Assembly (NCBI GenBank): GCA_046292385.1
Contig: JBKBRF010000012.1
Coordinates: 32,001 to 96,000 of the forward strand
Length of the DNA stretch: 64,000 nucleotides
Source: Armatimonadota bacterium
GTDB lineage: Bacteria > Armatimonadota > SYMT01
Direction of reading: 5' to 3'
The position numbers and the translations under genes were made by a program. Positions 1 to 64,000 of the stretch are shown here, one piece after another; positions within the stretch are counted from its first letter, which is position 1, and each line of letters starts with the position of its first letter. The notes under the pieces are model-generated. The model did not search any database. It was not told the DNA's origin and saw only the letters and a program-made list of their open reading frames with translations.

Positions 1-1
1 C

Positions 2-532
2 CTATCGGAGGGGGAGATCCATGCCCGCTACGAGATCCTGGATGGAGAGCGGCTGTTCCTGACCAGTCCCACCCGCCGCCACCAGCGGATTCTGATGAAC
101 GTCGCGCGGGTGCTTCGGGACTACGAGCAGGATACCGGGATGGGCGAGGTGCTGGTGGCGCCGCAGGACGTGCTCATCCGTAAAGAGCCGCTCCGAACGC
201 GGCAGCCGGACGTGCTCTTCATCAGCCTCGACCGACTCGCGCAGTGCGCCCCGTCCGACGATCCCGCGCCGCTGCTCGTTGGCCCGGAGCTGGTCGTCGA
301 GATCCTCTCCCCCAGCGAGAGCCGGCGGAGCCTGGCCGCCAAGATCGAGGACTACGCTGCGGTCGGCGTGCTGGAATGCTGGATCGTCGATCCGCGCGCC
401 CGCGCGGTAGAGGTGCTCCAACTGACCGGCAGCGAGCTCGTTTCCAGCCTGACTCTGGGTGACGGCGCGGTGCTTACGTCCCCGAATCTCCCCGGCCTCT
501 CGGCGGCCGTGTCCCTGTTCGTCGCGGAGTAG
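2..532 (+). CDS. Uma2 (DUF820) family restriction-endonuclease-like protein, 5' truncated by the window edge
   Basis: Frame is open from base 2 (LSEGEIHARYEILDG...HQRI). Motifs RQPDVLFI, PELVVEILSPS and KIEDYAAVGVLECWIVDP are typical of Uma2. Confidence 0.9.
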   Translation, partial: LSEGEIHARYEILDGERLFLTSPTRRHQRILMNVARVLRDYEQDTGMGEVLVAPQDVLIRKEPLRTRQPDVLFISLDRLAQCAPSDDPAPLLVGPELVVEILSPSESRRSLAAKIEDYAAVGVLECWIVDPRARAVEVLQLTGSELVSSLTLGDGAVLTSPNLPGLSAAVSLFVAE

Positions 533-677
533 CCGAGGCGGGCGGCCAGCCAGGCGCCTGCAAACACCCGTTTTACATCCCGCTCCCGCTGCGGTAACAT
601 AGGCGCCGCCGGAGTCCTGTGGTCGCGGCCACCCGCCCCGGGTGGAGAGCGGCCGGCGGGACGGGTGGGGAGTAGCT

Positions 678-944
678 GTGGCGCAGGTTCTTTGCTCGGA
701 GCAGGTCCAGGAGAGGCTGTCTGCCCTCTCGGATGAGGTGCGGGAGGCGGTCGAGCTGCGGCTCGGCTACCTGGAGGAGATGCCGCGGATGTACGCGGTC
801 AGCACCGACGACCGCTTCCCGGGCTGCCGTACGTTCTGGGTCGATCCGTGCTACCGCGTCTTCTACATGGTCGCTGCGGTGGGCGACGACGTCTACGTGA
901 TGGCGCTCGTCCAGGAAGAGATCGACCAGCCGGACGAGGAATAG
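678..944 (+). CDS. small RelE/ParE-like protein (tentative)
   Basis: GTG start after GGGGAG; 88 aa with pattern ...LEEMPRMYAV...GCRTFWV..YRVFY.V....VYVMAL, resembling the RelE/ParE fold. Confidence 0.45.
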   Translation: MAQVLCSEQVQERLSALSDEVREAVELRLGYLEEMPRMYAVSTDDRFPGCRTFWVDPCYRVFYMVAAVGDDVYVMALVQEEIDQPDEE

Positions 945-1017
945 CGGGTAGCGTTTAGGTCTGTGTGCGGCAGACTGTGCCGCCTGACGGCGGGCTACTC
1001 CCCGTCTCCAGCCTGCG

Positions 1018-3030
1018 TCAGCGCGGGGTCCAGGCGGCGCCGTCTGGCGTGACTTGCAGGTCCCACCGCCTTCCGCGCCAGTGGAGGTTGCGCACGCGAA
1101 CCGCTTTCCAGTCCGGCGGCAGGCTCGGCGTGGCGCGGGGTCGCTCCGGATGCTCCGGGTCGGACTCCAGGCGCAGGCCGGCGAAGCCGTAGAGGACCGC
1201 TTCCACCACGCCGGCCGCGCCGGTAACGAAATAGAGGTTGTCGCGCGTCCGCTTCTCGCTGAAGAGCTGGAACGGCGGGCGGATGAACGGCCGGAAGCTG
1301 GCGCGGAACCGCTCCAGCGCCTCGTCATCGCGGCCCAGGCGCGCGGCGAGGATCGCGTGGACCGCGTCGGTCATCGCGGGGCCGGTGGGGATCACGTTCG
1401 GCGCGTACCGGTCGTACATCTTCCCCAGCTCTTCGGCGGAGAGCGGCTCCTCACCCGGATGCGCCAGCAGCAGCACGTCGGCCTGCTTCGCCTTCGTCTT
1501 CTCCGTGAAGCCGCGGTACGGCAGGATCAAGCCGGACTTCTCGTCTCGCAGGTAGGTGAGACCCTTCGCCACCTCTTCCCAGCGGGGGTTCACCGGCTGG
1601 CCGAGCGTCCGCGCGGTCTCCGCCGCGAAGCGCAGGTTCACCGCCGCGACGTGGTGCGTCCAGGCGCTGTGCTCCACCACCCCGGCCAGCTCATCCGGCG
1701 TGGTGACGCCTTCCACCACGTAGCCGGAGCCGCGCTGCTTCGCCCGGGCGACCCAGTTATCGGCCGTCTCCTTCAGGATCGGCCAGGCCGTCTCCTTCAG
1801 CCACGCGCGGTCTCCCGTTGCCTGGTAGAACTGCTTCAGCGCCAGGGCGAGGTCGCCGGTGACGTGCCGGCCGTGGCGGAACTCCTGCTGGATGATCGTC
1901 TCCTTACCGGTCGAGGCGCTCTCCCACGCGTAGCTGGCGCCGGGGAGCCCCTCCGCCTTCGCATTGGCGCGCGCGCCGGGGAGCGTGTCACGGCGGTAGC
2001 GGAGCATCGCCGCCGCCAGCTCCGGATGCTGCGGGAGCAGCGCGGGGAAGATCCAGCTCTCCTGGTCCCAGAAGACGTGCCCGTTGAAGGCGGGGGAGCT
2101 CAGCCCCATCGGCGGCACGCCCCACCGGTTCTCCGGGCGGGTGCTGGAGAGGAGGTGGAAGAGGCAGGCGCGGACCACCTGCTGCGCTTCCGGGTCGCCG
2201 TCGATCTCGATGTCGGCCGCCCAGAGCCGCTCCCAGGCGGCGCGATGATCTGCGAGCAAACGCTCCACGCCCGCGGTGGAGAGATCGGGGGGGATGCTCC
2301 GGACCTCCACGTCGGAGACGCGAGTCCAGAGGGCGAAGGTAGCTGTCTCGCCGGCCGGCACGGCGTACTCGTCGCTTCCCGCCGATCCGAGATCGGGGCG
2401 GTCCACCGGGAGTAGTCTCCGATAGATCATCCCGAGCTGCGGCTCCGGCAGGCCGGCTGGGATGCGGAGCTGCACCGGCGACGAGCTCCGGTTCTCCACG
2501 CGCGCCTGCAGCAGCGCCTGCCCCGGAAGGTGGCGCAGCGGCACGAGCCGCAGCTCCAGGTCGACCCGCCCGCTGCCGTTGTTCCAGCCGGCGCGGGTGT
2601 AGAGCAGCCCTTCCTTCAGCCGCAGCTCCTGCCGGTACTCCTCCACGTGCGACGGATCGCCTCCGTAGACCCGCTCTCCCGTGCGGATCTCCAGCGGCGT
2701 CAGCGGGGGCAGGCTGACCAGCGCTTCATTCTTGTAGAGCCCGGCCATGAACGCCGGCTCCGCGGCGGCGGGTGACCACCCGATGCCGGTCTGGGAGACG
2801 CGCTGCCCCAGCATCCCGTTCCCCAGGTAGGCGCCGCGGTAGTCGCCGTTCCACGAATCGGTGGAGAGGACCCACGGGTCGGCCGAGACCGCGACCGGCG
2901 CGGCGGGCCCGGTAGCGCGGGCCGCGAGCAGGCCCGGCTCCTCCGGACCGGACTCGGTGCGGCAGCCGGCGGCGGAGAGCGCGACCACGGCGCTGGAGAG
3001 CAGGCAGAGGGTTAGAGGGAGCTTTCGCAC
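1018..3030 (-). CDS. glycoside hydrolase family 65 protein (trehalose/kojibiose hydrolase-like), probable lipoprotein
   Basis: GH65 motifs LGNGMLG, GHVFWDQESW, YAWESA, HVTGD, PDE, KQADVLL and FVTGAAG. Likely GTG start at 3030 gives a signal peptide ending in lipobox-like SAAGC. Confidence 0.85.
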   Translation of the reverse strand: MRKLPLTLCLLSSAVVALSAAGCRTESGPEEPGLLAARATGPAAPVAVSADPWVLSTDSWNGDYRGAYLGNGMLGQRVSQTGIGWSPAAAEPAFMAGLYKNEALVSLPPLTPLEIRTGERVYGGDPSHVEEYRQELRLKEGLLYTRAGWNNGSGRVDLELRLVPLRHLPGQALLQARVENRSSSPVQLRIPAGLPEPQLGMIYRRLLPVDRPDLGSAGSDEYAVPAGETATFALWTRVSDVEVRSIPPDLSTAGVERLLADHRAAWERLWAADIEIDGDPEAQQVVRACLFHLLSSTRPENRWGVPPMGLSSPAFNGHVFWDQESWIFPALLPQHPELAAAMLRYRRDTLPGARANAKAEGLPGASYAWESASTGKETIIQQEFRHGRHVTGDLALALKQFYQATGDRAWLKETAWPILKETADNWVARAKQRGSGYVVEGVTTPDELAGVVEHSAWTHHVAAVNLRFAAETARTLGQPVNPRWEEVAKGLTYLRDEKSGLILPYRGFTEKTKAKQADVLLLAHPGEEPLSAEELGKMYDRYAPNVIPTGPAMTDAVHAILAARLGRDDEALERFRASFRPFIRPPFQLFSEKRTRDNLYFVTGAAGVVEAVLYGFAGLRLESDPEHPERPRATPSLPPDWKAVRVRNLHWRGRRWDLQVTPDGAAWTPR

Positions 3031-3470
3031 TGGAGCCACTCTTCGTAGGTCTTCTGGGGAGCCTCGCCGTAGCGCCGCATCGCGGCGAGCGCGCCCTCGG
3101 CGGGTGCCGGAATGCGGGCGATGGGGCACGGCAGCCACTCCACGTGCCCAAAGAGACGGCAGACCTGCGGGCGCACCGGGTAGATCGAGCAGCACCCCCG
3201 CTCCACGTCGCGGAAGCGGCACGCGGTGTAGAGCACGCCGTCCTCCATCTCCGTGCCGGGATACGGGACCACCTTGGGAAGCAGCTCCACCCGCCGCGCC
3301 TCCGCCCCCTCCTCGCTCTCGAGGAGCTCCCGGATCGCGCGGAATTCCGGCAGCAGCATCGGGACGCCGTCGATGCAGCGGGCGCCGCACTCGTCGCAGC
3401 CGTTGCAGGGCGACTGGTCGATCCCGGAGACGAAGCGCTGGACGTCGCGCAGTACGGTGAGCTCGTGCAT
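3012..3470 (-). CDS. YkgJ family cysteine-cluster protein
   Basis: CNGCDECGARC, CRFRD and CSIYPVRPQVCRLF motifs. Confidence 0.85.
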   Translation of the reverse strand: MHELTVLRDVQRFVSGIDQSPCNGCDECGARCIDGVPMLLPEFRAIRELLESEEGAEARRVELLPKVVPYPGTEMEDGVLYTACRFRDVERGCCSIYPVRPQVCRLFGHVEWLPCPIARIPAPAEGALAAMRRYGEAPQKTYEEWLQCESSL

Positions 3471-3532
3471 GGGGGGCTGGGGAGCGGCTTACTAGTACTC
3501 CGTCAAGCTGAGATTGATGGGCGGGAACGGCA

Positions 3533-3616
3533 AGGGAGAGTGGGCGAGAGGGGGAGCTTGAGAAGCTGCTTACGAGAGCGGCGCTCCCACTCCCCCACTC
3601 CCCCTTGCTCCCACTC
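3533..3616. repeat. degenerate 8-bp tandem repeats in inverted arrangement (GGGAGAGT-like / CTCCCACT-like)
   Basis: gggagagt gggcgaga gggggagc ... ctcccact cccccact cccccttg ctcccact in an intergenic region. Confidence 0.5.
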
Positions 3617-3685
3617 CAATCCATCAGGAGTAGCGGGACACCACTAGAACGTTTTACCGCGTCGGCTCACGTGGAGTTCCGAAGG

Positions 3686-3925
3686 CTACCCCTGCAGCCG
3701 GCGCGTGAATTCGCGGCGGGCCAGCAGCACCCGGCGGCCGCAGGTATCGCACAGGAGCCCCACGTCGGCTCCCAGGCGGGTCACGGTCCATTGGTAGCCG
3801 CCGCACGCGTGCGGTTTGCGCAGCGCGACGTGGTCGCCGACCGCCGGTACGCGTGAAGGACCGGACCCCTCGCGGGGCCCGGTCCCGGATTCTTCCGCTC
3901 GTTCCGGCGTCTCGTCCGGAGGCAT
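3686..3925 (-). CDS. DUF951 family protein
   Basis: [45 protein letters not shown] matches the DUF951 pattern. ATG at 3925 overlaps the upstream stop. Confidence 0.85.
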
Positions 3926-4929
3926 CAGCGGTCGTTCAGCGGCGGGGATACGCGCACCCGGCCGGAGCGCAGTGTGCGGTCCGTGTCGACCTCGCTCCGC
4001 ACGACGCGCCGCTTCGGCTCGCCCCAGTTGGGGTTCCGCGCCCAGCGCTCGTGCACCGGGTCGTAGACCCACGGGCTGTTCTCCCCCTCCACCGGCATAC
4101 GCGCCCGGGCCGCGGCGGCGGTCCGGTTGTCGGCCGGGCCGTTCATCGCCATGTCGGTGCCCAGCGGCATGTCCGCCCCGGGCGTGTTCCCCGCGCCGAT
4201 ACCCGCGCCCGCGACGGAGCTCATCATTTCGGGAGTCCAGACCGTGTTGCCGGAAGGAACCACCGGCATCCGGGCCTGGTCCGCGCGCCGCCGATCCTCC
4301 GGGTCGAGCCCCATCTTCTGGAGCGGCGACAGCGTCGATCCGAAGTCGGGCGTCGAGGGAAGGACCGAGAACCGGGCCGCCACCTCCGCCCGGTCGGACC
4401 GCCGCATCATCTGCTGTACGGTCGCCATCTGCGGCGGCGCCAGCACTTCCGGCTCCGGCTGCGGTTTAGGCTTCTGCGGCCGGCGCTCCGGCGCGGTGTA
4501 GCCGAGCGGCGGCACCGGGGCGGGCGTCATCGAGACGGGCGTCGTGGGCGTCGATACATACCCGGCGCCCCCGCTCCAGCTCGGCGTCGGGCTCGGGAAC
4601 TGGGTAAAGCCGGGAGCGGCGGCAGGGGTCGTCCCGCCGGTCAGGGGAGCAGTAGTGACCGGAGAGACGATCGACGCCGTAGAAGCGCTGGCCGGGAGCG
4701 GCGCGGGGCTCTGGGCCTGCCGGCCCGATCCACCGCCGGACATCCACCCGATCAGGAGCGCGATGGTGACAATCCCGCCGGCGCCGGCAGCCACGACCCA
4801 CCGGTTCGGTCCGCTCTCTTCTTCCACGTAGCTGCCCATCATCGTCGCCTCGTCTTTCAGTCCGAGGCCGCACTTGGGACAGAATTTCGCGTTGGGGTGA
4901 ATGCTATCGCTGCAATAGGGACACTTCAT
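3925..4929 (-). CDS. zinc-ribbon domain membrane protein with Pro/Thr-rich tail
   Basis: N-terminal CPYC...FCPKCG, then one TM helix, then a low-complexity region. Confidence 0.75.
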
Positions 4930-5076
4930 CAGAATCCTCGCTCCCCGGGCTCCCCCGCCCGGGCCCGCGCTATCAGGTAATTATCGGCGCCAGGCCGGAC
5001 TACGGGAGATACGTGCACTTAGACTGCTCCGGACCCGTTCGGGTTCCCCGGAGCCGGTTCTAGCAAACTGACTGGA

Positions 5077-6039
5077 TTAGAGGCCCGGCATGCCTCCGAG
5101 TCCGGTGAGCCCACCGAGCATCGACGAGCCGCTGCCGGTCTGTATGCGGAACTGCTGGTTCAGTCCCCGCCCGCGATAGACCTCCGAGAGCGCGAGGTTC
5201 GCCTGCCCGAGGTTGCGGTCGATCCGGGCGACGCCTTCGCTCCCCGCCCGCTTGATCGCCCCGATGTCGCCCGAAGCAAGCCCCTGCATCACCTTGGGAG
5301 TCGCCTCGATCTCTTCCTTCAGAGCGGCGAGGTAGAACTGGTCCAGCGCCTGGCAGTCGGCCGGCACCTGCGGCCGGGTCCGCATGATGTTCTGCTCGAA
5401 CGCGTGCATCGCCTGAACCGTCTTGTCGAGCCGCGCCTGGATCCGCCGCTGGAACTCCATCCCGTCCGCGTCCGGCTCCGACTGCGCCAGCATCGCCTGG
5501 AGGTAATCTTCCACCACCGAGTAGACCTGCGTCTCGCCCAGGGCCCGCAGGCCTGCCCGTTCGTCTTCCACGAACTTCAACCAGGCCAGGTACTTGTCGA
5601 AGTCGGAGTTGTCCCGCTGCGCCACCGGCTCCGCCGGCTTCTCCGGCCGGGACGGCGCGGTAACGATGCTCGAGCTCTCCTTCTCCGGTCGTCCCGGCAT
5701 CGCCACCATCGACGGTGCCTTCTTGGGCGCCGCGCCCGGGGCCGCCACCACGGAAGAAGCAGCGGCGTTCTTGAAGTAGACGCCGGCCCCCACCGCGCCG
5801 ACCAGCGCGAGGGCGATCAGCCCGGAGATCAGGATGATCCGGTTGTTCTGCGAGGCTGCCGCCGGAGCGGGCGGCGCGTACGGCGGCGGTGAAGGGGCCC
5901 CGTACTGGCCGGTCGCGTGCGGAGAGTGGGCTCCGCCTTGCGGCGCGTGGGAAGGCGGCGCGGCGGCGACGGCGGCCCCGCAGGCGTTACAGAAGCGACT
6001 GGCCGGCGGCAGACCGGCACCGCAGTTGGAGCATCGCAT
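5077..6039 (-). CDS. zinc-ribbon domain membrane protein
   Basis: MRCSNCG...FCNACG after a GGAGGG RBS, then a TM helix and a helical C-terminal domain. Confidence 0.75.
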   Translation of the reverse strand: MRCSNCGAGLPPASRFCNACGAAVAAAPPSHAPQGGAHSPHATGQYGAPSPPPYAPPAPAAASQNNRIILISGLIALALVGAVGAGVYFKNAAASSVVAAPGAAPKKAPSMVAMPGRPEKESSSIVTAPSRPEKPAEPVAQRDNSDFDKYLAWLKFVEDERAGLRALGETQVYSVVEDYLQAMLAQSEPDADGMEFQRRIQARLDKTVQAMHAFEQNIMRTRPQVPADCQALDQFYLAALKEEIEATPKVMQGLASGDIGAIKRAGSEGVARIDRNLGQANLALSEVYRGRGLNQQFRIQTGSGSSMLGGLTGLGGMPGL

Positions 6040-6536
6040 TCCACCCTCCGCTGTCGTTCCGCGCGGGATCATGGCCGGAGCGCTGCCGCCCCTCTGCCGG
6101 GATGATAGGCCGGACGGGAGCTGCAAGTCAAAAGAATGCCAGCCTCACTCGTTCCTACCGGCTCTACCGCGGTTCGGTTCCGGGCCGGCTCTTCCCGCGC
6201 CCCGATAGGCTGTTAGACGACCGAGATGCTCCCCACGTTTCAACCGGAGTGCAATCGCGCCGGAGGCGGGAGCAGGCAAGCGGTTTCCGAGCCCGGAAAA
6301 GTGTGACGGCATTCCGGCGCTAGGAGAGAATGACGGGGGAAGCAGGCACTCGCTGCGCTCGGGCGCCGCCAGTACTTCGGCTCTTCCCGCGTCCATACGG
6401 CCCGCGCTCGTCTTGCGGCGCAGTCTGCCGCGCGCCGGGCGACCGGTCGACACACACCTCCCAGTGCGGCGTCCTGGACGCCGGCACTCGCCGGCGCCGG
6501 GGGCGTTTTCGCAACTTGTAGAGAAGGGGTACACCA

Positions 6537-6785
6537 ATGCCGTACGTGATCTGCGAGCCTTGCGTCGGAGTCAAGGACAAGGCGTGCGTGGAGATCTGCC
6601 CGGTAGATTGCATCTACGAGGGCAGCAAGGAAGGGTTTCCGGACCAGCTCTTCATCCACCCGGATGAGTGCATTGACTGCGGCGTCTGCCAGCCCGAGTG
6701 CCCGGTGAACGCCATCTTCCCGGAAGATGACGTGCCGGAAGAGTGGAACAACTACATCGCCATCAACCGGGACTTCTTCGCGTAA
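6537..6785 (+). CDS. ferredoxin (4Fe-4S / 7Fe type)
   Basis: [21 protein letters not shown] and [16 protein letters not shown]. Confidence 0.95.
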
Positions 6786-6921
6786 GCGGCCCCGGATCGG
6801 CTCTAGAACGCAGCGGGCGCGGTCTTCCGGACCGCGCCCGTTTGCCGTCTCGCGGTCCGGTTTACCGGCTCCGCCCCGTGGAAAGCCTGTAGCAGGTCAC
6901 ACGTTAGCCGGGTTTCTCTCC

Positions 6922-7893
6922 ATGCCAGACACCGTCCGCCACGATCCCGTGATGCTCCGGGAATGCCTGGATTACCTGCAGGCCGGACCCGGCAAGACGC
7001 TGGTCGACGGCACCCTGGGCCTCGGGGGCCACTCGCTGGCGATGCTGGAGCGGGTACGGCCGGGCGGGCTGGTGATCGGGCTCGACCGCGACCCGGAAGC
7101 ACTCCGCCGGGCGGAGGCGCGGCTGCGCGCCGCCTGCGACGAGCGGGGCTGGAGAGACTGCCCCTTCCGGACCGCCCGTACCGACTTCCGCCACCTCGCC
7201 GCCGCCCTGGACGAGCTGCAGGTGCCGGCGGTGGATGGATTCCTCTTCGACCTGGGGGTCTCGTCGATGCAGCTCGACCTCCCCGAGCGCGGCTTCAGCT
7301 TCCGTGCCGAGGGGCCGCTCGACATGCGGATGGACCTCACGCAGGGAGAGACCGCGGCGGACCTGGTGAACGAGCTTCCGGAAGAGGAGCTGGCCGATCT
7401 GCTCTGGACCCTGGGCGAGGAGCGCTACTCGCGGCGAATCGCCCGCCGGATCGTGGAGCGCCGCCGCGGCGAGCCGCTGCGCACCACGCGGGACCTGGAG
7501 CAGGCGGTGTGGTCCGCCTACCCCGCCGCGGAGCGCCACGGCCGCATCCACCCCGCCACCCGCACCTTTCAAGCGCTCCGGATCGCCGTGAACGACGAGC
7601 TCGCCGCCCTGGAGCCGGCCCTCCTCTCCGCCGCCGACCGCCTGCGCCCCGGCGGTCGCATCGTGGTGCTCTCCTACCACAGCCTGGAGGATCGGATCGT
7701 CAAGCGGACGCTCGACTTCCTGGCCGGCAAGTGCCGCTGCCCGGAAGAGGTGCCGATCTGCGTCTGCAGCGCGACCCGGCGCATGACGGTGCTGACTCGC
7801 AAGCCGCTGCAGCCCGGTGCGGAAGAGGTGGAGCGCAACCCGAGGGCCCGCAGCGCGCGACTGAGAGCGGCGGAGCTGAAGGCCGAGCGATGA
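6922..7893 (+). CDS. rsmH: 16S rRNA m4C1402 methyltransferase RsmH
   Basis: HDPVM, DGTLGLGGHS, DLGVSSMQLD..ERGFSF, PLDMRMD, HPATRTFQALRIAVNDEL and NPRARSARLR. Confidence 0.97.
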   Translation: MPDTVRHDPVMLRECLDYLQAGPGKTLVDGTLGLGGHSLAMLERVRPGGLVIGLDRDPEALRRAEARLRAACDERGWRDCPFRTARTDFRHLAAALDELQVPAVDGFLFDLGVSSMQLDLPERGFSFRAEGPLDMRMDLTQGETAADLVNELPEEELADLLWTLGEERYSRRIARRIVERRRGEPLRTTRDLEQAVWSAYPAAERHGRIHPATRTFQALRIAVNDELAALEPALLSAADRLRPGGRIVVLSYHSLEDRIVKRTLDFLAGKCRCPEEVPICVCSATRRMTVLTRKPLQPGAEEVERNPRARSARLRAAELKAER

Positions 7894-7916
7894 AGGATGA
7901 ACGATGAATGATGAAT
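7889..7916 (+). repeat. 4 x 7-bp tandem repeat GATGAAN
   Basis: gatgaag gatgaac gatgaat gatgaat, overlapping the rsmH stop codon. Confidence 0.7.
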
Positions 7917-8079
7917 CCGGACCCTCCGTGAACGGGAGGTCCTACTCGCTGGCGGCCTCCGGTGCTCCGGCGCGGGTTCGGATCCGGTGACGGATCCCCA
8001 CGACCTCCATCCCCAGGCGGCAGGCTCGGCTCGGGCCGAACAAGAACCAAAAGCCCAGACCCTCTCCCCCGATCAAAGC

Positions 8080-8088
8080 TGCTATAAT
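8080..8088 (+). promoter_or_regulatory. extended -10 promoter element upstream of the ftsL-like gene
   Basis: TGCTATAAT (TGn + TATAAT) about 130 bp upstream of the GTG start. Confidence 0.45.
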
Positions 8089-8218
8089 CGCTCCATCCTC
8101 CCGGGCGGGTGTCCGCCTCCCGCACTGGCAAGCAGTCGCTTGCCGGCCGTAAGAACGCCCTCTTTTTCCCTGCAGGGAAGTGGGCCGCCCACCGATGATT
8201 CGTATTGGAGGTTGCGCC

Positions 8219-8656
8219 GTGCCCCGCTCCAGTGCCGCCCGTCAGTACCGCTATGACGACGAGGATGAAATGAGCCCCGACGGGCCCATCCCGCCCAGCG
8301 AGCAGTCGCGCTATGAGCCGCGATTCCGGGTCGTCACCCGCAAGTCGCTGGTGGCGCCGCGGCCGTACGCGCGGACGGTCTCCGCGCAGCGCATGGTTCT
8401 CCTCGTCGCGGTGCCCGGGGTGTGCCTGGTGCTCTACGTGATGTTCTGGACGATGGCGATGCGCGGCGGATACCTGCGCGGGGAGCTGGAGCGGCAGATC
8501 CGGGAGGCGCGCGTGGAGCGCGCCTCGCTGGAGGCGGAGAAGCAGCGCCTGCAGTCTTCCGAGTTGATCCTGGAGAAGGCGAAGAAGCTGGGGATGGAGC
8601 CGCCGGCGATGAACCGCGAATTCGCGCACACTCCGGAGACTGCCGAGCGGCCGTAG
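8219..8656 (+). CDS. FtsL-like cell division protein
   Basis: Lies between rsmH and the PBP gene; TM helix plus coiled coil ending LQS.ELILEKAKKLGM; GGAGG RBS. Confidence 0.7.
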   Translation: MPRSSAARQYRYDDEDEMSPDGPIPPSEQSRYEPRFRVVTRKSLVAPRPYARTVSAQRMVLLVAVPGVCLVLYVMFWTMAMRGGYLRGELERQIREARVERASLEAEKQRLQSSELILEKAKKLGMEPPAMNREFAHTPETAERP

Positions 8657-8857
8657 CCGCCGGGACGTCCGGCCTCCGCCGGCGGCGCGTCGCTCGCCGC
8701 GGCCGGGCCAGAATGGAAGCCTTTACGCGTCCTGGGGACGCGGTCCGGGTGCGCCCCGGCCGCGGCAGCCCTCGGGACGCGTGCCTGTTTTACGTCCGCG
8801 CTGACCGGCAGGCAGCCGGGAGCGCGGCGCCGAGTTCGAGACGAGGATCGGAGCGTT

Positions 8858-10642
8858 ATGAGCATCCCGCGCCGAAACGAATTCACGCTGGTCCGCAAGC
8901 GCATGGAGGGGGTGTTCATCCTCTTCATCCTCGGGCTCATCTTGCTGGTCGCCCGGCTGGTCGACCTCCAGGTGCTCAAGGGGCCCGGGTTCGAGCGGCT
9001 GGCGACCCGGATGCACGTCCGGACGCGGACGATCGACGCCGCGCGCGGCATGGTGCTGGACCGCAACGGCAGCGAGTTGGCGCGGGACGTGCTGTCGAAG
9101 CACGTCGCGATGAACCCGCGCATCCTGGAGAGCCCGGCGGCGACGGCGGCCCGCCTCGCGTCGCTGCTGAAGCTCGATGAGAAGCAGCAGGAAGCGATCC
9201 GCAAGCGCCTGGCCGTCGGCGCCAAAAAGCGGCGCGCCTACTCCCAGGTGCTGCGGAACCTCGACCGCAAGGTCGCGGAGGATCTCTACGAGAAGTCGCG
9301 CAAGGACCCTCTCCTCGAAGGACTCTGGCTGGAAGACGCCCCGCTCCGGGTCTACCCCTCCGGCCGGGATGGTACCCAGATCGTGGGGCCGGTCAGCTCG
9401 GACGGGCGCGGCATCGAAGGGATCGAGCTGAAGTTCGACTCGGTGCTCCGCGGCCACGACGGTCAGCGCGTGGTCCGGGTCGACGCCGCCGGTAAGGTGA
9501 TCCCGGAATCGGAGCAGATCCGCTCCCATCCCGTCGACGGCGCGAACGTGAAGCTGACGATCGACCGGGACATCCAGCACTTCGTCGAAGCGGAGCTGCT
9601 GAAGGTGGCAGAGGCGCAGGAGCCGGACGCTGCGACCGCCGTGGTAATGGACGTGCGAAACGGCGACGTGCTGGCGATGGCGAACTGGCCGAGTTACCAC
9701 CCGGACGATAAGAAGATCACGCCCGCCCAGCGACGGAACCGCGCGGTGACCGACCTCTTCGAGCCGGGGAGCATCTTCAAGGTGATCACGGCGGCCGCCG
9801 CGATGGAGGCGGGAGTCAAGCTCGACGCCACCTGCACCGGCGGGCGGCAGATCGGCCGGTACCGCGTGCGCTGCGCTCACGGGGCGAACCACGGGCACGT
9901 GCCGATCTCCGAGATGGTGACGGTGAGCTGCAACCTGGCGGCGGGAGCCCTGGCGGAGCGCGTCGGTCCGGCCGGCATGTATGACTACATGGATAAGTTC
10001 GGCCTGAACCAGAAAACGGGTATTGAGTTCCCCGGCGAGGCGTACTGGCCGCACGACAAGCCGGACACCTGGAAGACGATCCGGACCGTGAACGTGGGAT
10101 TCGGGCAGGGAGTGAACATCTCCCCCATCCAGCTGGTGGCCGCCTACGCCGCCATCGGGAACGACGGGGTCTACAACCCGCCGCGCCTGGTACTGGAAGC
10201 TCCCGGCGCGAAGCTTCCGCCGCGGGAGTCGCGGCGGGTGATGAGCGCGGAGAACGCTCGAAAGCTGCGGAGTTACATGGAGTCTGTCGTGGTAGGCGCC
10301 GGCGGCACGGGTAAGAACGCGAAGATCGCCGGCTACACCGTCGGCGGCAAGACCGGCACGGCGCAGATCGCGATGAACGGGCGCTATGGAAGCGGCTACG
10401 TCGCCTCCTTCGCCGGATTCGTACCGGCCCGGGAGCCGCGGCTCGCCATCCTCGTCTCCGTCTGGCATCCGCGGCACGGGCAGTACGGCGGCGCCGTGAG
10501 CGCCCCGGTCTTCCGGGAGATCGCGCGGCAGAGCGTGGCGTTCCTCAAGATCCCGCCGGACGCGCCGACCGACCACCGCGACGGCGCCGACCCCGCCAGC
10601 TTCTATCGCAAGGTAGCCGCTGCGGAGGAGAGCTATGACTGA
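8858..10642 (+). CDS. ftsI: class B penicillin-binding protein (FtsI/SpoVD-like)
   Basis: RGMVLDRNG, RVYP, GIEGIE, EPGSIFK (SxxK), SCN (SxN) and KTGTAQ. Confidence 0.93.
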   Translation: MSIPRRNEFTLVRKRMEGVFILFILGLILLVARLVDLQVLKGPGFERLATRMHVRTRTIDAARGMVLDRNGSELARDVLSKHVAMNPRILESPAATAARLASLLKLDEKQQEAIRKRLAVGAKKRRAYSQVLRNLDRKVAEDLYEKSRKDPLLEGLWLEDAPLRVYPSGRDGTQIVGPVSSDGRGIEGIELKFDSVLRGHDGQRVVRVDAAGKVIPESEQIRSHPVDGANVKLTIDRDIQHFVEAELLKVAEAQEPDAATAVVMDVRNGDVLAMANWPSYHPDDKKITPAQRRNRAVTDLFEPGSIFKVITAAAAMEAGVKLDATCTGGRQIGRYRVRCAHGANHGHVPISEMVTVSCNLAAGALAERVGPAGMYDYMDKFGLNQKTGIEFPGEAYWPHDKPDTWKTIRTVNVGFGQGVNISPIQLVAAYAAIGNDGVYNPPRLVLEAPGAKLPPRESRRVMSAENARKLRSYMESVVVGAGGTGKNAKIAGYTVGGKTGTAQIAMNGRYGSGYVASFAGFVPAREPRLAILVSVWHPRHGQYGGAVSAPVFREIARQSVAFLKIPPDAPTDHRDGADPASFYRKVAAAEESYD

Positions 10643-12122
10643 GTTGGGTGAGCTAGCGAAGGCGGTTCCCGGGAGCCGCCTCTCCTCTCCGGACGCCGCG
10701 CGCCTGCAGGTGCGCGGCGTGGCTTATGATTCCCGGGCCGTGCAGCCGGGTGATCTCTTCTTCTGCGTGCGCGGATTGAAGACCGACGGCCGCCGCTTCC
10801 TCCCCGCCGCCGTGGAGCGAGGCGCCCTCGCCGCGGTGGTCGATGCCGAAGTCGAGAACCCCTCGGTCCCGCTGCTCCAGGTGCCGGACGTCCGGAAGGC
10901 GATGGGGCCGGTCTCCGCGGAGCTGTACGGTCACCCGGCGCGACACCTGGCCCTGGTCGGCATCACCGGCACCAACGGCAAGACGACGACCAGCTACCTG
11001 GTCGAAGCGATCGCGCGAGCGGCCGGGCGCCCCACCGGCGTGCTCGGCACCATCGGCGCGCGGCGGGGCGACGAGCCGCTGGAGATGGAGCACACCACGC
11101 CGGAAGCGCCGGACCTGCAGTCGCTCCTGGCCCGCATGCGCGAGGGCGTGGAGCGGCGGGTGGTGGCGATGGAGGTCTCCTCGCACGCCCTGGACCAGGG
11201 CCGCTCCCTCGGCTGCGAGTTCGACGTCGCCGCGTTCACCAACCTGACCCAGGACCACCTCGACTACCACCCGAGCATGGAAGACTACTTCCAGGCGAAG
11301 GCGCGGCTCTTCACGGAGTATCCACGCGCCAGCGAGAAGGCGTTTACGGCGGTGGTGAACGTCGATGACGAGTACGGCCGGCGGCTCGCCCGGATGGCCG
11401 AGGGCCGGGTGCTTACCTACGGAGTACGGGAGCCCGCCGACCTCCGGGCCGGAGAGATCCGCGCCTCGGTCACCGGGCTGGAGTACACGCTCACCACGCC
11501 GGAGGGCGTCTTCCCGGTCCGTCTCCGGATCGGCGGGCTGTTCAACGTCTACAACAGCCTGGCAGCGGCGGGAGCAGCGCGGGCGCTCGGGATCGACTGG
11601 CAGACGATTACCGCGGCGCTTTCGGAGGCTCCCGGCGTGCCGGGCCGTTTCGAGAGTGTCTCGGCCGGGCAAGACTTCGGCGTAATCGTCGACTACGCCC
11701 ACACGCCGGACGGGCTGGAGAACGTGCTGCGCGCCGCCCGGGCGCTGGAGCCGCGGCGGGTGCTGACCGTTTTCGGCTGCGGCGGGGACCGCGACCGCGG
11801 CAAACGGCCGATCATGGCGCGGATCGCCGCGGAGCTCTCCGACGTGGTGGTGGTGACCTCCGATAACCCGCGCAGCGAGGATCCCGACGCGATCATCCGC
11901 GAGATCCTGACCGGAATTCCCGCGGGCGCGGGCACGTGGGTGGAGACGGAGCCGGACCGTGCCCGCGCCATCGAGCGCGCGGTGTCGGCGGCGGAGACCG
12001 GCGACGTGGTGGTGATTGCCGGAAAGGGTCACGAGGATTATCAGATCTTCGCGGACCGCACGATCCATTTCGATGACCGCGAACAGGCGCGGAAGGCCCT
12101 GAATGCTCGACTATCCTCTTGA
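10635..12122 (+). CDS. murE: UDP-MurNAc-tripeptide ligase MurE
   Basis: GITGTNGKTTT, TTPEAPDLQ, MEVSSHAL, DYAHTPD, DNPRSE (DAP-type) and AGKGHE. Confidence 0.97.
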   Translation: MTELGELAKAVPGSRLSSPDAARLQVRGVAYDSRAVQPGDLFFCVRGLKTDGRRFLPAAVERGALAAVVDAEVENPSVPLLQVPDVRKAMGPVSAELYGHPARHLALVGITGTNGKTTTSYLVEAIARAAGRPTGVLGTIGARRGDEPLEMEHTTPEAPDLQSLLARMREGVERRVVAMEVSSHALDQGRSLGCEFDVAAFTNLTQDHLDYHPSMEDYFQAKARLFTEYPRASEKAFTAVVNVDDEYGRRLARMAEGRVLTYGVREPADLRAGEIRASVTGLEYTLTTPEGVFPVRLRIGGLFNVYNSLAAAGAARALGIDWQTITAALSEAPGVPGRFESVSAGQDFGVIVDYAHTPDGLENVLRAARALEPRRVLTVFGCGGDRDRGKRPIMARIAAELSDVVVVTSDNPRSEDPDAIIREILTGIPAGAGTWVETEPDRARAIERAVSAAETGDVVVIAGKGHEDYQIFADRTIHFDDREQARKALNARLSS

Positions 12123-13548
12123 GCTCCTCGCCCGCGTAATGGGCGCATCGCTCCGCTACCCCGAGGGCGGCACCGCGCGCGGGCCGGTTACCGGCGCCTG
12201 CACCGACTCTCGCAAGGTCCAGGCCGGCTTCCTCTTCTTCGCGCTGGAAGGCGAGCGGGTCGACGGCCACCGGTTCGTTCCGCAGGTGCTCGCCGAGGGC
12301 GCCGCCGCGGCCGTGGTCCGTGCCGGCTATACCCCGCCCGCCGATCTTGCCGGGCCGCTGCTCGAGGTGCCCGATCCGGTGCTGGCGCTCGGCGAGCTCG
12401 GCCTCTGGCACCGCAACCGCCACCCGGTGCGGGTGGTGGCGGTCACCGGTAGCGTCGGGAAGACCACGACCAAGGACCTCGTCGCCGCGGTGCTGGGGCA
12501 GCAGTTCCGCACCCTGAAGAGCCCGGGGAACTACAACACCGAGATCGGGCTGCCGCTGGCGCTGCTGGAGCTGCGGCCGGAGCACGAGGCGGCGGTGGTG
12601 GAGCTCTCCATGCGGGGTCCGGGGCAGATCGCCTACCTGGCGCGCCTGGCTCGACCGGAGGCGGCGATCATCACCAACATCGGACTCTCGCACCTGGAGC
12701 TGCTCGGCTCACAGGACGCGATCGCCGCCGCCAAGGGCGAGGTGCTCGACTTCCTCCCCACCCGGGGCGCGGCGATACTGCCGGCGGACGACGCCTACTT
12801 CGAGACGCTCCGCGGCCGCCTGCTGCCGGACGTCCGCTGTATCGCGTTCGGAGAGCAGTCTCGCGGCGGGGAACAGGTCTCCGGCTCTTACTTCGGCCCC
12901 TCCGCTCCTCCCACCGGCCGGGGCACCAACGGCGCGCTCGGGTCCCGGTTCGCGCTCCACCCGCGCGGCAAGCCGACCCAGAGGGCGTGGATGCCGCTGC
13001 TGGGCCGGCACAACATGCGCAACGCGCTCGCCGCCGCCGCGGCGGGCGCCGCGCTGGGGATCACCTGGGCTCGGATCGCGCGGGGGCTCGCGCAGGCCGA
13101 GATCTCCGGCATGCGGATGGAGACGCACCGGCTGAGCGACGGCTCTCTAATTCTGGATGACGCCTACAACGCGAGCAGCCCGGAGGCGATGTTCGGTGCT
13201 CTGGAGGTACTACGGGAGGTCGACGGCCTTCGCCGGACAGCGGTGCTCGGAAGCATGCTGGAGCTCGGTCCCGCCTCCGAAGACGCCCACCGGCGGGTCG
13301 GCGAGGCGGTCGCGGCGCACCCGCCCGGGTTCCTGGTCACGGTCGGCGAGGGCGGGCGGCTCATCGCGGAGGCGGCGAAGGACGCAGGCTACTCGGACGA
13401 CCGGATCGCCGTCTGCGCCTCCAACGACGAGGCGATCGAGACCCTCCGGGAGCGCCGCAGGCCCGGCGACGTGATCCTGGTGAAGGGGAGCCGCGGCGTG
13501 GCGATGGAGTCGATCGTGCGCGCGCTGCGCGAGGACGCCGATGCCTGA
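12103..13548 (+). CDS. murF: UDP-MurNAc-tripeptide-D-Ala-D-Ala ligase MurF
   Basis: VTGSVGKTTTK, NYNTEIGLP, DDAYNA, LGSMLELG and LVKGSRG. Confidence 0.97.
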   Translation: MLDYPLELLARVMGASLRYPEGGTARGPVTGACTDSRKVQAGFLFFALEGERVDGHRFVPQVLAEGAAAAVVRAGYTPPADLAGPLLEVPDPVLALGELGLWHRNRHPVRVVAVTGSVGKTTTKDLVAAVLGQQFRTLKSPGNYNTEIGLPLALLELRPEHEAAVVELSMRGPGQIAYLARLARPEAAIITNIGLSHLELLGSQDAIAAAKGEVLDFLPTRGAAILPADDAYFETLRGRLLPDVRCIAFGEQSRGGEQVSGSYFGPSAPPTGRGTNGALGSRFALHPRGKPTQRAWMPLLGRHNMRNALAAAAAGAALGITWARIARGLAQAEISGMRMETHRLSDGSLILDDAYNASSPEAMFGALEVLREVDGLRRTAVLGSMLELGPASEDAHRRVGEAVAAHPPGFLVTVGEGGRLIAEAAKDAGYSDDRIAVCASNDEAIETLRERRRPGDVILVKGSRGVAMESIVRALREDADA

Positions 13549-14587
13549 GCTGAGCAGCCTGTTCGTGCCGTTCCTGCTCGGCCTGGTTGCCGCGCTCGCC
13601 GGCGGCGCCTGGATGATCCCGGTCCTCCGCAGGCTCAAGGCGGGACAGACGATCAGCACCGACGCGCCGGAGCGCCACCTGGCGAAGGGCGGCACGCCGA
13701 CCATGGGCGGCGCCATCATCCTGTCCGGCGGCCTGATCGGCAGCCTGGCGGTGCTCGGCTGGGCGCCTCGCGACTTGCGCCTGCTGGCCGCCGTGGGGCT
13801 CTGCACCTTCGGTTTCGGGCTGATCGGGTTCATCGACGACTACCTGATCATCAAGCGGGGCAAGAACCTGGGCCTCCGTGCCCGGGAGAAGCTGCTGCTC
13901 CAGTTCCTGGTCGCCATCGCGTTCGTCTGGTGGCACTACGTGGAAGCGGGCTCGCCGGGCCCCTGGGTGGCGGCCACCGATCCTGTGGCGCTCGGACCTT
14001 TCGGCGGCTTCCTGAAGCTCATTTCGTGGCCGCCGCTGGTGCTCGCCTACGAGGTTCTGCTTCTGGTCGGCATGTCGAACGCGGTCAACCTCACCGACGG
14101 CCTCGACGGCCTGGCAGCGGGTGTCAGCCTGCCGGTCTGGATCGGGCTGGCGCTGCTGGCGGCGTTCGGGGCATTTGCCACGATTCGACCCGGCGAGCAG
14201 CCGGTCTCCTATCCCGGCGTCGCCACCTTCTGCGCGGCGATGGCGGGCGGCACGCTCGGCTACCTCTGGTACAACGCCCACCCGGCGCAGGTCTTCATGG
14301 GCGACACCGGCTCCCTGGCGATCGGCGGCGGGATCGCCGCTGCTGCGATTGCCTGCGGGCATGAGTGGACGGTGCTGCTGCTCGGGCTGGTCCACGTCGT
14401 CGAAGCCGGCTCCGTCACGGCGCAGGTGATCTCCTTCAAGACGACCGGACGCCGCATTCTAAAGATGTCCCCTCTCCACCACCACTTCGAGCTGTGCGAC
14501 TGGCCGGAGACGCGCATCGTGGCGCGGTTCGCGATCGCCAGCACGCTCTGCGTAATCGGGGCGCTCGCCTGGGTGATGCGCGGATGA
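13541..14587 (+). CDS. mraY: phospho-N-acetylmuramoyl-pentapeptide transferase MraY
   Basis: KGGTPTMGG, DDY, NAVNLTDGLDGLA, VFMGDTGSL and PLHHHFE. Confidence 0.97.
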   Translation: MPELSSLFVPFLLGLVAALAGGAWMIPVLRRLKAGQTISTDAPERHLAKGGTPTMGGAIILSGGLIGSLAVLGWAPRDLRLLAAVGLCTFGFGLIGFIDDYLIIKRGKNLGLRAREKLLLQFLVAIAFVWWHYVEAGSPGPWVAATDPVALGPFGGFLKLISWPPLVLAYEVLLLVGMSNAVNLTDGLDGLAAGVSLPVWIGLALLAAFGAFATIRPGEQPVSYPGVATFCAAMAGGTLGYLWYNAHPAQVFMGDTGSLAIGGGIAAAAIACGHEWTVLLLGLVHVVEAGSVTAQVISFKTTGRRILKMSPLHHHFELCDWPETRIVARFAIASTLCVIGALAWVMRG

Positions 14588-15990
14588 GCCACGCCAGCGA
14601 ATTTGCCGGAAAGAAGATCGCCGTCATCGGCGCGGCCGCCACCGGCCTGGCGGCCGCGCCGGTGCTCTCTCGGCTCGGGGCCGCGGTTCGCGTCTACGAC
14701 TCCCGTCCCGCCGCGGAGCTGGGCGCCGCTCCGGAGAAGCTCCGCGACTTCGCCGAGCTCCGGCTGGGCGATCCGGGCTATCCCGGTATCGAGGAGTGCG
14801 ACCTGATCGTGCCCAGCCCCGGCGTGCCGATGGACGCGGAGGTGCTGCAGGCGGCGGTCCGCCGCGGCACCCCGGTCCTCTCCGAGATCGAGGTGGCGTA
14901 CCGGCTCGCCCGGGCGCCGATCGTCGCCGTGACCGGCACCAACGGCAAGACCACCACCGTGATGATGTCGGCCGAGGTGCTCGGCGCCGAAGGCGGGGCG
15001 GTACAGGTGGCCGGCAACGTGCTGGCGGGCGGGTTCCAGGTGCCGCTCGTGCGCGCCGCGGAAGAGGTGCCCGCAGAGGCCTGGATCGTCTCCGAGGTGA
15101 GCAGCTTCCAGCTCGAGTGGGTGGCGGGTTTCCGTCCCAGAATCGCCGTGATTACCAACATCACCGCGGACCATTTGAACCGACATAAGACGGTGGAGCG
15201 ATACGTAGCGGCGAAGGCGCGCCTGCTCGAGTCCCAGACCGCCTCCGACTGGACCGTCCTCAACCTGGAGAACCCGGCGACCCGCGACCTGATGCCGGCG
15301 GCCCGGGGACGCCTCCTGCGGTTCGGCCGGAGCACCCACGAGTGGGAAGGCACCTGGACCGAAGAGCGCGGCGGCCGGCGCTGGATCCGGGGCCGGCTGC
15401 GAGATCGGGTGGTCGACATCGCCCCGGTCGATGCGCTGAAGGTACCCGGCGAGCACACCGTGGAGAACGCGCTCGCGGCGGCGGCGGTCGGGCTGGCGGC
15501 GGGCATTGCGCCGGAGGCGATCGGCCGGGCGCTGGGCGAGTTCCGCGGCGTGGCCGACCGAATGGAGCTGGTGCGGCAGATCGACGGCGTCGACTATGTA
15601 AACAACACGATGTGCACCAATGTCGACGCGGCGGTCCGAAGCATCGAGGCGTATTCCCGGCCGGTGGTGCTGATCGCCGGGGGGCGGAACAAGGATCTCG
15701 ACCTGGAGCCGCTGGGACGCTGCATCGCGGAGCGGGTGAAGAGCCTGGTCGCCATCGGTACGGACGGCCCGCACATTGCGGAGAGCGCGCGGCGCCACGG
15801 CTTCGACCGGATCCGCACCGCGGGCTCGATGGAAGAGGCGGTCCGCGCGGCGCGGGATGAGGCGGAAGCCGGCGATGTGGTGTTGCTGGCGCCCGCCTGC
15901 GCCAGCTTCGATTGGTACAGCAGCTTTGAGGAGCGCGGACGCGACTTCCGCCAACAGGTGAACCGGCTGGTTGAAAACCGGCCCCAATGA
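14584..15990 (+). CDS. murD: UDP-MurNAc-L-Ala-D-Glu ligase MurD
   Basis: SPGVP, VTGTNGKTTT, EVSSFQLE, DHLNRH and LLAPACASFD...FEERG. ATG overlaps the mraY stop. Confidence 0.96.
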   Translation: MSHASEFAGKKIAVIGAAATGLAAAPVLSRLGAAVRVYDSRPAAELGAAPEKLRDFAELRLGDPGYPGIEECDLIVPSPGVPMDAEVLQAAVRRGTPVLSEIEVAYRLARAPIVAVTGTNGKTTTVMMSAEVLGAEGGAVQVAGNVLAGGFQVPLVRAAEEVPAEAWIVSEVSSFQLEWVAGFRPRIAVITNITADHLNRHKTVERYVAAKARLLESQTASDWTVLNLENPATRDLMPAARGRLLRFGRSTHEWEGTWTEERGGRRWIRGRLRDRVVDIAPVDALKVPGEHTVENALAAAAVGLAAGIAPEAIGRALGEFRGVADRMELVRQIDGVDYVNNTMCTNVDAAVRSIEAYSRPVVLIAGGRNKDLDLEPLGRCIAERVKSLVAIGTDGPHIAESARRHGFDRIRTAGSMEEAVRAARDEAEAGDVVLLAPACASFDWYSSFEERGRDFRQQVNRLVENRPQ

Positions 15991-17210
15991 AAGAGGGACG
16001 AGGTAGTATGCAAGCCGTCCAGGAACGACAGCGCTGCGATTGGCAGCTACTGATGATCACCGTCCTGCTGCTGATTCTCGGCACGGCGGTGGTCCTCTCC
16101 TCGAGCTGGGTGCTCGGGACGGAGTCGTTCGGCAACGATGGCTTCTACTTCTTCAAGCGGCAGGTCCAGTGGGCCGGCCTGGCGCTGGTGGCGCTCACCC
16201 TGACCCTGCGATTCCCCTACTGGCATTTTCGCGATTGGAAGCTCTGGGGCGTCGGGCTGGCCGCGGCCTTCGCACTGCTGGTGGCGGTGCTCGTCATCGG
16301 CAAAGAGGTGAACGGCTCCAAGCGCTGGATCAGCGTCGGCCCGATCGGCTTCCAGCCGTCCGAGTTCGCCAAGGTAATGATGGTCGTCTTCCTCGCCCGC
16401 TACTCGGAGCTGTGGCGCGGCCGCATCCAGCACCTCACCAAGGGGTTCTTGCCGCCGGTCATCACGGTACTCGGCCTCGGCGCGCTGGTGGCGAAGGAAG
16501 ACCTCGGCACCGCGATCGTCCTGATCGGCACCGGGCTGCTGATGATCGTGATGATGGGCGCCCGCAAGCGGCACGTGGCCGGGCTGATCGCCTTTGCGGT
16601 GCTCGCCGGGTGCGTCTTGATCGCGGTGGAGCCCTACCGCCAGGAGCGCATCAGCGCCTGGATCAAGGTCGTCTCCAATCCGGTCGCGGCGTATCAGGAT
16701 GCCGCCTACCAGCCGTCGCAGGGACTCATCGCCCTCGGCAGCGGCGGGCTCAAGGGCAACGGCGTGATGCTCGGCACCGCCAAGCACCTCTACCTGCCGG
16801 AAGCGCACACCGACTACATCCTCTCCACCGTAGGGGAGGAGACCGGCTTCCTGGGCTGCGTGGCGCTGCTGCTCCTCTTCGCCTGGCTGCTGATCCGCGG
16901 GCTGACGATCGCCCACCGGACGCGGGACTGGTTTGGAAGCCTGATCGCCGCCGGAATGACCTCCATGATCGCGCTGCAGGCGATGCTGAACGTGGCCGTG
17001 GTCACGAGCATCTTCCCCTGCACCGGCGTGCCGCTGCCGTTCATCAGCTACGGCGGCACCTCGCTGCTGTTCACCGCGGTGGCGATCGGAATGGTGTTGA
17101 ACGTGTCGCAGTATCCCGGAGGGCCTCCGGCGATGGCGAGGGAGAAACGTCGACGTGAGAGTCGTGCTGACGGGTGGCGGAACCGGCGGGCACATCTATC
17201 CCGCTCTTAG
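15987..17210 (+). CDS. ftsW: SEDS peptidoglycan polymerase FtsW
   Basis: NGSKRWI, QPSEFAK, DLGT, YLPEAHTDY, EETGF and GVPLPFISYGGTSL. Confidence 0.95.
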   Translation: MKEGRGSMQAVQERQRCDWQLLMITVLLLILGTAVVLSSSWVLGTESFGNDGFYFFKRQVQWAGLALVALTLTLRFPYWHFRDWKLWGVGLAAAFALLVAVLVIGKEVNGSKRWISVGPIGFQPSEFAKVMMVVFLARYSELWRGRIQHLTKGFLPPVITVLGLGALVAKEDLGTAIVLIGTGLLMIVMMGARKRHVAGLIAFAVLAGCVLIAVEPYRQERISAWIKVVSNPVAAYQDAAYQPSQGLIALGSGGLKGNGVMLGTAKHLYLPEAHTDYILSTVGEETGFLGCVALLLLFAWLLIRGLTIAHRTRDWFGSLIAAGMTSMIALQAMLNVAVVTSIFPCTGVPLPFISYGGTSLLFTAVAIGMVLNVSQYPGGPPAMAREKRRRESRADGWRNRRAHLSRS

Positions 17211-18222
17211 CGTGGCGCAGTGCCTGACCGATGCCGAGCTGCTCTACGTCGGCACGGCGGAGGGGCCCGAAGCGCAGATCGTGCCCCGCTCGGGGTTGAC
17301 GTTCCGCACCGTTCCGAGCCGCAAGCTGAGCCGCCGGCCCTCGCCGGGGGCTCTTCTCGCGCTGGCGGTCTCTACCTGGGGCGTGCTGCGCGCTGCCGCG
17401 CTGCTGCGGAGCTGGCGCCCGGACGTCGTCCTCGGCACCGGCGGCTACGCCTCGGCGGGCGTGATGTTCGCCGCGGCGCTGCTCCGAATCCCGACGGTGG
17501 TCCACGAGGCGAACGCCGTCCCCGGCCGCGTCAACCAGCTCCTCGGCCGGCTCTGCACCCGCGTCGCGATCACCTACGCCGCTTCCGAACGCTACTTCTC
17601 CGGCGCCCGCACCGTGCTGACCGGCCTGCCGGTACGCGCCGGCCTCCGGACCGCCGACCCGACGTGGGCGCAGCAGGAGTACCGTCTCGACCCCGCCCGC
17701 CCCACGCTCCTGGTGACCGGCGGCAGCGGCGGGGCGCAGACGCTCAACCGGGCGGTGGTGCAGGCGCTCCCCCGGCTGGGCGTGCAGGTGGTGCACCAGA
17801 CCGGTAAGAAGCTGCTCGCCGACGTCCGCGCGGAGGTCGGCCAGGTGCCGGAGTGGTACCACCCGACCGACTACGTGGAAGACCTTCCCTCGCTGATGGC
17901 CGCTTCCCGTCTGATCGTCTGCCGCGGCGGCTCCTCCACGCTTTCCGAGGTCACCGCCGTCGGCCGGCCCGCCATCGTGGTCCCCTACCCGTACGCCGTG
18001 GCCGACCACCAGACGAAGAACGCGAGCGCCCTGGCGGACGCCGGAGCGGTCCTGCTGGTGCCGGACGCCGAGTTGGACGGAGCCCGCCTGACGCGAGAGG
18101 TGGAAGCGCTGCTCGCCGATCCCGCCCGCCTCCAGCGGATGCAAGACGCGAGCCGCGCGCAGGGCCGTCCGGAAGCGGCACGGGAAGTGGCGGACCTCCT
18201 GCGGGAGGTAGCGCGGCGGTGA
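17155..18222 (+). CDS. murG: MurG glycosyltransferase
   Basis: GGGTGGHIYP, GTGGYAS, HEANAVPG, GGSGGA and HQTKNA. Confidence 0.97.
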   Translation: MRVVLTGGGTGGHIYPALSVAQCLTDAELLYVGTAEGPEAQIVPRSGLTFRTVPSRKLSRRPSPGALLALAVSTWGVLRAAALLRSWRPDVVLGTGGYASAGVMFAAALLRIPTVVHEANAVPGRVNQLLGRLCTRVAITYAASERYFSGARTVLTGLPVRAGLRTADPTWAQQEYRLDPARPTLLVTGGSGGAQTLNRAVVQALPRLGVQVVHQTGKKLLADVRAEVGQVPEWYHPTDYVEDLPSLMAASRLIVCRGGSSTLSEVTAVGRPAIVVPYPYAVADHQTKNASALADAGAVLLVPDAELDGARLTREVEALLADPARLQRMQDASRAQGRPEAAREVADLLREVARR

Positions 18223-18780
18223 TAACGTGAGGTGCCTGGGTAACTGCCGGGCGGTTGCCGGATGGCGGAGCTGGCCTGCCGCAGTCCTCTCACGCCCTCC
18301 AGGCTAGCGGACTACTCCAGGCGGGCTCTTCGCAGGTCAAGATCAGGCTGCGCTGCGATGTGGCAATGAGAGCCAGGGAGCCTTCGGCTTCCTGGCAGCC
18401 AGGAACCAGGGCGCCTAGAAGGCGCCACCTGTGAACCCCCCTGGGCGCAGGGGGGTTCGCTCGAAGGGTCGGGAGACAGCCCGTGAACTGAGCCGCTGCG
18501 GAGATGCACGCTTTGGCGCGGGAAGAGCGCCTCGGGCCGCTCTCCCGGAGCGGCCCGCTAACGGAGCGAAGCGGAGTGTGAAAGGGCCGGCGGAGGGCCC
18601 TCGTCGCGGGAGGGCTGACTCCCGGCACAAGGGCGCGGGGTCGGACCCTCGGTCCCGGCGCTGCCTGACGTAGAGCGATGGCCGGAAGACGAGCAGAAAA
18701 CAGACCGCCGGGACGCATAGTCTTCCCCCACAGACGGAATATCCACCGCTGAGAATCAACGCAAGAACGAAGGCGCGAGA

Positions 18781-20169
18781 GTGATGGGCGAGAGTTACCA
18801 CTTCATCGGGATCGGCGGCTCGGGGATGAGCGGCCTGGCGCGGCTGCTGCTGGCGGACGGCGTCTCCGTGACCGGCTCGGACGTGAAGGAGAGCGAGACG
18901 GTGCGCTCCCTCCGGGCGGCCGGCGCGCGGATCGAGATCGGGCACCGGGCGGAGAACGTGGCAGAGGGCACCACGCGGGTGGTCTACACCGCCGCGGTGA
19001 AGGACGACAATCCGGAGCTGCAGGAGGCCCGCCGGCGGGGGCTGCCGGCGATTCTGCGCGCGCAGATGCTGGGCGAGGTGATGGCCGGCAAGACCGGGAT
19101 CGCCATCGCCGGGACGCACGGCAAGACCACCACCACCGGCATGGCCGCGTCGGTCTTCCTGGCGGCGCAGACCGACCCGAGCATCCTGATCGGCGGGGAC
19201 TGGTCGCTCCTCGGCAGCAACGCGCGCGGCGGGCGGGGACGTCACTTCCTGGCGGAGGCGTGCGAGGCGTTCGACTCGTTCCTGGAGCTGAAGCCGCACG
19301 TCGCGGTGCTGACGAACGTGGAGGCGGACCACCTCGACTGGCACGGCTCGCTGGAGGGCGTGATCCGGGCGTTCCGCCGGTTCCTGGAGCGGGTCGACGC
19401 GGACGGGTATGTGGTCGGCTGCGCGGAGGACGAGAACGTCTGCCGCCTGCTGGGCGAGATCCCGCAGCGGACCGTCAGCTACGCGATCGACTGCGACGCC
19501 GATTACGTGGCTTCCGAGCTGAACCTGGAGCGCCGGCAGCCCTCCTACCGGCTGCTGCGCCGCGGCGAAGCGCTGGGCCTCGTGCACGTCGGCGTGCCGG
19601 GACGCCACAACGTCCTCAACTCCCTCGCGGTGGCGGCGGTGGCACTGGAGGAAGGCCTGCCGTTCGAAGCGGTGGCGGAAGGGCTGCGGCGCTTCACCGG
19701 CGTGGAGCGGCGCTTCGAGACGCTGGGAGAAGTCGACGACATCCTGGTGCTCGACGACTACGCCCACCACCCGACGGAGGTCCGCGCCACCCTGGCGGCG
19801 GCGAAGGCGAGCCTGGGGCGGCCGCTGACCGTCGTCTTCCAGCCGCACCTCTTCAGCCGCACCCAGCTGCTCCTGGACGACTTCGCCGTCAGCTTCGGCG
19901 ACGCGGATCGGCTCTTCGTGACCGAGATCTATCCCGCGCGTGAGCAGCCGATCCCCGGCATCACCGGAGCGCTGCTCGCCTCCCGCGTCCGGGAGCACGC
20001 GCCGGGACAGGTGGAGCACGCGCCGGACCGGGCGGCGCTGCGCGAGCGGCTGCTGGCGGAGGCAAAGCCGGGCGACGTGATCATCACGATGGGCGCGGGC
20101 GACGTGCGGGAGCTGGGAGAAGAGCTGGCGGAACGGCTGCGGGAGCGGGGGGCGGTATGTCGAGGATAA
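18781..20169 (+). CDS. murC: UDP-MurNAc-L-alanine ligase MurC
   Basis: FIGIGGSGMSGLA, GTHGKTTTT, DDYAHHPTE, FQPH and TMGAG. Confidence 0.97.
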   Translation: MMGESYHFIGIGGSGMSGLARLLLADGVSVTGSDVKESETVRSLRAAGARIEIGHRAENVAEGTTRVVYTAAVKDDNPELQEARRRGLPAILRAQMLGEVMAGKTGIAIAGTHGKTTTTGMAASVFLAAQTDPSILIGGDWSLLGSNARGGRGRHFLAEACEAFDSFLELKPHVAVLTNVEADHLDWHGSLEGVIRAFRRFLERVDADGYVVGCAEDENVCRLLGEIPQRTVSYAIDCDADYVASELNLERRQPSYRLLRRGEALGLVHVGVPGRHNVLNSLAVAAVALEEGLPFEAVAEGLRRFTGVERRFETLGEVDDILVLDDYAHHPTEVRATLAAAKASLGRPLTVVFQPHLFSRTQLLLDDFAVSFGDADRLFVTEIYPAREQPIPGITGALLASRVREHAPGQVEHAPDRAALRERLLAEAKPGDVIITMGAGDVRELGEELAERLRERGAVCRG

Positions 20170-21248
20170 GGGTCGCGGTGCTGATGGGCGGGACTTCTTC
20201 GGAGCGGCGGGTGTCGCTCTCTACGGGACGGCAGGTAATCGAGTCGCTCGATCCGGAGCGGTACGAGGCGTTCCCGATCGACACCGCCTACCTGAACCGG
20301 CCGGCGCTTTCCGGCGGCGGCGGGAACGGGGCCGGCACACCCTCCCCGGCGCTGGAATCCGGAGCGCAGCAGACCGATAATCTAACCGGACCGGCACGAG
20401 AGCTGCCGGACCCCTCCCTGCCGCCGCTGGTCGGGCGGAACCGTCCGGACGTGGCGGTGATCTGTCTCCACGGAAAGCATGGCGAGGACGGCACGATCCA
20501 GGGCATGCTGGAGCTGCTCGACATCCCCTACACCGGATCGGGCGTGCTCGCGAGCGCGCTGGCGATCGACAAGCTGATGTCGAAGAAGGTCTTCGAGTGG
20601 GAAGGCATTCCGACGCCGCCCTCGGTCCCCTTGCGGAGCTGGCGGGACGCGGAGCGGTTCCTGGCGGAGCTCGCGGCGGGCGAGGCGCGGGTGACCTGTC
20701 CGCTGGTGGTGAAGCCGAGCCGGCAGGGCTCGACGATCGGGATCTCGATCGTGCACGAGCCGGCCGAGGTGCGGCTCGCGCTGGAGAAGGCGTTCGAGTT
20801 CGACAGCGACGTGCTGGTGGAGGCGTTCGTCGAAGGGATCGAGATCACCGGCGCCGTGTTGGGGAACGACGACCTGCTTTGCCTGCCGCTGGTGGAGATC
20901 GTGCCGGCGAGCGGCTTCTACGATTTCGAAGCGAAGTATACGCCGGGGGCGACCGACGAGATCGTCCCCGCGCGGATCCCGGAGCCGGTGACGAAGCGAG
21001 CGCAGGAGCTGGCGCTGCGGGCACACCAGGCGCTGGGATGCCGCGGGTTCTCCCGCACCGACATGCTGGTGCGCGGAGAAGAAGTCTGGGTGCTGGAAAC
21101 CAACACCATCCCGGGAATGACGCCGACCAGCCTCCTGCCGCGCGCGGCGCAGGCGGCGGGGATCCCATTTCCGCAGCTGGTAGAGCGGATGATTGAGCTT
21201 GCCCTGGAGGGGCGCGACGGTGGCCCGCAAGACAAAGCCAAAGAGTGA
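20157..21248 (+). CDS. ddl: D-alanine--D-alanine ligase
   Basis: GGTSSERRVSL, LHGKHGEDGTIQG, YDFEAKY and ETNTIPGMTPTSLLP. Confidence 0.97.
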   Translation: MSRIRVAVLMGGTSSERRVSLSTGRQVIESLDPERYEAFPIDTAYLNRPALSGGGGNGAGTPSPALESGAQQTDNLTGPARELPDPSLPPLVGRNRPDVAVICLHGKHGEDGTIQGMLELLDIPYTGSGVLASALAIDKLMSKKVFEWEGIPTPPSVPLRSWRDAERFLAELAAGEARVTCPLVVKPSRQGSTIGISIVHEPAEVRLALEKAFEFDSDVLVEAFVEGIEITGAVLGNDDLLCLPLVEIVPASGFYDFEAKYTPGATDEIVPARIPEPVTKRAQELALRAHQALGCRGFSRTDMLVRGEEVWVLETNTIPGMTPTSLLPRAAQAAGIPFPQLVERMIELALEGRDGGPQDKAKE

Positions 21249-22044
21249 AGCTGCCGCCCGTCGGGAACGACGGGACCGCAACCGCCGGAAGCCGGACTTG
21301 CTGGGCGCGCTGCGCACCGCCCTGGTGCTGGCGCTGATCCTGCAGGGAGTCCGGGTGGCCTTCACGTCTCCGCTCATGCGCCTCCAGGAAGTGGAAGTCG
21401 CCGGCTCGGAGCGGTTCACTCCGGAAGAGCTCGTCCGCAAGGCGCACATCCCGCTGGGAAAGAACATTTTCGCCGTCAACCTGGTGCAGGTCTCCGACCG
21501 GCTGCGGGAAGAGCCGGTGCTGGAAGACGCGGTGGTAACGCGGCAGTTCCCACAGGGGCTTCGGATCAAGCTGACCGAGCGCGAGCCGGAGCTGCGGGTG
21601 AGCAGCCGCGGCCGCATTTTCCTGGCCGACGGGGCCGGAGTGGTCTACGAGCCGCAGGATAAGCCGCGCCCGGAGCTGCCGCTGCTGGAGATCGCGGAGA
21701 AGGAGCTTCCGCCGCTGGGACAGGCGCTGAAGCCGGAGTGGGTCAGAGCGGTGCGCGAGTGCGTGCGGCTCGCCGAGAAGGAAGGGCTGACCCTGGGCAA
21801 GATGCGCGTTGACGCCTCCGGGGAACTCTGGTTGAATGTCGAAGCTCCCCAGGCCAGAGGGACGGCGCCGGCGATCCTGAAGGTGCGGGTGGGACGCGCT
21901 ACGGAGCTGCCGGAGAAGTTCCGGGACATCCGGCTCGCCCTGGCCAGCCGGCCCGATCTGCCGGGCTCCGCCTCCTACCTCGACGTGATGTGCGCGGGCC
22001 GTACCGCCTACGCGCCGCTCCCGAAAGAGGACCGCACTCAGTAG
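21220..22044 (+). CDS. ftsQ: cell division protein FtsQ/DivIB
   Basis: Basic N-terminus, TM helix and POTRA-like segment (V.V.G...F.V.L...V.RQFP..L.I.LTEREP); position after ddl. Confidence 0.85.
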   Translation: MARKTKPKSEAAARRERRDRNRRKPDLLGALRTALVLALILQGVRVAFTSPLMRLQEVEVAGSERFTPEELVRKAHIPLGKNIFAVNLVQVSDRLREEPVLEDAVVTRQFPQGLRIKLTEREPELRVSSRGRIFLADGAGVVYEPQDKPRPELPLLEIAEKELPPLGQALKPEWVRAVRECVRLAEKEGLTLGKMRVDASGELWLNVEAPQARGTAPAILKVRVGRATELPEKFRDIRLALASRPDLPGSASYLDVMCAGRTAYAPLPKEDRTQ

Positions 22045-22222
22045 CAACCCGGCGGGGTGATTCTCTCGTATTCGGGGTGTGGGTCGGTGTCGGGCGCGGA
22101 ACGGTGTCATCGCGATCGAACCGCGGCGCGGTTTCGTGGCACTAACAGGTGACGGCGGCGTCTCGCCGCGCCCCGACCCCCTCTCCCGATCCCTGCCTGT
22201 CCGGCGGAGCCGAGGTGCTGGC

Positions 22223-23077
22223 ATGAGCTTGCTGGACGAAGCTGAAGCGGTAAAGAACCCAAACGCGCCCGCTCCGCCTGCGGCGCGGCGTTTCTCCGAT
22301 ACTGCCTGGATCTGGCAGGTGACGGCGCTCAGCGCGGTGCTGGGCGTGATGCTCTCGCTCGCCATCACCACTACGGACCAGTCCCGGAACGCCAACGTTC
22401 CCGGAAACCGCCTGAGCCTCTCGGCCTCCTACGAGGCGATCTTCCGGGAGCAGAACGCCCGGCTGGAAGACGAGATCAAGGACCTCCGCGCGCAGGTGGA
22501 CGGCTACGTCGCGACGATCGACGACAGCAGCCGCGTGACCGAAAAGATGAAGGCGGAGTTCGAAGCGCTGCGCCGGGAAGGCGGGCTCTCGCAGGTAGAA
22601 GGGCCGGGTCTGCGGATCCGACTGCGAGACAAACCGGAAGGCGGCGGTGTTGGAGATTACCAGGTCAACCTGATCCACGATCAGGACCTGAACAACATTC
22701 TGAACGAGCTCAAGGCAGCCGGCGCGCGGAACATCGCGGTGACCGGCGCGGATACGGACCGCTTGCAGCGGGTGATCGTCACCACCACGGCGCGCTGCGT
22801 CGGTAACATCGCGATGGTGAACCACACGCCGCTCGCCGGCCCGTTCGAGATCCTGGTCCTGGGCGATCCACGGGAGCTGCGCGCAGCGCTGGAGCGTCCC
22901 GAAGGCTATATCCGCGAGCGAGAGCTCGACACGCGCCAGATGGTGGAGCTGGAAGAAGCCCCCAGGCTGGTGCTCCCGGAGTATGCAGGGACCCTGACCA
23001 CCCAGTATGCCGAGCCGGTAGAGCCCTCCGCGCAAGACGCGAGCGCCGAATCCGGTGAGACTGCCGCTGCGTCCTAG
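22223..23077 (+). CDS. DUF881 family protein
   Basis: TM helix, coiled coil, GLSQVEGPGLRIRLRD, IHDQDL..ILNELKAAGA and PFEI. Confidence 0.9.
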   Translation: MSLLDEAEAVKNPNAPAPPAARRFSDTAWIWQVTALSAVLGVMLSLAITTTDQSRNANVPGNRLSLSASYEAIFREQNARLEDEIKDLRAQVDGYVATIDDSSRVTEKMKAEFEALRREGGLSQVEGPGLRIRLRDKPEGGGVGDYQVNLIHDQDLNNILNELKAAGARNIAVTGADTDRLQRVIVTTTARCVGNIAMVNHTPLAGPFEILVLGDPRELRAALERPEGYIRERELDTRQMVELEEAPRLVLPEYAGTLTTQYAEPVEPSAQDASAESGETAAAS

Positions 23078-23106
23078 CACCCTGAAAGGCACGTCCGTTT
23101 ACTACG

Positions 23107-23931
23107 ATGTCTGTCACTGCCGCCGACAAGGGTATGGAGAAACGCGCTGAAGGCGCCGAGAATTCCTCGGCGGCCGCCGCGCCGGCCGCGGGTGCCTCCG
23201 GCTCGCACTGGATCTGGCAGGTGACCGCGCTGAGTGTCGCCATGGGCGTGCTCCTCGCGCTGGCGCTGCGCACCACCGGCACGCTGGAGGACCAGGGCCT
23301 CTCCGCCCGGCTGGGGGTCTCCCCCGCCTCGCTCTCCCAGCTCCGGGAGCAGAGCAGGCGGCTCCGCACCGAGATCAAGCAGCTGCGGGAGAAGTCGCAG
23401 GAATTCCGCACTACCGGCAGTGACTCTCAGAAGGCGGCCAAGCTGCTGAAGGAGCAGATCGCGGATTACCGCGCCATTCTCGGCTTCGCGGCGGTCAAGG
23501 GACCCGGGGTGAAGATCACGCTGCGGAACAGTCCCAAGGTGGTGCCCCCCGGATGGGATCCGCGCCTGGTGCAGACCAACGATCAGGACGTGAAGGGCCT
23601 GGTGAGCGAGCTCTGGGCCGCCGGCGCGGAAGCGATTGCGGTAGCGGGAAGCAATACCGGTAAGTTCGAGCGAGTGGTCCTTTCGAGCGTCGTCCTCCCG
23701 GCGGAGGGCGGGATCGAGGTGAACGGGCGCGTGCTCTCCGCGCCGTTCGAGATCCAGGCGATCGGGAACTCGAAGACGCTGGAGGCCGCGCTGGAGATGC
23801 CAGGCGGGATCATCGACAACCGCGAGCTCGAGTTCTTTCAGATGATCAAGATCGAGAAGGCGCAGACCCTTGTCCTACCCGAGTACTCAGGCATCCGGCG
23901 GGCCCGTGGCCCGGCCCCGGCGAACCCATAA
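23107..23931 (+). CDS. DUF881 family protein (second paralog)
   Basis: WIWQVTALS shared with the previous ORF; VKGPGVKITL, ELWAAGAEAIAV and PFEIQAIG. Confidence 0.9.
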   Translation: MSVTAADKGMEKRAEGAENSSAAAAPAAGASGSHWIWQVTALSVAMGVLLALALRTTGTLEDQGLSARLGVSPASLSQLREQSRRLRTEIKQLREKSQEFRTTGSDSQKAAKLLKEQIADYRAILGFAAVKGPGVKITLRNSPKVVPPGWDPRLVQTNDQDVKGLVSELWAAGAEAIAVAGSNTGKFERVVLSSVVLPAEGGIEVNGRVLSAPFEIQAIGNSKTLEAALEMPGGIIDNRELEFFQMIKIEKAQTLVLPEYSGIRRARGPAPANP

Positions 23932-24289
23932 GATCTGGTGGCCGATCCTCGGCTTCACCGTGGGGTTCGCCGCGACGTTCTTCGTCTTCCGCGCGGGGGT
24001 TCCGCTGCCCGCGGCGGGATACCTGTCGCTCGCGGTGCTGGCGGGGCTCGACTCGGTCTTCGGCGGCATCCGGGCCGGCGTGGAGCGCCGGTTCCAGAGC
24101 GACGTCTTTCTCAGCGGCTTCCTGGTGAACATGCTGCTCGCCGTGCTGCTGGTCTACCTGGGCCAGAAGATCGGCGTGCCGGACCTCTACCTGGCGGCGG
24201 TGGTCACCCTGGGCGGCCGCATGTTCCTGAACCTCTCCGTCATCCGGCGGCACTGGCTGGAAAAGAGCCCCACCCGTGGCGAAAAGTGA
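23906..24289 (+). CDS. sbp: small basic protein Sbp (DUF1290)
   Basis: YLSLAVLAGLDSVFGGIRA...F.SGF..N...LG..IGV..LYLAAVV..G.R.F.NL..IRR; start codon uncertain. Confidence 0.88.
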   Translation: MARPRRTHKIWWPILGFTVGFAATFFVFRAGVPLPAAGYLSLAVLAGLDSVFGGIRAGVERRFQSDVFLSGFLVNMLLAVLLVYLGQKIGVPDLYLAAVVTLGGRMFLNLSVIRRHWLEKSPTRGEK

Positions 24290-25508
24290 GCTGGTCGTAG
24301 CTCTGGACATTGGCACGACGAAGGTCTGCACGCTGGTCGCGGAAGTTACGGGCGAGGAGCAGATCGAGATTCTCGGGATCGGGCTGACCCCTTCTCTCGG
24401 CATGAAGAAGGGGGTGGTGGTCGACATCCCCGCCACCGCCGCCGCGATCCGGGAATCGGTCGATAAGGCGAGCCGGATGGCCGGCGTCCACATCGCCACG
24501 GTCTACGTGGGGATCACCGGGGAGCACATCGCCTCCCTGAACAGCCGCGGACGCGTCGGCGTCCCGCAGGAGATCGGGGACGACCACGTCCAGCAGGCGC
24601 GCCTCTCCGCCCGCCACCTCGACCTGCCGCCCGACCGCGAGGTGCTCCACAACATCCCGCGGCAGTACATCGTCGACGGCCAGGAAGGCGTGCGCCATCC
24701 GGTCGGCATGTCCGCTACGAAGCTGGAAGTGGAGACGCACGTCGTCACCGCCGCCTCCAGCTTCGTGGAGAACGTGGTGAAGTGCGTCACCCGGGCGCGG
24801 CTGGAAATCGACGAGATCGTGGTGGAGCCGCTGGCCACCGGCCTGGCGGTGCTCACCGACGCGGAGCGGCAGCTCGGCGTGGCGCTGGCCGACATCGGCG
24901 GCGGCACCACCGACGTGGCGCTCTTCGAGAACGGCGCGGTCACCCACACGAAGATCATCCCGGTGGGCGGAAACCACCTGACCAACGACCTCGCCATCGC
25001 CTTCCGGCTCGACCCGGAGCAGGCGGAGAAGCTGAAGGTCGCTTCCGGTGCCGCGCTGCCGGAAGACGTGGCCCCGGACCAGTACGTGGAGATCCGGATG
25101 ATCGGCGAGGAGGAGTCGCGGGAGATCCCCCGGGCACTGCTGCCGGAGATCATCCAGCCGCGCATGGAGGAGCTGTTCGAACTGCTCCGAGAGCACATCG
25201 AGGCGGCGGCAAAGGACGGCATCTACGTCTCCACCTGCGTGCTCAGCGGCGGCGGGTCGCAGCTTCTCGGCGCGGCCGAGCTTGCGCAGCGGGTGCTCGG
25301 GATGCCGGTGCGGCTGGGACGACCGCGAGAGATCATCGATCCGCGCGGCCTGGCCGGGAGCCCGATCTGCGCCACGGCGGTAGGCCTGCTGGCCTATGCC
25401 TCCCAGCGCCGCGTCGGGCGGCGGCGCGTCAAGGAGCCGAAGGCGCTGCACGTGGCCGCCTTCGCCCGCCTGGCGCGCCTCTTCCGCCGGGGGCCCGCGC
25501 GAAAGTAG
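24276..25508 (+). CDS. ftsA: cell division protein FtsA
   Basis: LDIGTTKVC, G.KKGVVVD, DIGGGTTD, GGNHLTND and LSGGGS. Confidence 0.97.
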   Translation: MAKSELVVALDIGTTKVCTLVAEVTGEEQIEILGIGLTPSLGMKKGVVVDIPATAAAIRESVDKASRMAGVHIATVYVGITGEHIASLNSRGRVGVPQEIGDDHVQQARLSARHLDLPPDREVLHNIPRQYIVDGQEGVRHPVGMSATKLEVETHVVTAASSFVENVVKCVTRARLEIDEIVVEPLATGLAVLTDAERQLGVALADIGGGTTDVALFENGAVTHTKIIPVGGNHLTNDLAIAFRLDPEQAEKLKVASGAALPEDVAPDQYVEIRMIGEEESREIPRALLPEIIQPRMEELFELLREHIEAAAKDGIYVSTCVLSGGGSQLLGAAELAQRVLGMPVRLGRPREIIDPRGLAGSPICATAVGLLAYASQRRVGRRRVKEPKALHVAAFARLARLFRRGPARK

Positions 25509-25717
25509 GGCATCTCCCGTTCCGGAGCCGCCGTGGGAGGAGTCTGCCCGCGGGCGCCGGAACCAGAAAAAGTGTTTTGACGCAGGACGTCCGCTGCATC
25601 AGAATCGGCGTTGGGCCGCTGCCGGGGGCTTGCGGCGCCTCTTTTTTCCAGATTCGCGAAATTTATGCGGTGCACGAGACCGCCGTGTGCCGACCAGTTA
25701 TATCGGGGGAATCGTAG

Positions 25718-26845
25718 ATGGCTGATCCGAGGGGCTCGAACTACGCAGTTATCAAGGTGGTGGGCGTTGGCGGCGGTGGCACCAACGCGGTCAACCGCAT
25801 GATCGAGGCCGGCGTCTCCGGCGTCGAATTCATCGCGCTCAACACCGACTTCCAGGCGCTGGAGATGTCGCTGGCGCCGACTCGCCTGCAGATCGGCGAG
25901 GCGCTCACCAAGGGGCTCGGTGTCGGCGGCAACCCGGAAGTGGGCCGCAACTCCGCCGAAGAGAGCCGGCAGGACATCAAGAAGCTGCTCGAAGGCTCGG
26001 ACATGGTCTTCATCACCGCCGGCATGGGCGGCGGCACCGGCACCGGCGCGGCGCCGGTGGTGGCCGAGATCGCCCGCGACATGGGCGCGCTCACCGTCGG
26101 CGTGGTGACGAAGCCGTTCAACTTCGAGGGCCCGCGCCGCCTGCGGCTGGCCGAAGAAGGCATCGCCACGCTGAAGACCAAGGTCGACACCAGCATCGTC
26201 ATCCCGAACGACCGCCTCCTGAGCGCGGTCGAGCGGCGGGCGAAGCTGACCGAGGCGTTCGGGATGGCCGACGACGTGCTGCGCCAGGGCGTGCAGGGCG
26301 TCTCCGACATCATCACCATTCCGGGTCTCATCAACGTCGACTTCGCGGACGTGAAGGCGATCATGAGCAACGCCGGCACGGCGATCATGGGCATCGGTAT
26401 GGCGGCCGGCGACAGCCGCGCCGTCCAGGCCGCGGAAATGGCGATCGAGAGCCCGCTGCTCGAGGCGAGCATCGAGGGTGCCCGCGGCGTGCTGCTCAAC
26501 ATCAGCGCCGGCAGCGACCTCACGCTCGACGAGCTGTACGAGGCGGCGAACGTGGTCTCCCGCGCTACGGACACCGAAGACGCCTTCATCATCACCGGCT
26601 GCGTCATCGACGACACGCTGGGCGACGCGGTCCGCGTAACGGTGCTCGCTACCGGCTTCCAGGGCCAGGGCGGCCCCGGCGCGCTGTTCCAGCCGGAGCC
26701 GGCGGTCCAGCGCACGCCGATTCGCCCCGCCGCCCCCGCGCACCACCACACCCCGGCCGCGCAGGCGCCCAGCAGCCCCGCTCCGTCCGGCCAGGCAAGC
26801 AACGAGCTGGACATCCCGCCGTTCCTTCGCCAGACGCGCCGGTAA
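25718..26845 (+). CDS. ftsZ: cell division protein FtsZ
   Basis: [33 protein letters not shown] and C-terminal LDIPPFLR. Confidence 0.99.
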
Positions 26846-27080
26846 AGGCAGAAGGCCCTTAAAGGCAAAAGTCAAAAGGCTAAAGGCTAAAGGGGGAGCT
26901 ACCGGAAACGGTCGGCTCCCCCTTTTTTGCGATCCCGGAACCACCGAGATCGGAGTGCAGTCGTTTGACGCGTCTGTCGAGGACGTGCCGGAACGCGAGG
27001 CTCGCCAGCGAGCAGGAGCAGGACCTCCCGTTTACGGTGGGTTCGGCTTTAGCCTTCTGCCTTTAGCCTTTTGCCTTCTG
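26843..27080. repeat. two inverted arrays of 7-bp repeats (NAAAGGC / GCCTTTN) bracketing about 150 bp
   Basis: taaaggc agaaggc ... aaaaggc taaaggc at 26843-26892, and gctttag ccttctg cctttag ccttttg ccttctg at 27046-27080. Confidence 0.7.
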
Positions 27081-27365
27081 CGGCGCGTGTTTGCCTTGCT
27101 GGGTTGTGGGAATACTAATCGGCAGTGACCTCTGCCGCCGCTGTGTTCCCGAAGTCGCAGCCGGCTCCTCTGCCGTTCCCTGCAGGAAAGGCATGTCCGC
27201 TCGCCCAAGTTACCCGGGTGTGCTCCCGCGAGCGCACGCAACCCATTCACCATACCGCTCCGGCAGCGTGGCCGGCGCCAGCTTGGGACTCCTCCCCGGG
27301 AGGGCCTGGCGGCACGGCTCGTCCTGCCTCGCGGTCCGATCATCCAACAGGAGATCTCCCAGACC

Positions 27366-30062
<2,697 letters not shown>

Positions 30063-30096
30063 TCTGCGGCGTGGCGGTGGGCTCCCGGGGCCGTTG

Positions 30097-30125
30097 TTGA
30101 CGCACCCCGGGGCTCTACCTATAAT
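30097..30125 (+). promoter_or_regulatory. sigma70-type promoter of the tRNA gene
   Basis: TTGACG-N17-TATAAT about 36 bp upstream of the tRNA. Confidence 0.8.
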
Positions 30126-30161
30126 GCGGGAAGCGCGGACTCCGGTCCCGCTTCCCCACCG

Positions 30162-30245
30162 GCCGAAGTGGCGGAACAGGCAGACGCGTCGGTCTCAAAA
30201 ACCGATTCTCGAAAGAGAGTGCGGGTTCGATCCCCGCCTTCGGCA
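30162..30245 (+). tRNA. tRNA-Leu(CAA); probable prophage integration site
   Basis: Acceptor stem GCCGAAG/CTTCGGC+A, anticodon arm TCGGT-CTCAAAA-ACCGA, long variable arm CTC-GAAA-GAG and T-loop TTCGATC. CCA is not encoded. Confidence 0.95.
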
Positions 30246-30269
30246 AGCCGCTTTTCGTGGCTGGAAAGT

Positions 30270-30303
30270 GAGAGAGGGTACGTCGCTCGACGTACCCTCT
30301 CTC
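30270..30303. terminator. long perfect inverted repeat between the convergent tRNA and integrase genes
   Basis: GAGAGAGGGTACGTCG-ct-CGACGTACCCTCTCTC. Confidence 0.6.
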
Positions 30304-30315
30304 CGCATCTGGGGG

Positions 30316-30337
30316 CATTTGTCGCCCATTTGTCGCC
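30316..30337. repeat. tandem direct repeat, probable integrase arm-type sites
   Basis: CATTTGTCGCC x2, plus another TTGTCGCC at 30404-30411, next to the att region. Confidence 0.55.
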
Positions 30338-30369
30338 GAAACCTGCGGGAACCCTTCTCCAGCCCGGTT

Positions 30370-31578
30370 TTACGGCCCATCCGTGCCGGTCTGGGTGCCG
30401 CCCTTGTCGCCCTCTTCGGCCTCCTGCATGGCCCGCCGGAACGCCTCCTCATTCCGGAGCGCCGCCGCTCTCTCCATCCCCTCCAGCACGTGCCCATAGA
30501 CCCGGAGCGTCATTCCGGGATCTGCGTGACCGGCGCGGTCCGCCACCACGTTGACGGTCTCCCCGTGCTTCAGCAGGTGGCTGATGTGTGAGTGCCGGAG
30601 GTCGTGGAAGCGAATGTCCAGACCGAGCCGCCGGACGTGCTCCTTGAAGGTCTGGGTCACCTGGTTGGGGACCATTGGCCGGCCGTCCTCCCAGCAGCAG
30701 ATCAATCCGTGGTCCTCGTACGCCGGTCCGAGGGACAGCTTGTGCTGAGCCTGCCTCCCCTTCTCGCGGATCAGCGCCTGAATCAACATCGGCTGCAGCG
30801 TGATGGTGCGGCGGCCGCGCTGGGTCTTGGGCTCCTTGAATCCCAGAGCGGACCGGCCGCCCTTCAGCTCTTGTAGCGAGCGCCGGATCTTCAACCTGCC
30901 AGTCTGCAGGTCGACGTCCTCCCACTTCAGCGCCAGAACCTCGCCACGCCGGGCGCCGGTCAGCACCGCCAGCAGGGTCGGAAGATAGACCGACGTTCCC
31001 TGGATCGCGGAGAGCAGCCGGACCGTCGCGCGTTCGTCGATCGCGGTGGGCTCCTTCTGCGTCACCCGCGGCGGGTCGACCAGGTCCGCCACGTTCCGCG
31101 GTAGTATCTGCCACTTTACGGCCTGCTCCAACGCGCTCCGGAGCACGCGGTGGTAGTGGTTGACCGTTCGGGCGGAGAGTCCCCCCTTCCCGTCCAGGCG
31201 TCCCGCTTCCAGGGCCTCCCGGTAGTACCGCTGGATGTGCTGGGGCTGCAGCTGGGAGAGCTTGTGGGCGCCGAGGCCGGGTATGAGGTGCCGCTCGACG
31301 ATGTCCTCATACCGCTGCCAGGTCTTCGCGTTGACCTTGGCCTTCGCGTGATCGTCAAGCCACTGCCGGAGGTATGCGCCTACGGTAGTGCGGTCCGGCT
31401 GAATGTAATCCCCGCGATTCAGCTCCGCTACCAGGCGTGTAAGCTCCGCCTCGGCTTTGCGCTTGGGGCCGCGGAAGGTGTGGTAGGCACGCTTCCGATT
31501 CCCTGTGACTGGATCGACGCCCAGCTCAAGGGTGATGAGCCAGGTGTCCTTTCCTCGTGGCCGAACGTGACCGCTCAC
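30370..31578 (-). CDS. int: site-specific tyrosine integrase
   Basis: Arm and core-binding domains; catalytic residues in TGARRGE (R), PKT (K), FHDLRHSH (H-x-x-R), GH and VYGH (Y). Confidence 0.96.
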   Translation of the reverse strand: MSGHVRPRGKDTWLITLELGVDPVTGNRKRAYHTFRGPKRKAEAELTRLVAELNRGDYIQPDRTTVGAYLRQWLDDHAKAKVNAKTWQRYEDIVERHLIPGLGAHKLSQLQPQHIQRYYREALEAGRLDGKGGLSARTVNHYHRVLRSALEQAVKWQILPRNVADLVDPPRVTQKEPTAIDERATVRLLSAIQGTSVYLPTLLAVLTGARRGEVLALKWEDVDLQTGRLKIRRSLQELKGGRSALGFKEPKTQRGRRTITLQPMLIQALIREKGRQAQHKLSLGPAYEDHGLICCWEDGRPMVPNQVTQTFKEHVRRLGLDIRFHDLRHSHISHLLKHGETVNVVADRAGHADPGMTLRVYGHVLEGMERAAALRNEEAFRRAMQEAEEGDKGGTQTGTDGP

Positions 31579-32102
31579 GTGTGAGGTCTCCTGCGGGGTG
31601 AAGGGACGTGGTCAACGGGATTGCTGACGAGCATCTGCCAGCGAACCGCCTGGTCCAGGGCGGACCGGAGCACGCTGTGAATGGTGGCGAGAGTGTGCGA
31701 CGAGAGACCGCCGTTCCCTCGAGTACGCCCCTCCGTGGCGGCCCACTCGAAGTACCGGACGACGTGCTCCACGCGGAGCTCCGCGAGCGCGATCGCGCCG
31801 AGGCCGGGTTGGAGCTGCTTGGAAACGATCTCCTGATAGCGACGGAACGAGCACTGGGTGAGACGTGGCTGCGCCGACTCCCGCAGCCAGTAGGTCAGGT
31901 AATCGCCCACGGAGATCGGCCCCAGGTCGACCCGCGGTCCCTGCCAGATGTCTCGGTAGCGGCGAGCCAGCTCCGCCTCCGCCTCTTCGCGCGTGCCGGA
32001 GACACGCACACGGTACTGCCGGCGACGGCGGCCGTCACAGCGCGGAGCGTTAAAGACCAGCTCCCAGCGTCCTCGGCCCAGATCACGCAGGTGCCCCCTC
32101 AT
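31575..32102 (-). CDS. integrase N-terminal-only paralog (arm and core-binding domains, no catalytic domain)
   Basis: 175 aa aligning with the first half of the adjacent integrase (GHLR..G..W.L; AEAEL.R; VG.YL..WL; RY..IV...L.PGLGA..L; GGLS..T....H.VLRSAL.QAV.WQ.L..N..D.V..PR). Confidence 0.8.
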   Translation of the reverse strand: MRGHLRDLGRGRWELVFNAPRCDGRRRRQYRVRVSGTREEAEAELARRYRDIWQGPRVDLGPISVGDYLTYWLRESAQPRLTQCSFRRYQEIVSKQLQPGLGAIALAELRVEHVVRYFEWAATEGRTRGNGGLSSHTLATIHSVLRSALDQAVRWQMLVSNPVDHVPSPRRRPHT

Positions 32103-32356
32103 TGCGACCCGTCCTCGCGTCGGCGGATTATGCCACGTGGCATAACTCCACCCTCTGCTGACCAGATCGGCCGGAAGTGCTGCGCGCCGCGGTAGCGGCG
32201 GACCGTGGTCTCGATCGCGCTCACCAGCCACTCCGCATCCTCTTCGCTCAGCCCCTCGACCCCGGCCATGTCCGGGCAGTCGCGCAGCGGCCGCATCCGG
32301 ATCCGCAGCTCGAGCCACCGCCGGCGGAAGAGATCCGCACCAGATTGTTCCGGCAT
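32099..32356 (-). CDS. hypothetical phage protein; contains palindrome copy 1
   Basis: GGAGG RBS; stop overlaps the next start (ATGA). Confidence 0.6.
   Translation of the reverse strand: MPEQSGADLFRRRWLELRIRMRPLRDCPDMAGVEGLSEEDAEWLVSAIETTVRRYRGAQHFRPIWSAEGGVMPRGIIRRREDGSQ
32128..32145. promoter_or_regulatory. 18-bp palindrome TTATGCCACGTGGCATAA, copy 1
   Basis: Exact copy, about 25 bp upstream of the truncated integrase start. Confidence 0.85.
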
Positions 32357-32359
32357 GGC

Positions 32360-33187
32360 TCACCTCCGCGCCCCGTAGACGGTGCTGCCGAGCCACTGCC
32401 CGGCAGCCACCTGCGCCTGTTCCGCGGCCGCCGCGAGGTCGACCTCGACTCGCTGCAGGCCCGAGCACTGGAAGGGACGATGGCGGAGGTCGAACTCCTC
32501 CACGGTGAGCGCCATCAGATCCCGGGCGAGTTGATGGGCGACCTGCTCGGCGTTCCGGCGGGTGACCGGAAAGTGGTAGAGGGGCTGGACGCTGCCGCGG
32601 CTGGCGACGTAGACCAGCGGATCCTGGCCGGCCTGGTCGCACATCACGTGTCGGTGATGGTAGGCGCTCCACCGCGGCGCCGCGCTCAGATAGACCGGAG
32701 CGTAATGGGCGACGGAGCGGACCCGCTTGTCGACAAACTCCACCTCGCACCCAGAGAGCTCGGCTAGGTCCCGCACGTGGCCCCGATAGGCGCGGACCAC
32801 CCAGGAAGGCAGGAACCAGGCGCCGACGAATTCCGCCGCGCGCGCCTCGTCGATCATCCGCCACCGCTCCGCCAGGCGGAGCAGCTTCGGGTCGCCGTCC
32901 GCTTCCTGGCGGAGGAGCTCTCCGATCCCGAGGCTCAGGAACAGGTGCCCCAGCTCGTGCAGGAGTGCGACACTCCAGCGCTCACCGTGCAGCCGCTCCG
33001 GCAGCGTGATTACCGCCGGCTTGTCCTTCCGGTGCACGATCCGGGGGCACTCGATCGGCTCGTGCCGAATCAGCACCGCCTGCCCCAACCACTCCACCAG
33101 CCGATCCAGGTCGTGATCCGTCGGCACGCCAGGGATCTGTAACGCCAGCCGAACTGCCTCCGCCCTTTCCTCCACCCAGTGAATCAT
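32360..33187 (-). CDS. ImmA/IrrE-family metallopeptidase (anti-repressor)
   Basis: LLHELGHL (HExxH) with downstream E.RAAEFVGAWFLP; located between repressor and integrase. Confidence 0.8.
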   Translation of the reverse strand: MIHWVEERAEAVRLALQIPGVPTDHDLDRLVEWLGQAVLIRHEPIECPRIVHRKDKPAVITLPERLHGERWSVALLHELGHLFLSLGIGELLRQEADGDPKLLRLAERWRMIDEARAAEFVGAWFLPSWVVRAYRGHVRDLAELSGCEVEFVDKRVRSVAHYAPVYLSAAPRWSAYHHRHVMCDQAGQDPLVYVASRGSVQPLYHFPVTRRNAEQVAHQLARDLMALTVEEFDLRHRPFQCSGLQRVEVDLAAAAEQAQVAAGQWLGSTVYGARR

Positions 33188-33329
33188 CCGTATGTTCCCT
33201 CTCCATCGTATTCAAACTACTGTTTGCGTATACCATGGGCCGGCGAGGCCGTCCGTAGACGACGGGTGTACGAATGTGCCAATCGGGCTGAACGGTCGCG
33301 GAGCGACTGCGGAGAGGGTGGGGTGCAGT

Positions 33330-34217
33330 CTAGCGGACGGTGTAGGCGAAGTGCGAGAAGACGCCGTTCCCGCCCCCGAAACCGCCCCCACCACCAGCGG
33401 TGCGAAACGTGAGCCGATTCGGAGGGAGTAGAGTCAGGCTCTCGATGTGGCTGATGTCTTTGCCATCCGACGTTTTGCTGCCGGGCGGAAGCACGTGGAA
33501 GACCCGCGAGCCATTCCAGCCGTACACCGCATCGGCAGTGTGCCAGTAGGCATAACCGTTGTCCGCCAGGACCACTCCAGCGATGGAGTTGATGGTGTCG
33601 CCGAGGATCGGGATGGGCTCGCCGGTGCGGACTACCAGCTTGGTAGTCCGATCATTCGCAACGAACAGTGAGGTGCAGTCGGCCGTGCCGTTGAGGTCGA
33701 GATCGACCCGCGTCACGAAGGCCAGGTCACCGCGGCGGTTTCCCACCATCACGGAGGAAGCCCCGTTGTAGTACTGACCGCCGCCAGGCGCCGGAGTAAG
33801 CGCGCGAGCGAATTCGGAGAGGGTGCCGCCCATGCCGGGTCCAGGAGCGAGGCCGGACTCACCCTCGGGGCCTCTCGGCCCGGTGGGACCCTGCGGGCCT
33901 GCGGGGCCACGCTCGCCGACGGGACCTGCCGGACCGGTGGTGCCGGCTGGTCCTACGGGACCCTCGGGGCCGGCGGGACCGCGGAGTTCGGTGCGGATGC
34001 TGGACGCGAGATCGTCTGCGTGGATGCTGCCGTCCTGCACGTGCTGGGAGGTGACCCCGTTCGCGGCGAGGCTGATCTTGGCCTTCGGTCCGGAGCCGCC
34101 GCCCGAGAGACCGGCGCCGGCGATCACCTGCATCAGCGGTTTCCGACCTGGGCCGGCCACCGCAACCCCGCTGGCGACAAACAGCCCCGCCAGGAACCCC
34201 ACCGCTACCTTCCGCAT
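33330..34217 (-). CDS. secreted protein with a collagen-like Gly-X-Y tract
   Basis: Signal peptide MRKVAVGFLAGLFVASGVAVA; about 14 consecutive G-X-Y triplets (GPAGPEGPV...GPEGESG); beta-rich C-terminus. Confidence 0.75.
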   Translation of the reverse strand: MRKVAVGFLAGLFVASGVAVAGPGRKPLMQVIAGAGLSGGGSGPKAKISLAANGVTSQHVQDGSIHADDLASSIRTELRGPAGPEGPVGPAGTTGPAGPVGERGPAGPQGPTGPRGPEGESGLAPGPGMGGTLSEFARALTPAPGGGQYYNGASSVMVGNRRGDLAFVTRVDLDLNGTADCTSLFVANDRTTKLVVRTGEPIPILGDTINSIAGVVLADNGYAYWHTADAVYGWNGSRVFHVLPPGSKTSDGKDISHIESLTLLPPNRLTFRTAGGGGGFGGGNGVFSHFAYTVR

Positions 34218-34234
34218 GGCCGCGTCCTCCCTTG

Positions 34235-34621
34235 TTAGAGCAGACCCTCCGCGGCCTGTCGCCGCAAAACGCCGAGCTCCTGCTCTGCCTTCTCCGGAGT
34301 GAGATTCTGCAGGGTTTCCTCGTCCCAGTTGATCGGGATCGGCCGGTTGAGCTCCTTCCGCAGCTCAACCACGCCCGCCAGCAGGATCTCCGCCCCGGAG
34401 CGAACGACAGGGTAGCCCCACAGTTCTCGCCACTCGTTGACGTCCAGCCCCAGGCCGCGCGCGAATCGCTCCACCACATCCAGCTCGACCTCGTGCCCGT
34501 TCCAGAGCTTCTCGATCGCGGGGCGGCTGATCTCCAGGCGCATATGGGCCGCGTGGCGGGTGAGGTTGCGCGCCTCTAGCGCGGCCTGCACCCGGGCGGC
34601 TCGTTGTTCTCGCAGCGACAT
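34235..34621 (-). CDS. HTH phage repressor (CI-like)
   Basis: Xre-like HTH (LTRHAAHMRLEISRPAIEKLWNG); first gene of the leftward operon at the divergent switch. Confidence 0.7.
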   Translation of the reverse strand: MSLREQRAARVQAALEARNLTRHAAHMRLEISRPAIEKLWNGHEVELDVVERFARGLGLDVNEWRELWGYPVVRSGAEILLAGVVELRKELNRPIPINWDEETLQNLTPEKAEQELGVLRRQAAEGLL

Positions 34622-34738
34622 CACGGGATGTTGTAACGCACCTTCTAAAGCAACCGTTACGGCGCTTGACTAAACAGGTGTTGTCATCGCAGAGACAACA
34701 TGGTAGAACTCGTCTGTAGTTGTCTTCGCGATGACAAC
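34603..34738. promoter_or_regulatory. lysis-lysogeny switch: operators GTTGTC-N8-GACAAC and a rightward promoter
   Basis: TGTTGTC-ATCGCAGA-GACAACA (34679-34700), GTTGTC-TTCGCGAT-GACAAC (34719-34738) and a degenerate copy at 34603-34622. TTGTCA-N17-TAGAAC overlaps the first operator. Confidence 0.75.
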
Positions 34739-34749
34739 ACGAGGGCAAG

Positions 34750-35016
34750 ATGCCAGTTGAACTGACCCCAGAGGAGATGGCGTTCGCAGACCGGGTGGAC
34801 CGCTACTGTCGCGAACGCAGGACCCAGCCGGAGATGGCGGCGCTCGAACGCCTCAGCCTCGGCGGATTCCGCGCGAGGCTGCAGCGCTGTGGGCTTGAGG
34901 TAGTGAGCACCACCGAACGCCGCCTGGTCCGGCTCCGGAGCGGTGAGCCTTTCATGGAAGCCCGGGAACGTGGCGAGTTCGTCACCGCTCCGGCCGAACC
35001 CGCGGAGGTGGCCTAA
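34750..35016 (+). CDS. Cro-like early regulator (tentative)
   Basis: First rightward gene; TQPEMAALERLSLGGFRARL is an HTH-like segment. Confidence 0.55.
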   Translation: MPVELTPEEMAFADRVDRYCRERRTQPEMAALERLSLGGFRARLQRCGLEVVSTTERRLVRLRSGEPFMEARERGEFVTAPAEPAEVA

Positions 35017-35282
35017 TGGGCAACACCATCCGCATCACCCCGTGTACTCGGCGCGCGATCGCCCCTCCCCCTCCCCTTTCCGACCCTCTCGCAGACCTTC
35101 CGGCCGTGCTGAAGGTCAAGGAGGCGGCCGAGCTGGTGCGGATGTCCGAGCGCGCGCTGTACGAGGCAATCCGCCGCGGCGAATTCCCGGGCCAGAAGGT
35201 TCGCGGCGCCTGGCGCGTACCAAAGCAGTTGCTCGCACAGTGGCTCTCCGGCGAGTGGCAGTCGGAACGGAAGGCGGCCTGA
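35016..35282 (+). CDS. excisionase-like HTH_17 protein
   Basis: VLKVKEAAELVRMSERALYEAIRRGEFPGQKVRGAWRVPK. Confidence 0.85.
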   Translation: MGNTIRITPCTRRAIAPPPPLSDPLADLPAVLKVKEAAELVRMSERALYEAIRRGEFPGQKVRGAWRVPKQLLAQWLSGEWQSERKAA

Positions 35283-35597
35283 AGATGCCTGACGTCGGTC
35301 AGATCCTAGTCGTCCTGGCGCCGTTGGTGAGCGCGCTCTGGGATCTCTACCAGCAGCGCCGGCCACCCGTGAGTCGGCCGCGCCGGTACCGGCGGAGGTC
35401 GCGCAGATCGTAGGCGCCCGCCGGCAGCCGGGGAGGTGATCTGCGCCACGGCCGAAGGGCCGGACAGCGGGCCACCCATCCTGAGATGCCACGAGGCGGG
35501 CAAAGTGTGCAGCCGAGCAAGCGGGCTGCAAAAAGGGAAGCCCTCACGCGGCGGCTACCACGTGAGGGCCTGATGAAAGGTCGGTGCTTTCGTGAGA

Positions 35598-36077
35598 ATG
35601 ATACCCCCACGACGATCCAGGTGGCAAGCAGGCCGGCCGCTAAAGCAGGGCCGGTACGACTTCCTCGGCACGTACTACCACGACTTCGAGAAGGCGCGAG
35701 CCCGCGCGCAGGCTTACGCGGACCAGACCTTCGCCTCAGCGTCGATCTTCGACCGCATGGAGCGTCGCTGGATCTACGTCTACCCCGCGGAGTACCGCTG
35801 CCACCGGTGCAGCCACATCCTGAAGGTCCCGCCGGAGACGATCCTCTCGACCGTTCATTGCTGCGAGCACTGTGCTCCCGAGGCCTGGGACGCGGCGGTT
35901 CGCCAAGCGCTGGAGAAGCTCACTGCCGCCGCTCCGGACAGCGCACTGCTGCTCCCGTTCCTGATCAAGGTCGGGGACACCACCGAACAGATCGACTCGT
36001 ACCTCGTGGCCGCCTACCTCGGCGCACGGCTGGTAGGGCGGGATCGCTGGACGCTCGGGGAGGCCGGCCGTGTGTAG
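35598..36077 (+). CDS. hypothetical phage protein with CxxC pairs
   Basis: Co-oriented early ORF with CHRC...CEHC. Confidence 0.5.
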   Translation: MIPPRRSRWQAGRPLKQGRYDFLGTYYHDFEKARARAQAYADQTFASASIFDRMERRWIYVYPAEYRCHRCSHILKVPPETILSTVHCCEHCAPEAWDAAVRQALEKLTAAAPDSALLLPFLIKVGDTTEQIDSYLVAAYLGARLVGRDRWTLGEAGRV

Positions 36078-36309
36078 CCACCACGCCTCCCGCATCTGCT
36101 GTGCCAACGACCGCTGCCGGCGCCCCATGCCGGAGTGGGTGGCCAAGCTCACTCGGCGCCACTTCGGCCGGCCGCTGTGCCCGTTCTGCACGCCGACTCC
36201 GATGCCCCGTCGCCGGATCCCGCGCGGCATCGTGATCAACGTCTCGCACCTGGTCTCCGGCCCCCGGCCGGTGCCGGTGCTCCTGCGCGAGGAGGTGACC
36301 CGTGGCTAA
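36070..36309 (+). CDS. small Cys-rich hypothetical protein
   Basis: Overlaps its neighbours; CANDRC...CPFC. Confidence 0.45.
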   Translation: MCSHHASRICCANDRCRRPMPEWVAKLTRRHFGRPLCPFCTPTPMPRRRIPRGIVINVSHLVSGPRPVPVLLREEVTRG

Positions 36310-36826
36310 GACCCTGCGGCCCGAACTCGGTGCGCGGGCTCGGGCGATCGTCCAGCATCGCGGCTTGAGTGTCCGGGCGGCGGCCGCCCGGTGCGGAATC
36401 TGCCGCCTCAGCCTGGCCGATATGCTGGACGGCGTCCCGCTACGGCTGGAACTGATCGAGGCATTCGCTCGCGCCTTCGATGAGGACGTCAACGAGTGGC
36501 GTGAACTCGCTGGCTATCCGCCAATACTGCCGACCGCCGACCCAGCGTCAGAAGCCCGCCGTGATGACGACCCCGAGCGGGACGAGCTTCGGAACGCTGC
36601 CTTCGTCGTCGCCTCCGAAGTCCTTCGCGCCCGCCGCAAGCATCGGCGACTCGCCAGCGCCCATGAAGGCTTTGGGGTCCTGGCGGAAGAGGTTGCGGAG
36701 TTGCTCGACGCGCTTCGCTCCGATGACGCGGAAGCGATCTCGAAGGAGTCCGTGCAGGTTGCGGCGGTCGCCCTACGGATGGCAACGCGGGAATGGCTCC
36801 CGGCTCAGGAGGTGACCCGTGGCTAA
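36302..36826 (+). CDS. HTH protein paralogous to the repressor, fused to a MazG-like helical domain
   Basis: FARAFDEDVNEWRELAGYP versus repressor FARGLGLDVNEWRELWGYP; C-terminal HEGFGVLAEEVAELLDA...ESVQVAAVALR. Confidence 0.65.
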   Translation: MAKTLRPELGARARAIVQHRGLSVRAAAARCGICRLSLADMLDGVPLRLELIEAFARAFDEDVNEWRELAGYPPILPTADPASEARRDDDPERDELRNAAFVVASEVLRARRKHRRLASAHEGFGVLAEEVAELLDALRSDDAEAISKESVQVAAVALRMATREWLPAQEVTRG

Positions 36827-37232
36827 CACCGCTGTCTGTTGCTGGGAAGACGGGAAGCTGTCGAGCTACTACACCGACAACATCCCGGCCCGGCTCATCG
36901 AGTCGCTGGAGGCGTACATCACCGAGCGGCGCCCAACCGGGAGCTTCCTGCGGGCCGTGCTCCACAACGACCTGCGGGAGAGCGTAGGGCGGGCCGACCC
37001 CCAATCCCTGGCCGCGTTGCCCCACCTCGTGTCGCTGCTCTACACGCAGGCGCCGGCCCCCTGCTGGGGCTCTCCGGAGGCGGTCGAAGCTTGGCTCGCA
37101 GGCGGTGAGGAGGTCTCCACGCTCCACGAGACCTCGGCCGCGTGGGAGCAGGTCCAGGACCTGCTGACCGAGTGCGCCGGCGAGATCACCCCCGAGAGCG
37201 AAGAGGTGGGCTACCACCAGAGGATCCGCTAA
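36819..37232 (+). CDS. hypothetical phage protein
   Basis: GGAGG RBS; G.FLRAVL.NDL...GRAD...CWGS.E.V..W motif that I recall from uncharacterised phage proteins. Confidence 0.65.
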   Translation: MANTAVCCWEDGKLSSYYTDNIPARLIESLEAYITERRPTGSFLRAVLHNDLRESVGRADPQSLAALPHLVSLLYTQAPAPCWGSPEAVEAWLAGGEEVSTLHETSAAWEQVQDLLTECAGEITPESEEVGYHQRIR

Positions 37233-37429
37233 TGCGCTGGATGCTGCAGTACAAGCGCCCCGGCTGGCGCGCGTGGGTGGAGATCCCGATCGAGCCGCAG
37301 ACCGAGACGGCGGCCTGGCTCGCGTTCGATGCCGCCAAGGACAACGAGGACGTGTCGGAAGCGCGCCTCCTCTGCGACGGCCAGGTGCTCGACCACCACC
37401 AGAAGGAGGCCGCCGATGTCGCCGCGTGA
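37232..37429 (+). CDS. hypothetical phage protein
   Basis: TAATG coupling to the previous ORF. Confidence 0.5.
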   Translation: MRWMLQYKRPGWRAWVEIPIEPQTETAAWLAFDAAKDNEDVSEARLLCDGQVLDHHQKEAADVAA

Positions 37430-37778
37430 CGACCGCCGTCAGCCCCGCCGCGGGAGGCCCACCTACCAGACCGCGGCGAAGATGGTCGACGCCGCCTTCG
37501 GGCCGGAACAGCAGGAGCCCTCGGGTCCGGACCTGCCCCGCGAGCGCGCGGAGATCCCGGGCGCGCAGCTCGCCGCCCTGCAGGGCCGCTGGGAGGAGCT
37601 GAACCAGGCGTCCCGCCAGATCTCCGCCGACGCCGCCCGCCTCCAGCGGGAGCACCAGCGGCTCCGCGGGGAGTGGCGGAAGGTCGCGACGTGGCGCTTC
37701 GGGCTCTGGCTCTGGACCGCCGCGGTGGCGTTCAGCGGCTCTCTGATCCTCTGGACGCTCTGGAGGTACCAGCCGTGA
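37416..37778 (+). CDS. coiled-coil protein with a C-terminal TM helix
   Basis: AAGGAGG RBS; hydrophobic C-terminus. Confidence 0.55.
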   Translation: MSPRDDRRQPRRGRPTYQTAAKMVDAAFGPEQQEPSGPDLPRERAEIPGAQLAALQGRWEELNQASRQISADAARLQREHQRLRGEWRKVATWRFGLWLWTAAVAFSGSLILWTLWRYQP

Positions 37779-39103
37779 CCCGCGGGCTCGCCTCCCCCGT
37801 CCGCCTCGCGTACAAGTGCGGGCACCAGGTCGTGCAGACGATGCATGGCTGTCTGGATGCCCTGCGCCTCCGCCAGGCGCTCGGGCTGGACGGAGAGTGC
37901 CCCGCCTGCCAATCCCTATCCCCCGCGGATAGGGCGCTGATCGCGGCTCACCGGCGCCGGATGGTGCCGTACGACCGCGCTGTCCTCGCCGGGGATGGGG
38001 AGCTCCCGCCCCGGCCGGAGATCGATGAGATGACCCAGCACGCTCTCGCGCGGCAAGAGGCTGCGCTCGCTCAACAGTCCCAGCAAGCGCCCACCCGGGC
38101 CGTGGCGCCGGTGGAGTTCACGGAAGAGCAGCTCCGCGTGATTACCGAAACGGTCGCCAAAGACTGCAGCCCGTTGGAGCTGCAGCTCTTCCTGCACACC
38201 GCCAAGCGCACCGGCCTCGACCCGCTCTTGAAGCAGATCTACGCCCTCAAACTCGACGGGCGGCTCACCATCCACACCGGGATCGATGGCGTCCGTCTGA
38301 TCGCGGAGCGGACCGGCCGGTACCGCGGCGTCTCGGCGCCGGAGTGGTGCGGCGAGGACGGCGTCTGGAAGGACATCTGGCTCAGCGAGACTCCGCCGGC
38401 TGCGGCGCGGGTCTACGTCTACCGCAGCGACTGCGCCCAGGGCATCCCGGGGGTGGTGATGTGGCGGGAGTTCGTCCGCAAGACCAAGGACGGCCACGTG
38501 ATGAAGATGTGGCGGGAGAAGCCCGCCCACATGCTCTCCAAGTGCGCAGAGATGAACGCCTTCAAGAAGGCGTTCCCCGCGGAGACCCAGGACCTGGCGA
38601 TCGACGTGGAAGAGCCGGCACCGCGGGAGGTCTACGTCCGCGAGGAGCGGGAGAGCGCTGGCGATCGGCGCGCCCTGGCCGCCACCCAGGCCGGGGAGAC
38701 GCAGGCCAACTACGGCGCCGCCACCGGCGCCCGCGGGAGCCAGTGCCCGGAATGCCACGCCCCCGCCGACCGGCCGCACACCCGCACCTGCAGCCGCCGC
38801 GAGGGAGGCGAGTTGGAGCTGAAGCCTCCTGGCCCCGGCCGGCCCGCATCCGAAGAGCGCCGGGCGCAGATGCGCCGGATGTTCGCCGCGTACGCCGCCG
38901 CGGATGGCCCGGACGGTGATGACGAGCTGATGCGCCGGCACTGTAGCGCCGTGCTCTCCCGCTCGGAAGGGGTGCCGATGGAGGTGACCTCCCGTTCCAG
39001 CCTCACGACGGAGCAGCTCGCCACCTGTGCGGACTACTTCGAGCGCCACGGCCTGCCGCTGCTGGACGACGGGCCGGTCGAGGACAACCCGTTCGAGGAC
39101 TAG
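37775..39103 (+). CDS. bet: phage recombination protein Bet (Redbeta/RecT-like single-strand annealing protein)
   Basis: EL.LFL..AKRTGLDPL.KQIY...TGIDG.RLIAERTG.Y.G...W.D.W...PP.AA.V.VYR...MW..KP.HML.KCAE..A.KKAFP; start could be 38030. Confidence 0.9.
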   Translation: MTRGLASPVRLAYKCGHQVVQTMHGCLDALRLRQALGLDGECPACQSLSPADRALIAAHRRRMVPYDRAVLAGDGELPPRPEIDEMTQHALARQEAALAQQSQQAPTRAVAPVEFTEEQLRVITETVAKDCSPLELQLFLHTAKRTGLDPLLKQIYALKLDGRLTIHTGIDGVRLIAERTGRYRGVSAPEWCGEDGVWKDIWLSETPPAAARVYVYRSDCAQGIPGVVMWREFVRKTKDGHVMKMWREKPAHMLSKCAEMNAFKKAFPAETQDLAIDVEEPAPREVYVREERESAGDRRALAATQAGETQANYGAATGARGSQCPECHAPADRPHTRTCSRREGGELELKPPGPGRPASEERRAQMRRMFAAYAAADGPDGDDELMRRHCSAVLSRSEGVPMEVTSRSSLTTEQLATCADYFERHGLPLLDDGPVEDNPFED

Positions 39104-39186
39104 GCACTGAGTGCGCGAGGCCGGGTGCTCGCAACACCCGGCCTCGCTGCAGACATTGGGGCTGATCGTGGCTGGAGGCTCCCGGC

Positions 39187-40707
39187 ATGTCTGGCTTCTT
39201 GCATATTACCACCCTTTGCTTGCCGCTGGTACTGATGGCTTCACCAGAGAAAGACCTACTGGCGACTCTTGCCGCTCGCGGCATCACGGTCGTGCGCGAC
39301 CAGGGCAGGATGACCGCTCATCTGGAGTATCCGGATGAGACGGTCGGCACCATCTACCGCGAGCTCACCCTCGCGGGCGCTTCCGCTGGCCTCTCGCTCT
39401 ACTTCGTCGACAACTGGCTCGACGTGGTCAAGCCGGTCCGGGTCAGCGTCTATGCCCGGCTCCGCGGCCTGGCGCGCTTCGGGACCAACCCGAAGCCGTC
39501 CCTCGGAGACCTGGCCGCCAGCATCACCCTCAAGGAGGACGTGGTGCGGCAGCATCTGATTCACTGGTACTTCCACCCGCAGCCGGACAACCTGGAGTGG
39601 CTCTTCTTCCGGGCCGCCCTGGAGATCCAGCGCCGGCCGGGCGGGACGTACGAGTTCCAGCGCGTGCTCCTGGAGGACCTCCTCCACCCGCGGCACCTGG
39701 ATCAGTTCGATGGCATGGTCCGCGCGTTCAACGGCCAACGCGCGTTCCTCTTTACCGAGCAGTATGGACCTGGCTCGGTGGCGGCCGTGGCACAACCCCT
39801 TTCGGCCCCGCTCTCGGGCGGGATCGTGGCACACACCCTTTCGGTCACGCCGGACGGCGCGATCGTGGCCCCCCTGTCGAACCCGTCTGGATTTCAGACC
39901 CCTTACCCGTCTGAAAACCAGACTCGTCTGAAATCCAGACCCCTCGGGATTCCAGACGGGTTCGTGGCTGACCCCCCGGGGAACCCGTCTGGATTTCAGA
40001 CCCCTGGCAATCCCCCTTCCCCCCCATACCCCCCTATCCCCCGGGAGCCTGAGCCTGAGCCTGGCGGCGGCATGGCTCAGAGTACGGCTACCGAGTCCGG
40101 AGAGAGCGCTGGCAGCGAAGAGCGAGCCAGAGCCGCCGCCCTCCTGGCGGACCGGGGCTTTCCCGAACCGGACGCAGCCCGGCTGCTCGATCACCACCCG
40201 GAGGCCCCTCACTGGGCGCTGTGCTGGGGGGAGTGGATCCGGGCGAAGCGCAATCTCCGGGACCCGCTCAGCTTCCTGGCCAAGATGATCCGCGCCGCCT
40301 GCGCCGGCGATGCCGACGCTCGCCGGGAGCCGTGGGCCTACACGGCGCTCCGCGAGCGCGAAGAGCGCGAGGCGGAGCGGGTCCGCGCCCAGGTCAACCG
40401 GCAGCAGGTCGCCGCCGCCCGCCGTGAGGCGGCCGTCACGCAGCCCGCGCCGGAGATCCCCGCGGAGCTGCGGCCGCTCTGGGAGACCCTGTTGCCGGCG
40501 ATCCGGGCGAAGAGCCCGACGCTCTTCGGGCTGCTGGAGAGCGCGGCGCCGGTGCGGATCGACGCCGGCTGCCTGGTGATCCTGACCTCCGCGGCGGACC
40601 ACCTGCGGCGGAAGTGCCGCCAGGTCCGGGAGATCGCGGCGGGCGCTGGCCTGGAGCTCGACGACGTGCGCTTCGTGTCCGAGGCGCGGGAGAACGCGAA
40701 TGGCTGA
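39187..40707 (+). CDS. probable phage replication initiator with internal iterons and a DnaA-N-like C-terminus
   Basis: Position after bet; internal repeat cluster; LRDPLSFLAKMI motif and C-terminal LWETLL.AI......F..L....PV..D...LVI. Confidence 0.6.
   Translation: MSGFLHITTLCLPLVLMASPEKDLLATLAARGITVVRDQGRMTAHLEYPDETVGTIYRELTLAGASAGLSLYFVDNWLDVVKPVRVSVYARLRGLARFGTNPKPSLGDLAASITLKEDVVRQHLIHWYFHPQPDNLEWLFFRAALEIQRRPGGTYEFQRVLLEDLLHPRHLDQFDGMVRAFNGQRAFLFTEQYGPGSVAAVAQPLSAPLSGGIVAHTLSVTPDGAIVAPLSNPSGFQTPYPSENQTRLKSRPLGIPDGFVADPPGNPSGFQTPGNPPSPPYPPIPREPEPEPGGGMAQSTATESGESAGSEERARAAALLADRGFPEPDAARLLDHHPEAPHWALCWGEWIRAKRNLRDPLSFLAKMIRAACAGDADARREPWAYTALREREEREAERVRAQVNRQQVAAARREAAVTQPAPEIPAELRPLWETLLPAIRAKSPTLFGLLESAAPVRIDAGCLVILTSAADHLRRKCRQVREIAAGAGLELDDVRFVSEARENANG
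39879..40005. repeat. iteron-like repeats (candidate phage origin)
   Basis: Two identical 25-mers GAACCCGTCTGGATTTCAGACCCCT (39879-39903 and 39981-40005) flank GTCTG-N5-CAGAC variants. Confidence 0.75.
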
Positions 40708-41758
40708 CAAGACCGGCATCGAATGGACCGATGCCACGTGGAACCCGATCCGCGGCTGTACGCGGGTCTCCGAGGGCTGCCGGAACTGCTACGCGGAGCG
40801 GGTTGCCGGCCGCTTCAGCGGCCCCGGGCAGCCGTATGAAGGCCTCGCTCGGATGACCGCCTCCGGCCCGCGCTGGACCGGGGCGGTGTGCCTGGTGCCG
40901 GAGCACTTGGAGGATCCGATCCGTTGGCGAAAGCCGCGCCGGATCTTCGTCAACTCGATGAGCGACCTCTTCCACGAGGGGCTCGGCGACGCGGAGATCG
41001 CCCGGGTTTTCGAGGTGATCTGCCGCAGCCTGAAGGGCCGGCAGCCGCACGAGCGCCACACCTACCAGATCCTCACGAAGCGCGCCGAGAGGATGGAGCA
41101 GTGGTTCGAGTGGGCGGAGCGGAAGTATCCGGGCTGGTTCGGCTCTGACGGGCTGCTCGACCTCGGGGACGTGCAACTCGGGGTCTCGGTGGAGAGCCAG
41201 CAGACGGCAGAGGAGCGGATCCCACACCTGCTGCGGGTGCCGGTGCGGGTGCGATTCCTCTCCTGCGAACCTCTGCTCGGGCCGGTGGACCTCACTCTCG
41301 TGGACCATCTCTTCGGCTGGATCAACGCCCTCACCGGACAGACCTTTGACGGGGACAACGGCAACCCAGTCGGCTCGATTAGCGCCCGCGGTGTCGATTG
41401 GGTGATTGTCGGCGGCGAGAGTGGCCCCGGCGCGCGGCCGATGCATCCGGACTGGGCACGTACCCTGCGGGACCAGTGCCAGGCCGCCGGCGTGGCCTTC
41501 CATTTCAAGCAGTGGGGCGAGTGGAAGCCGATTTCGGAGATGCCCGAAGACGAGTACGACCCGCTCTATGAGCCGGCCCCGGCCCGCGATCCCGAAGCTA
41601 CGCGTCGGTGCCGCGTTGCCACTCGCGCGATCCAGTGGGACGGCGGCGATGGATACCAGTTGATCCAGGGGCACTGCGGCTACCTGACATTCCGCGTCGG
41701 CAAGAAGCGCGCGGGCCGCACCCTGGATGGGCGCACCTGGGATGAGTTCCCCGCGTGA
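40700..41758 (+). CDS. DUF5131 / phage Gp37-Gp68 family protein
   Basis: TGIEWTDATWNP..GCT.VS.GC.NCYA, IFVNSMSDLFH, QILTKR, FLSCEPLLG, WVIVGGESG and FKQWG. Confidence 0.93.
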   Translation: MADKTGIEWTDATWNPIRGCTRVSEGCRNCYAERVAGRFSGPGQPYEGLARMTASGPRWTGAVCLVPEHLEDPIRWRKPRRIFVNSMSDLFHEGLGDAEIARVFEVICRSLKGRQPHERHTYQILTKRAERMEQWFEWAERKYPGWFGSDGLLDLGDVQLGVSVESQQTAEERIPHLLRVPVRVRFLSCEPLLGPVDLTLVDHLFGWINALTGQTFDGDNGNPVGSISARGVDWVIVGGESGPGARPMHPDWARTLRDQCQAAGVAFHFKQWGEWKPISEMPEDEYDPLYEPAPARDPEATRRCRVATRAIQWDGGDGYQLIQGHCGYLTFRVGKKRAGRTLDGRTWDEFPA

Positions 41759-43563
41759 GCTGGACCTGGTGCGTGGCCTGCACGCGGCCGTGCCCGGGGC
41801 GGGATCCGGATGGCTTCTGCTCTGACGTCGACCGCGCGGAGCTGGCCCGGCGGTCCAACTGGCTCCGGACCGGCCGGTACGAGGACCCGCAGCCGGAGCC
41901 ACCGCCACCCCCGCCCCGCTTTGTCCACCGGCACCTGCCGGAGTACGAGCGGATCGAGGTGCGGCTTGACGGCGAGGTGATGGAGCACGTGTGGTCGGCG
42001 ATCGCGGGCCCGGCCGATCCGGACTGGCGGAACTCCGGCCAGTGCAGCACCGTGCCGCCGGATGGGCGGCAGCGCTACTACCGGGGACACGTGGAGATTC
42101 GCTGGCGGGAGGAGCTAGCGAGAGACGAGGAGACGAGCGAGATGACGATGACGGTAGACCCGCCGGCCAGACTTGCCGGCGTTACGGTGAGAGCTCGGGT
42201 GGCCTGGACCGACCCCGACGGAACCGAGGCATGCGGCACCGTGGTGTCGGTGGATGATGGCGGCCTGGTGGTCAACAAGGATCGCATCGGCCAGACCCGC
42301 CTGCGGTGGAACACGGAGGGGCTGCGGCTGCTGGACGGCTCCGCCGAGACGGAGGCGCCGGCGGAAGGCGGAGTTATGCCACGTGGCATAATCACCGGCC
42401 CGACGCTGCTGCAGATCCAGGTAGGCCAGATCGAGCTCAATCCCCGCAACCCCCGCCAGGTGAGTGAGGCGGATGATGCCGCGGTGGCAGAGCTGGCGGA
42501 GGACATCAAGGCGCGGGGGCTGATCAATCCGATCACTGTCCGCGAGACGGGCGACGAGCACCGGCCTTACGAGGTGATCACGGGCGAGCGGCGCTATCGG
42601 GCCTGCCTGAAAGCGGGCTTGACGCAGGTGCTCTGCATCAATCGGGGCGCCATCCCCGCGGAGCAGGCGTTCGAGGAGACGCTCCGGGAAAACGCGCTGC
42701 GGCAGGACCTCAACCCGCTGGAAGAGGCGCGGGCGGTGGAGCAGGCTCTCGCCGAATTCCACTGGTCGCAGGAGAAGATCGGCACGCTCCTGGGCGGGAA
42801 GTCGCAGAGCTGGATCTCCCGGACGCGGGCCCTGCTGCGGCTGCCGGGAGAGGCGCAGGAGCTGATCAAGGGCGGCAAGCTCCTCCGGAGCATGGGCGAG
42901 GAGCTGCTCACGCTCGCGCAGTGGCCGAAGGACTTAGTCCGCGTCGCGCAGGTCGCCGCGGATGAGGAGTGGACCGCCGCGAAGCTCTCCGCGGAGGTCC
43001 GGGAGCGGCGCCGCCAGCTCGAGGCTCGCGACCAGCCGAAGCTGTTCGGCGGGGACGAGATCGCTCCCGCGGCCACCGCGCCGGCGCCGGTCGCGCCGGC
43101 TGGACCTACCAGCCTGCTCGCGGCCGCGGAGCGGGAGCTGGACGAAGTCGCCGGGCGGATTACGGAGATGGTCTACGCGGATGAGCCGGCCGCTCCCACC
43201 GCTCAGGGTGATAGCACCGGCGCAATCACTACGGCATCCCAACCGACCGCTCCCAGCGCCTCCGAAGCGCTCACCAGCAGCCCCGCGGAGCCGGAGCCGG
43301 AGACCACGCCCGAGACGAAGCCCAACGCGCTGAAGAGCGCTGAGGAGCTCGTCGCGGAGAAGCACGGGGCTGCGGTCCCCACCACCGTCGGCGCGGCCAC
43401 GCTCGATGCCCCCGTCGCGATGTGCATGGTGACGCAGGACTGCGTGACCTGGCTCCGCGGCGACGGCTTCAACGCCAAGGACTTCCTCTTCCGCCTCAAG
43501 TCGGCGGCCTACACCCGCGGCCTCTCCGCCGCGGAGATCCTCACCCAACTGGAGACAGCCTGA
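41755..43563 (+). CDS. ParB/Spo0J-family protein (PRTRC-associated); true start may be later (42142 or 42376)
   Basis: NPRNPR, LAEDIKARGLINPITVR, VITGERRYRA (CTP-binding GxxRxxA), ENALRQDLNPLEEA and HTH SQEKIGTLLGGKSQSWIS. Confidence 0.9.
   Translation: MSWTWCVACTRPCPGRDPDGFCSDVDRAELARRSNWLRTGRYEDPQPEPPPPPPRFVHRHLPEYERIEVRLDGEVMEHVWSAIAGPADPDWRNSGQCSTVPPDGRQRYYRGHVEIRWREELARDEETSEMTMTVDPPARLAGVTVRARVAWTDPDGTEACGTVVSVDDGGLVVNKDRIGQTRLRWNTEGLRLLDGSAETEAPAEGGVMPRGIITGPTLLQIQVGQIELNPRNPRQVSEADDAAVAELAEDIKARGLINPITVRETGDEHRPYEVITGERRYRACLKAGLTQVLCINRGAIPAEQAFEETLRENALRQDLNPLEEARAVEQALAEFHWSQEKIGTLLGGKSQSWISRTRALLRLPGEAQELIKGGKLLRSMGEELLTLAQWPKDLVRVAQVAADEEWTAAKLSAEVRERRRQLEARDQPKLFGGDEIAPAATAPAPVAPAGPTSLLAAAERELDEVAGRITEMVYADEPAAPTAQGDSTGAITTASQPTAPSASEALTSSPAEPEPETTPETKPNALKSAEELVAEKHGAAVPTTVGAATLDAPVAMCMVTQDCVTWLRGDGFNAKDFLFRLKSAAYTRGLSAAEILTQLETA
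42374..42391. promoter_or_regulatory. 18-bp palindrome, copy 2
   Basis: Exact copy inside the ParB ORF, immediately before the ParB domain. Confidence 0.85.
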
Positions 43564-43748
43564 TGCGAGTGTTCATGTACAACGGCGCACAGCTCGAAGA
43601 TCCGGACCCGTCGATGAGCCCGGACGACGTGCGCAAGCAGTATGCGGCGGTCTACCCCGCGCTTACCAACGCCGGCATCGTGGGACCGAAGCAGAGCGGA
43701 GACGTGGCGACCTATGAGTTCAAGGTCAGTGTCGGCACCAAGGGGTAG
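43563..43748 (+). CDS. PRTRC system protein C (prokaryotic ubiquitin-like protein)
   Basis: MRVFMYNG..LEDPDPSMSPDDVR..YA..YP.LTNA.I.GP......YEF...VGTKG; TGATG coupling to parB. Confidence 0.9.
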   Translation: MRVFMYNGAQLEDPDPSMSPDDVRKQYAAVYPALTNAGIVGPKQSGDVATYEFKVSVGTKG

Positions 43749-43754
43749 CGAGCC

Positions 43755-45152
43755 ATGCGCGAGTTCTTTCAAGGAAGCGATCGCGCGGGCCCGCAGCGGC
43801 GCCCCCGCCGCCGGCGGGACGGAGCTCGCGTTGGAAGTCGCCGCGGACGAGGGGGCGCTGAAGGTCGGGAGCTCTCTTCAGCAGCTCTGCTCTTCCAAGG
43901 CTGGGGCGAGGGTGGTGATCACACCACCTTCCTCCGCCCTCCCACCACCTCTGTAATCCTGCCGGGGCTGAGAGCGGACGTGCCGCTGGAGGTGGAAGTC
44001 TCCGGCTCAGAGCAGCAGCTTGCCATCTTCGCGGAGGTCCTCTTGGAAGAGGGGATCCTCCGCGAAGAGGACTGGCTCGGCACGCTGTGCGGCTCGATTC
44101 AGCACGGCCTGGTGCGGTGGGTGAACGTGGAACTGGGCTGCGAGCGGCTTCAGCACTTCGACGTGTCGCTAGCCTACACCGACGACATCGATGAGGCGCA
44201 GATGGACGATCCAGGCTGCTTCAACTTCACGGACTGGGGCTGGGTCGACAAGTTCGGTCAGAAGGATGAGACGACCGGCTGCTTCATCCTGACCTGCGCC
44301 ACCGGGCATTACTTCGACGTCGGCACCTGGGGCGCGGAAGTGTTCGTCGGGACCCAGATCTTGGCGCTCGAGCGGCTTTGCCCCGGTGCCGGCTGGAGCG
44401 TGTTCGCCCTGGTCCAGGAAGCGGTGGACCAGCAGTTCTTCGGCGCCACTCCCGTCTGGGGGGATCGCTTCTTGGAGTTCTGCGGCTACACCTTCGGCGA
44501 GGACGCCTCCACGGAGGCGGACGAGGACGGCGGAGACGATCCGGATGAGGGGCAACTGCGGAAGCGCGTGCGGATCGGGGCTGCCGGCGAAGGTTATGCC
44601 GCAGACCTGGAGGACGATCATTTGGCGGAGCTCACCCGTACTCGCTTCCGCCGGGCCTTCCCGGAGCAGTGCTTCAGCGCCACGTGGGATCCCAAGGTCG
44701 TGAAGAAGGCGCTTCGGCGCTGTCGCGGCGCCGGGGATGCATGCCTGCGGGAGACGCTGCAGACCGCGCTCGAGCTGGCGCAGCTCGGAGCGGAGCTCGA
44801 TCCCAAGCGGCCGCTTAACGAGTGGGGCTACTTCGCCCGGGATGGTGTGGAAGTGGTCAACTCGGTGACGGTGCGCTGGTCCGAGGACGACGAGCTGCCC
44901 CGACTGATCGACGACTACTTCGAGCACGCTCAGAACTGCTGCGGGCTCACCACCGAGATCTTCGTGCGCGGTTTCCAACTCGCCGCTCCGGAGACGATCC
45001 GAACCTGCGTGCGCGGTCTCGGCCAGGCGCTGCGGATCCTGGCGAAGACCGACCACCTACTCGAGCTGCTCCATCAGCCGACGCGCCTGGTCGGGATCCT
45101 GGCGGATCGTAAGGGCGAGTCTTGTCCCGAGGAGAGAAGCGAATGCGTGTAG
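43755..45152 (+). CDS. PRTRC system protein F-like
   Basis: Lies between proteins C and B; basic leader, then LP.L..DVP; G..I..LE...PG.G..V segment; acidic tract. Confidence 0.55.
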   Translation: MREFFQGSDRAGPQRRPRRRRDGARVGSRRGRGGAEGRELSSAALLFQGWGEGGDHTTFLRPPTTSVILPGLRADVPLEVEVSGSEQQLAIFAEVLLEEGILREEDWLGTLCGSIQHGLVRWVNVELGCERLQHFDVSLAYTDDIDEAQMDDPGCFNFTDWGWVDKFGQKDETTGCFILTCATGHYFDVGTWGAEVFVGTQILALERLCPGAGWSVFALVQEAVDQQFFGATPVWGDRFLEFCGYTFGEDASTEADEDGGDDPDEGQLRKRVRIGAAGEGYAADLEDDHLAELTRTRFRRAFPEQCFSATWDPKVVKKALRRCRGAGDACLRETLQTALELAQLGAELDPKRPLNEWGYFARDGVEVVNSVTVRWSEDDELPRLIDDYFEHAQNCCGLTTEIFVRGFQLAAPETIRTCVRGLGQALRILAKTDHLLELLHQPTRLVGILADRKGESCPEERSECV

Positions 45153-45868
45153 AGGATATGACCACCGGCAGCCGTCCCTACTACCTGCGCCGCGCCGTGC
45201 TGTTGTACGAAGCGGAGAACGGCTCCGCCTTCGCCAGCGTGAACCCGGTCCGCCGCCGGAACAAGAAAGCGACGATCGGCGCCGGGCGTTGCCTCTCCCG
45301 GGATGCCTTGGCGGAGCTGAACCGGGAGCTTGCCGGCCTCCCGAGCCGGCGGGAGCTCCTGCCGCCGCACGTGCTGTTCGCCGACGGCTCGCGAACACTC
45401 TGGTACCGGCCGGCGCACCGGGCGCCGATCTTCTTCAACACCGGCAGCAAGAAGCTCGACTCCTTTTTCCGGGGCAAGCAGGTTCTCTATCCCCCGCTGC
45501 TGTTTCTGGCGATGCCCCAGAACCTGTATGCCTGGGGGCTCGGCTCCGATGACCGCCCGTCCGGGGAGACGCACCTCTACCGCGCGCCCTGCCTGAACCT
45601 CTACGGGGACGGGCACATGTGCGCGGGCACCTCGAAGTTGCCGCTGGAGGTCTCTACCGACGTGCGGCTCTTCGAGAAGGCGTTCTTCGACACTGCCTTC
45701 TCCCACAGCAACCTCGGCGGCCAGGAGCTCTGCCGTTACGCGGGTGGGCATGACGCGCTCTGGAAGGCGCTGGCGGACCCGGAAGTAACCCCCGACTGGC
45801 CGGCCTGGCTGGCGCCGCTCCGGGGCAAGAGCGGGCCGCTTACCGCGGCGGAGGTGCTCAACCGATGA
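45143..45868 (+). CDS. PRTRC system protein B (prokaryotic E2 family D)
   Basis: LP..VL......WY.PA..A..FF; P.LLF; RP...T.LY.AP..N.Y.DG.MC.G; E..FF...FSH.N. Confidence 0.88.
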   Translation: MRVEDMTTGSRPYYLRRAVLLYEAENGSAFASVNPVRRRNKKATIGAGRCLSRDALAELNRELAGLPSRRELLPPHVLFADGSRTLWYRPAHRAPIFFNTGSKKLDSFFRGKQVLYPPLLFLAMPQNLYAWGLGSDDRPSGETHLYRAPCLNLYGDGHMCAGTSKLPLEVSTDVRLFEKAFFDTAFSHSNLGGQELCRYAGGHDALWKALADPEVTPDWPAWLAPLRGKSGPLTAAEVLNR

Positions 45869-46707
45869 GCGAGCACCGGATAGCCGCACGCCTCCTGGAG
45901 ACGGAGGTCACGATTCACCTGGCCGGCTGCGGCGGTAACGGCGCGCAGATGCTCTACCGTCTGGCCCGGATGGACCGCGCCATCCGCTCGCTGGGGCACC
46001 CGGCCGGGATCTACGTTCGGGCATTTGATCCGGACCTGGTGAGCGCGGCGAACCTCGGGCGCCAGCTCTTCACTCCGGATGACATCGGACGGAATAAGGC
46101 GGACGTGCTGGTACAACGCGTCAACCTGTTCCACGGGCTCTCCTGGGATGCGGAGCCGGAAGCCTACGGTGGCCAGGGCGAGACGTACGAGTCCGATTAC
46201 TTTGGTGCACGCACGTCGATGCGCCGGGCGTGCGACATCCTCATCACCTGCGTCGACTCCGCGAAGGCGCGGCGGGAGATCCATCACGGCATCACGCAGC
46301 ACCGGCGCGGGGCACAGCACACTCCGCTCTACTGGCTGGATCTGGGCAACACCCAATCCACCGGGCAGGTGGTTCTGGGTGAGCCGATCGACGCCGTCAA
46401 CGCCCAGGGCAGCCGACGCCCGCGGCTACCGACGGTGGTGGAAGTCTTCCCAGAGCTGCTGGATGAGACGATCCCGGAGGACAACCGCCCGAGTTGCTCG
46501 CTCGCGGAGGCGCTCGAGTCGCAGGACCTCTTCATTAATGACCTGATCGTCGGATGGGCCGGGCAGCTCCTCTGGGATCTCTTCCGCAAGGGCAAGATCA
46601 CCAAGCACGGAGCGTTCATCAACGCCGGTGACTATCTGGTAAGTCCGCTTCCCGTGCCGGCGCCGAATCCGGAGAAGCCGGCGCGGAAGACGAGGGCACG
46701 GCAATGA
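45865..46707 (+). CDS. PRTRC system ThiF-family (E1-like) protein
   Basis: GCGGNG, FDPD.VS.ANLGRQLF..DIG.NKA.VL..R.N, CVDS..AR, WLDLGN....GQV.LG and SCSLAEALE.QDLFIN. Confidence 0.92.
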   Translation: MSEHRIAARLLETEVTIHLAGCGGNGAQMLYRLARMDRAIRSLGHPAGIYVRAFDPDLVSAANLGRQLFTPDDIGRNKADVLVQRVNLFHGLSWDAEPEAYGGQGETYESDYFGARTSMRRACDILITCVDSAKARREIHHGITQHRRGAQHTPLYWLDLGNTQSTGQVVLGEPIDAVNAQGSRRPRLPTVVEVFPELLDETIPEDNRPSCSLAEALESQDLFINDLIVGWAGQLLWDLFRKGKITKHGAFINAGDYLVSPLPVPAPNPEKPARKTRARQ

Positions 46708-46967
46708 GCGAGTTCGACCCCCTCAACCTCGACCTCTGGCAGGAGCTCTGCGAGTTCCTGGCGAGCCGTCCGCGGAAGTGTGCCTACGCCAGGTTCATTC
46801 CGAATCACCTGAGCCCGCTGGTATCGGCCGACGCCAAGTCGGCACGAGCCCAGGTCGGCCTGATCTTCTGGTCCACGGGCTGGGGCTGGCGTCTCCGGAA
46901 GAACTGGCAGGAGCGGCTGGACACGCTGCGGCGCGACGGGATCCCGGCGGAAGGCGGCACCCGATGA
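46704..46967 (+). CDS. hypothetical phage protein
   Basis: ATGA overlaps on both sides. Confidence 0.55.
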   Translation: MSEFDPLNLDLWQELCEFLASRPRKCAYARFIPNHLSPLVSADAKSARAQVGLIFWSTGWGWRLRKNWQERLDTLRRDGIPAEGGTR

Positions 46968-47620
46968 AGCAGACCCCGATCCTGATGAGCGCTTCGATGG
47001 TTCTCGCCACCCTGCAGGACCGGAAGAGACAGACGCGCCGGCCGATCTCTCCCGAGCCGCACCCCGGCATCCACAGCTTCATTCCGCTCTCTTCCGGGGT
47101 CTGGAAGCCGGCCTGGGGCAGTGCGATCCGGGAGAACCTCACGGAGCACAACGCCTGCCGGCGGTCGCGCTACGGCGTCCGCGGGGATCGCCTGTGGGTG
47201 AAGGAGACCTGGGCGGCCGCCAGCGAGTACGACGCCTACCCGCCGAGCCGGATCCCGCCGGAAGGTCGGCAGCGGATCTGGTACGCTGCCGGCGGCGGTC
47301 TCAAGCCGGAGTGGGTAGGGCGCACCCGTGCCTCAATTCACCTGCCTCGGTGGGCGTCCCGGCTGACGTTGGAGCTGACCGAGGACCCGCGGCCCGAGCG
47401 CCTCCAGGAGATCACCGAAGCCGAGGCGATCGCAGAGGGCTGCCCGGGTGAGAACTGTTACCGGCGCCCGGGAGTTGCTGGCCTGGTCACGGACGACGGG
47501 CTCCTCCCTGACGAGCAGTTTAGCCAGCTCTGGGAGACCCTCCACGGGAAGGGTGCGTGGAAGCTCAACCCGTGGGTGTGGGTGATCTCGTTCAAGCGGC
47601 TGGAGGCCCCCGGATGCTGA
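46964..47620 (+). CDS. conserved phage protein (ASCH/PUA-like family)
   Basis: PIL.S..MV.A.L...K.QTRR, GDRLWVKETW, SIHLPRWASRL.LE, ERLQ.I.E.EAIAEG and W..NPWVWVI.F. Confidence 0.75.
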   Translation: MKQTPILMSASMVLATLQDRKRQTRRPISPEPHPGIHSFIPLSSGVWKPAWGSAIRENLTEHNACRRSRYGVRGDRLWVKETWAAASEYDAYPPSRIPPEGRQRIWYAAGGGLKPEWVGRTRASIHLPRWASRLTLELTEDPRPERLQEITEAEAIAEGCPGENCYRRPGVAGLVTDDGLLPDEQFSQLWETLHGKGAWKLNPWVWVISFKRLEAPGC

Positions 47621-48255
47621 ACGCCACCTTCCGCCCGCTGGCACAGTGGCCGGGAGCGCCGCGGACCGTCCGCCGTCACTCCCAGTTCCGTGCCGGCTAC
47701 GTCTCCACGCTGGACCTGCTCGAAGCGGAGCTCGACAAGCTCTCGGCCCGGGACATCATCATCCAGATCGCCGTGGATCGGAAGGACATCCGCAACGACG
47801 GCTGGCCACGCGCAGACGCGCGGCCGCGGCATCCGGGCGTGATCCTCAACTTCGTCTCCCGGAAGATCCCGTACCAGTTCGTCTGCGACACCTACCACGA
47901 CTGGCAGGACAACCTCCGCGCGATCGCTCTGACGCTGGAGGCGCTGCGGGCGATGGAGCGCTACGGCGCCACTCAGCACCGGGAGCAGTACAAGGGCTTC
48001 GCGCAGCTCCCGCCGGGCGAGGGCGCACCTCCGCCGCAGCCGGAGGCGATGACCACGGATGAAGCGGCGGAGCTGCTCGGCGAGCTGGGGGGATTCACCT
48101 TCGCCGCCGTGCTCGCCGACGCCGAGGTGGCGCGGATCGCCTGGCGGCGCGCGGCCGACAAGACCCACCCGGACAAGGGTGGTGACGGAGCGGAGTTTCT
48201 ACGCGCGCAGCGGGCCTGGGAGCTACTGCGCGCGCACCACGGAGAGAGCAGATGA
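47614..48255 (+). CDS. phage protein with a C-terminal J-domain (HPD)
   Basis: PGV.L.F; CD.Y..WQDNLRAIALTLEALR..ERYG; C-terminal AWRRAA..THPDKGG. Confidence 0.8.
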   Translation: MLNATFRPLAQWPGAPRTVRRHSQFRAGYVSTLDLLEAELDKLSARDIIIQIAVDRKDIRNDGWPRADARPRHPGVILNFVSRKIPYQFVCDTYHDWQDNLRAIALTLEALRAMERYGATQHREQYKGFAQLPPGEGAPPPQPEAMTTDEAAELLGELGGFTFAAVLADAEVARIAWRRAADKTHPDKGGDGAEFLRAQRAWELLRAHHGESR

Positions 48256-48665
48256 GCGAGAAGAGCCTGGCCGACACGATCATCGGCCAGCTACTGGAGG
48301 CCTTGGGGGATTTGCACCCTACTGATCCGGCGAATGCGGACACCTACTGCGTGAGCCGTGAGGACCTGGAGAAGACACTGCGGCCGCTGCTGGAGGGGCG
48401 CGGGAGTGAGATCGTTCTCCCCGAGAAGCTGACACCCGCCATTCAGGATGCACTTGGGCTGCCGAACTTCCGGACCGGTCCGATCGCGCACCTCTTCCGC
48501 GCGGCTGGCCACGACATCCCCTGCCGTTTCGAGGAAGAGCAGGCGTTCGTGCTGTTCTGGGCGCTAGAGCTCGCGCTCAAGCACGGTGAGGCATGGCGTG
48601 CCTGGGCGGGCGACGAGTTGAACGCGCTCCGGGCGTCTCTGCCGAAGGAGCCCGACGGTGCCTAG
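48252..48665 (+). CDS. hypothetical phage protein
   Basis: ATGA overlap; co-oriented. Confidence 0.6.
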   Translation: MSEKSLADTIIGQLLEALGDLHPTDPANADTYCVSREDLEKTLRPLLEGRGSEIVLPEKLTPAIQDALGLPNFRTGPIAHLFRAAGHDIPCRFEEEQAFVLFWALELALKHGEAWRAWAGDELNALRASLPKEPDGA

Positions 48666-48861
48666 ATACTTCGTCAGCTACCACTACAGCGGCCCCGAAG
48701 TTACCGGCAAGGGTTACTCGGTGCTGGAGTCGGCCCCAATCACCTCCGCCGAGGAGCTAGGGCGGTTAGTCGGTCGGATCGCGAAACAACTCCCCCGAGG
48801 GACCACCGTAATTCCGCTCTATTGGCGGCGGATGGAGCGGCCGGATCGGAGGCGGAAGTGA
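48658..48861 (+). CDS. hypothetical phage protein
   Basis: AAGGAG RBS; YFVSY motif. Confidence 0.5.
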   Translation: MPRYFVSYHYSGPEVTGKGYSVLESAPITSAEELGRLVGRIAKQLPRGTTVIPLYWRRMERPDRRRK

Positions 48862-49024
48862 CCGCTACCGTCACCACCGAGCTGGAAGAGCTGCGGGACC
48901 GCGCGGCCTACTGGGCGCCCACCGGTGCCGAGGAGGTCTGGCAGCAGCACGGCCGGATCCCGGATCACGAGTTGCGGCGGCTCCTCGCGGCGTTCCTGCC
49001 ACCGGACGAGCGAGACGCGCTGGA

Positions 49025-49171
49025 ATGAGCTGCGTCTGCGGACACCCCTACGAGGAGCACTGGAACGAGTTCGGCCCCTGCCTCGATCCGGACTGCGAGT
49101 GCAGCGGCTTCGAGCGGCCCGGTGACACTCTCGGCGAGGACTACGAGCACCTGACGGAGGATGAGGACTGA
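49025..49171 (+). CDS. small Cys/His-rich (zinc-finger-like) protein, 48 aa
   Basis: MSCVCGHPYEEH...C.DPDCEC.GF; ATGA overlap; below the ORF-track length cutoff. Confidence 0.5.
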   Translation: MSCVCGHPYEEHWNEFGPCLDPDCECSGFERPGDTLGEDYEHLTEDED

Positions 49172-49397
49172 GGCGCCCCTGAAAAAGTCGCCGAAAGTCG
49201 CGATGCATTTCCGCCTCCACGTACGTCATGCCTCCTGATGCGACAAGAGCCCGCTCTCCCGGTGGGAAAGCAGGCTCTGTCATACCTGGGCAGGGATGCG
49301 CCACAGGCGGGCTTCACACTCCAGTTCGGGGTGCCGACCGGCCTTCCCTGCCCCTTTCGACGCGGTGCCACTGACTGGCACCAGGAAGGGAACGACT

Positions 49398-50030
49398 ATG
49401 GTTCAGATCGTCGAACAGAACACCAGGCGAGTCATCCTCGAGGTCGAAGGCGATGACCTTCGGGGGGCCGACCTCCGGGGGCGGTCGCTTCGCAACGCGA
49501 GCCTGGAACATAAGGACCTCTCCGAGGCCGATCTCACGGGGGCGGATCTGCGAGGCGCCTATCTCCTGGGCGTCACCATCAACGCCGGCACCCGTCTCCA
49601 AGGAGCCGATCTCCGCGGTGCCAACCTGAGCTGTGTGGATTTGCGACGGCTGGACTTGAGGGGGATCTCCTTTCGCCACGCGGATCTCGACTCCACCGAC
49701 TTCATTGAGGCGGATCTGAGGGGCGCCGACCTTTCAGGAGCAAATCTCAACGAAGCGAGATTGAACCGAGCAGATCTGGCCGACGCGGATCTCTCCGGAG
49801 CTCGGTTGACTAAAGCTGGGATGAGCCGCGTACACCTGCAGGGTGCCGACCTTCGAGGTGCCGACCTCTCGACCGCCCGTATAAGCGAAGCGTATGTAGA
49901 GGGGGCAGTCTACGACGCCAAAACGCAGTGGCCGGAGGGTATCGACCCCAGAACCGGGGGGGGCCAGTGTATAAGCGCCCCGTGGGAGTATCCGTTCCCC
50001 CTGCGGCAGTTCTTGAACGGTCGAGGTTAG
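49398..50030 (+). CDS. pentapeptide-repeat protein
   Basis: Many A(D/N)LxG repeats; ends A.YD..T.WP.G.DP. Confidence 0.9.
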   Translation: MVQIVEQNTRRVILEVEGDDLRGADLRGRSLRNASLEHKDLSEADLTGADLRGAYLLGVTINAGTRLQGADLRGANLSCVDLRRLDLRGISFRHADLDSTDFIEADLRGADLSGANLNEARLNRADLADADLSGARLTKAGMSRVHLQGADLRGADLSTARISEAYVEGAVYDAKTQWPEGIDPRTGGGQCISAPWEYPFPLRQFLNGRG

Positions 50031-50038
50031 GCGGCAGC

Positions 50039-50068
50039 GGCAGGTTATGCCACGTGGCATAACCTGCC
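50039..50068. promoter_or_regulatory. palindrome copy 3, extended to a 30-bp perfect palindrome
   Basis: GGCAGG-TTATGCCACGTGGCATAA-CCTGCC, intergenic. Confidence 0.85.
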
Positions 50069-50329
50069 ATACCACCATACCACCCTAGAGACTTCGGGCG
50101 GCGGCGTGGCCCAGATGACACGCTCAAGCGCGGGCACGATCGGAAATATCTCGCTGGTTGAAGCGAAACACCGGGCAACCGGGGCCAAGAACTCCCGAGG
50201 CGGTGGAGACGACCACCTTACGAAAAGAGGGGCGTGGGAGGGCAGGGCGAGGCGCGCGAGTACTGGACTGTAACAGCAGCCGGAGAATGACCGGCCCGCC
50301 CGAAGAAACCGCTCGCTCGGTAGGAGGAA

Positions 50330-50358
50330 TAGACACGCAGGGCTAACCCACCTATAAT
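50330..50358 (+). promoter_or_regulatory. sigma70-type promoter
   Basis: TAGACA-N17-TATAAT. Confidence 0.6.
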
Positions 50359-50440
50359 CAAACAAACTTTGTTCCTGCTGTGGCCGCATGGGCCCCGTTC
50401 CGCGACGCTCTGCGCGTCCGGACGGGGCTTTTGGTGTCTT

Positions 50441-50824
50441 ATGGCTGCCAACCAACCACCTCTGCCTCCGGGAGCCACCCGGATCTTTGCTGTCCGGGAG
50501 CACAACGGACAACCCCGGAACCGCTACGTCGGCTACCGCGTGCCGGGGGATTCGCGCGTCTGGATGTGGTCGCACCAGGACAAGGACCACCATCCGTGCG
50601 AGCGCGCGGACCTGGTCGGCGAAGACCTGATCGAGCCCGATACGTTGCTCGGCGCTGCGATGGACGCCGACGACGCCCAGTCGCGGCGCGAATTCCTCAA
50701 GTGGCTGCGGGCCAACACGCCGAGCCTCTTCACCATTTTCTTGAGTGGCCGCATGGGCCCGGACCAGTCGGAGTCTGCCGATGAGCGCAGAGACCGCGGC
50801 CCGGGCTCACCGCCCGCGGCCTGA
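50441..50824 (+). CDS. hypothetical phage protein
   Basis: ORF downstream of the promoter; plausible codon usage. Confidence 0.5.
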   Translation: MAANQPPLPPGATRIFAVREHNGQPRNRYVGYRVPGDSRVWMWSHQDKDHHPCERADLVGEDLIEPDTLLGAAMDADDAQSRREFLKWLRANTPSLFTIFLSGRMGPDQSESADERRDRGPGSPPAA

Positions 50825-51389
50825 GAGCGATCAGCAGCCGGCGCGCTCGCGGAAGGAGTTCCTGGCCGCGCCCGGCCGGAACCACAATCCGCATACCGGG
50901 ATGCCGTTGCGCCCCGGCCAGCGTCTCCCCACCGAGGGCGAGGAGCAGGAGTCGTTTGACGACTGGCTCTACCACCGCCGCTCTGCCCCCTTCCCGGATG
51001 ATGGCCGGTGGGAGATCACCGAGAGGCATGCCTACCGTTGGCTCTCCCACCGCTTTGAGGGGCTCCTCGACAATCCCCGTCGCGCTGCGGGGCTGACCCG
51101 CCAGGGCGTCGACGCCAATGACCTCCTCCTCCTGATTCTGGACCTCCACGCCTACGCCGCGCTGCGCGAGCGAGCCTGGCAGGCGGGCCTGCCGACGCCG
51201 TGCCTCGTGGAATACCTCCGCGCGGACCGGGAGCGGTGGGGCTGGTGGGAGAAGGTGTTCCGGCTGGTGCGCGCGATGAACCGGGACGAGGATCCGGCGG
51301 TGATCGACGCGCTGCGTGAGGATCTTCGCGCGGCCGGCGGAAACCCGGATGCGGATGACGAGGGAGAGGGCAATGAAGGGGGGCTATGA
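50781..51389 (+). CDS. hypothetical phage protein
   Basis: GGAG RBS; overlaps the next gene. Confidence 0.55.
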   Translation: MSAETAARAHRPRPESDQQPARSRKEFLAAPGRNHNPHTGMPLRPGQRLPTEGEEQESFDDWLYHRRSAPFPDDGRWEITERHAYRWLSHRFEGLLDNPRRAAGLTRQGVDANDLLLLILDLHAYAALRERAWQAGLPTPCLVEYLRADRERWGWWEKVFRLVRAMNRDEDPAVIDALREDLRAAGGNPDADDEGEGNEGGL

Positions 51390-51990
51390 CCCCTCGGCGG
51401 CGGCCGCGGCGGCCACCAAGATCAAGTGGTTGAAGCGGGAGGACTGGGACGGGCTGGTAGACGCGGCGGCGGAAGAGCGGCGGGAGGAGCTGCTCGGGAT
51501 CCGGGACCAGGCGATCATCGCCCTCGGGCTCTCCTCCGGGCTTCGCGTCTCGGAGCTGTGCAACCTCAACGTCGAAGACCTCGACCTGAAGGACCGGCGG
51601 CTGACTGTCCGGCGTGGGAAGGGCGGCAAGCCGCGGCCGGGGCGCTTCTCCGAAGACGCGCGCGACCTGATCGAGATCTGGTTGCAGGTGCGGCCGACGC
51701 AGCCGGAAGACACCGCCCGGGAACAGCGCGGACCGCTCTGGATCTCCCGCAAGGGTGGGCGGCTGGCGGCTCGGACGGTCCGGGAGATGATGCAGAAGGC
51801 CGGCGAGAAGGCGGCCCTCGGCCACGTCCACCCGCACATGCTCCGCCACTCCTGCGCGACGGAGCTCCTCCGGAAGACCAACAACCTCCGCCAGGTGCAG
51901 GTGCACTTGGGGCACGCCCGGATCACCACCACCGAGATCTACGCGCACGTGATCAACAACGACCTAGAGAAGGCGGTAGAGGACCTGTAG
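51373..51990 (+). CDS. small tyrosine recombinase (catalytic domain only, FimB/XerC-like)
   Basis: RD....L...GLRVSEL, GKGGK, HPHMLRHSCAT and LGHARITTTEIYAH; 205 aa. Confidence 0.9.
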   Translation: MKGGYDPSAAAAAATKIKWLKREDWDGLVDAAAEERREELLGIRDQAIIALGLSSGLRVSELCNLNVEDLDLKDRRLTVRRGKGGKPRPGRFSEDARDLIEIWLQVRPTQPEDTAREQRGPLWISRKGGRLAARTVREMMQKAGEKAALGHVHPHMLRHSCATELLRKTNNLRQVQVHLGHARITTTEIYAHVINNDLEKAVEDL

Positions 51991-52002
51991 AGAGGGAGAC
52001 CC

Positions 52003-52248
52003 ATGAACTACGAGATCAATTTGGAGGTAACTGTCACCGCGGATGAGATCCGAGGAATGGTCGCGGAGAAGGTCAACAACTCCCGGATGCATCGCCTACC
52101 GTTTACGGTCAAGCCGGAGGACGTGGACGTTCAGCCGGACGGCACAGCCCTCATCCGGTGCCAGCGGCAGGCGGCTGATAACAGGACTTGGTGGGCCGAG
52201 AACAACCAGCTCACCGAGGAAGAGAAGCAGAAGCGAGGGACGCAGTGA
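52003..52248 (+). CDS. hypothetical phage protein
   Basis: GGGAG RBS. Confidence 0.55.
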   Translation: MNYEINLEVTVTADEIRGMVAEKVNNSRMHRLPFTVKPEDVDVQPDGTALIRCQRQAADNRTWWAENNQLTEEEKQKRGTQ

Positions 52249-52619
52249 GCACGATCCATCGACAGCACCGCAAACAGCGCACCTTCTTCCGGCTTCTGGC
52301 GCGCGAGCAGCGCCGGTGCTTCCAGTCGCTACACGACCGCGGAGAACTGAAGGTGCCCGACGAGCCCGCCCGACCGGATGAGCAGGACGACTGGGCCGAC
52401 GAGGAGGATGACGATCCAGGGCAGCAGGGCTGCCTGCGCTGCGGCGCCCCGAGCTGGTACGTCCGCACAGGCTACTGCTCAGACGAGTGCCTTGGAGCGG
52501 ATGCCGCCGAGATCGAAGATGAGGGGCGCTGCGGTCACTGCGGCCGGCCCGGACCCTACGGAGAGCCTTGCTTCCGACCGCTGGACGGGCAGCTCGAAGA
52601 GTGCGGGCAGTTCATCTGA
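52245..52619 (+). CDS. Cys-rich hypothetical protein
   Basis: CLRCG...YCSDEC, CGHCG; GTGA overlap. Confidence 0.5.
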   Translation: MSTIHRQHRKQRTFFRLLAREQRRCFQSLHDRGELKVPDEPARPDEQDDWADEEDDDPGQQGCLRCGAPSWYVRTGYCSDECLGADAAEIEDEGRCGHCGRPGPYGEPCFRPLDGQLEECGQFI

Positions 52620-52627
52620 ATTCCGTA

Positions 52628-52665
52628 GCTGAACCGCCGAATTCCAATGAATTCGGCGGTTCAGC
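52628..52665. terminator. 17-bp perfect hairpin between convergent genes
   Basis: GCTGAACCGCCGAATTC-caat-GAATTCGGCGGTTCAGC. Confidence 0.65.
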
Positions 52666-52740
52666 GGTCACGGTTCGCAGGTTCGGCGCCAGGGAGGCTA
52701 TTCCGCAAGTTCAATGTGGGGGGGTTAACGCGAGTGCTCC

Positions 52741-54201
52741 TTACTTCACGATTGTCTGGGAGCTGTTCGGCACGTATCCCCAAACGTCGCGCCGTCCATC
52801 TGGAAGTTCTACGGTGAATCGTAACATCCCGCCCTCCCATTTAAGAACACCAACCTGAGGGGCGACCACTCGAAGACTCTGCGCCTTGTTCCGCGTCAAA
52901 CGTGAGAACAAGGCGCGGAAATCATTGATGGCAACCTGATTCATCAATCGTCGGTTCACTTCCGGAGAAAGGCGGGAGATCTCTAGACGCGCCCAGGTTG
53001 ACCCAGCCACTCGCGCTGCATCCTCCAGAACCATGGCATGAGTTCTAGCATAGCGCGCTGTCATCAATCCCACGTTACGCTCTTCGACTCGGCATATTAG
53101 GTCAAGCGACGGTGGAACGCAGGCTTGCATCTTTCGGTAGAGATCGACCGGGTCTTTGGCGGGACCAGGCCGTTCACGACCAAGAACCCAGTCACCGCTC
53201 CGATCCGGTCGTAGTGTCCAACCGTAGAGCGCACCGATCCCGAGCGCCAGATCATCGGCTCTCATGCTCGGAGCCGGAGAAAGGTATACCCGTCGCTTCG
53301 ACGCATAGTCGGGAGTGCGAACGTCCCGCCCGACCCGGTTCTTCAACACTGCCGCAATCGCATCCACTCGGATCTCTCCCTGGGGGAGTTTCAACTCCGT
53401 GTGAAAAGCCTTCGGCGCCTGCGGAAGATCAGCTAATGCCTCACCTCGGAATGAGACTGGTCTGACGTCCCACGGTGGAGGTGGAGGGGCTTGGAAGTTC
53501 GACTTGGCGTTATCCCGCGGATACGCGATCCAGTAGACCATGGGCTCTCGAAGGGTGGGGTCGACTTCGAGTTCCGCGCCTTTCCAACCAACGAAGAGCT
53601 TCTCCATCCGCTCGCTATAGGTCTCCTGGCTGGAGAAGACCTGCGCGGCATTTACGGTAAGCCAAAGCCGACGTTGCTCATCCGGGAGGGCAGCGAGTGG
53701 TAGCCCCTCGGGTCGCCGCATCGCGGCACGCTGCTCCACTGTCAGGGAGTCCCAGAACCGATTCTGGTTCTCGGGGTAGAGCGGCGACAGGGGATATGGC
53801 GCGAACGGGTGAACCAATCGATGCAGATCTGCTCCTGTCTGTTGTAACTCCTCCAGCTCTAAACTGAGCGTCTCGCGTTCATCCCCATAACGACGATGAA
53901 ACAGGAGAACACGACTACCCTGACGTCCGTAAAGGTCGAAATCGGTGGCCAGTGCGTCGAGTGCGCGCGAGACGGGTACGTCCTCAAGCGCCATTTCCAA
54001 GCGGTGTTCGACCTGCGGGATCTCCGCGATGACACTAAGACCTGTAGCCTGTGCTACGGTGTCCAACACCTCGGCGAGCTTCGCTCCGCGGGAGAGCGTC
54101 ACCTTCGGTTCCATCGAGGCCTTGGGACCGTCTTGGGCGGCGGATGCGGCTACCCCGAGGGTGGCTACGAGCGCAAGAATTAACCTAATCTGCATGTTCA
54201 C
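52741..54201 (-). CDS. secreted hypothetical protein (moron) with an STN-like N-terminal domain
   Basis: Signal peptide; KVTL...KL.EVL..VA..TG.SVIAE...LDALA..FD; visibly lower GC than the phage core. Confidence 0.65.
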   Translation of the reverse strand: MNMQIRLILALVATLGVAASAAQDGPKASMEPKVTLSRGAKLAEVLDTVAQATGLSVIAEIPQVEHRLEMALEDVPVSRALDALATDFDLYGRQGSRVLLFHRRYGDERETLSLELEELQQTGADLHRLVHPFAPYPLSPLYPENQNRFWDSLTVEQRAAMRRPEGLPLAALPDEQRRLWLTVNAAQVFSSQETYSERMEKLFVGWKGAELEVDPTLREPMVYWIAYPRDNAKSNFQAPPPPPWDVRPVSFRGEALADLPQAPKAFHTELKLPQGEIRVDAIAAVLKNRVGRDVRTPDYASKRRVYLSPAPSMRADDLALGIGALYGWTLRPDRSGDWVLGRERPGPAKDPVDLYRKMQACVPPSLDLICRVEERNVGLMTARYARTHAMVLEDAARVAGSTWARLEISRLSPEVNRRLMNQVAINDFRALFSRLTRNKAQSLRVVAPQVGVLKWEGGMLRFTVELPDGRRDVWGYVPNSSQTIVK

Positions 54202-54257
54202 CCCTGATGACGCGAGCGACGGTCTCCCGTCGCTCGCCGGAGCAGGTAACTTCGGGA

Positions 54258-54902
54258 CTAGTTGCCGATCTGGATCTGTGCCCAGGCCACGGCTGATCCA
54301 TGGAATCCCGTACCCATGGAATCAGCAACGGTGAACACCATGATCGACCCCTTCACCTCCATCGTCATGTTGATAGAAGCAGACTTCTGATCGCTGCGGA
54401 AGTTGGTGTTTGCCGGGCCGGGATCATAGGCCGTCCATGTAGGGAATTGTCCTGTTACCGAGTTGTTGGCGACGGCGCTCACGTTCACGGCTACAGTGCC
54501 CGCTGAAGCCGTTGCCTCCGCCTCACCTCTCGAGAATGAGTTTCCGTTCGCAGCGGTAGATCCGGCGGTTGCCTCCGCTCGGCAATCTCCCTTTAACAGC
54601 ACCGAAAGGGCGGCAGGATTCCCATTCTTGGTGTAAACTCTCTTATAGCTAAACTCCTGGTGAGCGTGCGTAAAGCTGTTCTGGCCGTTACTGCTAGCTG
54701 AGTTCGCACTAGCTTGGGCGTAATAGCTATTACTAGCATCGCTTTTACCGCTACCCTCCGTTGAGTGAGAGATGTGGTCCACATCGGAGTCTAACTCGAG
54801 GTTTCCCACGGTCCAGCTATCTGCGAGTGCGGGAGATGCAGCCATGATCCCGACGCAGATGCAGCCGACCGGGACTGTCCGAGTGCGCCAGTTCCTTCTC
54901 AT
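54258..54902 (-). CDS. secreted Ser/Ala/Asn-rich hypothetical protein (moron)
   Basis: AAGGAG RBS; signal peptide ending SPALA; lower GC. Confidence 0.6.
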   Translation of the reverse strand: MRRNWRTRTVPVGCICVGIMAASPALADSWTVGNLELDSDVDHISHSTEGSGKSDASNSYYAQASANSASSNGQNSFTHAHQEFSYKRVYTKNGNPAALSVLLKGDCRAEATAGSTAANGNSFSRGEAEATASAGTVAVNVSAVANNSVTGQFPTWTAYDPGPANTNFRSDQKSASINMTMEVKGSIMVFTVADSMGTGFHGSAVAWAQIQIGN

Positions 54903-55288
54903 ACGGATTCTCCTTAGCGAGCAGTGTCGGCCGAGCGAGCGACGGAACGCCCACAGGCCAGGTAATTGAGGCGAGATAGAATCGAGGGGATCAGGACAGG
55001 ATAGCTAGGCCCCACGACCCTACCGGATCTAGTTTCTTCCTAAAACGTAAGGACCCTTTGCTTGAGTAGTAGCGGTATTGTTGAGAAAATCGCAAGAAGG
55101 TGTGAGAGCCGCATGAAAGCGGCGGTTGGCGCTCACCCCCCGTGGTAGTGTGAGATTAGAAGAGTGAGATCCGATCTCACCACAATGCGTGAGAGCTGAA
55201 TACACCACGAAGGGGCCGGCGACGGCCCCGCAAAGAAGAGAGGGGGCTCCCGAAAGGGGGTCCCCTCTCGCACTTTCTGGGGGCCGCC

Positions 55289-55540
55289 ATGGACAGAGCC
55301 GAGGAGCCGAGGAAGCCGCTGTCCTGGTGGGACATCTCGATCTCCGGACGGAGGGTTCCGGCTCAGGAGGACGTCACAGTCAATGCCGTCGTTCGCCGCA
55401 GCCGCTTCCGCTTCGGGGCGCGCCTGCCCTGGAAATGGGCGCTCGTTATCGGGCTCCTGATCTTGGGCTCCCATCCGTGGGGCCGATGGGTGCTCGAGCA
55501 GGCGCAGTGGTTGGCCCGACAGATGGGGGTGGCGATCTAA
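55289..55540 (+). CDS. small membrane protein (holin candidate)
   Basis: One TM helix; first gene of the lysis/late operon. Confidence 0.4.
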   Translation: MDRAEEPRKPLSWWDISISGRRVPAQEDVTVNAVVRRSRFRFGARLPWKWALVIGLLILGSHPWGRWVLEQAQWLARQMGVAI

Positions 55541-55803
55541 TGGGAGTTTTCGGCGTCTTCAAAGGCAAGCTCTGGGACCTCGTCAAGGGAAACGTCTGGG
55601 AGATCCTACGCTCGGTGGTCTCCAAGGCCGCGGCCGAAGAGGTCGCAGACGGCATCCAGGCACACTTCCAGCGCATCGGTCCGGAAGGCCGCGAGCGACT
55701 GGCTGCGAAGCTGGTCAAGATCGCGGACCTGCTCCGGGCCGACAAGAGCGGCAAAGCGGCGGCGCAGGCCTCCGCGACACTGGTTGGCGAGCTGGAGCTA
55801 TGA
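55540..55803 (+). CDS. hypothetical phage protein
   Basis: TAATG coupling. Confidence 0.55.
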   Translation: MGVFGVFKGKLWDLVKGNVWEILRSVVSKAAAEEVADGIQAHFQRIGPEGRERLAAKLVKIADLLRADKSGKAAAQASATLVGELEL

Positions 55804-56084
55804 CCTGCGCGCTTGACGCGCGCGACCAGACACCAGATGAAGTCCGGCTTCGGGGAGCGATCCTCGAGCCGGGCTTTTTCAATGTCGGCCGCGGCGTAAC
55901 CCTCGACCTTACGGAGTGCACCCTCAGCCTCCGCGCGGTGGGCGGCCTGGTCCGCCTGGTCCGGGAAGAGCGGCGCGTCCAGATCCGGATGCCCTACACC
56001 TGCCAGCCGCAGCAAGCGATCGAGACGGTCTTCGGACCGCACCACCTCCACTACCTCGGCGGCACTGACTGGGAGCTCTCCTGA
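55800..56084 (+). CDS. hypothetical protein with a STAS-like segment
   Basis: VTLDLTECTLSLRAVGGLVRL resembles the STAS core; ATGA and TGATG coupling. Confidence 0.4.
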   Translation: MTCALDARDQTPDEVRLRGAILEPGFFNVGRGVTLDLTECTLSLRAVGGLVRLVREERRVQIRMPYTCQPQQAIETVFGPHHLHYLGGTDWELS

Positions 56085-56920
56085 TGTTCAAGCTTCGGGA
56101 CCTAGACCTCGACCGGATCTGCGAGCTCAACGAGTTCCTCGTCCCCCAGGACGGCCTGGCCATGGTCGGTATCCGCGGCTGTTTGCCGGCGAAGCCCGGC
56201 GCCTGGGGCCGTGAGGTGGAGCTGGAGGCCGCGAAGGTCGACTACACCCACCCCCGCTGCACCATCATCCTCTGGCAGCCCCGCTTCGGCTCCCTCGCGG
56301 CCTTCCCGGGCAGCACCGTCCCGCACATCAGCGAGATCAAGAAGGCGGCGGCGAACGGCGGCAGAGGCGCCAATTGCCTGATGACGGGCTGCTACAGCTA
56401 TGTCCGCGGGTGGCACCGCTACGGATCCCGGACCGCGCACCAGGCATTTCGGCAGGATGGAGTCCGGCCGCTGCGGCGGACCAGGGATGACCTCACCTAT
56501 TCCCTGGCCGACCCGGTGGAGATCTCGAACCCGGGCGACAACCTCCACGCCGGGTGGTGTGACAGCGTCGATTCCGAATACTACGGCTCGGCCGGCTGCC
56601 AAGTAGTGGTAGGCCGCCCCACCCGTGGCCACTGGCGGACCTTCTACGCCGAGGCGGTGGCGAAGGGCCAGACCGCTTTCACCTATCTGCTGCTGACCTG
56701 CCGGGACATCAAGTTCCCCCAGCCGGTGGTGCGCTTCGGCAGCCGCGGCCCGCGGACGAAGGCGCTGCAAGAGGCGATGATCCGGGGCGGCCGGCTGAAG
56801 GGACCCGCGGACGGCGTTTGCGGGCCCAACACGTTCTTGTCGCTGGTCCAGGCGCAGGGTGACCGGGACACTGGCGTCTTCGGGGTCGACCTCGCGCGAC
56901 AGATCGGAGCCCGCTGGTGA
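56084..56920 (+). CDS. probable endolysin: YkuD-like catalytic domain plus peptidoglycan-binding domain
   Basis: NLHAGW...SAGCQVV; C-terminal GSRGP..KALQ.A......ADGVCGPNT...L...Q. Confidence 0.7.
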   Translation: MFKLRDLDLDRICELNEFLVPQDGLAMVGIRGCLPAKPGAWGREVELEAAKVDYTHPRCTIILWQPRFGSLAAFPGSTVPHISEIKKAAANGGRGANCLMTGCYSYVRGWHRYGSRTAHQAFRQDGVRPLRRTRDDLTYSLADPVEISNPGDNLHAGWCDSVDSEYYGSAGCQVVVGRPTRGHWRTFYAEAVAKGQTAFTYLLLTCRDIKFPQPVVRFGSRGPRTKALQEAMIRGGRLKGPADGVCGPNTFLSLVQAQGDRDTGVFGVDLARQIGARW

Positions 56921-57267
56921 CCTGGCTGGATCACTTTTGGAAGCGGCTGCAGTGGCGGATCCACCGTCGCCGGCCGGGGGCCAAGCCCCACAAGCCCGTG
57001 CGGCCCCTGGAGACGGCGCTGGCCTGGAAGGAGCTGTGCTGATGCGTCTCGGTTGGATTGGAAACGGCATACTCGCCGCACTGGCGATGATCGGCCTGGC
57101 CGCGCGGACTCCGCAGGGATCGGCGCGGCCCGAGCGCTCGCCGTACATCGCCGCCTCTTCCGGGCGTGAGCTGGTCTTCGGCCGGCGTCTCCCGGACCCG
57201 CCGCGGCAGGGCCGACCGTTCCGCCGCTGTCACCGGACCGGGCTCAAGCTCCGCGCGCTGTAGGGCG

Positions 57268-57291
57268 CGATTATGCCACGTGGCATAATCG
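57268..57291. promoter_or_regulatory. palindrome copy 4 (24-bp perfect palindrome)
   Basis: CGA-TTATGCCACGTGGCATAA-TCG, just upstream of the metallopeptidase/terminase genes. Confidence 0.85.
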
Positions 57292-57304
57292 GCGGAGATC
57301 TCCG

Positions 57305-57940
57305 ATGGAAGACCTGGCGCGGCCCCAGCCGCCCGTGGACCTGCTCGCCGCGGATGAGGAGACGATCCTCTTCGCGCCGGCGCACGAGCTGGCGGAGTGG
57401 GTCGAGGCCACGTTCCTGGACGAGAGCGGCCTACTCCACAACTGGGAGCACGAGCACCTCCAGGATGCCACCGTCGCCTTCCTCTGGACGAACACGCGAA
57501 ACGAGAAGGGTGGCCGGCGCATCGTCGGCACCGCGGAAATCCCCGCGAGCCAGGGGGCCACGCGCTGGGTGAAGGCGAGGCTCGAGTATCAACTCTGGAA
57601 CTGGTTCGGCGAGCTGCCGGACTTCCTCATCACCATCGACGCGAGCTACTGGGCGGCGATCTCCGACGCGGCCGCGTGTGCCCTGATTGAGCACGAGCTC
57701 TACCACTGCTCGTTCAAGGTGGATCGCGACGGCGACCCCCGCACCGATCCGGATGGTGAGCTGATCTGGTCGCTGAAGGCGCACGACGTCGAGGAATTCA
57801 TTGGCGTGGTCCGCCGCTACGGCCCTGGGGCTGCTTCGGGCGGGGTGGCCGCGCTGGTAGAGGCGGCGCAGCACCGGCCGCTTTTCTCCGCGGAGGAGAT
57901 CGCCGAGGCGTGTAGCGGCTGCGGTGTCTGCGCCCGCTGA
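57305..57940 (+). CDS. putative phage metallopeptidase
   Basis: H.HL.DA...FLW; WFG..PDF.ITIDA; ALIEHELYH; HDVEEFIGVVRRYG. Confidence 0.85.
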   Translation: MEDLARPQPPVDLLAADEETILFAPAHELAEWVEATFLDESGLLHNWEHEHLQDATVAFLWTNTRNEKGGRRIVGTAEIPASQGATRWVKARLEYQLWNWFGELPDFLITIDASYWAAISDAAACALIEHELYHCSFKVDRDGDPRTDPDGELIWSLKAHDVEEFIGVVRRYGPGAASGGVAALVEAAQHRPLFSAEEIAEACSGCGVCAR

Positions 57941-57958
57941 CTTTGATGGGCTTTGACC

Positions 57959-58513
57959 ATGGCGAATCTCACGCGTAAGCAGAAGGTGGCCGTGGTGGCA
58001 CGCCTGGCGACCTTCGAGATGCCAGCCGATGTACGGACCTGGCTCAAAGAGGAATGCGGCGTGGAGATCAGCCTCCAGGCGGTCTGCTACTACGATCCGA
58101 CGAACGCCCAGGGCGCCCGGGAACTGTCGCAGGACCTCAAGGATCTCTTCTTCGAGACGCGGGCCCGCTACCTGGATGCCGTGGCGGACATCCCAATCGC
58201 AGACCGGCGTTACCGGCTCCTCCGGCTGCAGCAGCTCCTCGACCTCAAGAAGTACCGCGAGAACGCCAAGACGGCGCTTGCGATCCTGGAACAGGCGGCG
58301 AAAGAGGCGGGGGGCGCCTACACGAACCGGCGAGAGCTGACTGGTGCCGGCGGCGGGCCGATCGAGGTAGCCAACGTCGACCTGTCGAGGCTCACGGATG
58401 AAGAACTCACGGAGCTCGAACAGCTCCTCGCTCGCGCGGAGGGTTCCGACTCTGGCGGCGGTGAGGGCGGAGCGGGAGCGCCGGCGGGTTCTGACGTTCA
58501 AGGAGTTCGTTGA
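57959..58513 (+). CDS. terS: terminase small subunit (DUF2280-like)
   Basis: LA.F..P..V...KE..G.....Q.V..YDP; F..TR; IPIA...YRL..L; LEQAAKE.GG.YTN.RELTG..GGPI. Confidence 0.85.
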   Translation: MANLTRKQKVAVVARLATFEMPADVRTWLKEECGVEISLQAVCYYDPTNAQGARELSQDLKDLFFETRARYLDAVADIPIADRRYRLLRLQQLLDLKKYRENAKTALAILEQAAKEAGGAYTNRRELTGAGGGPIEVANVDLSRLTDEELTELEQLLARAEGSDSGGGEGGAGAPAGSDVQGVR

Positions 58514-59867
58514 CCGCGTCCGGCCGCGCTACCGCTGGTACCGGCACTGCCTGATCCTCGCCGAAGTCCTCCAGCGGGTAGCGGACGGCGAGATCAAGCG
58601 GCTGATGGTCTTCATGCCCCCGCGGCATGGAAAGAGCGAGCTCGTCTCCCGTCTCTTCACGGCCTACTACCTCTACCGCTTTCCGGACCGCTGGGCCGGC
58701 CTCTGCAGCTACGGCGCGGAGCTGGCCTACACTCTCTCCCGCTCCGCGCGCGAGTTCTACACCCGCAGCGGCGGGCCGCTAGCCAGCGACGCCACTGCGG
58801 TCAAGCACTGGGAGACCGGCCGGGGTGGCGGCTTCTGGGCGGCCGGCGTGGGCGGTCCGATCACCGGTAAGGGGTGGCACCTCGGGGTCATCGATGACCC
58901 GATCAAGAACGCGCAGGAGGCGAGCTCCAGCACGATCCGGGAGACCCAGTGGGACTGGTATGGCTCCGCGTTCTACACCCGGGAAGAGCCGAACGAGAAC
59001 GATGAGGCGGACGGTGCGCTGATCGTCGTGCAGACCCGCTGGCACGAGGACGACCTCTCCGGGCGCCTGGTGACCGCGGAGAAGGACGAGGAAGAGGCGG
59101 AGCGCTGGCACATCGTCTCCTTCGAGGCGGTGAAGGATGAGAACCCTGCCACCTTCCCGGCGGCCTGCACGGTGGAGCCGGACTGGCGAGAACCGGGCGA
59201 AGCGCTCTGTCCGGAGCGCCGGCCGCTGGAGAAGCTGAAGCGGATCCGCCGCGCGGTCGGCGAGTACACGTGGAACGCGCTCTACCAGCAGCAGCCGCGG
59301 CCCCGGTCCGGCGGCTTCTTCAAGGTCGGCCTGATCGACGTGGTCGACCGGGTGCCGGCGGACGCCGTCCGGGTCCGCTTCTGGGACAAGGCGGCCACTG
59401 AAGACGATGGCGACTACACGGTCGGCCTGCTGCTGGCGAAGGGCGCCGACGGGATCTACTACGTGGAAGACGTGGTCCGCGGGCGCTGGGGACCGCTGGT
59501 ACGCAACCAGAAGATGCGAGAGACCGCGGAGACAGACGCGGCCCGCTACGGGAAGCAGGTCCGGATCTGGGTCGAGCAGGAGCCGGGCAGCAGCGGCAAG
59601 GACAGCGCGATCGCCAGCGTCCGGCTGCTGGAAGGGTTCCCGTGCCGCTTTGAAAGGCCGACCGGCGACAAGCAGCTCCGCGCCGACCCGTTCGCCGCCG
59701 CGGTCGAGGCCGGCCTGGTGAAGCTCGTCAAAGGGAGCTGGAACCACCAGGCCTACCTGGATGAGCTCGAAGCTTTCCCGCGCGGAACGCATGACGACCA
59801 GGTGGACGCCAGCAGCGGCGCGTTCAACAAGCTCGCTCCGGAGCAGCGGAAGGTAGTTATCGGCTGA
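58398..59867 (+). CDS. terL: terminase large subunit
   Basis: MPPRHGKS (Walker A), GG.ITGKG, IDDPIK, QTRWHEDDL.G, ALYQQ.P, WDKA, EQEPGSSGK and HDDQVDA; start uncertain. Confidence 0.95.
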   Translation: MKNSRSSNSSSLARRVPTLAAVRAERERRRVLTFKEFVDRVRPRYRWYRHCLILAEVLQRVADGEIKRLMVFMPPRHGKSELVSRLFTAYYLYRFPDRWAGLCSYGAELAYTLSRSAREFYTRSGGPLASDATAVKHWETGRGGGFWAAGVGGPITGKGWHLGVIDDPIKNAQEASSSTIRETQWDWYGSAFYTREEPNENDEADGALIVVQTRWHEDDLSGRLVTAEKDEEEAERWHIVSFEAVKDENPATFPAACTVEPDWREPGEALCPERRPLEKLKRIRRAVGEYTWNALYQQQPRPRSGGFFKVGLIDVVDRVPADAVRVRFWDKAATEDDGDYTVGLLLAKGADGIYYVEDVVRGRWGPLVRNQKMRETAETDAARYGKQVRIWVEQEPGSSGKDSAIASVRLLEGFPCRFERPTGDKQLRADPFAAAVEAGLVKLVKGSWNHQAYLDELEAFPRGTHDDQVDASSGAFNKLAPEQRKVVIG

Positions 59868-62317
59868 TGCGCAACCCCCTGGACCGGTTCGCGGACTGGC
59901 TGGCCGTGAAGGCCGCGCAGCGCGTGGTCTCCCGGCTCCCCTACTCCGGCCGGACCGGCGCGGGCTACGGGGCGCGATTCACGGGGAGCGGCTGGGAGTT
60001 TGTCGACTACCTGGCGACCGGTGGCCGGCCGCTGCCGATCCAGCCCCACGAGGCCGGCGACCTGCGCCTCAACTCGATCGTGGCGGCGTGCCTCCAGTGG
60101 ATCTCTACCTCGTGGCCCCAGGCGGTGCCGCAGGTCGGGACCCTGAACGGCGCGGAGTTCGTGCCGGACAAGAAGCCGCACCCGCTCACGGTGCTGCTCC
60201 GGCAGCCGTCGCCGCACTGTAACGGCCGCTGGCTGATCGCGGCGCTGAACGAGGATTTCTGGTTTCGGGGAAACGCCTACGCCCAGATCATCACCGGGCG
60301 CGGCGGGCTCCCGGCGGAGCTGAACTACCTGCCGGCGCGCAGCTTCACTCCCGTGGGGGATGACAAGGGCTACCTGTCTCACTACCGCTATGAAGCGGGC
60401 ACGGGGACCTACGAGGTCGACCCGGCGGAGATCCTGCACTTCCGGTATGGCATCAGCGATGAGAACCCGCTGGAGGGTGTCTCGCCGCTGCGGTCCGGCT
60501 TCCGGGAGATCGTGACCGACAACAGCGCCAGCGACTACGCGGCGGGGCTCTTCCGGAACGGAGGGATGCCCCCGGCGCTCCTGACGCCGCGGCTGAACAA
60601 GGACGACCTGACGGGCCAGGCGCTTCTCTCCGCGGACGATGCGGAGGTGCTGACCAAGCAGCTCTCGGAGAAGATCCGCGCGCAGCCGGGACACCTGCGC
60701 TTCATCAGCGCCGCGATGGAGCTGCTGCAGCTCTCCTTCAAACCCGGGGAGATGGGGCTGGAGATCTGCCGCGAGGAGCCGGAGACGCGCATCCCTGCCC
60801 TCTTCGGCATCCCGCCGGTGGTAGTGGGGCTGCGGGCCGGGACCCTCCGGAGCACCTACAACAACGTGGAGACGGCGTTCCGACAGGCCTGGAATGGCTG
60901 CCTTAGCCCACTCCAGGATTACTTCGCGGAGGTCTTCACCAACCGGCTCCTGCCGCTCTACCCGGGCAGTGAGGGCAAGGTGGTCCGGTACGACCGCTCC
61001 AACGTGGGCGAGCTGCAGCCGGACATGAACGCGCTCCGGGATCAGGCGCGGAAGGATCACCAGGCGGGGATCATCACGCTGGAGGAGGCGCGCGCCGAAG
61101 GCGGCCGCCAGACCGACGAGAAGACCCGGCAGCAGCTCCAGCAAGAGCGGGAAGAGCGGATGCCGCCGGCGCTGGCGGCCGGGGAAGACCCGAAGCCGGA
61201 GCCGGACCCCAAGAAGGACCCGAAGAAGGAGAAGGAGGGCGACGGGCGCAAGTACCGTGATCCCTTTCGTGTGAAGTCGAGCTCCGAGCTCTGGACCACC
61301 CTCGACTCCTTCCGGACGGCCCTGCGGGGACACGAGGACTCCGCCGTCGAGCAGATGACGGCGGCTTACGAGACCACGCGGGAGAGCATCCAGGGGAAGC
61401 TGGACGCCCTCACCGAGCGGATGGAGCAGGCCGAGGCCGCCGGAGAGACGATCTCCGAGGCCTGGCTCGCGCAGGAGACCCGATACGAGGAGCTGCTCTC
61501 CCAGATCGAGGCCTCACTCTCGGAGCTGGCGGCGGACCAGGCGGAGCCGCTGGCGGAAGCGCAGCGCGGCGCCGTCACCGCGGCGGCCGACTACGCGCAG
61601 GATCTGACGCGGGCGGCGCTGGGAGAGGCTCCCGAGGGGGTCTCCCTCACCTGGAACCGCCTCTCGAAGGAAGCGCTCGAAGCGTTCGTCGGGTTCGCCG
61701 GCGACGGTAGCCCGCTCCATCAGCTCCTGGAAGAGCTGGGGCCCGACGCCCGGGACCAGGTGAAGGACGCCCTCCTCACCGGGATCGCCGAGGGGCGGAA
61801 CCCCCGCGCCATCGCCGGCGAGATCTCGAAGGCGCTGGACGGCAACCGGGCCCGCGCCCTGACGATCGCCCGCACCGAGGTGCACCGGGCGAGCCGGGAA
61901 GCGTCCCGCGAGAGCTACGCCGCCAACAGCGACGTGGTCGAGGGCTGGACCTGGGTCGCCAAGCTCGACACGGAGACGTGCGCCGGCTGCTGGGCGATGC
62001 ACGGGAGTCACCACGCGCCGACCCAGATCCTGGACGATCACCCGAACGGCCGGTGCGTGATGGTGCCCCGCACGAAGAGCTGGGCCGAGATCCTGGGCGA
62101 CTCATCCATCCCCGACACCCGGCCGGTGATCCCGACCGGCGAGAGCGAGTTCCTGAAGCTCTCGGAAGAGCAGCAGAAGGAGATCCTCGGGCCGGGGATG
62201 TGGAAGCTCTGGAAGGACGGCAAGGTCCAGTTCAGCGACCTGGTCCACCAGGAGACGGATGAGCGCTGGGGCACGATGCGCCGGCCGGCGACCCTAGCCG
62301 AGGCGCAGGGAGCGTGA
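59867..62317 (+). CDS. portal protein fused to a minor head (Mu gpF / SPP1 gp7-like) domain
   Basis: HK97-like portal (HPL..LL..P, GNAY, EILHFR, G.SP, I..LFGIPP..VG), then a charged linker, then RA.TIARTE, W.A.LD..TC..C and HPNGRC. Confidence 0.9.
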   Translation: MRNPLDRFADWLAVKAAQRVVSRLPYSGRTGAGYGARFTGSGWEFVDYLATGGRPLPIQPHEAGDLRLNSIVAACLQWISTSWPQAVPQVGTLNGAEFVPDKKPHPLTVLLRQPSPHCNGRWLIAALNEDFWFRGNAYAQIITGRGGLPAELNYLPARSFTPVGDDKGYLSHYRYEAGTGTYEVDPAEILHFRYGISDENPLEGVSPLRSGFREIVTDNSASDYAAGLFRNGGMPPALLTPRLNKDDLTGQALLSADDAEVLTKQLSEKIRAQPGHLRFISAAMELLQLSFKPGEMGLEICREEPETRIPALFGIPPVVVGLRAGTLRSTYNNVETAFRQAWNGCLSPLQDYFAEVFTNRLLPLYPGSEGKVVRYDRSNVGELQPDMNALRDQARKDHQAGIITLEEARAEGGRQTDEKTRQQLQQEREERMPPALAAGEDPKPEPDPKKDPKKEKEGDGRKYRDPFRVKSSSELWTTLDSFRTALRGHEDSAVEQMTAAYETTRESIQGKLDALTERMEQAEAAGETISEAWLAQETRYEELLSQIEASLSELAADQAEPLAEAQRGAVTAAADYAQDLTRAALGEAPEGVSLTWNRLSKEALEAFVGFAGDGSPLHQLLEELGPDARDQVKDALLTGIAEGRNPRAIAGEISKALDGNRARALTIARTEVHRASREASRESYAANSDVVEGWTWVAKLDTETCAGCWAMHGSHHAPTQILDDHPNGRCVMVPRTKSWAEILGDSSIPDTRPVIPTGESEFLKLSEEQQKEILGPGMWKLWKDGKVQFSDLVHQETDERWGTMRRPATLAEAQGA

Positions 62318-62335
62318 TAGATCGACGCATCTCCC

Positions 62336-63172
62336 TTACTGAGGAGAGCGAGTGAGCGGCCCAACGGGCTCGTGGTGAAGTACAACTCGGGCGTTGTCCC
62401 CGAGGTGACGGATCAGGATCGCACGGCCGAAGTGTCGCTTCGAGCGCGCCAAGGGTGCGCACATCATCTTGTCGCTATAGACCCGCAGCACCACTCGCTC
62501 CGGATTACCAGGAACGACTAGGTAGGACCGAGTCAACGCCGCCTCAGCCGCGCCATGGATTAGCCCGTAGCTCGTCGTCAGGGCGAGGATGCTAAATGCT
62601 AGCGTGGGGAGTCTCCACCGGTCCCACCGGCGAAGGGCTGACGAAAGATCCGGGGCACGACTCAGGTAAAGTGGAGGCGCGATCAGCACGGCGATGAGGG
62701 CGGCGAGCGAAAGCAGCAAGTGCCATTGGAGAGTTCCCATGAAGTAGGCGCCGACGCCGGATAAGACCAGGACGTACACCGCTGTCAATCTGAGCATTCC
62801 CATAAACGCTCGCTGCACCTCTCGTCGCCAGTTAACGTTCAGCTCGCGCGCTTGCTTGATCAGCAGCTCACGTAGGCTCTCCTCCGGGCCCGGGATCACC
62901 AGCATCAGCGGCAGGGAGATAAGGCCGAAGAAGAGGAGCGGAAGCAGCGAGCGAAACACTTCGCCCGGTCCGATGACAATGAACTCTACCGGCACTCCGT
63001 ATGCCGTGCAGGCGCCGATCTCTCGCGTAAGGGCAACGAAGTAGGCCGCGACGCTGAGGGCGACCGGCAGCACGGCCGCAACCAGGCTGTCCGGTAGTAT
63101 CCATTGCCGATCTGGTGTGTGTTGGCTCTGTTCCATCGTTCGCACAGGTCGCCCCGCGATCAAGATGAGCAT
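62336..63172 (-). CDS. multi-pass membrane protein (moron in the head operon)
   Basis: About 5 hydrophobic helices; antisense to the structural genes; lower GC. Confidence 0.6.
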   Translation of the reverse strand: MLILIAGRPVRTMEQSQHTPDRQWILPDSLVAAVLPVALSVAAYFVALTREIGACTAYGVPVEFIVIGPGEVFRSLLPLLFFGLISLPLMLVIPGPEESLRELLIKQARELNVNWRREVQRAFMGMLRLTAVYVLVLSGVGAYFMGTLQWHLLLSLAALIAVLIAPPLYLSRAPDLSSALRRWDRWRLPTLAFSILALTTSYGLIHGAAEAALTRSYLVVPGNPERVVLRVYSDKMMCAPLARSKRHFGRAILIRHLGDNARVVLHHEPVGPLTRSPQ

Positions 63173-63213
63173 TACGGGCTCTCGACGCTAGGCAACCACT
63201 TTACTGAACAACG

Positions 63214-63241
63214 GGCCGGTTCCTCCGGGAACCGGCCTTTT
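63214..63241 (+). terminator. intrinsic terminator-like hairpin
   Basis: GGCCGGTTCC-tccg-GGAACCGGCC-TTTT. Confidence 0.55.
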
Positions 63242-63276
63242 GCATGGTTGCCGTGTGGCGACCGCCGAGAGGCACG

Positions 63277-64000
63277 ATGCAGCTTCAATACAAATCTTTC
63301 GAGTTCAAAGCCGCGGGCGAGGGCTTGGCCGACGGCGAGTTCGCCGGCTACGGCAGCGTCTTCAAGGTGGTCGACACCTACGGCGACATCATGGGGCCCG
63401 GCGCCTTTAGCAAAACGCTGGACTTCTTCCTGGAGAACGGGCAGGTCCAGTGGCAGCACCGGATGAGCCAGCCGATCGGGAAGCCGATCGAGGCCCGGGA
63501 AGACGCCAAGGGCCTCTGGGTCAAGGGCAAGATCTCCGACACCGCGATGGGCCGCGACGCCCTGACGCTGGTGCGGGATGGCGTCGTCCGGAAGCTCTCC
63601 ATCGGCTTCGTCACCAAGGGCTACGAGGTGCTCTCCGAGAGCCGGGCCCGGGAGATCCTCGGCGACGCCGGCTACGAAGAGGCGATCAAAGCGCTGCCCT
63701 GGTGGGTGGACGAGCTCCGCCTCATCACCGAGGTCAAGCTCTACGAGGTCTCTCTGGTGAGCTTCCCCGCCAACGAACAGGCGGAGATCGTCTCCGTGAA
63801 GGCCGCGCCGGATGGCCGGCTGCCGGAGACGGAGCGACAGTTGGAGCGGTTCCTGCGGGATGCAGGGTTCAGCCGCAAAGCCGCGGTGGCGATTGCCAGC
63901 CACGGCTTCAAGGGGCTCCAGCGGGATGCTGCGGGCGAGCGTGAAGACGACACGAACGGAGTTCTGGACGCGCTGAAGCGCGCCGAGCTGGCGCTCCAGG
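63277..64000 (+). CDS. HK97-family prohead protease, 3' truncated by the window edge
   Basis: F.GYGSVF..VD.YGD...PGAF, WQH....PIG, ED.KGL.V.G, LSIGF and LYEVSLVSFPAN; absent from the ORF track because it has no stop. Confidence 0.93.
   Translation, partial: MQLQYKSFEFKAAGEGLADGEFAGYGSVFKVVDTYGDIMGPGAFSKTLDFFLENGQVQWQHRMSQPIGKPIEAREDAKGLWVKGKISDTAMGRDALTLVRDGVVRKLSIGFVTKGYEVLSESRAREILGDAGYEEAIKALPWWVDELRLITEVKLYEVSLVSFPANEQAEIVSVKAAPDGRLPETERQLERFLRDAGFSRKAAVAIASHGFKGLQRDAAGEREDDTNGVLDALKRAELALQ

Follow-up and report, generated by a model that had tools for sequence, protein, structure and literature searches.

Known ParB-family clamps and the phage locus

Among the closest described systems, KorB of the IncP plasmid RK2 is reported to be a ParB-family CTP clamp that acts from 12 dispersed palindromic sites (OB) to control gene expression at long range (PMC11790492). 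BisD, an orphan ParB-like CTP-binding clamp of the Pseudomonas element ICEclc, is described as loading at bisS, parS-like palindromes located inside genes, as spreading ~50 kb, and as turning on ICEclc genes after activation (PMC12409273). SopB of the plasmid-prophage N15 reportedly binds centromere sites, the single inverted repeats IR1–IR4, which are spread around the phage genome (PMC7205306). For ParB and Noc, recognition of adenine 1 has been attributed to Q173 together with K/R at position 179 or 184, and residue 201 is reported to read base 6 (PMC7383237).

The locus described here, prophage A, resembles each of these systems in part. As for KorB, a predicted ParB clamp accompanies palindromes dispersed over a roughly 60-kb mobile element, but the account of KorB has it working with KorA, a clamp lock, and IncC, a ParA (PMC11790492), neither of which has a counterpart in prophage A. 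The KorB element is a plasmid rather than an integrated tailed prophage, the phage ParB is nearer in sequence to chromosomal ParB/Noc (E 1e-25) than to KorB (E 3e-8), and most prophage A sites lie at gene ends instead of mapped promoters. BisD is likewise a ParB-like protein of an integrated mobile element with parS-like palindromes; as described, it uses two sites and depends on BisC as well as on an additional activation domain (PMC12409273), whereas prophage A has seven evenly spaced sites, and the C-terminal domains of the two proteins differ. N15 also combines a phage-encoded ParB-type protein with inverted repeats scattered over the phage genome, yet it is reported to persist as a linear plasmid, to require partition, and to encode SopA (PMC7205306), whereas prophage A is integrated in tRNA-Leu and lacks ParA.

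With Noc and ParB, the phage protein shares the fold and the DNA-binding domain, the DNA-binding domain of its model superposing best on the Noc–NBS complex (6y93, TM 0.85). Q173 with R184 is a Noc-like combination, and adenine 1 is present in the site (PMC7383237); in prophage A, the site also has the CACGTG center and 16-bp palindromic core of parS. In contrast to parS/NBS, bases 3–4 are GC rather than TT, R and E stand in place of the contact residues N178 and R204, and the palindromes occur on phage DNA only. Neither the Noc membrane helix nor the canonical ParB C-domain was found in the phage ParB. Finally, PRTRC cassettes (ParB-related, ThiF-related cassette; NCBIfam TIGR03734–03742) of plasmids and ICEs resemble a gene series of both prophage A and a second prophage, B, in which parB immediately precedes the Prok_Ub, protein F-like, E2 (PRTRC_B), and ThiF (PRTRC_ThiF) genes. 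The PRTRC ThiF and B models score over their curated cut-offs and protein F under its own. The phage ParB differs in being of canonical ParB/Noc type rather than PRTRC_parB (65 bits versus a cut-off of 278.6), and the phage cassette resides in tailed prophages.

Prophage A and its ParB

The host is an uncultured hot-spring bacterium with a genome G+C content of 69%. Prophage A (59.8 kb) is inserted in tRNA-Leu(caa) on contig C12, between two att repeats of 55 bp (C12:62194 and C12:121952). Below, "the window" denotes the 64,000-nucleotide stretch of this contig that was analyzed, and coordinates refer to it unless prefixed by a contig.

30194..30248, no strand: attL, 55-bp direct repeat, 3' end of tRNA-Leu(caa)
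30370..31578, minus strand: tyrosine integrase (Pfam Phage_integrase, 80 bits)
32128..32145, no strand: Site 1, exact 18-bp palindrome flanked by two minus-strand coding stretches, 549 bp to the integrase start
41755..43563, plus strand: ParB, 602 aa, with ParB_N and HTH_ParB domains
42374..42391, no strand: Site 2, exact palindrome in ParB ORF codons 207–212 (VMPRGI), in the linker directly 5' of the ParB_N domain
43560..43748, plus strand: Prok_Ub, 62 aa, opening the ubiquitin-like cassette downstream of parB (Pfam Prok_Ub, 82.7 bits)
43755..46707, plus strand: PRTRC-type genes, namely
43755..45152, plus strand: protein F-like/alpha-hel2
45122..45868, plus strand: Prok-E2_D/PRTRC_B
45865..46707, plus strand: PRTRC ThiF-type E1
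50039..50068, no strand: Site 3, 18-mer (50045–50062) in a 30-bp perfect palindrome
57268..57291, no strand: Site 4, 18-mer (57271–57288) in a 24-bp palindrome
C12:121952–122006 (window-equivalent 89952–90006, outside the window): attR, twin of attL

The N-terminal extension of ParB (aa 1–207) includes a small beta-barrel-like segment also found in relatives. It is followed by a ParB_N CTPase domain (aa 218–313) with the motifs GERRYRA and ENALRQDL and by an HTH_ParB domain (aa 317–418; recognition helix GGKSQSWISRT). From there the protein runs through a disordered linker into a C-terminal domain that is helical. GERRYRA and an HTH, noted in an earlier sequence-only reading of the window, are both present, as is ENxxR. 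The N-domain and HTH, modeled at pLDDT >90, resemble structures of ParB, Noc, and KorB. Homodimerization is predicted for the C-terminal 71 aa, with a score of 0.66 against 0.02 for the best control. Of 30 solved homodimers, 20 attained that mark, as did 1 of 23 single chains; contact agreement among runs was at least 94% and partner pLDDT at least 71. As that reading had noted for parA, no ParA-like gene was found on the phage contigs, and the ParA-binding motif LG[KR]GL is absent from the start of the ParB core. The protein appears to be of ParB/Noc type: its CTP-binding N-domain is intact, its HTH has altered specificity, its linker is long, its putative dimerization domain is helical and novel, and no ParA accompanies it. 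Prophage A also carries genes for a GerE/LuxR protein and for ECF-type sigma factors.

The palindrome is confined to phage DNA

The 18-bp palindrome TTATGCCACGTGGCATAA starts at 32128, 42374, 50045, and 57271 in the window. Perfect symmetry extends to 30 bp at the third copy and 24 bp at the fourth, exactly as first read, and is limited to 18 bp at the remaining copies. The original count of four holds for the window but not for the whole prophage, which has seven sites, the other three lying past the window end at C12:97273, 111899, and 118683 (window-equivalent 65273, 79899, and 86683). These seven are the only exact copies in the 7.04-Mb genome (91 contigs), the 6.98 Mb outside the prophage having none. 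The motif's reported absence from 30 kb of host DNA extends to the entire host chromosome. A window scan tolerating up to three mismatches returned no match besides the four exact ones, and 100 dinucleotide shuffles gave none. The looser pattern TATGCC-N4-GGCATA has 13 matches genome-wide (seven in prophage A, three on contig C45, three on contig C37) and none on the other 88 contigs, placing 13 of 13 in three phage regions. Within prophage A, the sites are regularly spaced at 7–15 kb, the smallest gap being 6.8 kb (P = 0.0003 for a linear and 0.003 for a circular arrangement).

Six of the seven sites lie at gene boundaries, and six fall in the ~16% of the prophage outside our own gene list. 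Two window sites had been placed inside ORFs, which holds firmly for Site 2 alone: Site 1 falls where the codon-position G+C signal switches frame and may belong to the final ~15 codons of an 85-aa ORF. Site 3 is 14 bp past the stop of a pentapeptide-repeat gene, and a promoter-like site (50330–50358; 11 of 12 consensus matches) lies 268 bp downstream. Site 4 is 7 bp past one ORF and 16 bp ahead of a metallopeptidase gene that precedes a DUF2280 protein, TerL, and portal. Site 5, with an extra 8-bp G+C stem, is directly 3' of the major capsid gene.

ParB and the palindrome are co-inherited in a second prophage

In prophage B (C45), the genes are arranged as in A (ParB, Prok_Ub, alpha-hel2, E2, and ThiF). 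Its ParB is 43% identical to that of prophage A over the full length, with an identical recognition helix. B carries its own palindrome: TTATGCCGCGCGGCATAA or near-copies occur at 18760, 30756, 42151, and 56723 (spacing P = 0.008), one of them at the same place in parB. In both prophages, this copy lies 9–11 nt ahead of the same Pro-x-Leu-Leu at the ParB core start but is read in different frames, indicating that the DNA is conserved and not the peptide. Residues 4–103 of A's ParB correspond to a separate gene in B, and A's parB palindrome sits at that junction. Prophage B also encodes a GerE/sigma-r4-like protein beside its terminase genes.

We aligned the phage ParBs to the Caulobacter ParB DNA-binding domain (6s6h), from which residue numbers follow. 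Both have Q173, T179, and R184, with S201 in A and T201 in B, and the phage sites read A1 T2 G3 C4 C5 A6/G6 C7. Gln at the adenine-1 residue agrees with A at that palindrome base for both ParBs. Base 6 of the site and residue 201 of ParB are the only compared positions that differ between A and B; S201/T201 is a small difference that may fail to account for base 6. The host ParB, unlike the phage protein, has a canonical GKSRS...GHAR helix, and the sole parS-like site found, with one mismatch to the consensus, lies ~1.1 kb upstream of host parB. The 18-mer is accordingly distinct from the host's own parS.

Other phages provide comparisons with and without ParB. A relative of A, phage D (C40; TerL 73%, tail genes 40–60%), lacks both ParB and such a palindrome. 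An unrelated IMG/VR provirus, G401 (50% G+C), contains the identical 18-mer inside its own ParB_N+HTH_ParB gene, where Q likewise occupies position 173; counting against the cognate reading, its recognition helix differs and the 18-mer occurs just once in 28 kb. The main difficulty for a ParB-based reading is phage C (C37, Mu-like head genes), which carries ATATGCCACGTGGCATAA, TTATGCCGCGCGGCATAA, and one degenerate copy, that is, two to three sites, with no ParB_N domain found in the ~30 kb assembled. Persistence of sites in ParB-less relatives would argue against cognate pairing; D lacks the sites, whereas C, though unrelated, is partly such a case. Its sites may be served by its own ParB in the unassembled remainder or by one acting in trans, or may have a ParB-independent function.

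We infer that the palindromes are cognate to the phage's own ParB because they are phage-exclusive, B co-inherits them, Q173 fits, the host pair differs, D is site-less, and G401 shares the 18-mer. This evidence supports the original cognate-site proposal, with phage C counting against it.

Alternative explanations

The palindromes might instead act as RNA or single-strand DNA hairpins of phage operons (intercistronic terminators, attenuators, processing or mRNA-stabilizing sites), their link to parB being incidental. Five of the seven prophage A sites are 5–36 bp past a stop codon, two lie between convergent genes, the extensions beyond 18 bp vary in sequence from site to site as if pairing were selected, and Sites 3 and 5 cap much longer hairpins of unusual stability (z −5.3 and −5.6 versus shuffles). 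Such traits, together with the position of six sites outside called genes, would be typical of RNA or terminator elements and weigh against the ParB reading. Yet all 18 nt are identical in 7/7 copies, including a uniform 4-nt "loop" (always ACGT in A, GCGC in B); the stem ends are A+T-rich in a G+C-rich genome, with no U tract downstream; and 9 of 11 folded site contexts are no stabler than shuffles (z +0.1 to −2.4). The parB genes of two phages retain a copy, in different frames, and so does that of G401; phage D has homologous structural operons without sites. We consider hairpins an improbable primary explanation; Sites 3 and 5 may have a secondary hairpin role.

Equally doubtful is that the sites are operators of another dimeric DNA-binding protein, either a LuxR/GerE-type or HTH phage regulator or a host factor targeting phages, acting, for example, as a late-gene activator or repressor. 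The palindrome family is common to three phages with otherwise unrelated heads, one without visible ParB; GerE-type proteins are encoded in both A and B, and ECF-type sigma factors in A; and Site 4 and C37:50194 (15 bp ahead of a Terminase_2 gene) are just upstream of packaging genes. By BLAST, however, A and C share no protein and B and C only a two-gene tail segment, so no common phage regulator can be assigned. The host chromosome has no copies, sites lie 7–16 bp from start or stop codons, too near for classical activator–promoter geometry, and the parB-internal copy, the agreement of Q173 with adenine 1, and G401 are left unexplained. It is very improbable that the palindrome is selfish or recombinogenic, either a REP/MITE-like insert or a module-boundary sequence for phage–phage recombination, and spreads among co-resident phages: exact copies suggest recent copying, C37 holds one A-type and one B-type copy, A's parB copy lies at the junction with aa 4–103, and A and B show signs of recent exchange (an 87-aa protein is 94% identical), but the copies' flanks are dissimilar, leaving 18 bp alone as the repeated unit, Pfam scans of called genes found no RAYT/Y1-type transposase, and neither regular spacing nor a ParB specificity-code match would be expected.

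A probable clamp without ParA

The palindromes are probably loading sites of a ParA-less phage ParB CTP clamp, with binding, CTP dependence, and spreading as predictions. The phage ParB and its sites are most likely a version of a well-known DNA-organizing system minus its usual ParA partner. Judging from gene order, parB sits in an early replication/recombination operon and is presumably expressed on induction. ParB dimers would then load at the seven sites, close as clamps, and slide, such that the whole 60-kb phage genome would be covered. If binding occurs, KorB/BisD-like genome-wide transcriptional timing or silencing is a plausible though tentative role; organization or compaction of replicating phage DNA is possible, a role as platform for the PRTRC-type ubiquitin-like genes co-transcribed with parB is rather unlikely, and some other function more unlikely still.

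Palindromes near other phage ParBs

Dispersed repeated 16-bp palindromes occur at 14 of 80 IMG/VR ParB-homologue loci versus 0, 1, 1, 0, and 0 of 80 in five shuffles of the loci, a comparison in which every locus is ParB-bearing. PRTRC-type ubiquitin-like genes occur at none of the 80. Among 11 Q173 loci, nine carry an A1-T2 palindrome inside parB or no more than ~2.2 kb away, one an imperfect palindrome, and one none. In 10 of 12 members of a clade with ParB_N, made up of A, B, and metagenomic relatives, the peptide immediately before ParB_N is compatible with a perfect 16-nt palindrome of the same family. This back-translation evidence is indirect, since the proteins are kin and 2.8% of residues begin a stretch that could encode some 16-nt palindrome. 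All four members with the helix GGKSQSW[IV]SRT give the half-site ATGCC, from real DNA for A and B and from back-translation only for P0122 and P0125. Among the IMG/VR loci, the most similar helix, GKSQPWV in L165, accompanies the site TATTCCACGTGGAATG.

Distribution of the palindrome in prophage A

The reading best supported by the sequence is a candidate phage-private ParB/parS-type system, made up of the palindromes and the phage ParB and operating without ParA. The 18-bp palindrome TTATGCCACGTGGCATAA occurs exactly at window positions 32128, 42374, 50045, and 57271 (sites 1 to 4), with no further window match at up to three mismatches and none in 100 dinucleotide shuffles. At site 3 the perfect palindrome is 30 bp long and at site 4 it is 24 bp, and the flanks of these four copies share no similarity outside the 18 bp. 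Across the genome (7.04 Mb, 91 contigs), we found seven exact copies, all on C12, whose positions 32001-96000 form the window. Three lie to the right of the window:

C12:97273, site 5
C12:111899, site 6
C12:118683, site 7

A 59.8-kb prophage, hereafter prophage A, is bounded by a 55-bp direct repeat (C12:62194 and C12:121952) that overlaps with the tRNA-Leu(caa) 3′ end. All seven genomic copies are enclosed by these att repeats, which bears out the sequence-only reading that the word belongs to the prophage rather than the host. The prophage is organized as follows:

Left arm: integrase; XRE-type HTH gene; divergent Xis-like HTH gene
Early operon, first part: RecT, 506-aa ORF, DUF5131, ParB (602 aa)
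Early operon, after ParB: Prok_Ub, PRTRC-F-like protein, Prok-E2_D (PRTRC_B), PRTRC-type ThiF
Early operon, end: several unknown ORFs, pentapeptide-repeat protein
Middle: small tyrosine recombinase, lower-G+C island
Late genes: metallopeptidase, DUF2280, TerL, portal/MuF, prohead protease, major capsid, tail genes
Right arm, C12:111968-119802 (window-equivalent 79968-87802): LuxR/GerE regulator, two ECF-type sigma factors
Right arm, further genes: 525-aa MauE-AhpC/Redoxin fusion, pilin-like N-methyl protein, HTH-ImmA/IrrE protein

The right arm is cargo-like with lower codon bias. The island (window 52000-56000), which separates the small tyrosine recombinase from the late genes, has a G+C content of 0.60-0.61 versus about 0.68, and its 486-aa and 214-aa minus-strand ORFs had no match in Pfam, PHROG, or PADLOC.

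Six of the seven sites fall outside genes, though 83.8% of prophage A is coding by our own gene list. Five begin 5-36 bp past a stop codon, and the shift of the codon-position G+C signal coincides with the sites. Successive gaps measure 10.2, 7.7, 7.2, 8.0, 14.6, and 6.8 kb; a minimum gap this large has a probability of 0.0003 for seven random points on a line and 0.003 on a circle. Sites so evenly placed along the prophage argue for coverage of the entire phage genome and not for control of a single promoter. Within window 49000-58500, one promoter-like site was detected, 268 bp from site 3, against a shuffle mean of 1.0 and using a consensus that may not be that of Armatimonadota.

The preference of the sites for gene ends also fits a rival explanation in which the palindromes act at the RNA level. 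Long, unusually stable hairpins at sites 3 and 5 (z of −5.3 and −5.6), the latter site lying directly after the capsid gene, fit such a role, but nine of the 11 folded site contexts lack unusual stability, U tracts are missing from the flanks, and each phage keeps one constant "loop" sequence. The same absence of U tracts, together with a scan of window 49000-58500 that lists neither site 3 nor site 4, argues against intrinsic terminators.

The ParB protein of prophage A

N-domain motifs and a ParB-type HTH mark the prophage A ParB as a predicted member of the ParB/Spo0J/Noc family. Its ParB_N domain scored 61.5 bits against PF02195 (cut-off 26.3) and 110 bits against TIGR00180 (cut-off 58.45), and its HTH_ParB domain scored 53.8 bits against PF17762 (cut-off 22.6) and could be aligned to 6s6h, 7bnk, and 6sdk, which are ParB DNA-binding domains. 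CTP-binding boxes were recognized by motif as GERRYRA and ENALRQDL, with GERRLRA and ENEFREQL at the equivalent positions in the ParB of a second prophage (prophage B, below). The earlier claim that the phage ParB retains GERRYRA and an HTH is thus upheld, the former being intact and PF17762 exceeding its cut-off. By Foldseek, the folded part groups with ParB, Noc, and KorB, with a probability of 1.00 to ParB and Noc chains. Among solved structures, chromosomal ParB and Noc come closest (E = 1e-25 to 1e-16), with KorB more distant at 3e-8. The Noc model slightly outscores the generic ParB model, yet falls far under its own cut-off.

An AlphaFold model built from a seq­uence alignment of seven members reaches pLDDT >90 for residues 10-220 of the core; residues 225-342 form a linker modeled as disordered, and three helices make up the C-terminal domain. 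The canonical ParB C-domain was not found by Pfam, the precomputed list holding PF17762 and PF02195 only. The C-terminal 71 aa, modeled as three helices (pLDDT 56-73), are predicted to homodimerize, with a score of 0.66 versus 0.02 for the best control; this mark was attained by 20 of 30 solved homodimers and one of 23 single chains. Across dimer runs, at least 94% of contacts agree and partner pLDDT is at least 71.

No LG[KR]GL motif, which binds ParA (PMC12704722), was seen at the N-terminus of the protein. The genome contains nine PF13614 matches, none of them on C12 or on the contigs of prophage B (C45) and a third phage region (C37), and Pfam scans of the called phage genes returned no ParA families. 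These results extend beyond the window the earlier observation that no parA accompanies the phage ParB, and with neither an adjacent ParA nor LG[KR]GL, we rejected a ParABS partition system.

The region around ParB has undergone domain shuffling (window 41755-42375; C45:11180-11518; residues ~300-335 of the prophage B ParB). The N-terminal ~100 aa of the prophage A protein correspond to a separate 112-aa gene in prophage B. A small beta-barrel-like segment lies N-terminal of the ParB core in prophage A and most relatives, and in the C-terminal linker in prophage B. A KPxALKSAEE motif recurs in the linkers of several ParB relatives.

A second ParB–site pair in prophage B

Prophage B occupies C45 (~57.1 kb), with a serine integrase at C45:142-1737, and carries a tRNA gene:

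C45:8886-8961, tRNA-Arg(gcg)

The final 121 nt of C45 duplicate C45:117-237, its opening 121 nt overlap C48 and C54 at their ends, and a circular junction of prophage B is likewise present in the assembly graph. From these overlaps, the assembly seems to hold both integrated and circular (excised) forms. The ParB of prophage B is 43% identical to the core of the prophage A protein over the whole length, with an identical recognition helix (GGKSQSWISRT), and is followed by Prok_Ub, alpha-hel2, E2, and ThiF genes in that order.

Prophage B carries TTATGCCGCGCGGCATAA at C45:18760 and 56723. Positions 42151 and 30756 have near-copies, and two further copies are degenerate; the four main sites are regularly spaced (P = 0.008). 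The C45:18760 copy lies within codons 12-18 of parB, 11 nt ahead of the Pro-Glu-Leu-Leu that opens the conserved core, and the copy within the prophage A parB stops 9 nt ahead of the equivalent Pro-Thr-Leu-Leu. Given that the two copies are read in different frames (VMPRGI in prophage A versus DYAARHN in prophage B), the DNA word is conserved and not the peptide.

Specificity residues and the host ParB

Residue numbers follow a HMMER alignment of the phage HTH with the DNA-binding domain of Caulobacter ParB (6s6h). Both phage proteins have Q173, R178, T179, R184, and E204, with S201 in prophage A and T201 in prophage B. The half-site reads A1 T2 G3 C4 C5 A6 C7 in prophage A, with G6 in prophage B. 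Jalal et al. report that ParB uses R173 to bond parS guanine 1, that Q173 of Noc reads adenine 1 only if K/R is present at 179 or 184, and that base 6 is read by residue 201 (PMC7383237). The pairing of adenine 1 with Q173 and R184 in the phage pairs fits the Noc rule as predicted, and the candidate cognate site, of the 16-bp type, likewise agrees with the correspondence between Q173 and adenine 1. The sole base difference between the two prophages (base 6) pairs with their sole specificity-residue difference (201). Bases 3-4 are GC, not TT, and accompany the changed contacts N178 to R and R204 to E.

The host ParB (encoded on C38) has the canonical GKSRS...N...GHAR pattern, and the single parS-like site in the genome, with one mismatch to the consensus, lies ~1.1 kb upstream of host parB. 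Since the host ParB is canonical and this neighboring site differs from the phage word, the phage word is not the host parS, an outcome that the sequence-only reading had itself named as a refutation and that is now ruled out. Another ParB_N protein (C28:8842-10203; 122 bits, ~450 aa) combines a C-terminal region rich in Cys with a non-canonical HTH (GCSASTLRRH); its gene neither adjoins a family palindrome nor lies near the host parS-like site.

Relatives of the phage ParB and its sites

The sole run containing the stretch is labeled as a hot-springs metagenome. Searches of genome, viral, and metagenome collections reached no close relative of the phage ParB in its DNA context. A protein homologue search returned only chromosomal-type ParBs (31-45% identity over 35-73% of the query), no relative at E ≤ 1e-36 was found in the order and class (eight genomes, including the present one), and only two others of 401 sampled phylum genomes matched, both at the level of chromosomal ParB. 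Queries with the ParB or with the A/B pair gave at most one relative, 27% identical, among viral contigs, and one canonical chromosomal parAB locus (L139) among metagenome contigs. The palindrome pattern had no matches in the six other genomes of the family. The degenerate form TTATGCCNNNNGGCATAA occurs across genome contigs in at least 120 stretches; among the matches listed, taxa are scattered and unrelated and all but one are single-site.

A profile search of 1.84 billion representatives retrieved a small clade closer to the phage ParB than chromosomal ParBs are (P0122-P0129, P0175, P0132, and P0199), comprising one Armatimonadota MAG and otherwise Logan or JGI assemblies. Most clade members have the N-terminal beta-barrel-like segment (residues ~150-200 of the prophage A protein), so the 602-aa fusion looks genuine; site 2 sits in the linker of this fusion. 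In 10 of 12 ParB_N clade members, including those of prophages A and B, the peptide directly upstream of ParB_N can encode a perfect 16-nt family palindrome, those of P0122-P0129 being predicted from peptide and not read from DNA. Peptide changes are paired (A with H/Q versus S with N; Y versus F versus H at the outer codons), and all four members with the helix GGKSQSW[IV]SRT give the half-site ATGCC. Given that 2.8% of residues begin a palindrome-compatible window by chance and that the sequences are kin, the back-translation evidence is suggestive only.

An exact-word scan of IMG/VR for the 18-mer returned two records. The first (G401) is a 28-kb provirus of 50% G+C with one 18-mer, located within its own 454-aa ParB_N and HTH_ParB gene, where it encodes the same MPRGII; this ParB also has Q173. 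In the second (G402, a 4.4-kb fragment), the 18-mer occupies an intergenic spacer ahead of a capsid-like gene, with no ParB on this short fragment.

Using the seven-sequence alignment as query, we collected 80 IMG/VR phage loci with ParB homologues. Palindromes of 16 bp repeated >200 bp apart occur in 14 of the 80, versus 0, 1, 1, 0, and 0 of 80 in five dinucleotide shuffles, a comparison of ParB-bearing loci with shuffles rather than with ParB-less phages. The ParB has Q173 at 11 of these loci: at nine, an A1-T2 palindrome lies inside parB or no more than ~2.2 kb from it, at another the palindrome is imperfect, and the last lacks one. These palindromes are often NBS-like (TATTTCC..GGAAATA) and often inside parB. 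Five loci (L169, L186, L156, L154, and L190) have an NBS-like palindrome within the HTH-domain coding region, at a conserved I-S-x-x-I-T type motif; there the gene bears its own site, and peptide and palindrome constrain each other.

Other phage regions without a visible ParB

Phage D, a fourth prophage (C40:17000-35000), has packaging and tail genes related to those of prophage A (73% identity for TerL, 34-60% for others). It lacks ParB, the ubiquitin-like genes, and the palindrome family, which is also absent at the junctions homologous to sites 4 and 6. Phage C, at the end of C37, has Mu-like head genes. Its palindromes are ATATGCCACGTGGCATAA, which precedes the small-terminase gene by 15 bp, TTATGCCGCGCGGCATAA, located between a pair of tail genes, and a third, degenerate copy; no ParB_N domain is present on C37. 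Phage C has no proteins in common with prophage A and only a two-gene tail segment in common with prophage B. The sequence-only reading expected related phages lacking ParB not to keep the sites. This holds for phage D; phage C, with sites on a contig that has no ParB_N, does not fit the candidate system. Because C37 ends in a multi-copy repeat inside the phage C tail genes, the rest of phage C is unassembled. This phage may encode a ParB elsewhere, the ParBs of prophages A or B may act on it in trans, or the word may serve independently of ParB. The terminal 20 nt of C12, C37, C40, and many other contigs recur at 4 to >20 other contig ends, which indicates that the assembly is broken by multi-copy repeats of one or more kinds, perhaps insertion sequences.

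Comparison with known systems

KorB of RK2 is a CTP clamp acting at 12 dispersed operators with KorA and IncC (PMC11790492). The dispersed sites and the predicted clamp of prophage A recall this system, but KorA and IncC belong to RK2, and we identified no KorA-like partner with the phage ParB. BisD-bisS of ICEclc is a close analogue: BisD, the orphan clamp of an integrated element, spreads over ~50 kb, although it activates genes together with BisC (PMC12409273). SopB binding to IR1-4 on N15 (PMC7205306) is another of the closest analogues, but N15 is a plasmid prophage with SopA, whereas prophage A is integrated and has no ParA. In a 2025 survey, prophage ParBs account for 872 of 80,326 ParB homologues (about 1%) and orphan ParBs are common on mobile elements; the survey leaves the DNA sites of prophage ParBs aside, and its main text does not use the term "parS-like" (PMC12704722). 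Full-text literature searches gave no account of a tailed prophage, integrated in its host, that pairs a ParA-less ParB with private sites across its genome. The IMG/VR counts suggest that a ParA-less ParB with private sites may be a widespread, under-described phage strategy. The locus is notable for its two-pair specificity contrast, new half-site, and ubiquitin-like neighbors. It provides a matched candidate protein–site pair and a natural second pair differing by one base and one specificity residue, so whether phage ParBs are KorB/BisD-like clamps can be tested directly, and it would extend the ParB/Noc specificity code to the half-site ATGCC.

The ubiquitin-like cassette

The locus also ties a canonical ParB to a ubiquitin-like cassette of the PRTRC (ParB-related, ThiF-related cassette) type. 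In both tailed prophages, the cassette lies directly after a canonical-type ParB in the early operon:

Window 43560-46707 (prophage A): Prok_Ub, alpha-hel2/protein F-like, Prok-E2_D, ThiF-type E1
C45:20058-23022 (prophage B): Prok_Ub, alpha-hel2/protein F-like, Prok-E2_D, ThiF-type E1

PRTRC_ThiF (290.4; cut-off 144.75) and PRTRC_B (138.9; cut-off 131.45) score above their cut-offs, and PRTRC_F (43.4; cut-off 58.4) and PRTRC_parB (65.3; cut-off 278.6) score below, which rejects a full PRTRC system. The gene order ParB, Prok_Ub, F, E2, ThiF recalls PRTRC, but the phage ParB is not of the PRTRC_parB family; by its gene content, the cassette is like PRTRC with a canonical ParB swapped in. In PADLOC, neither ParB nor the cassette nor the low-G+C ORFs matched a defense system, other than weak E1-E2 matches for ThiF. 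Searching the 80 IMG/VR ParB loci with Ub, F, E2, and ThiF by tblastn gave no matches; hence, the ParB–palindrome pairing does not generally depend on these genes, and, with a ParB outside PRTRC_parB, the ubiquitin-like link is an addition specific to this clade.

We consider it improbable that site-loaded ParB clamps both target the cassette to DNA and act in trans on phage C. Under such a scheme, the evenly spaced private sites would load ParB, and the clamp would direct the co-transcribed Prok_Ub, E2, E1, and alpha-hel2 proteins to DNA, so that whatever proteins occupy the phage genome during its replication would be tagged. Phage C, through its orphan sites, would let the ParBs of prophages A and B act in trans on its packaging and tail operons as those of a rival prophage. 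If true, this would amount to ParB-mediated conflict or cooperation between prophages.

Just 3′ of ThiF, an 87-aa protein is 94% identical between prophages A and B (window 46704-46967; C45:23022-23273), and the next conserved protein is 70% identical (window 47557-48255; C45:23282-23920). Pfam assigned no family to either protein. With flanking genes only 30-50% identical, this suggests a recent exchange of a small segment.
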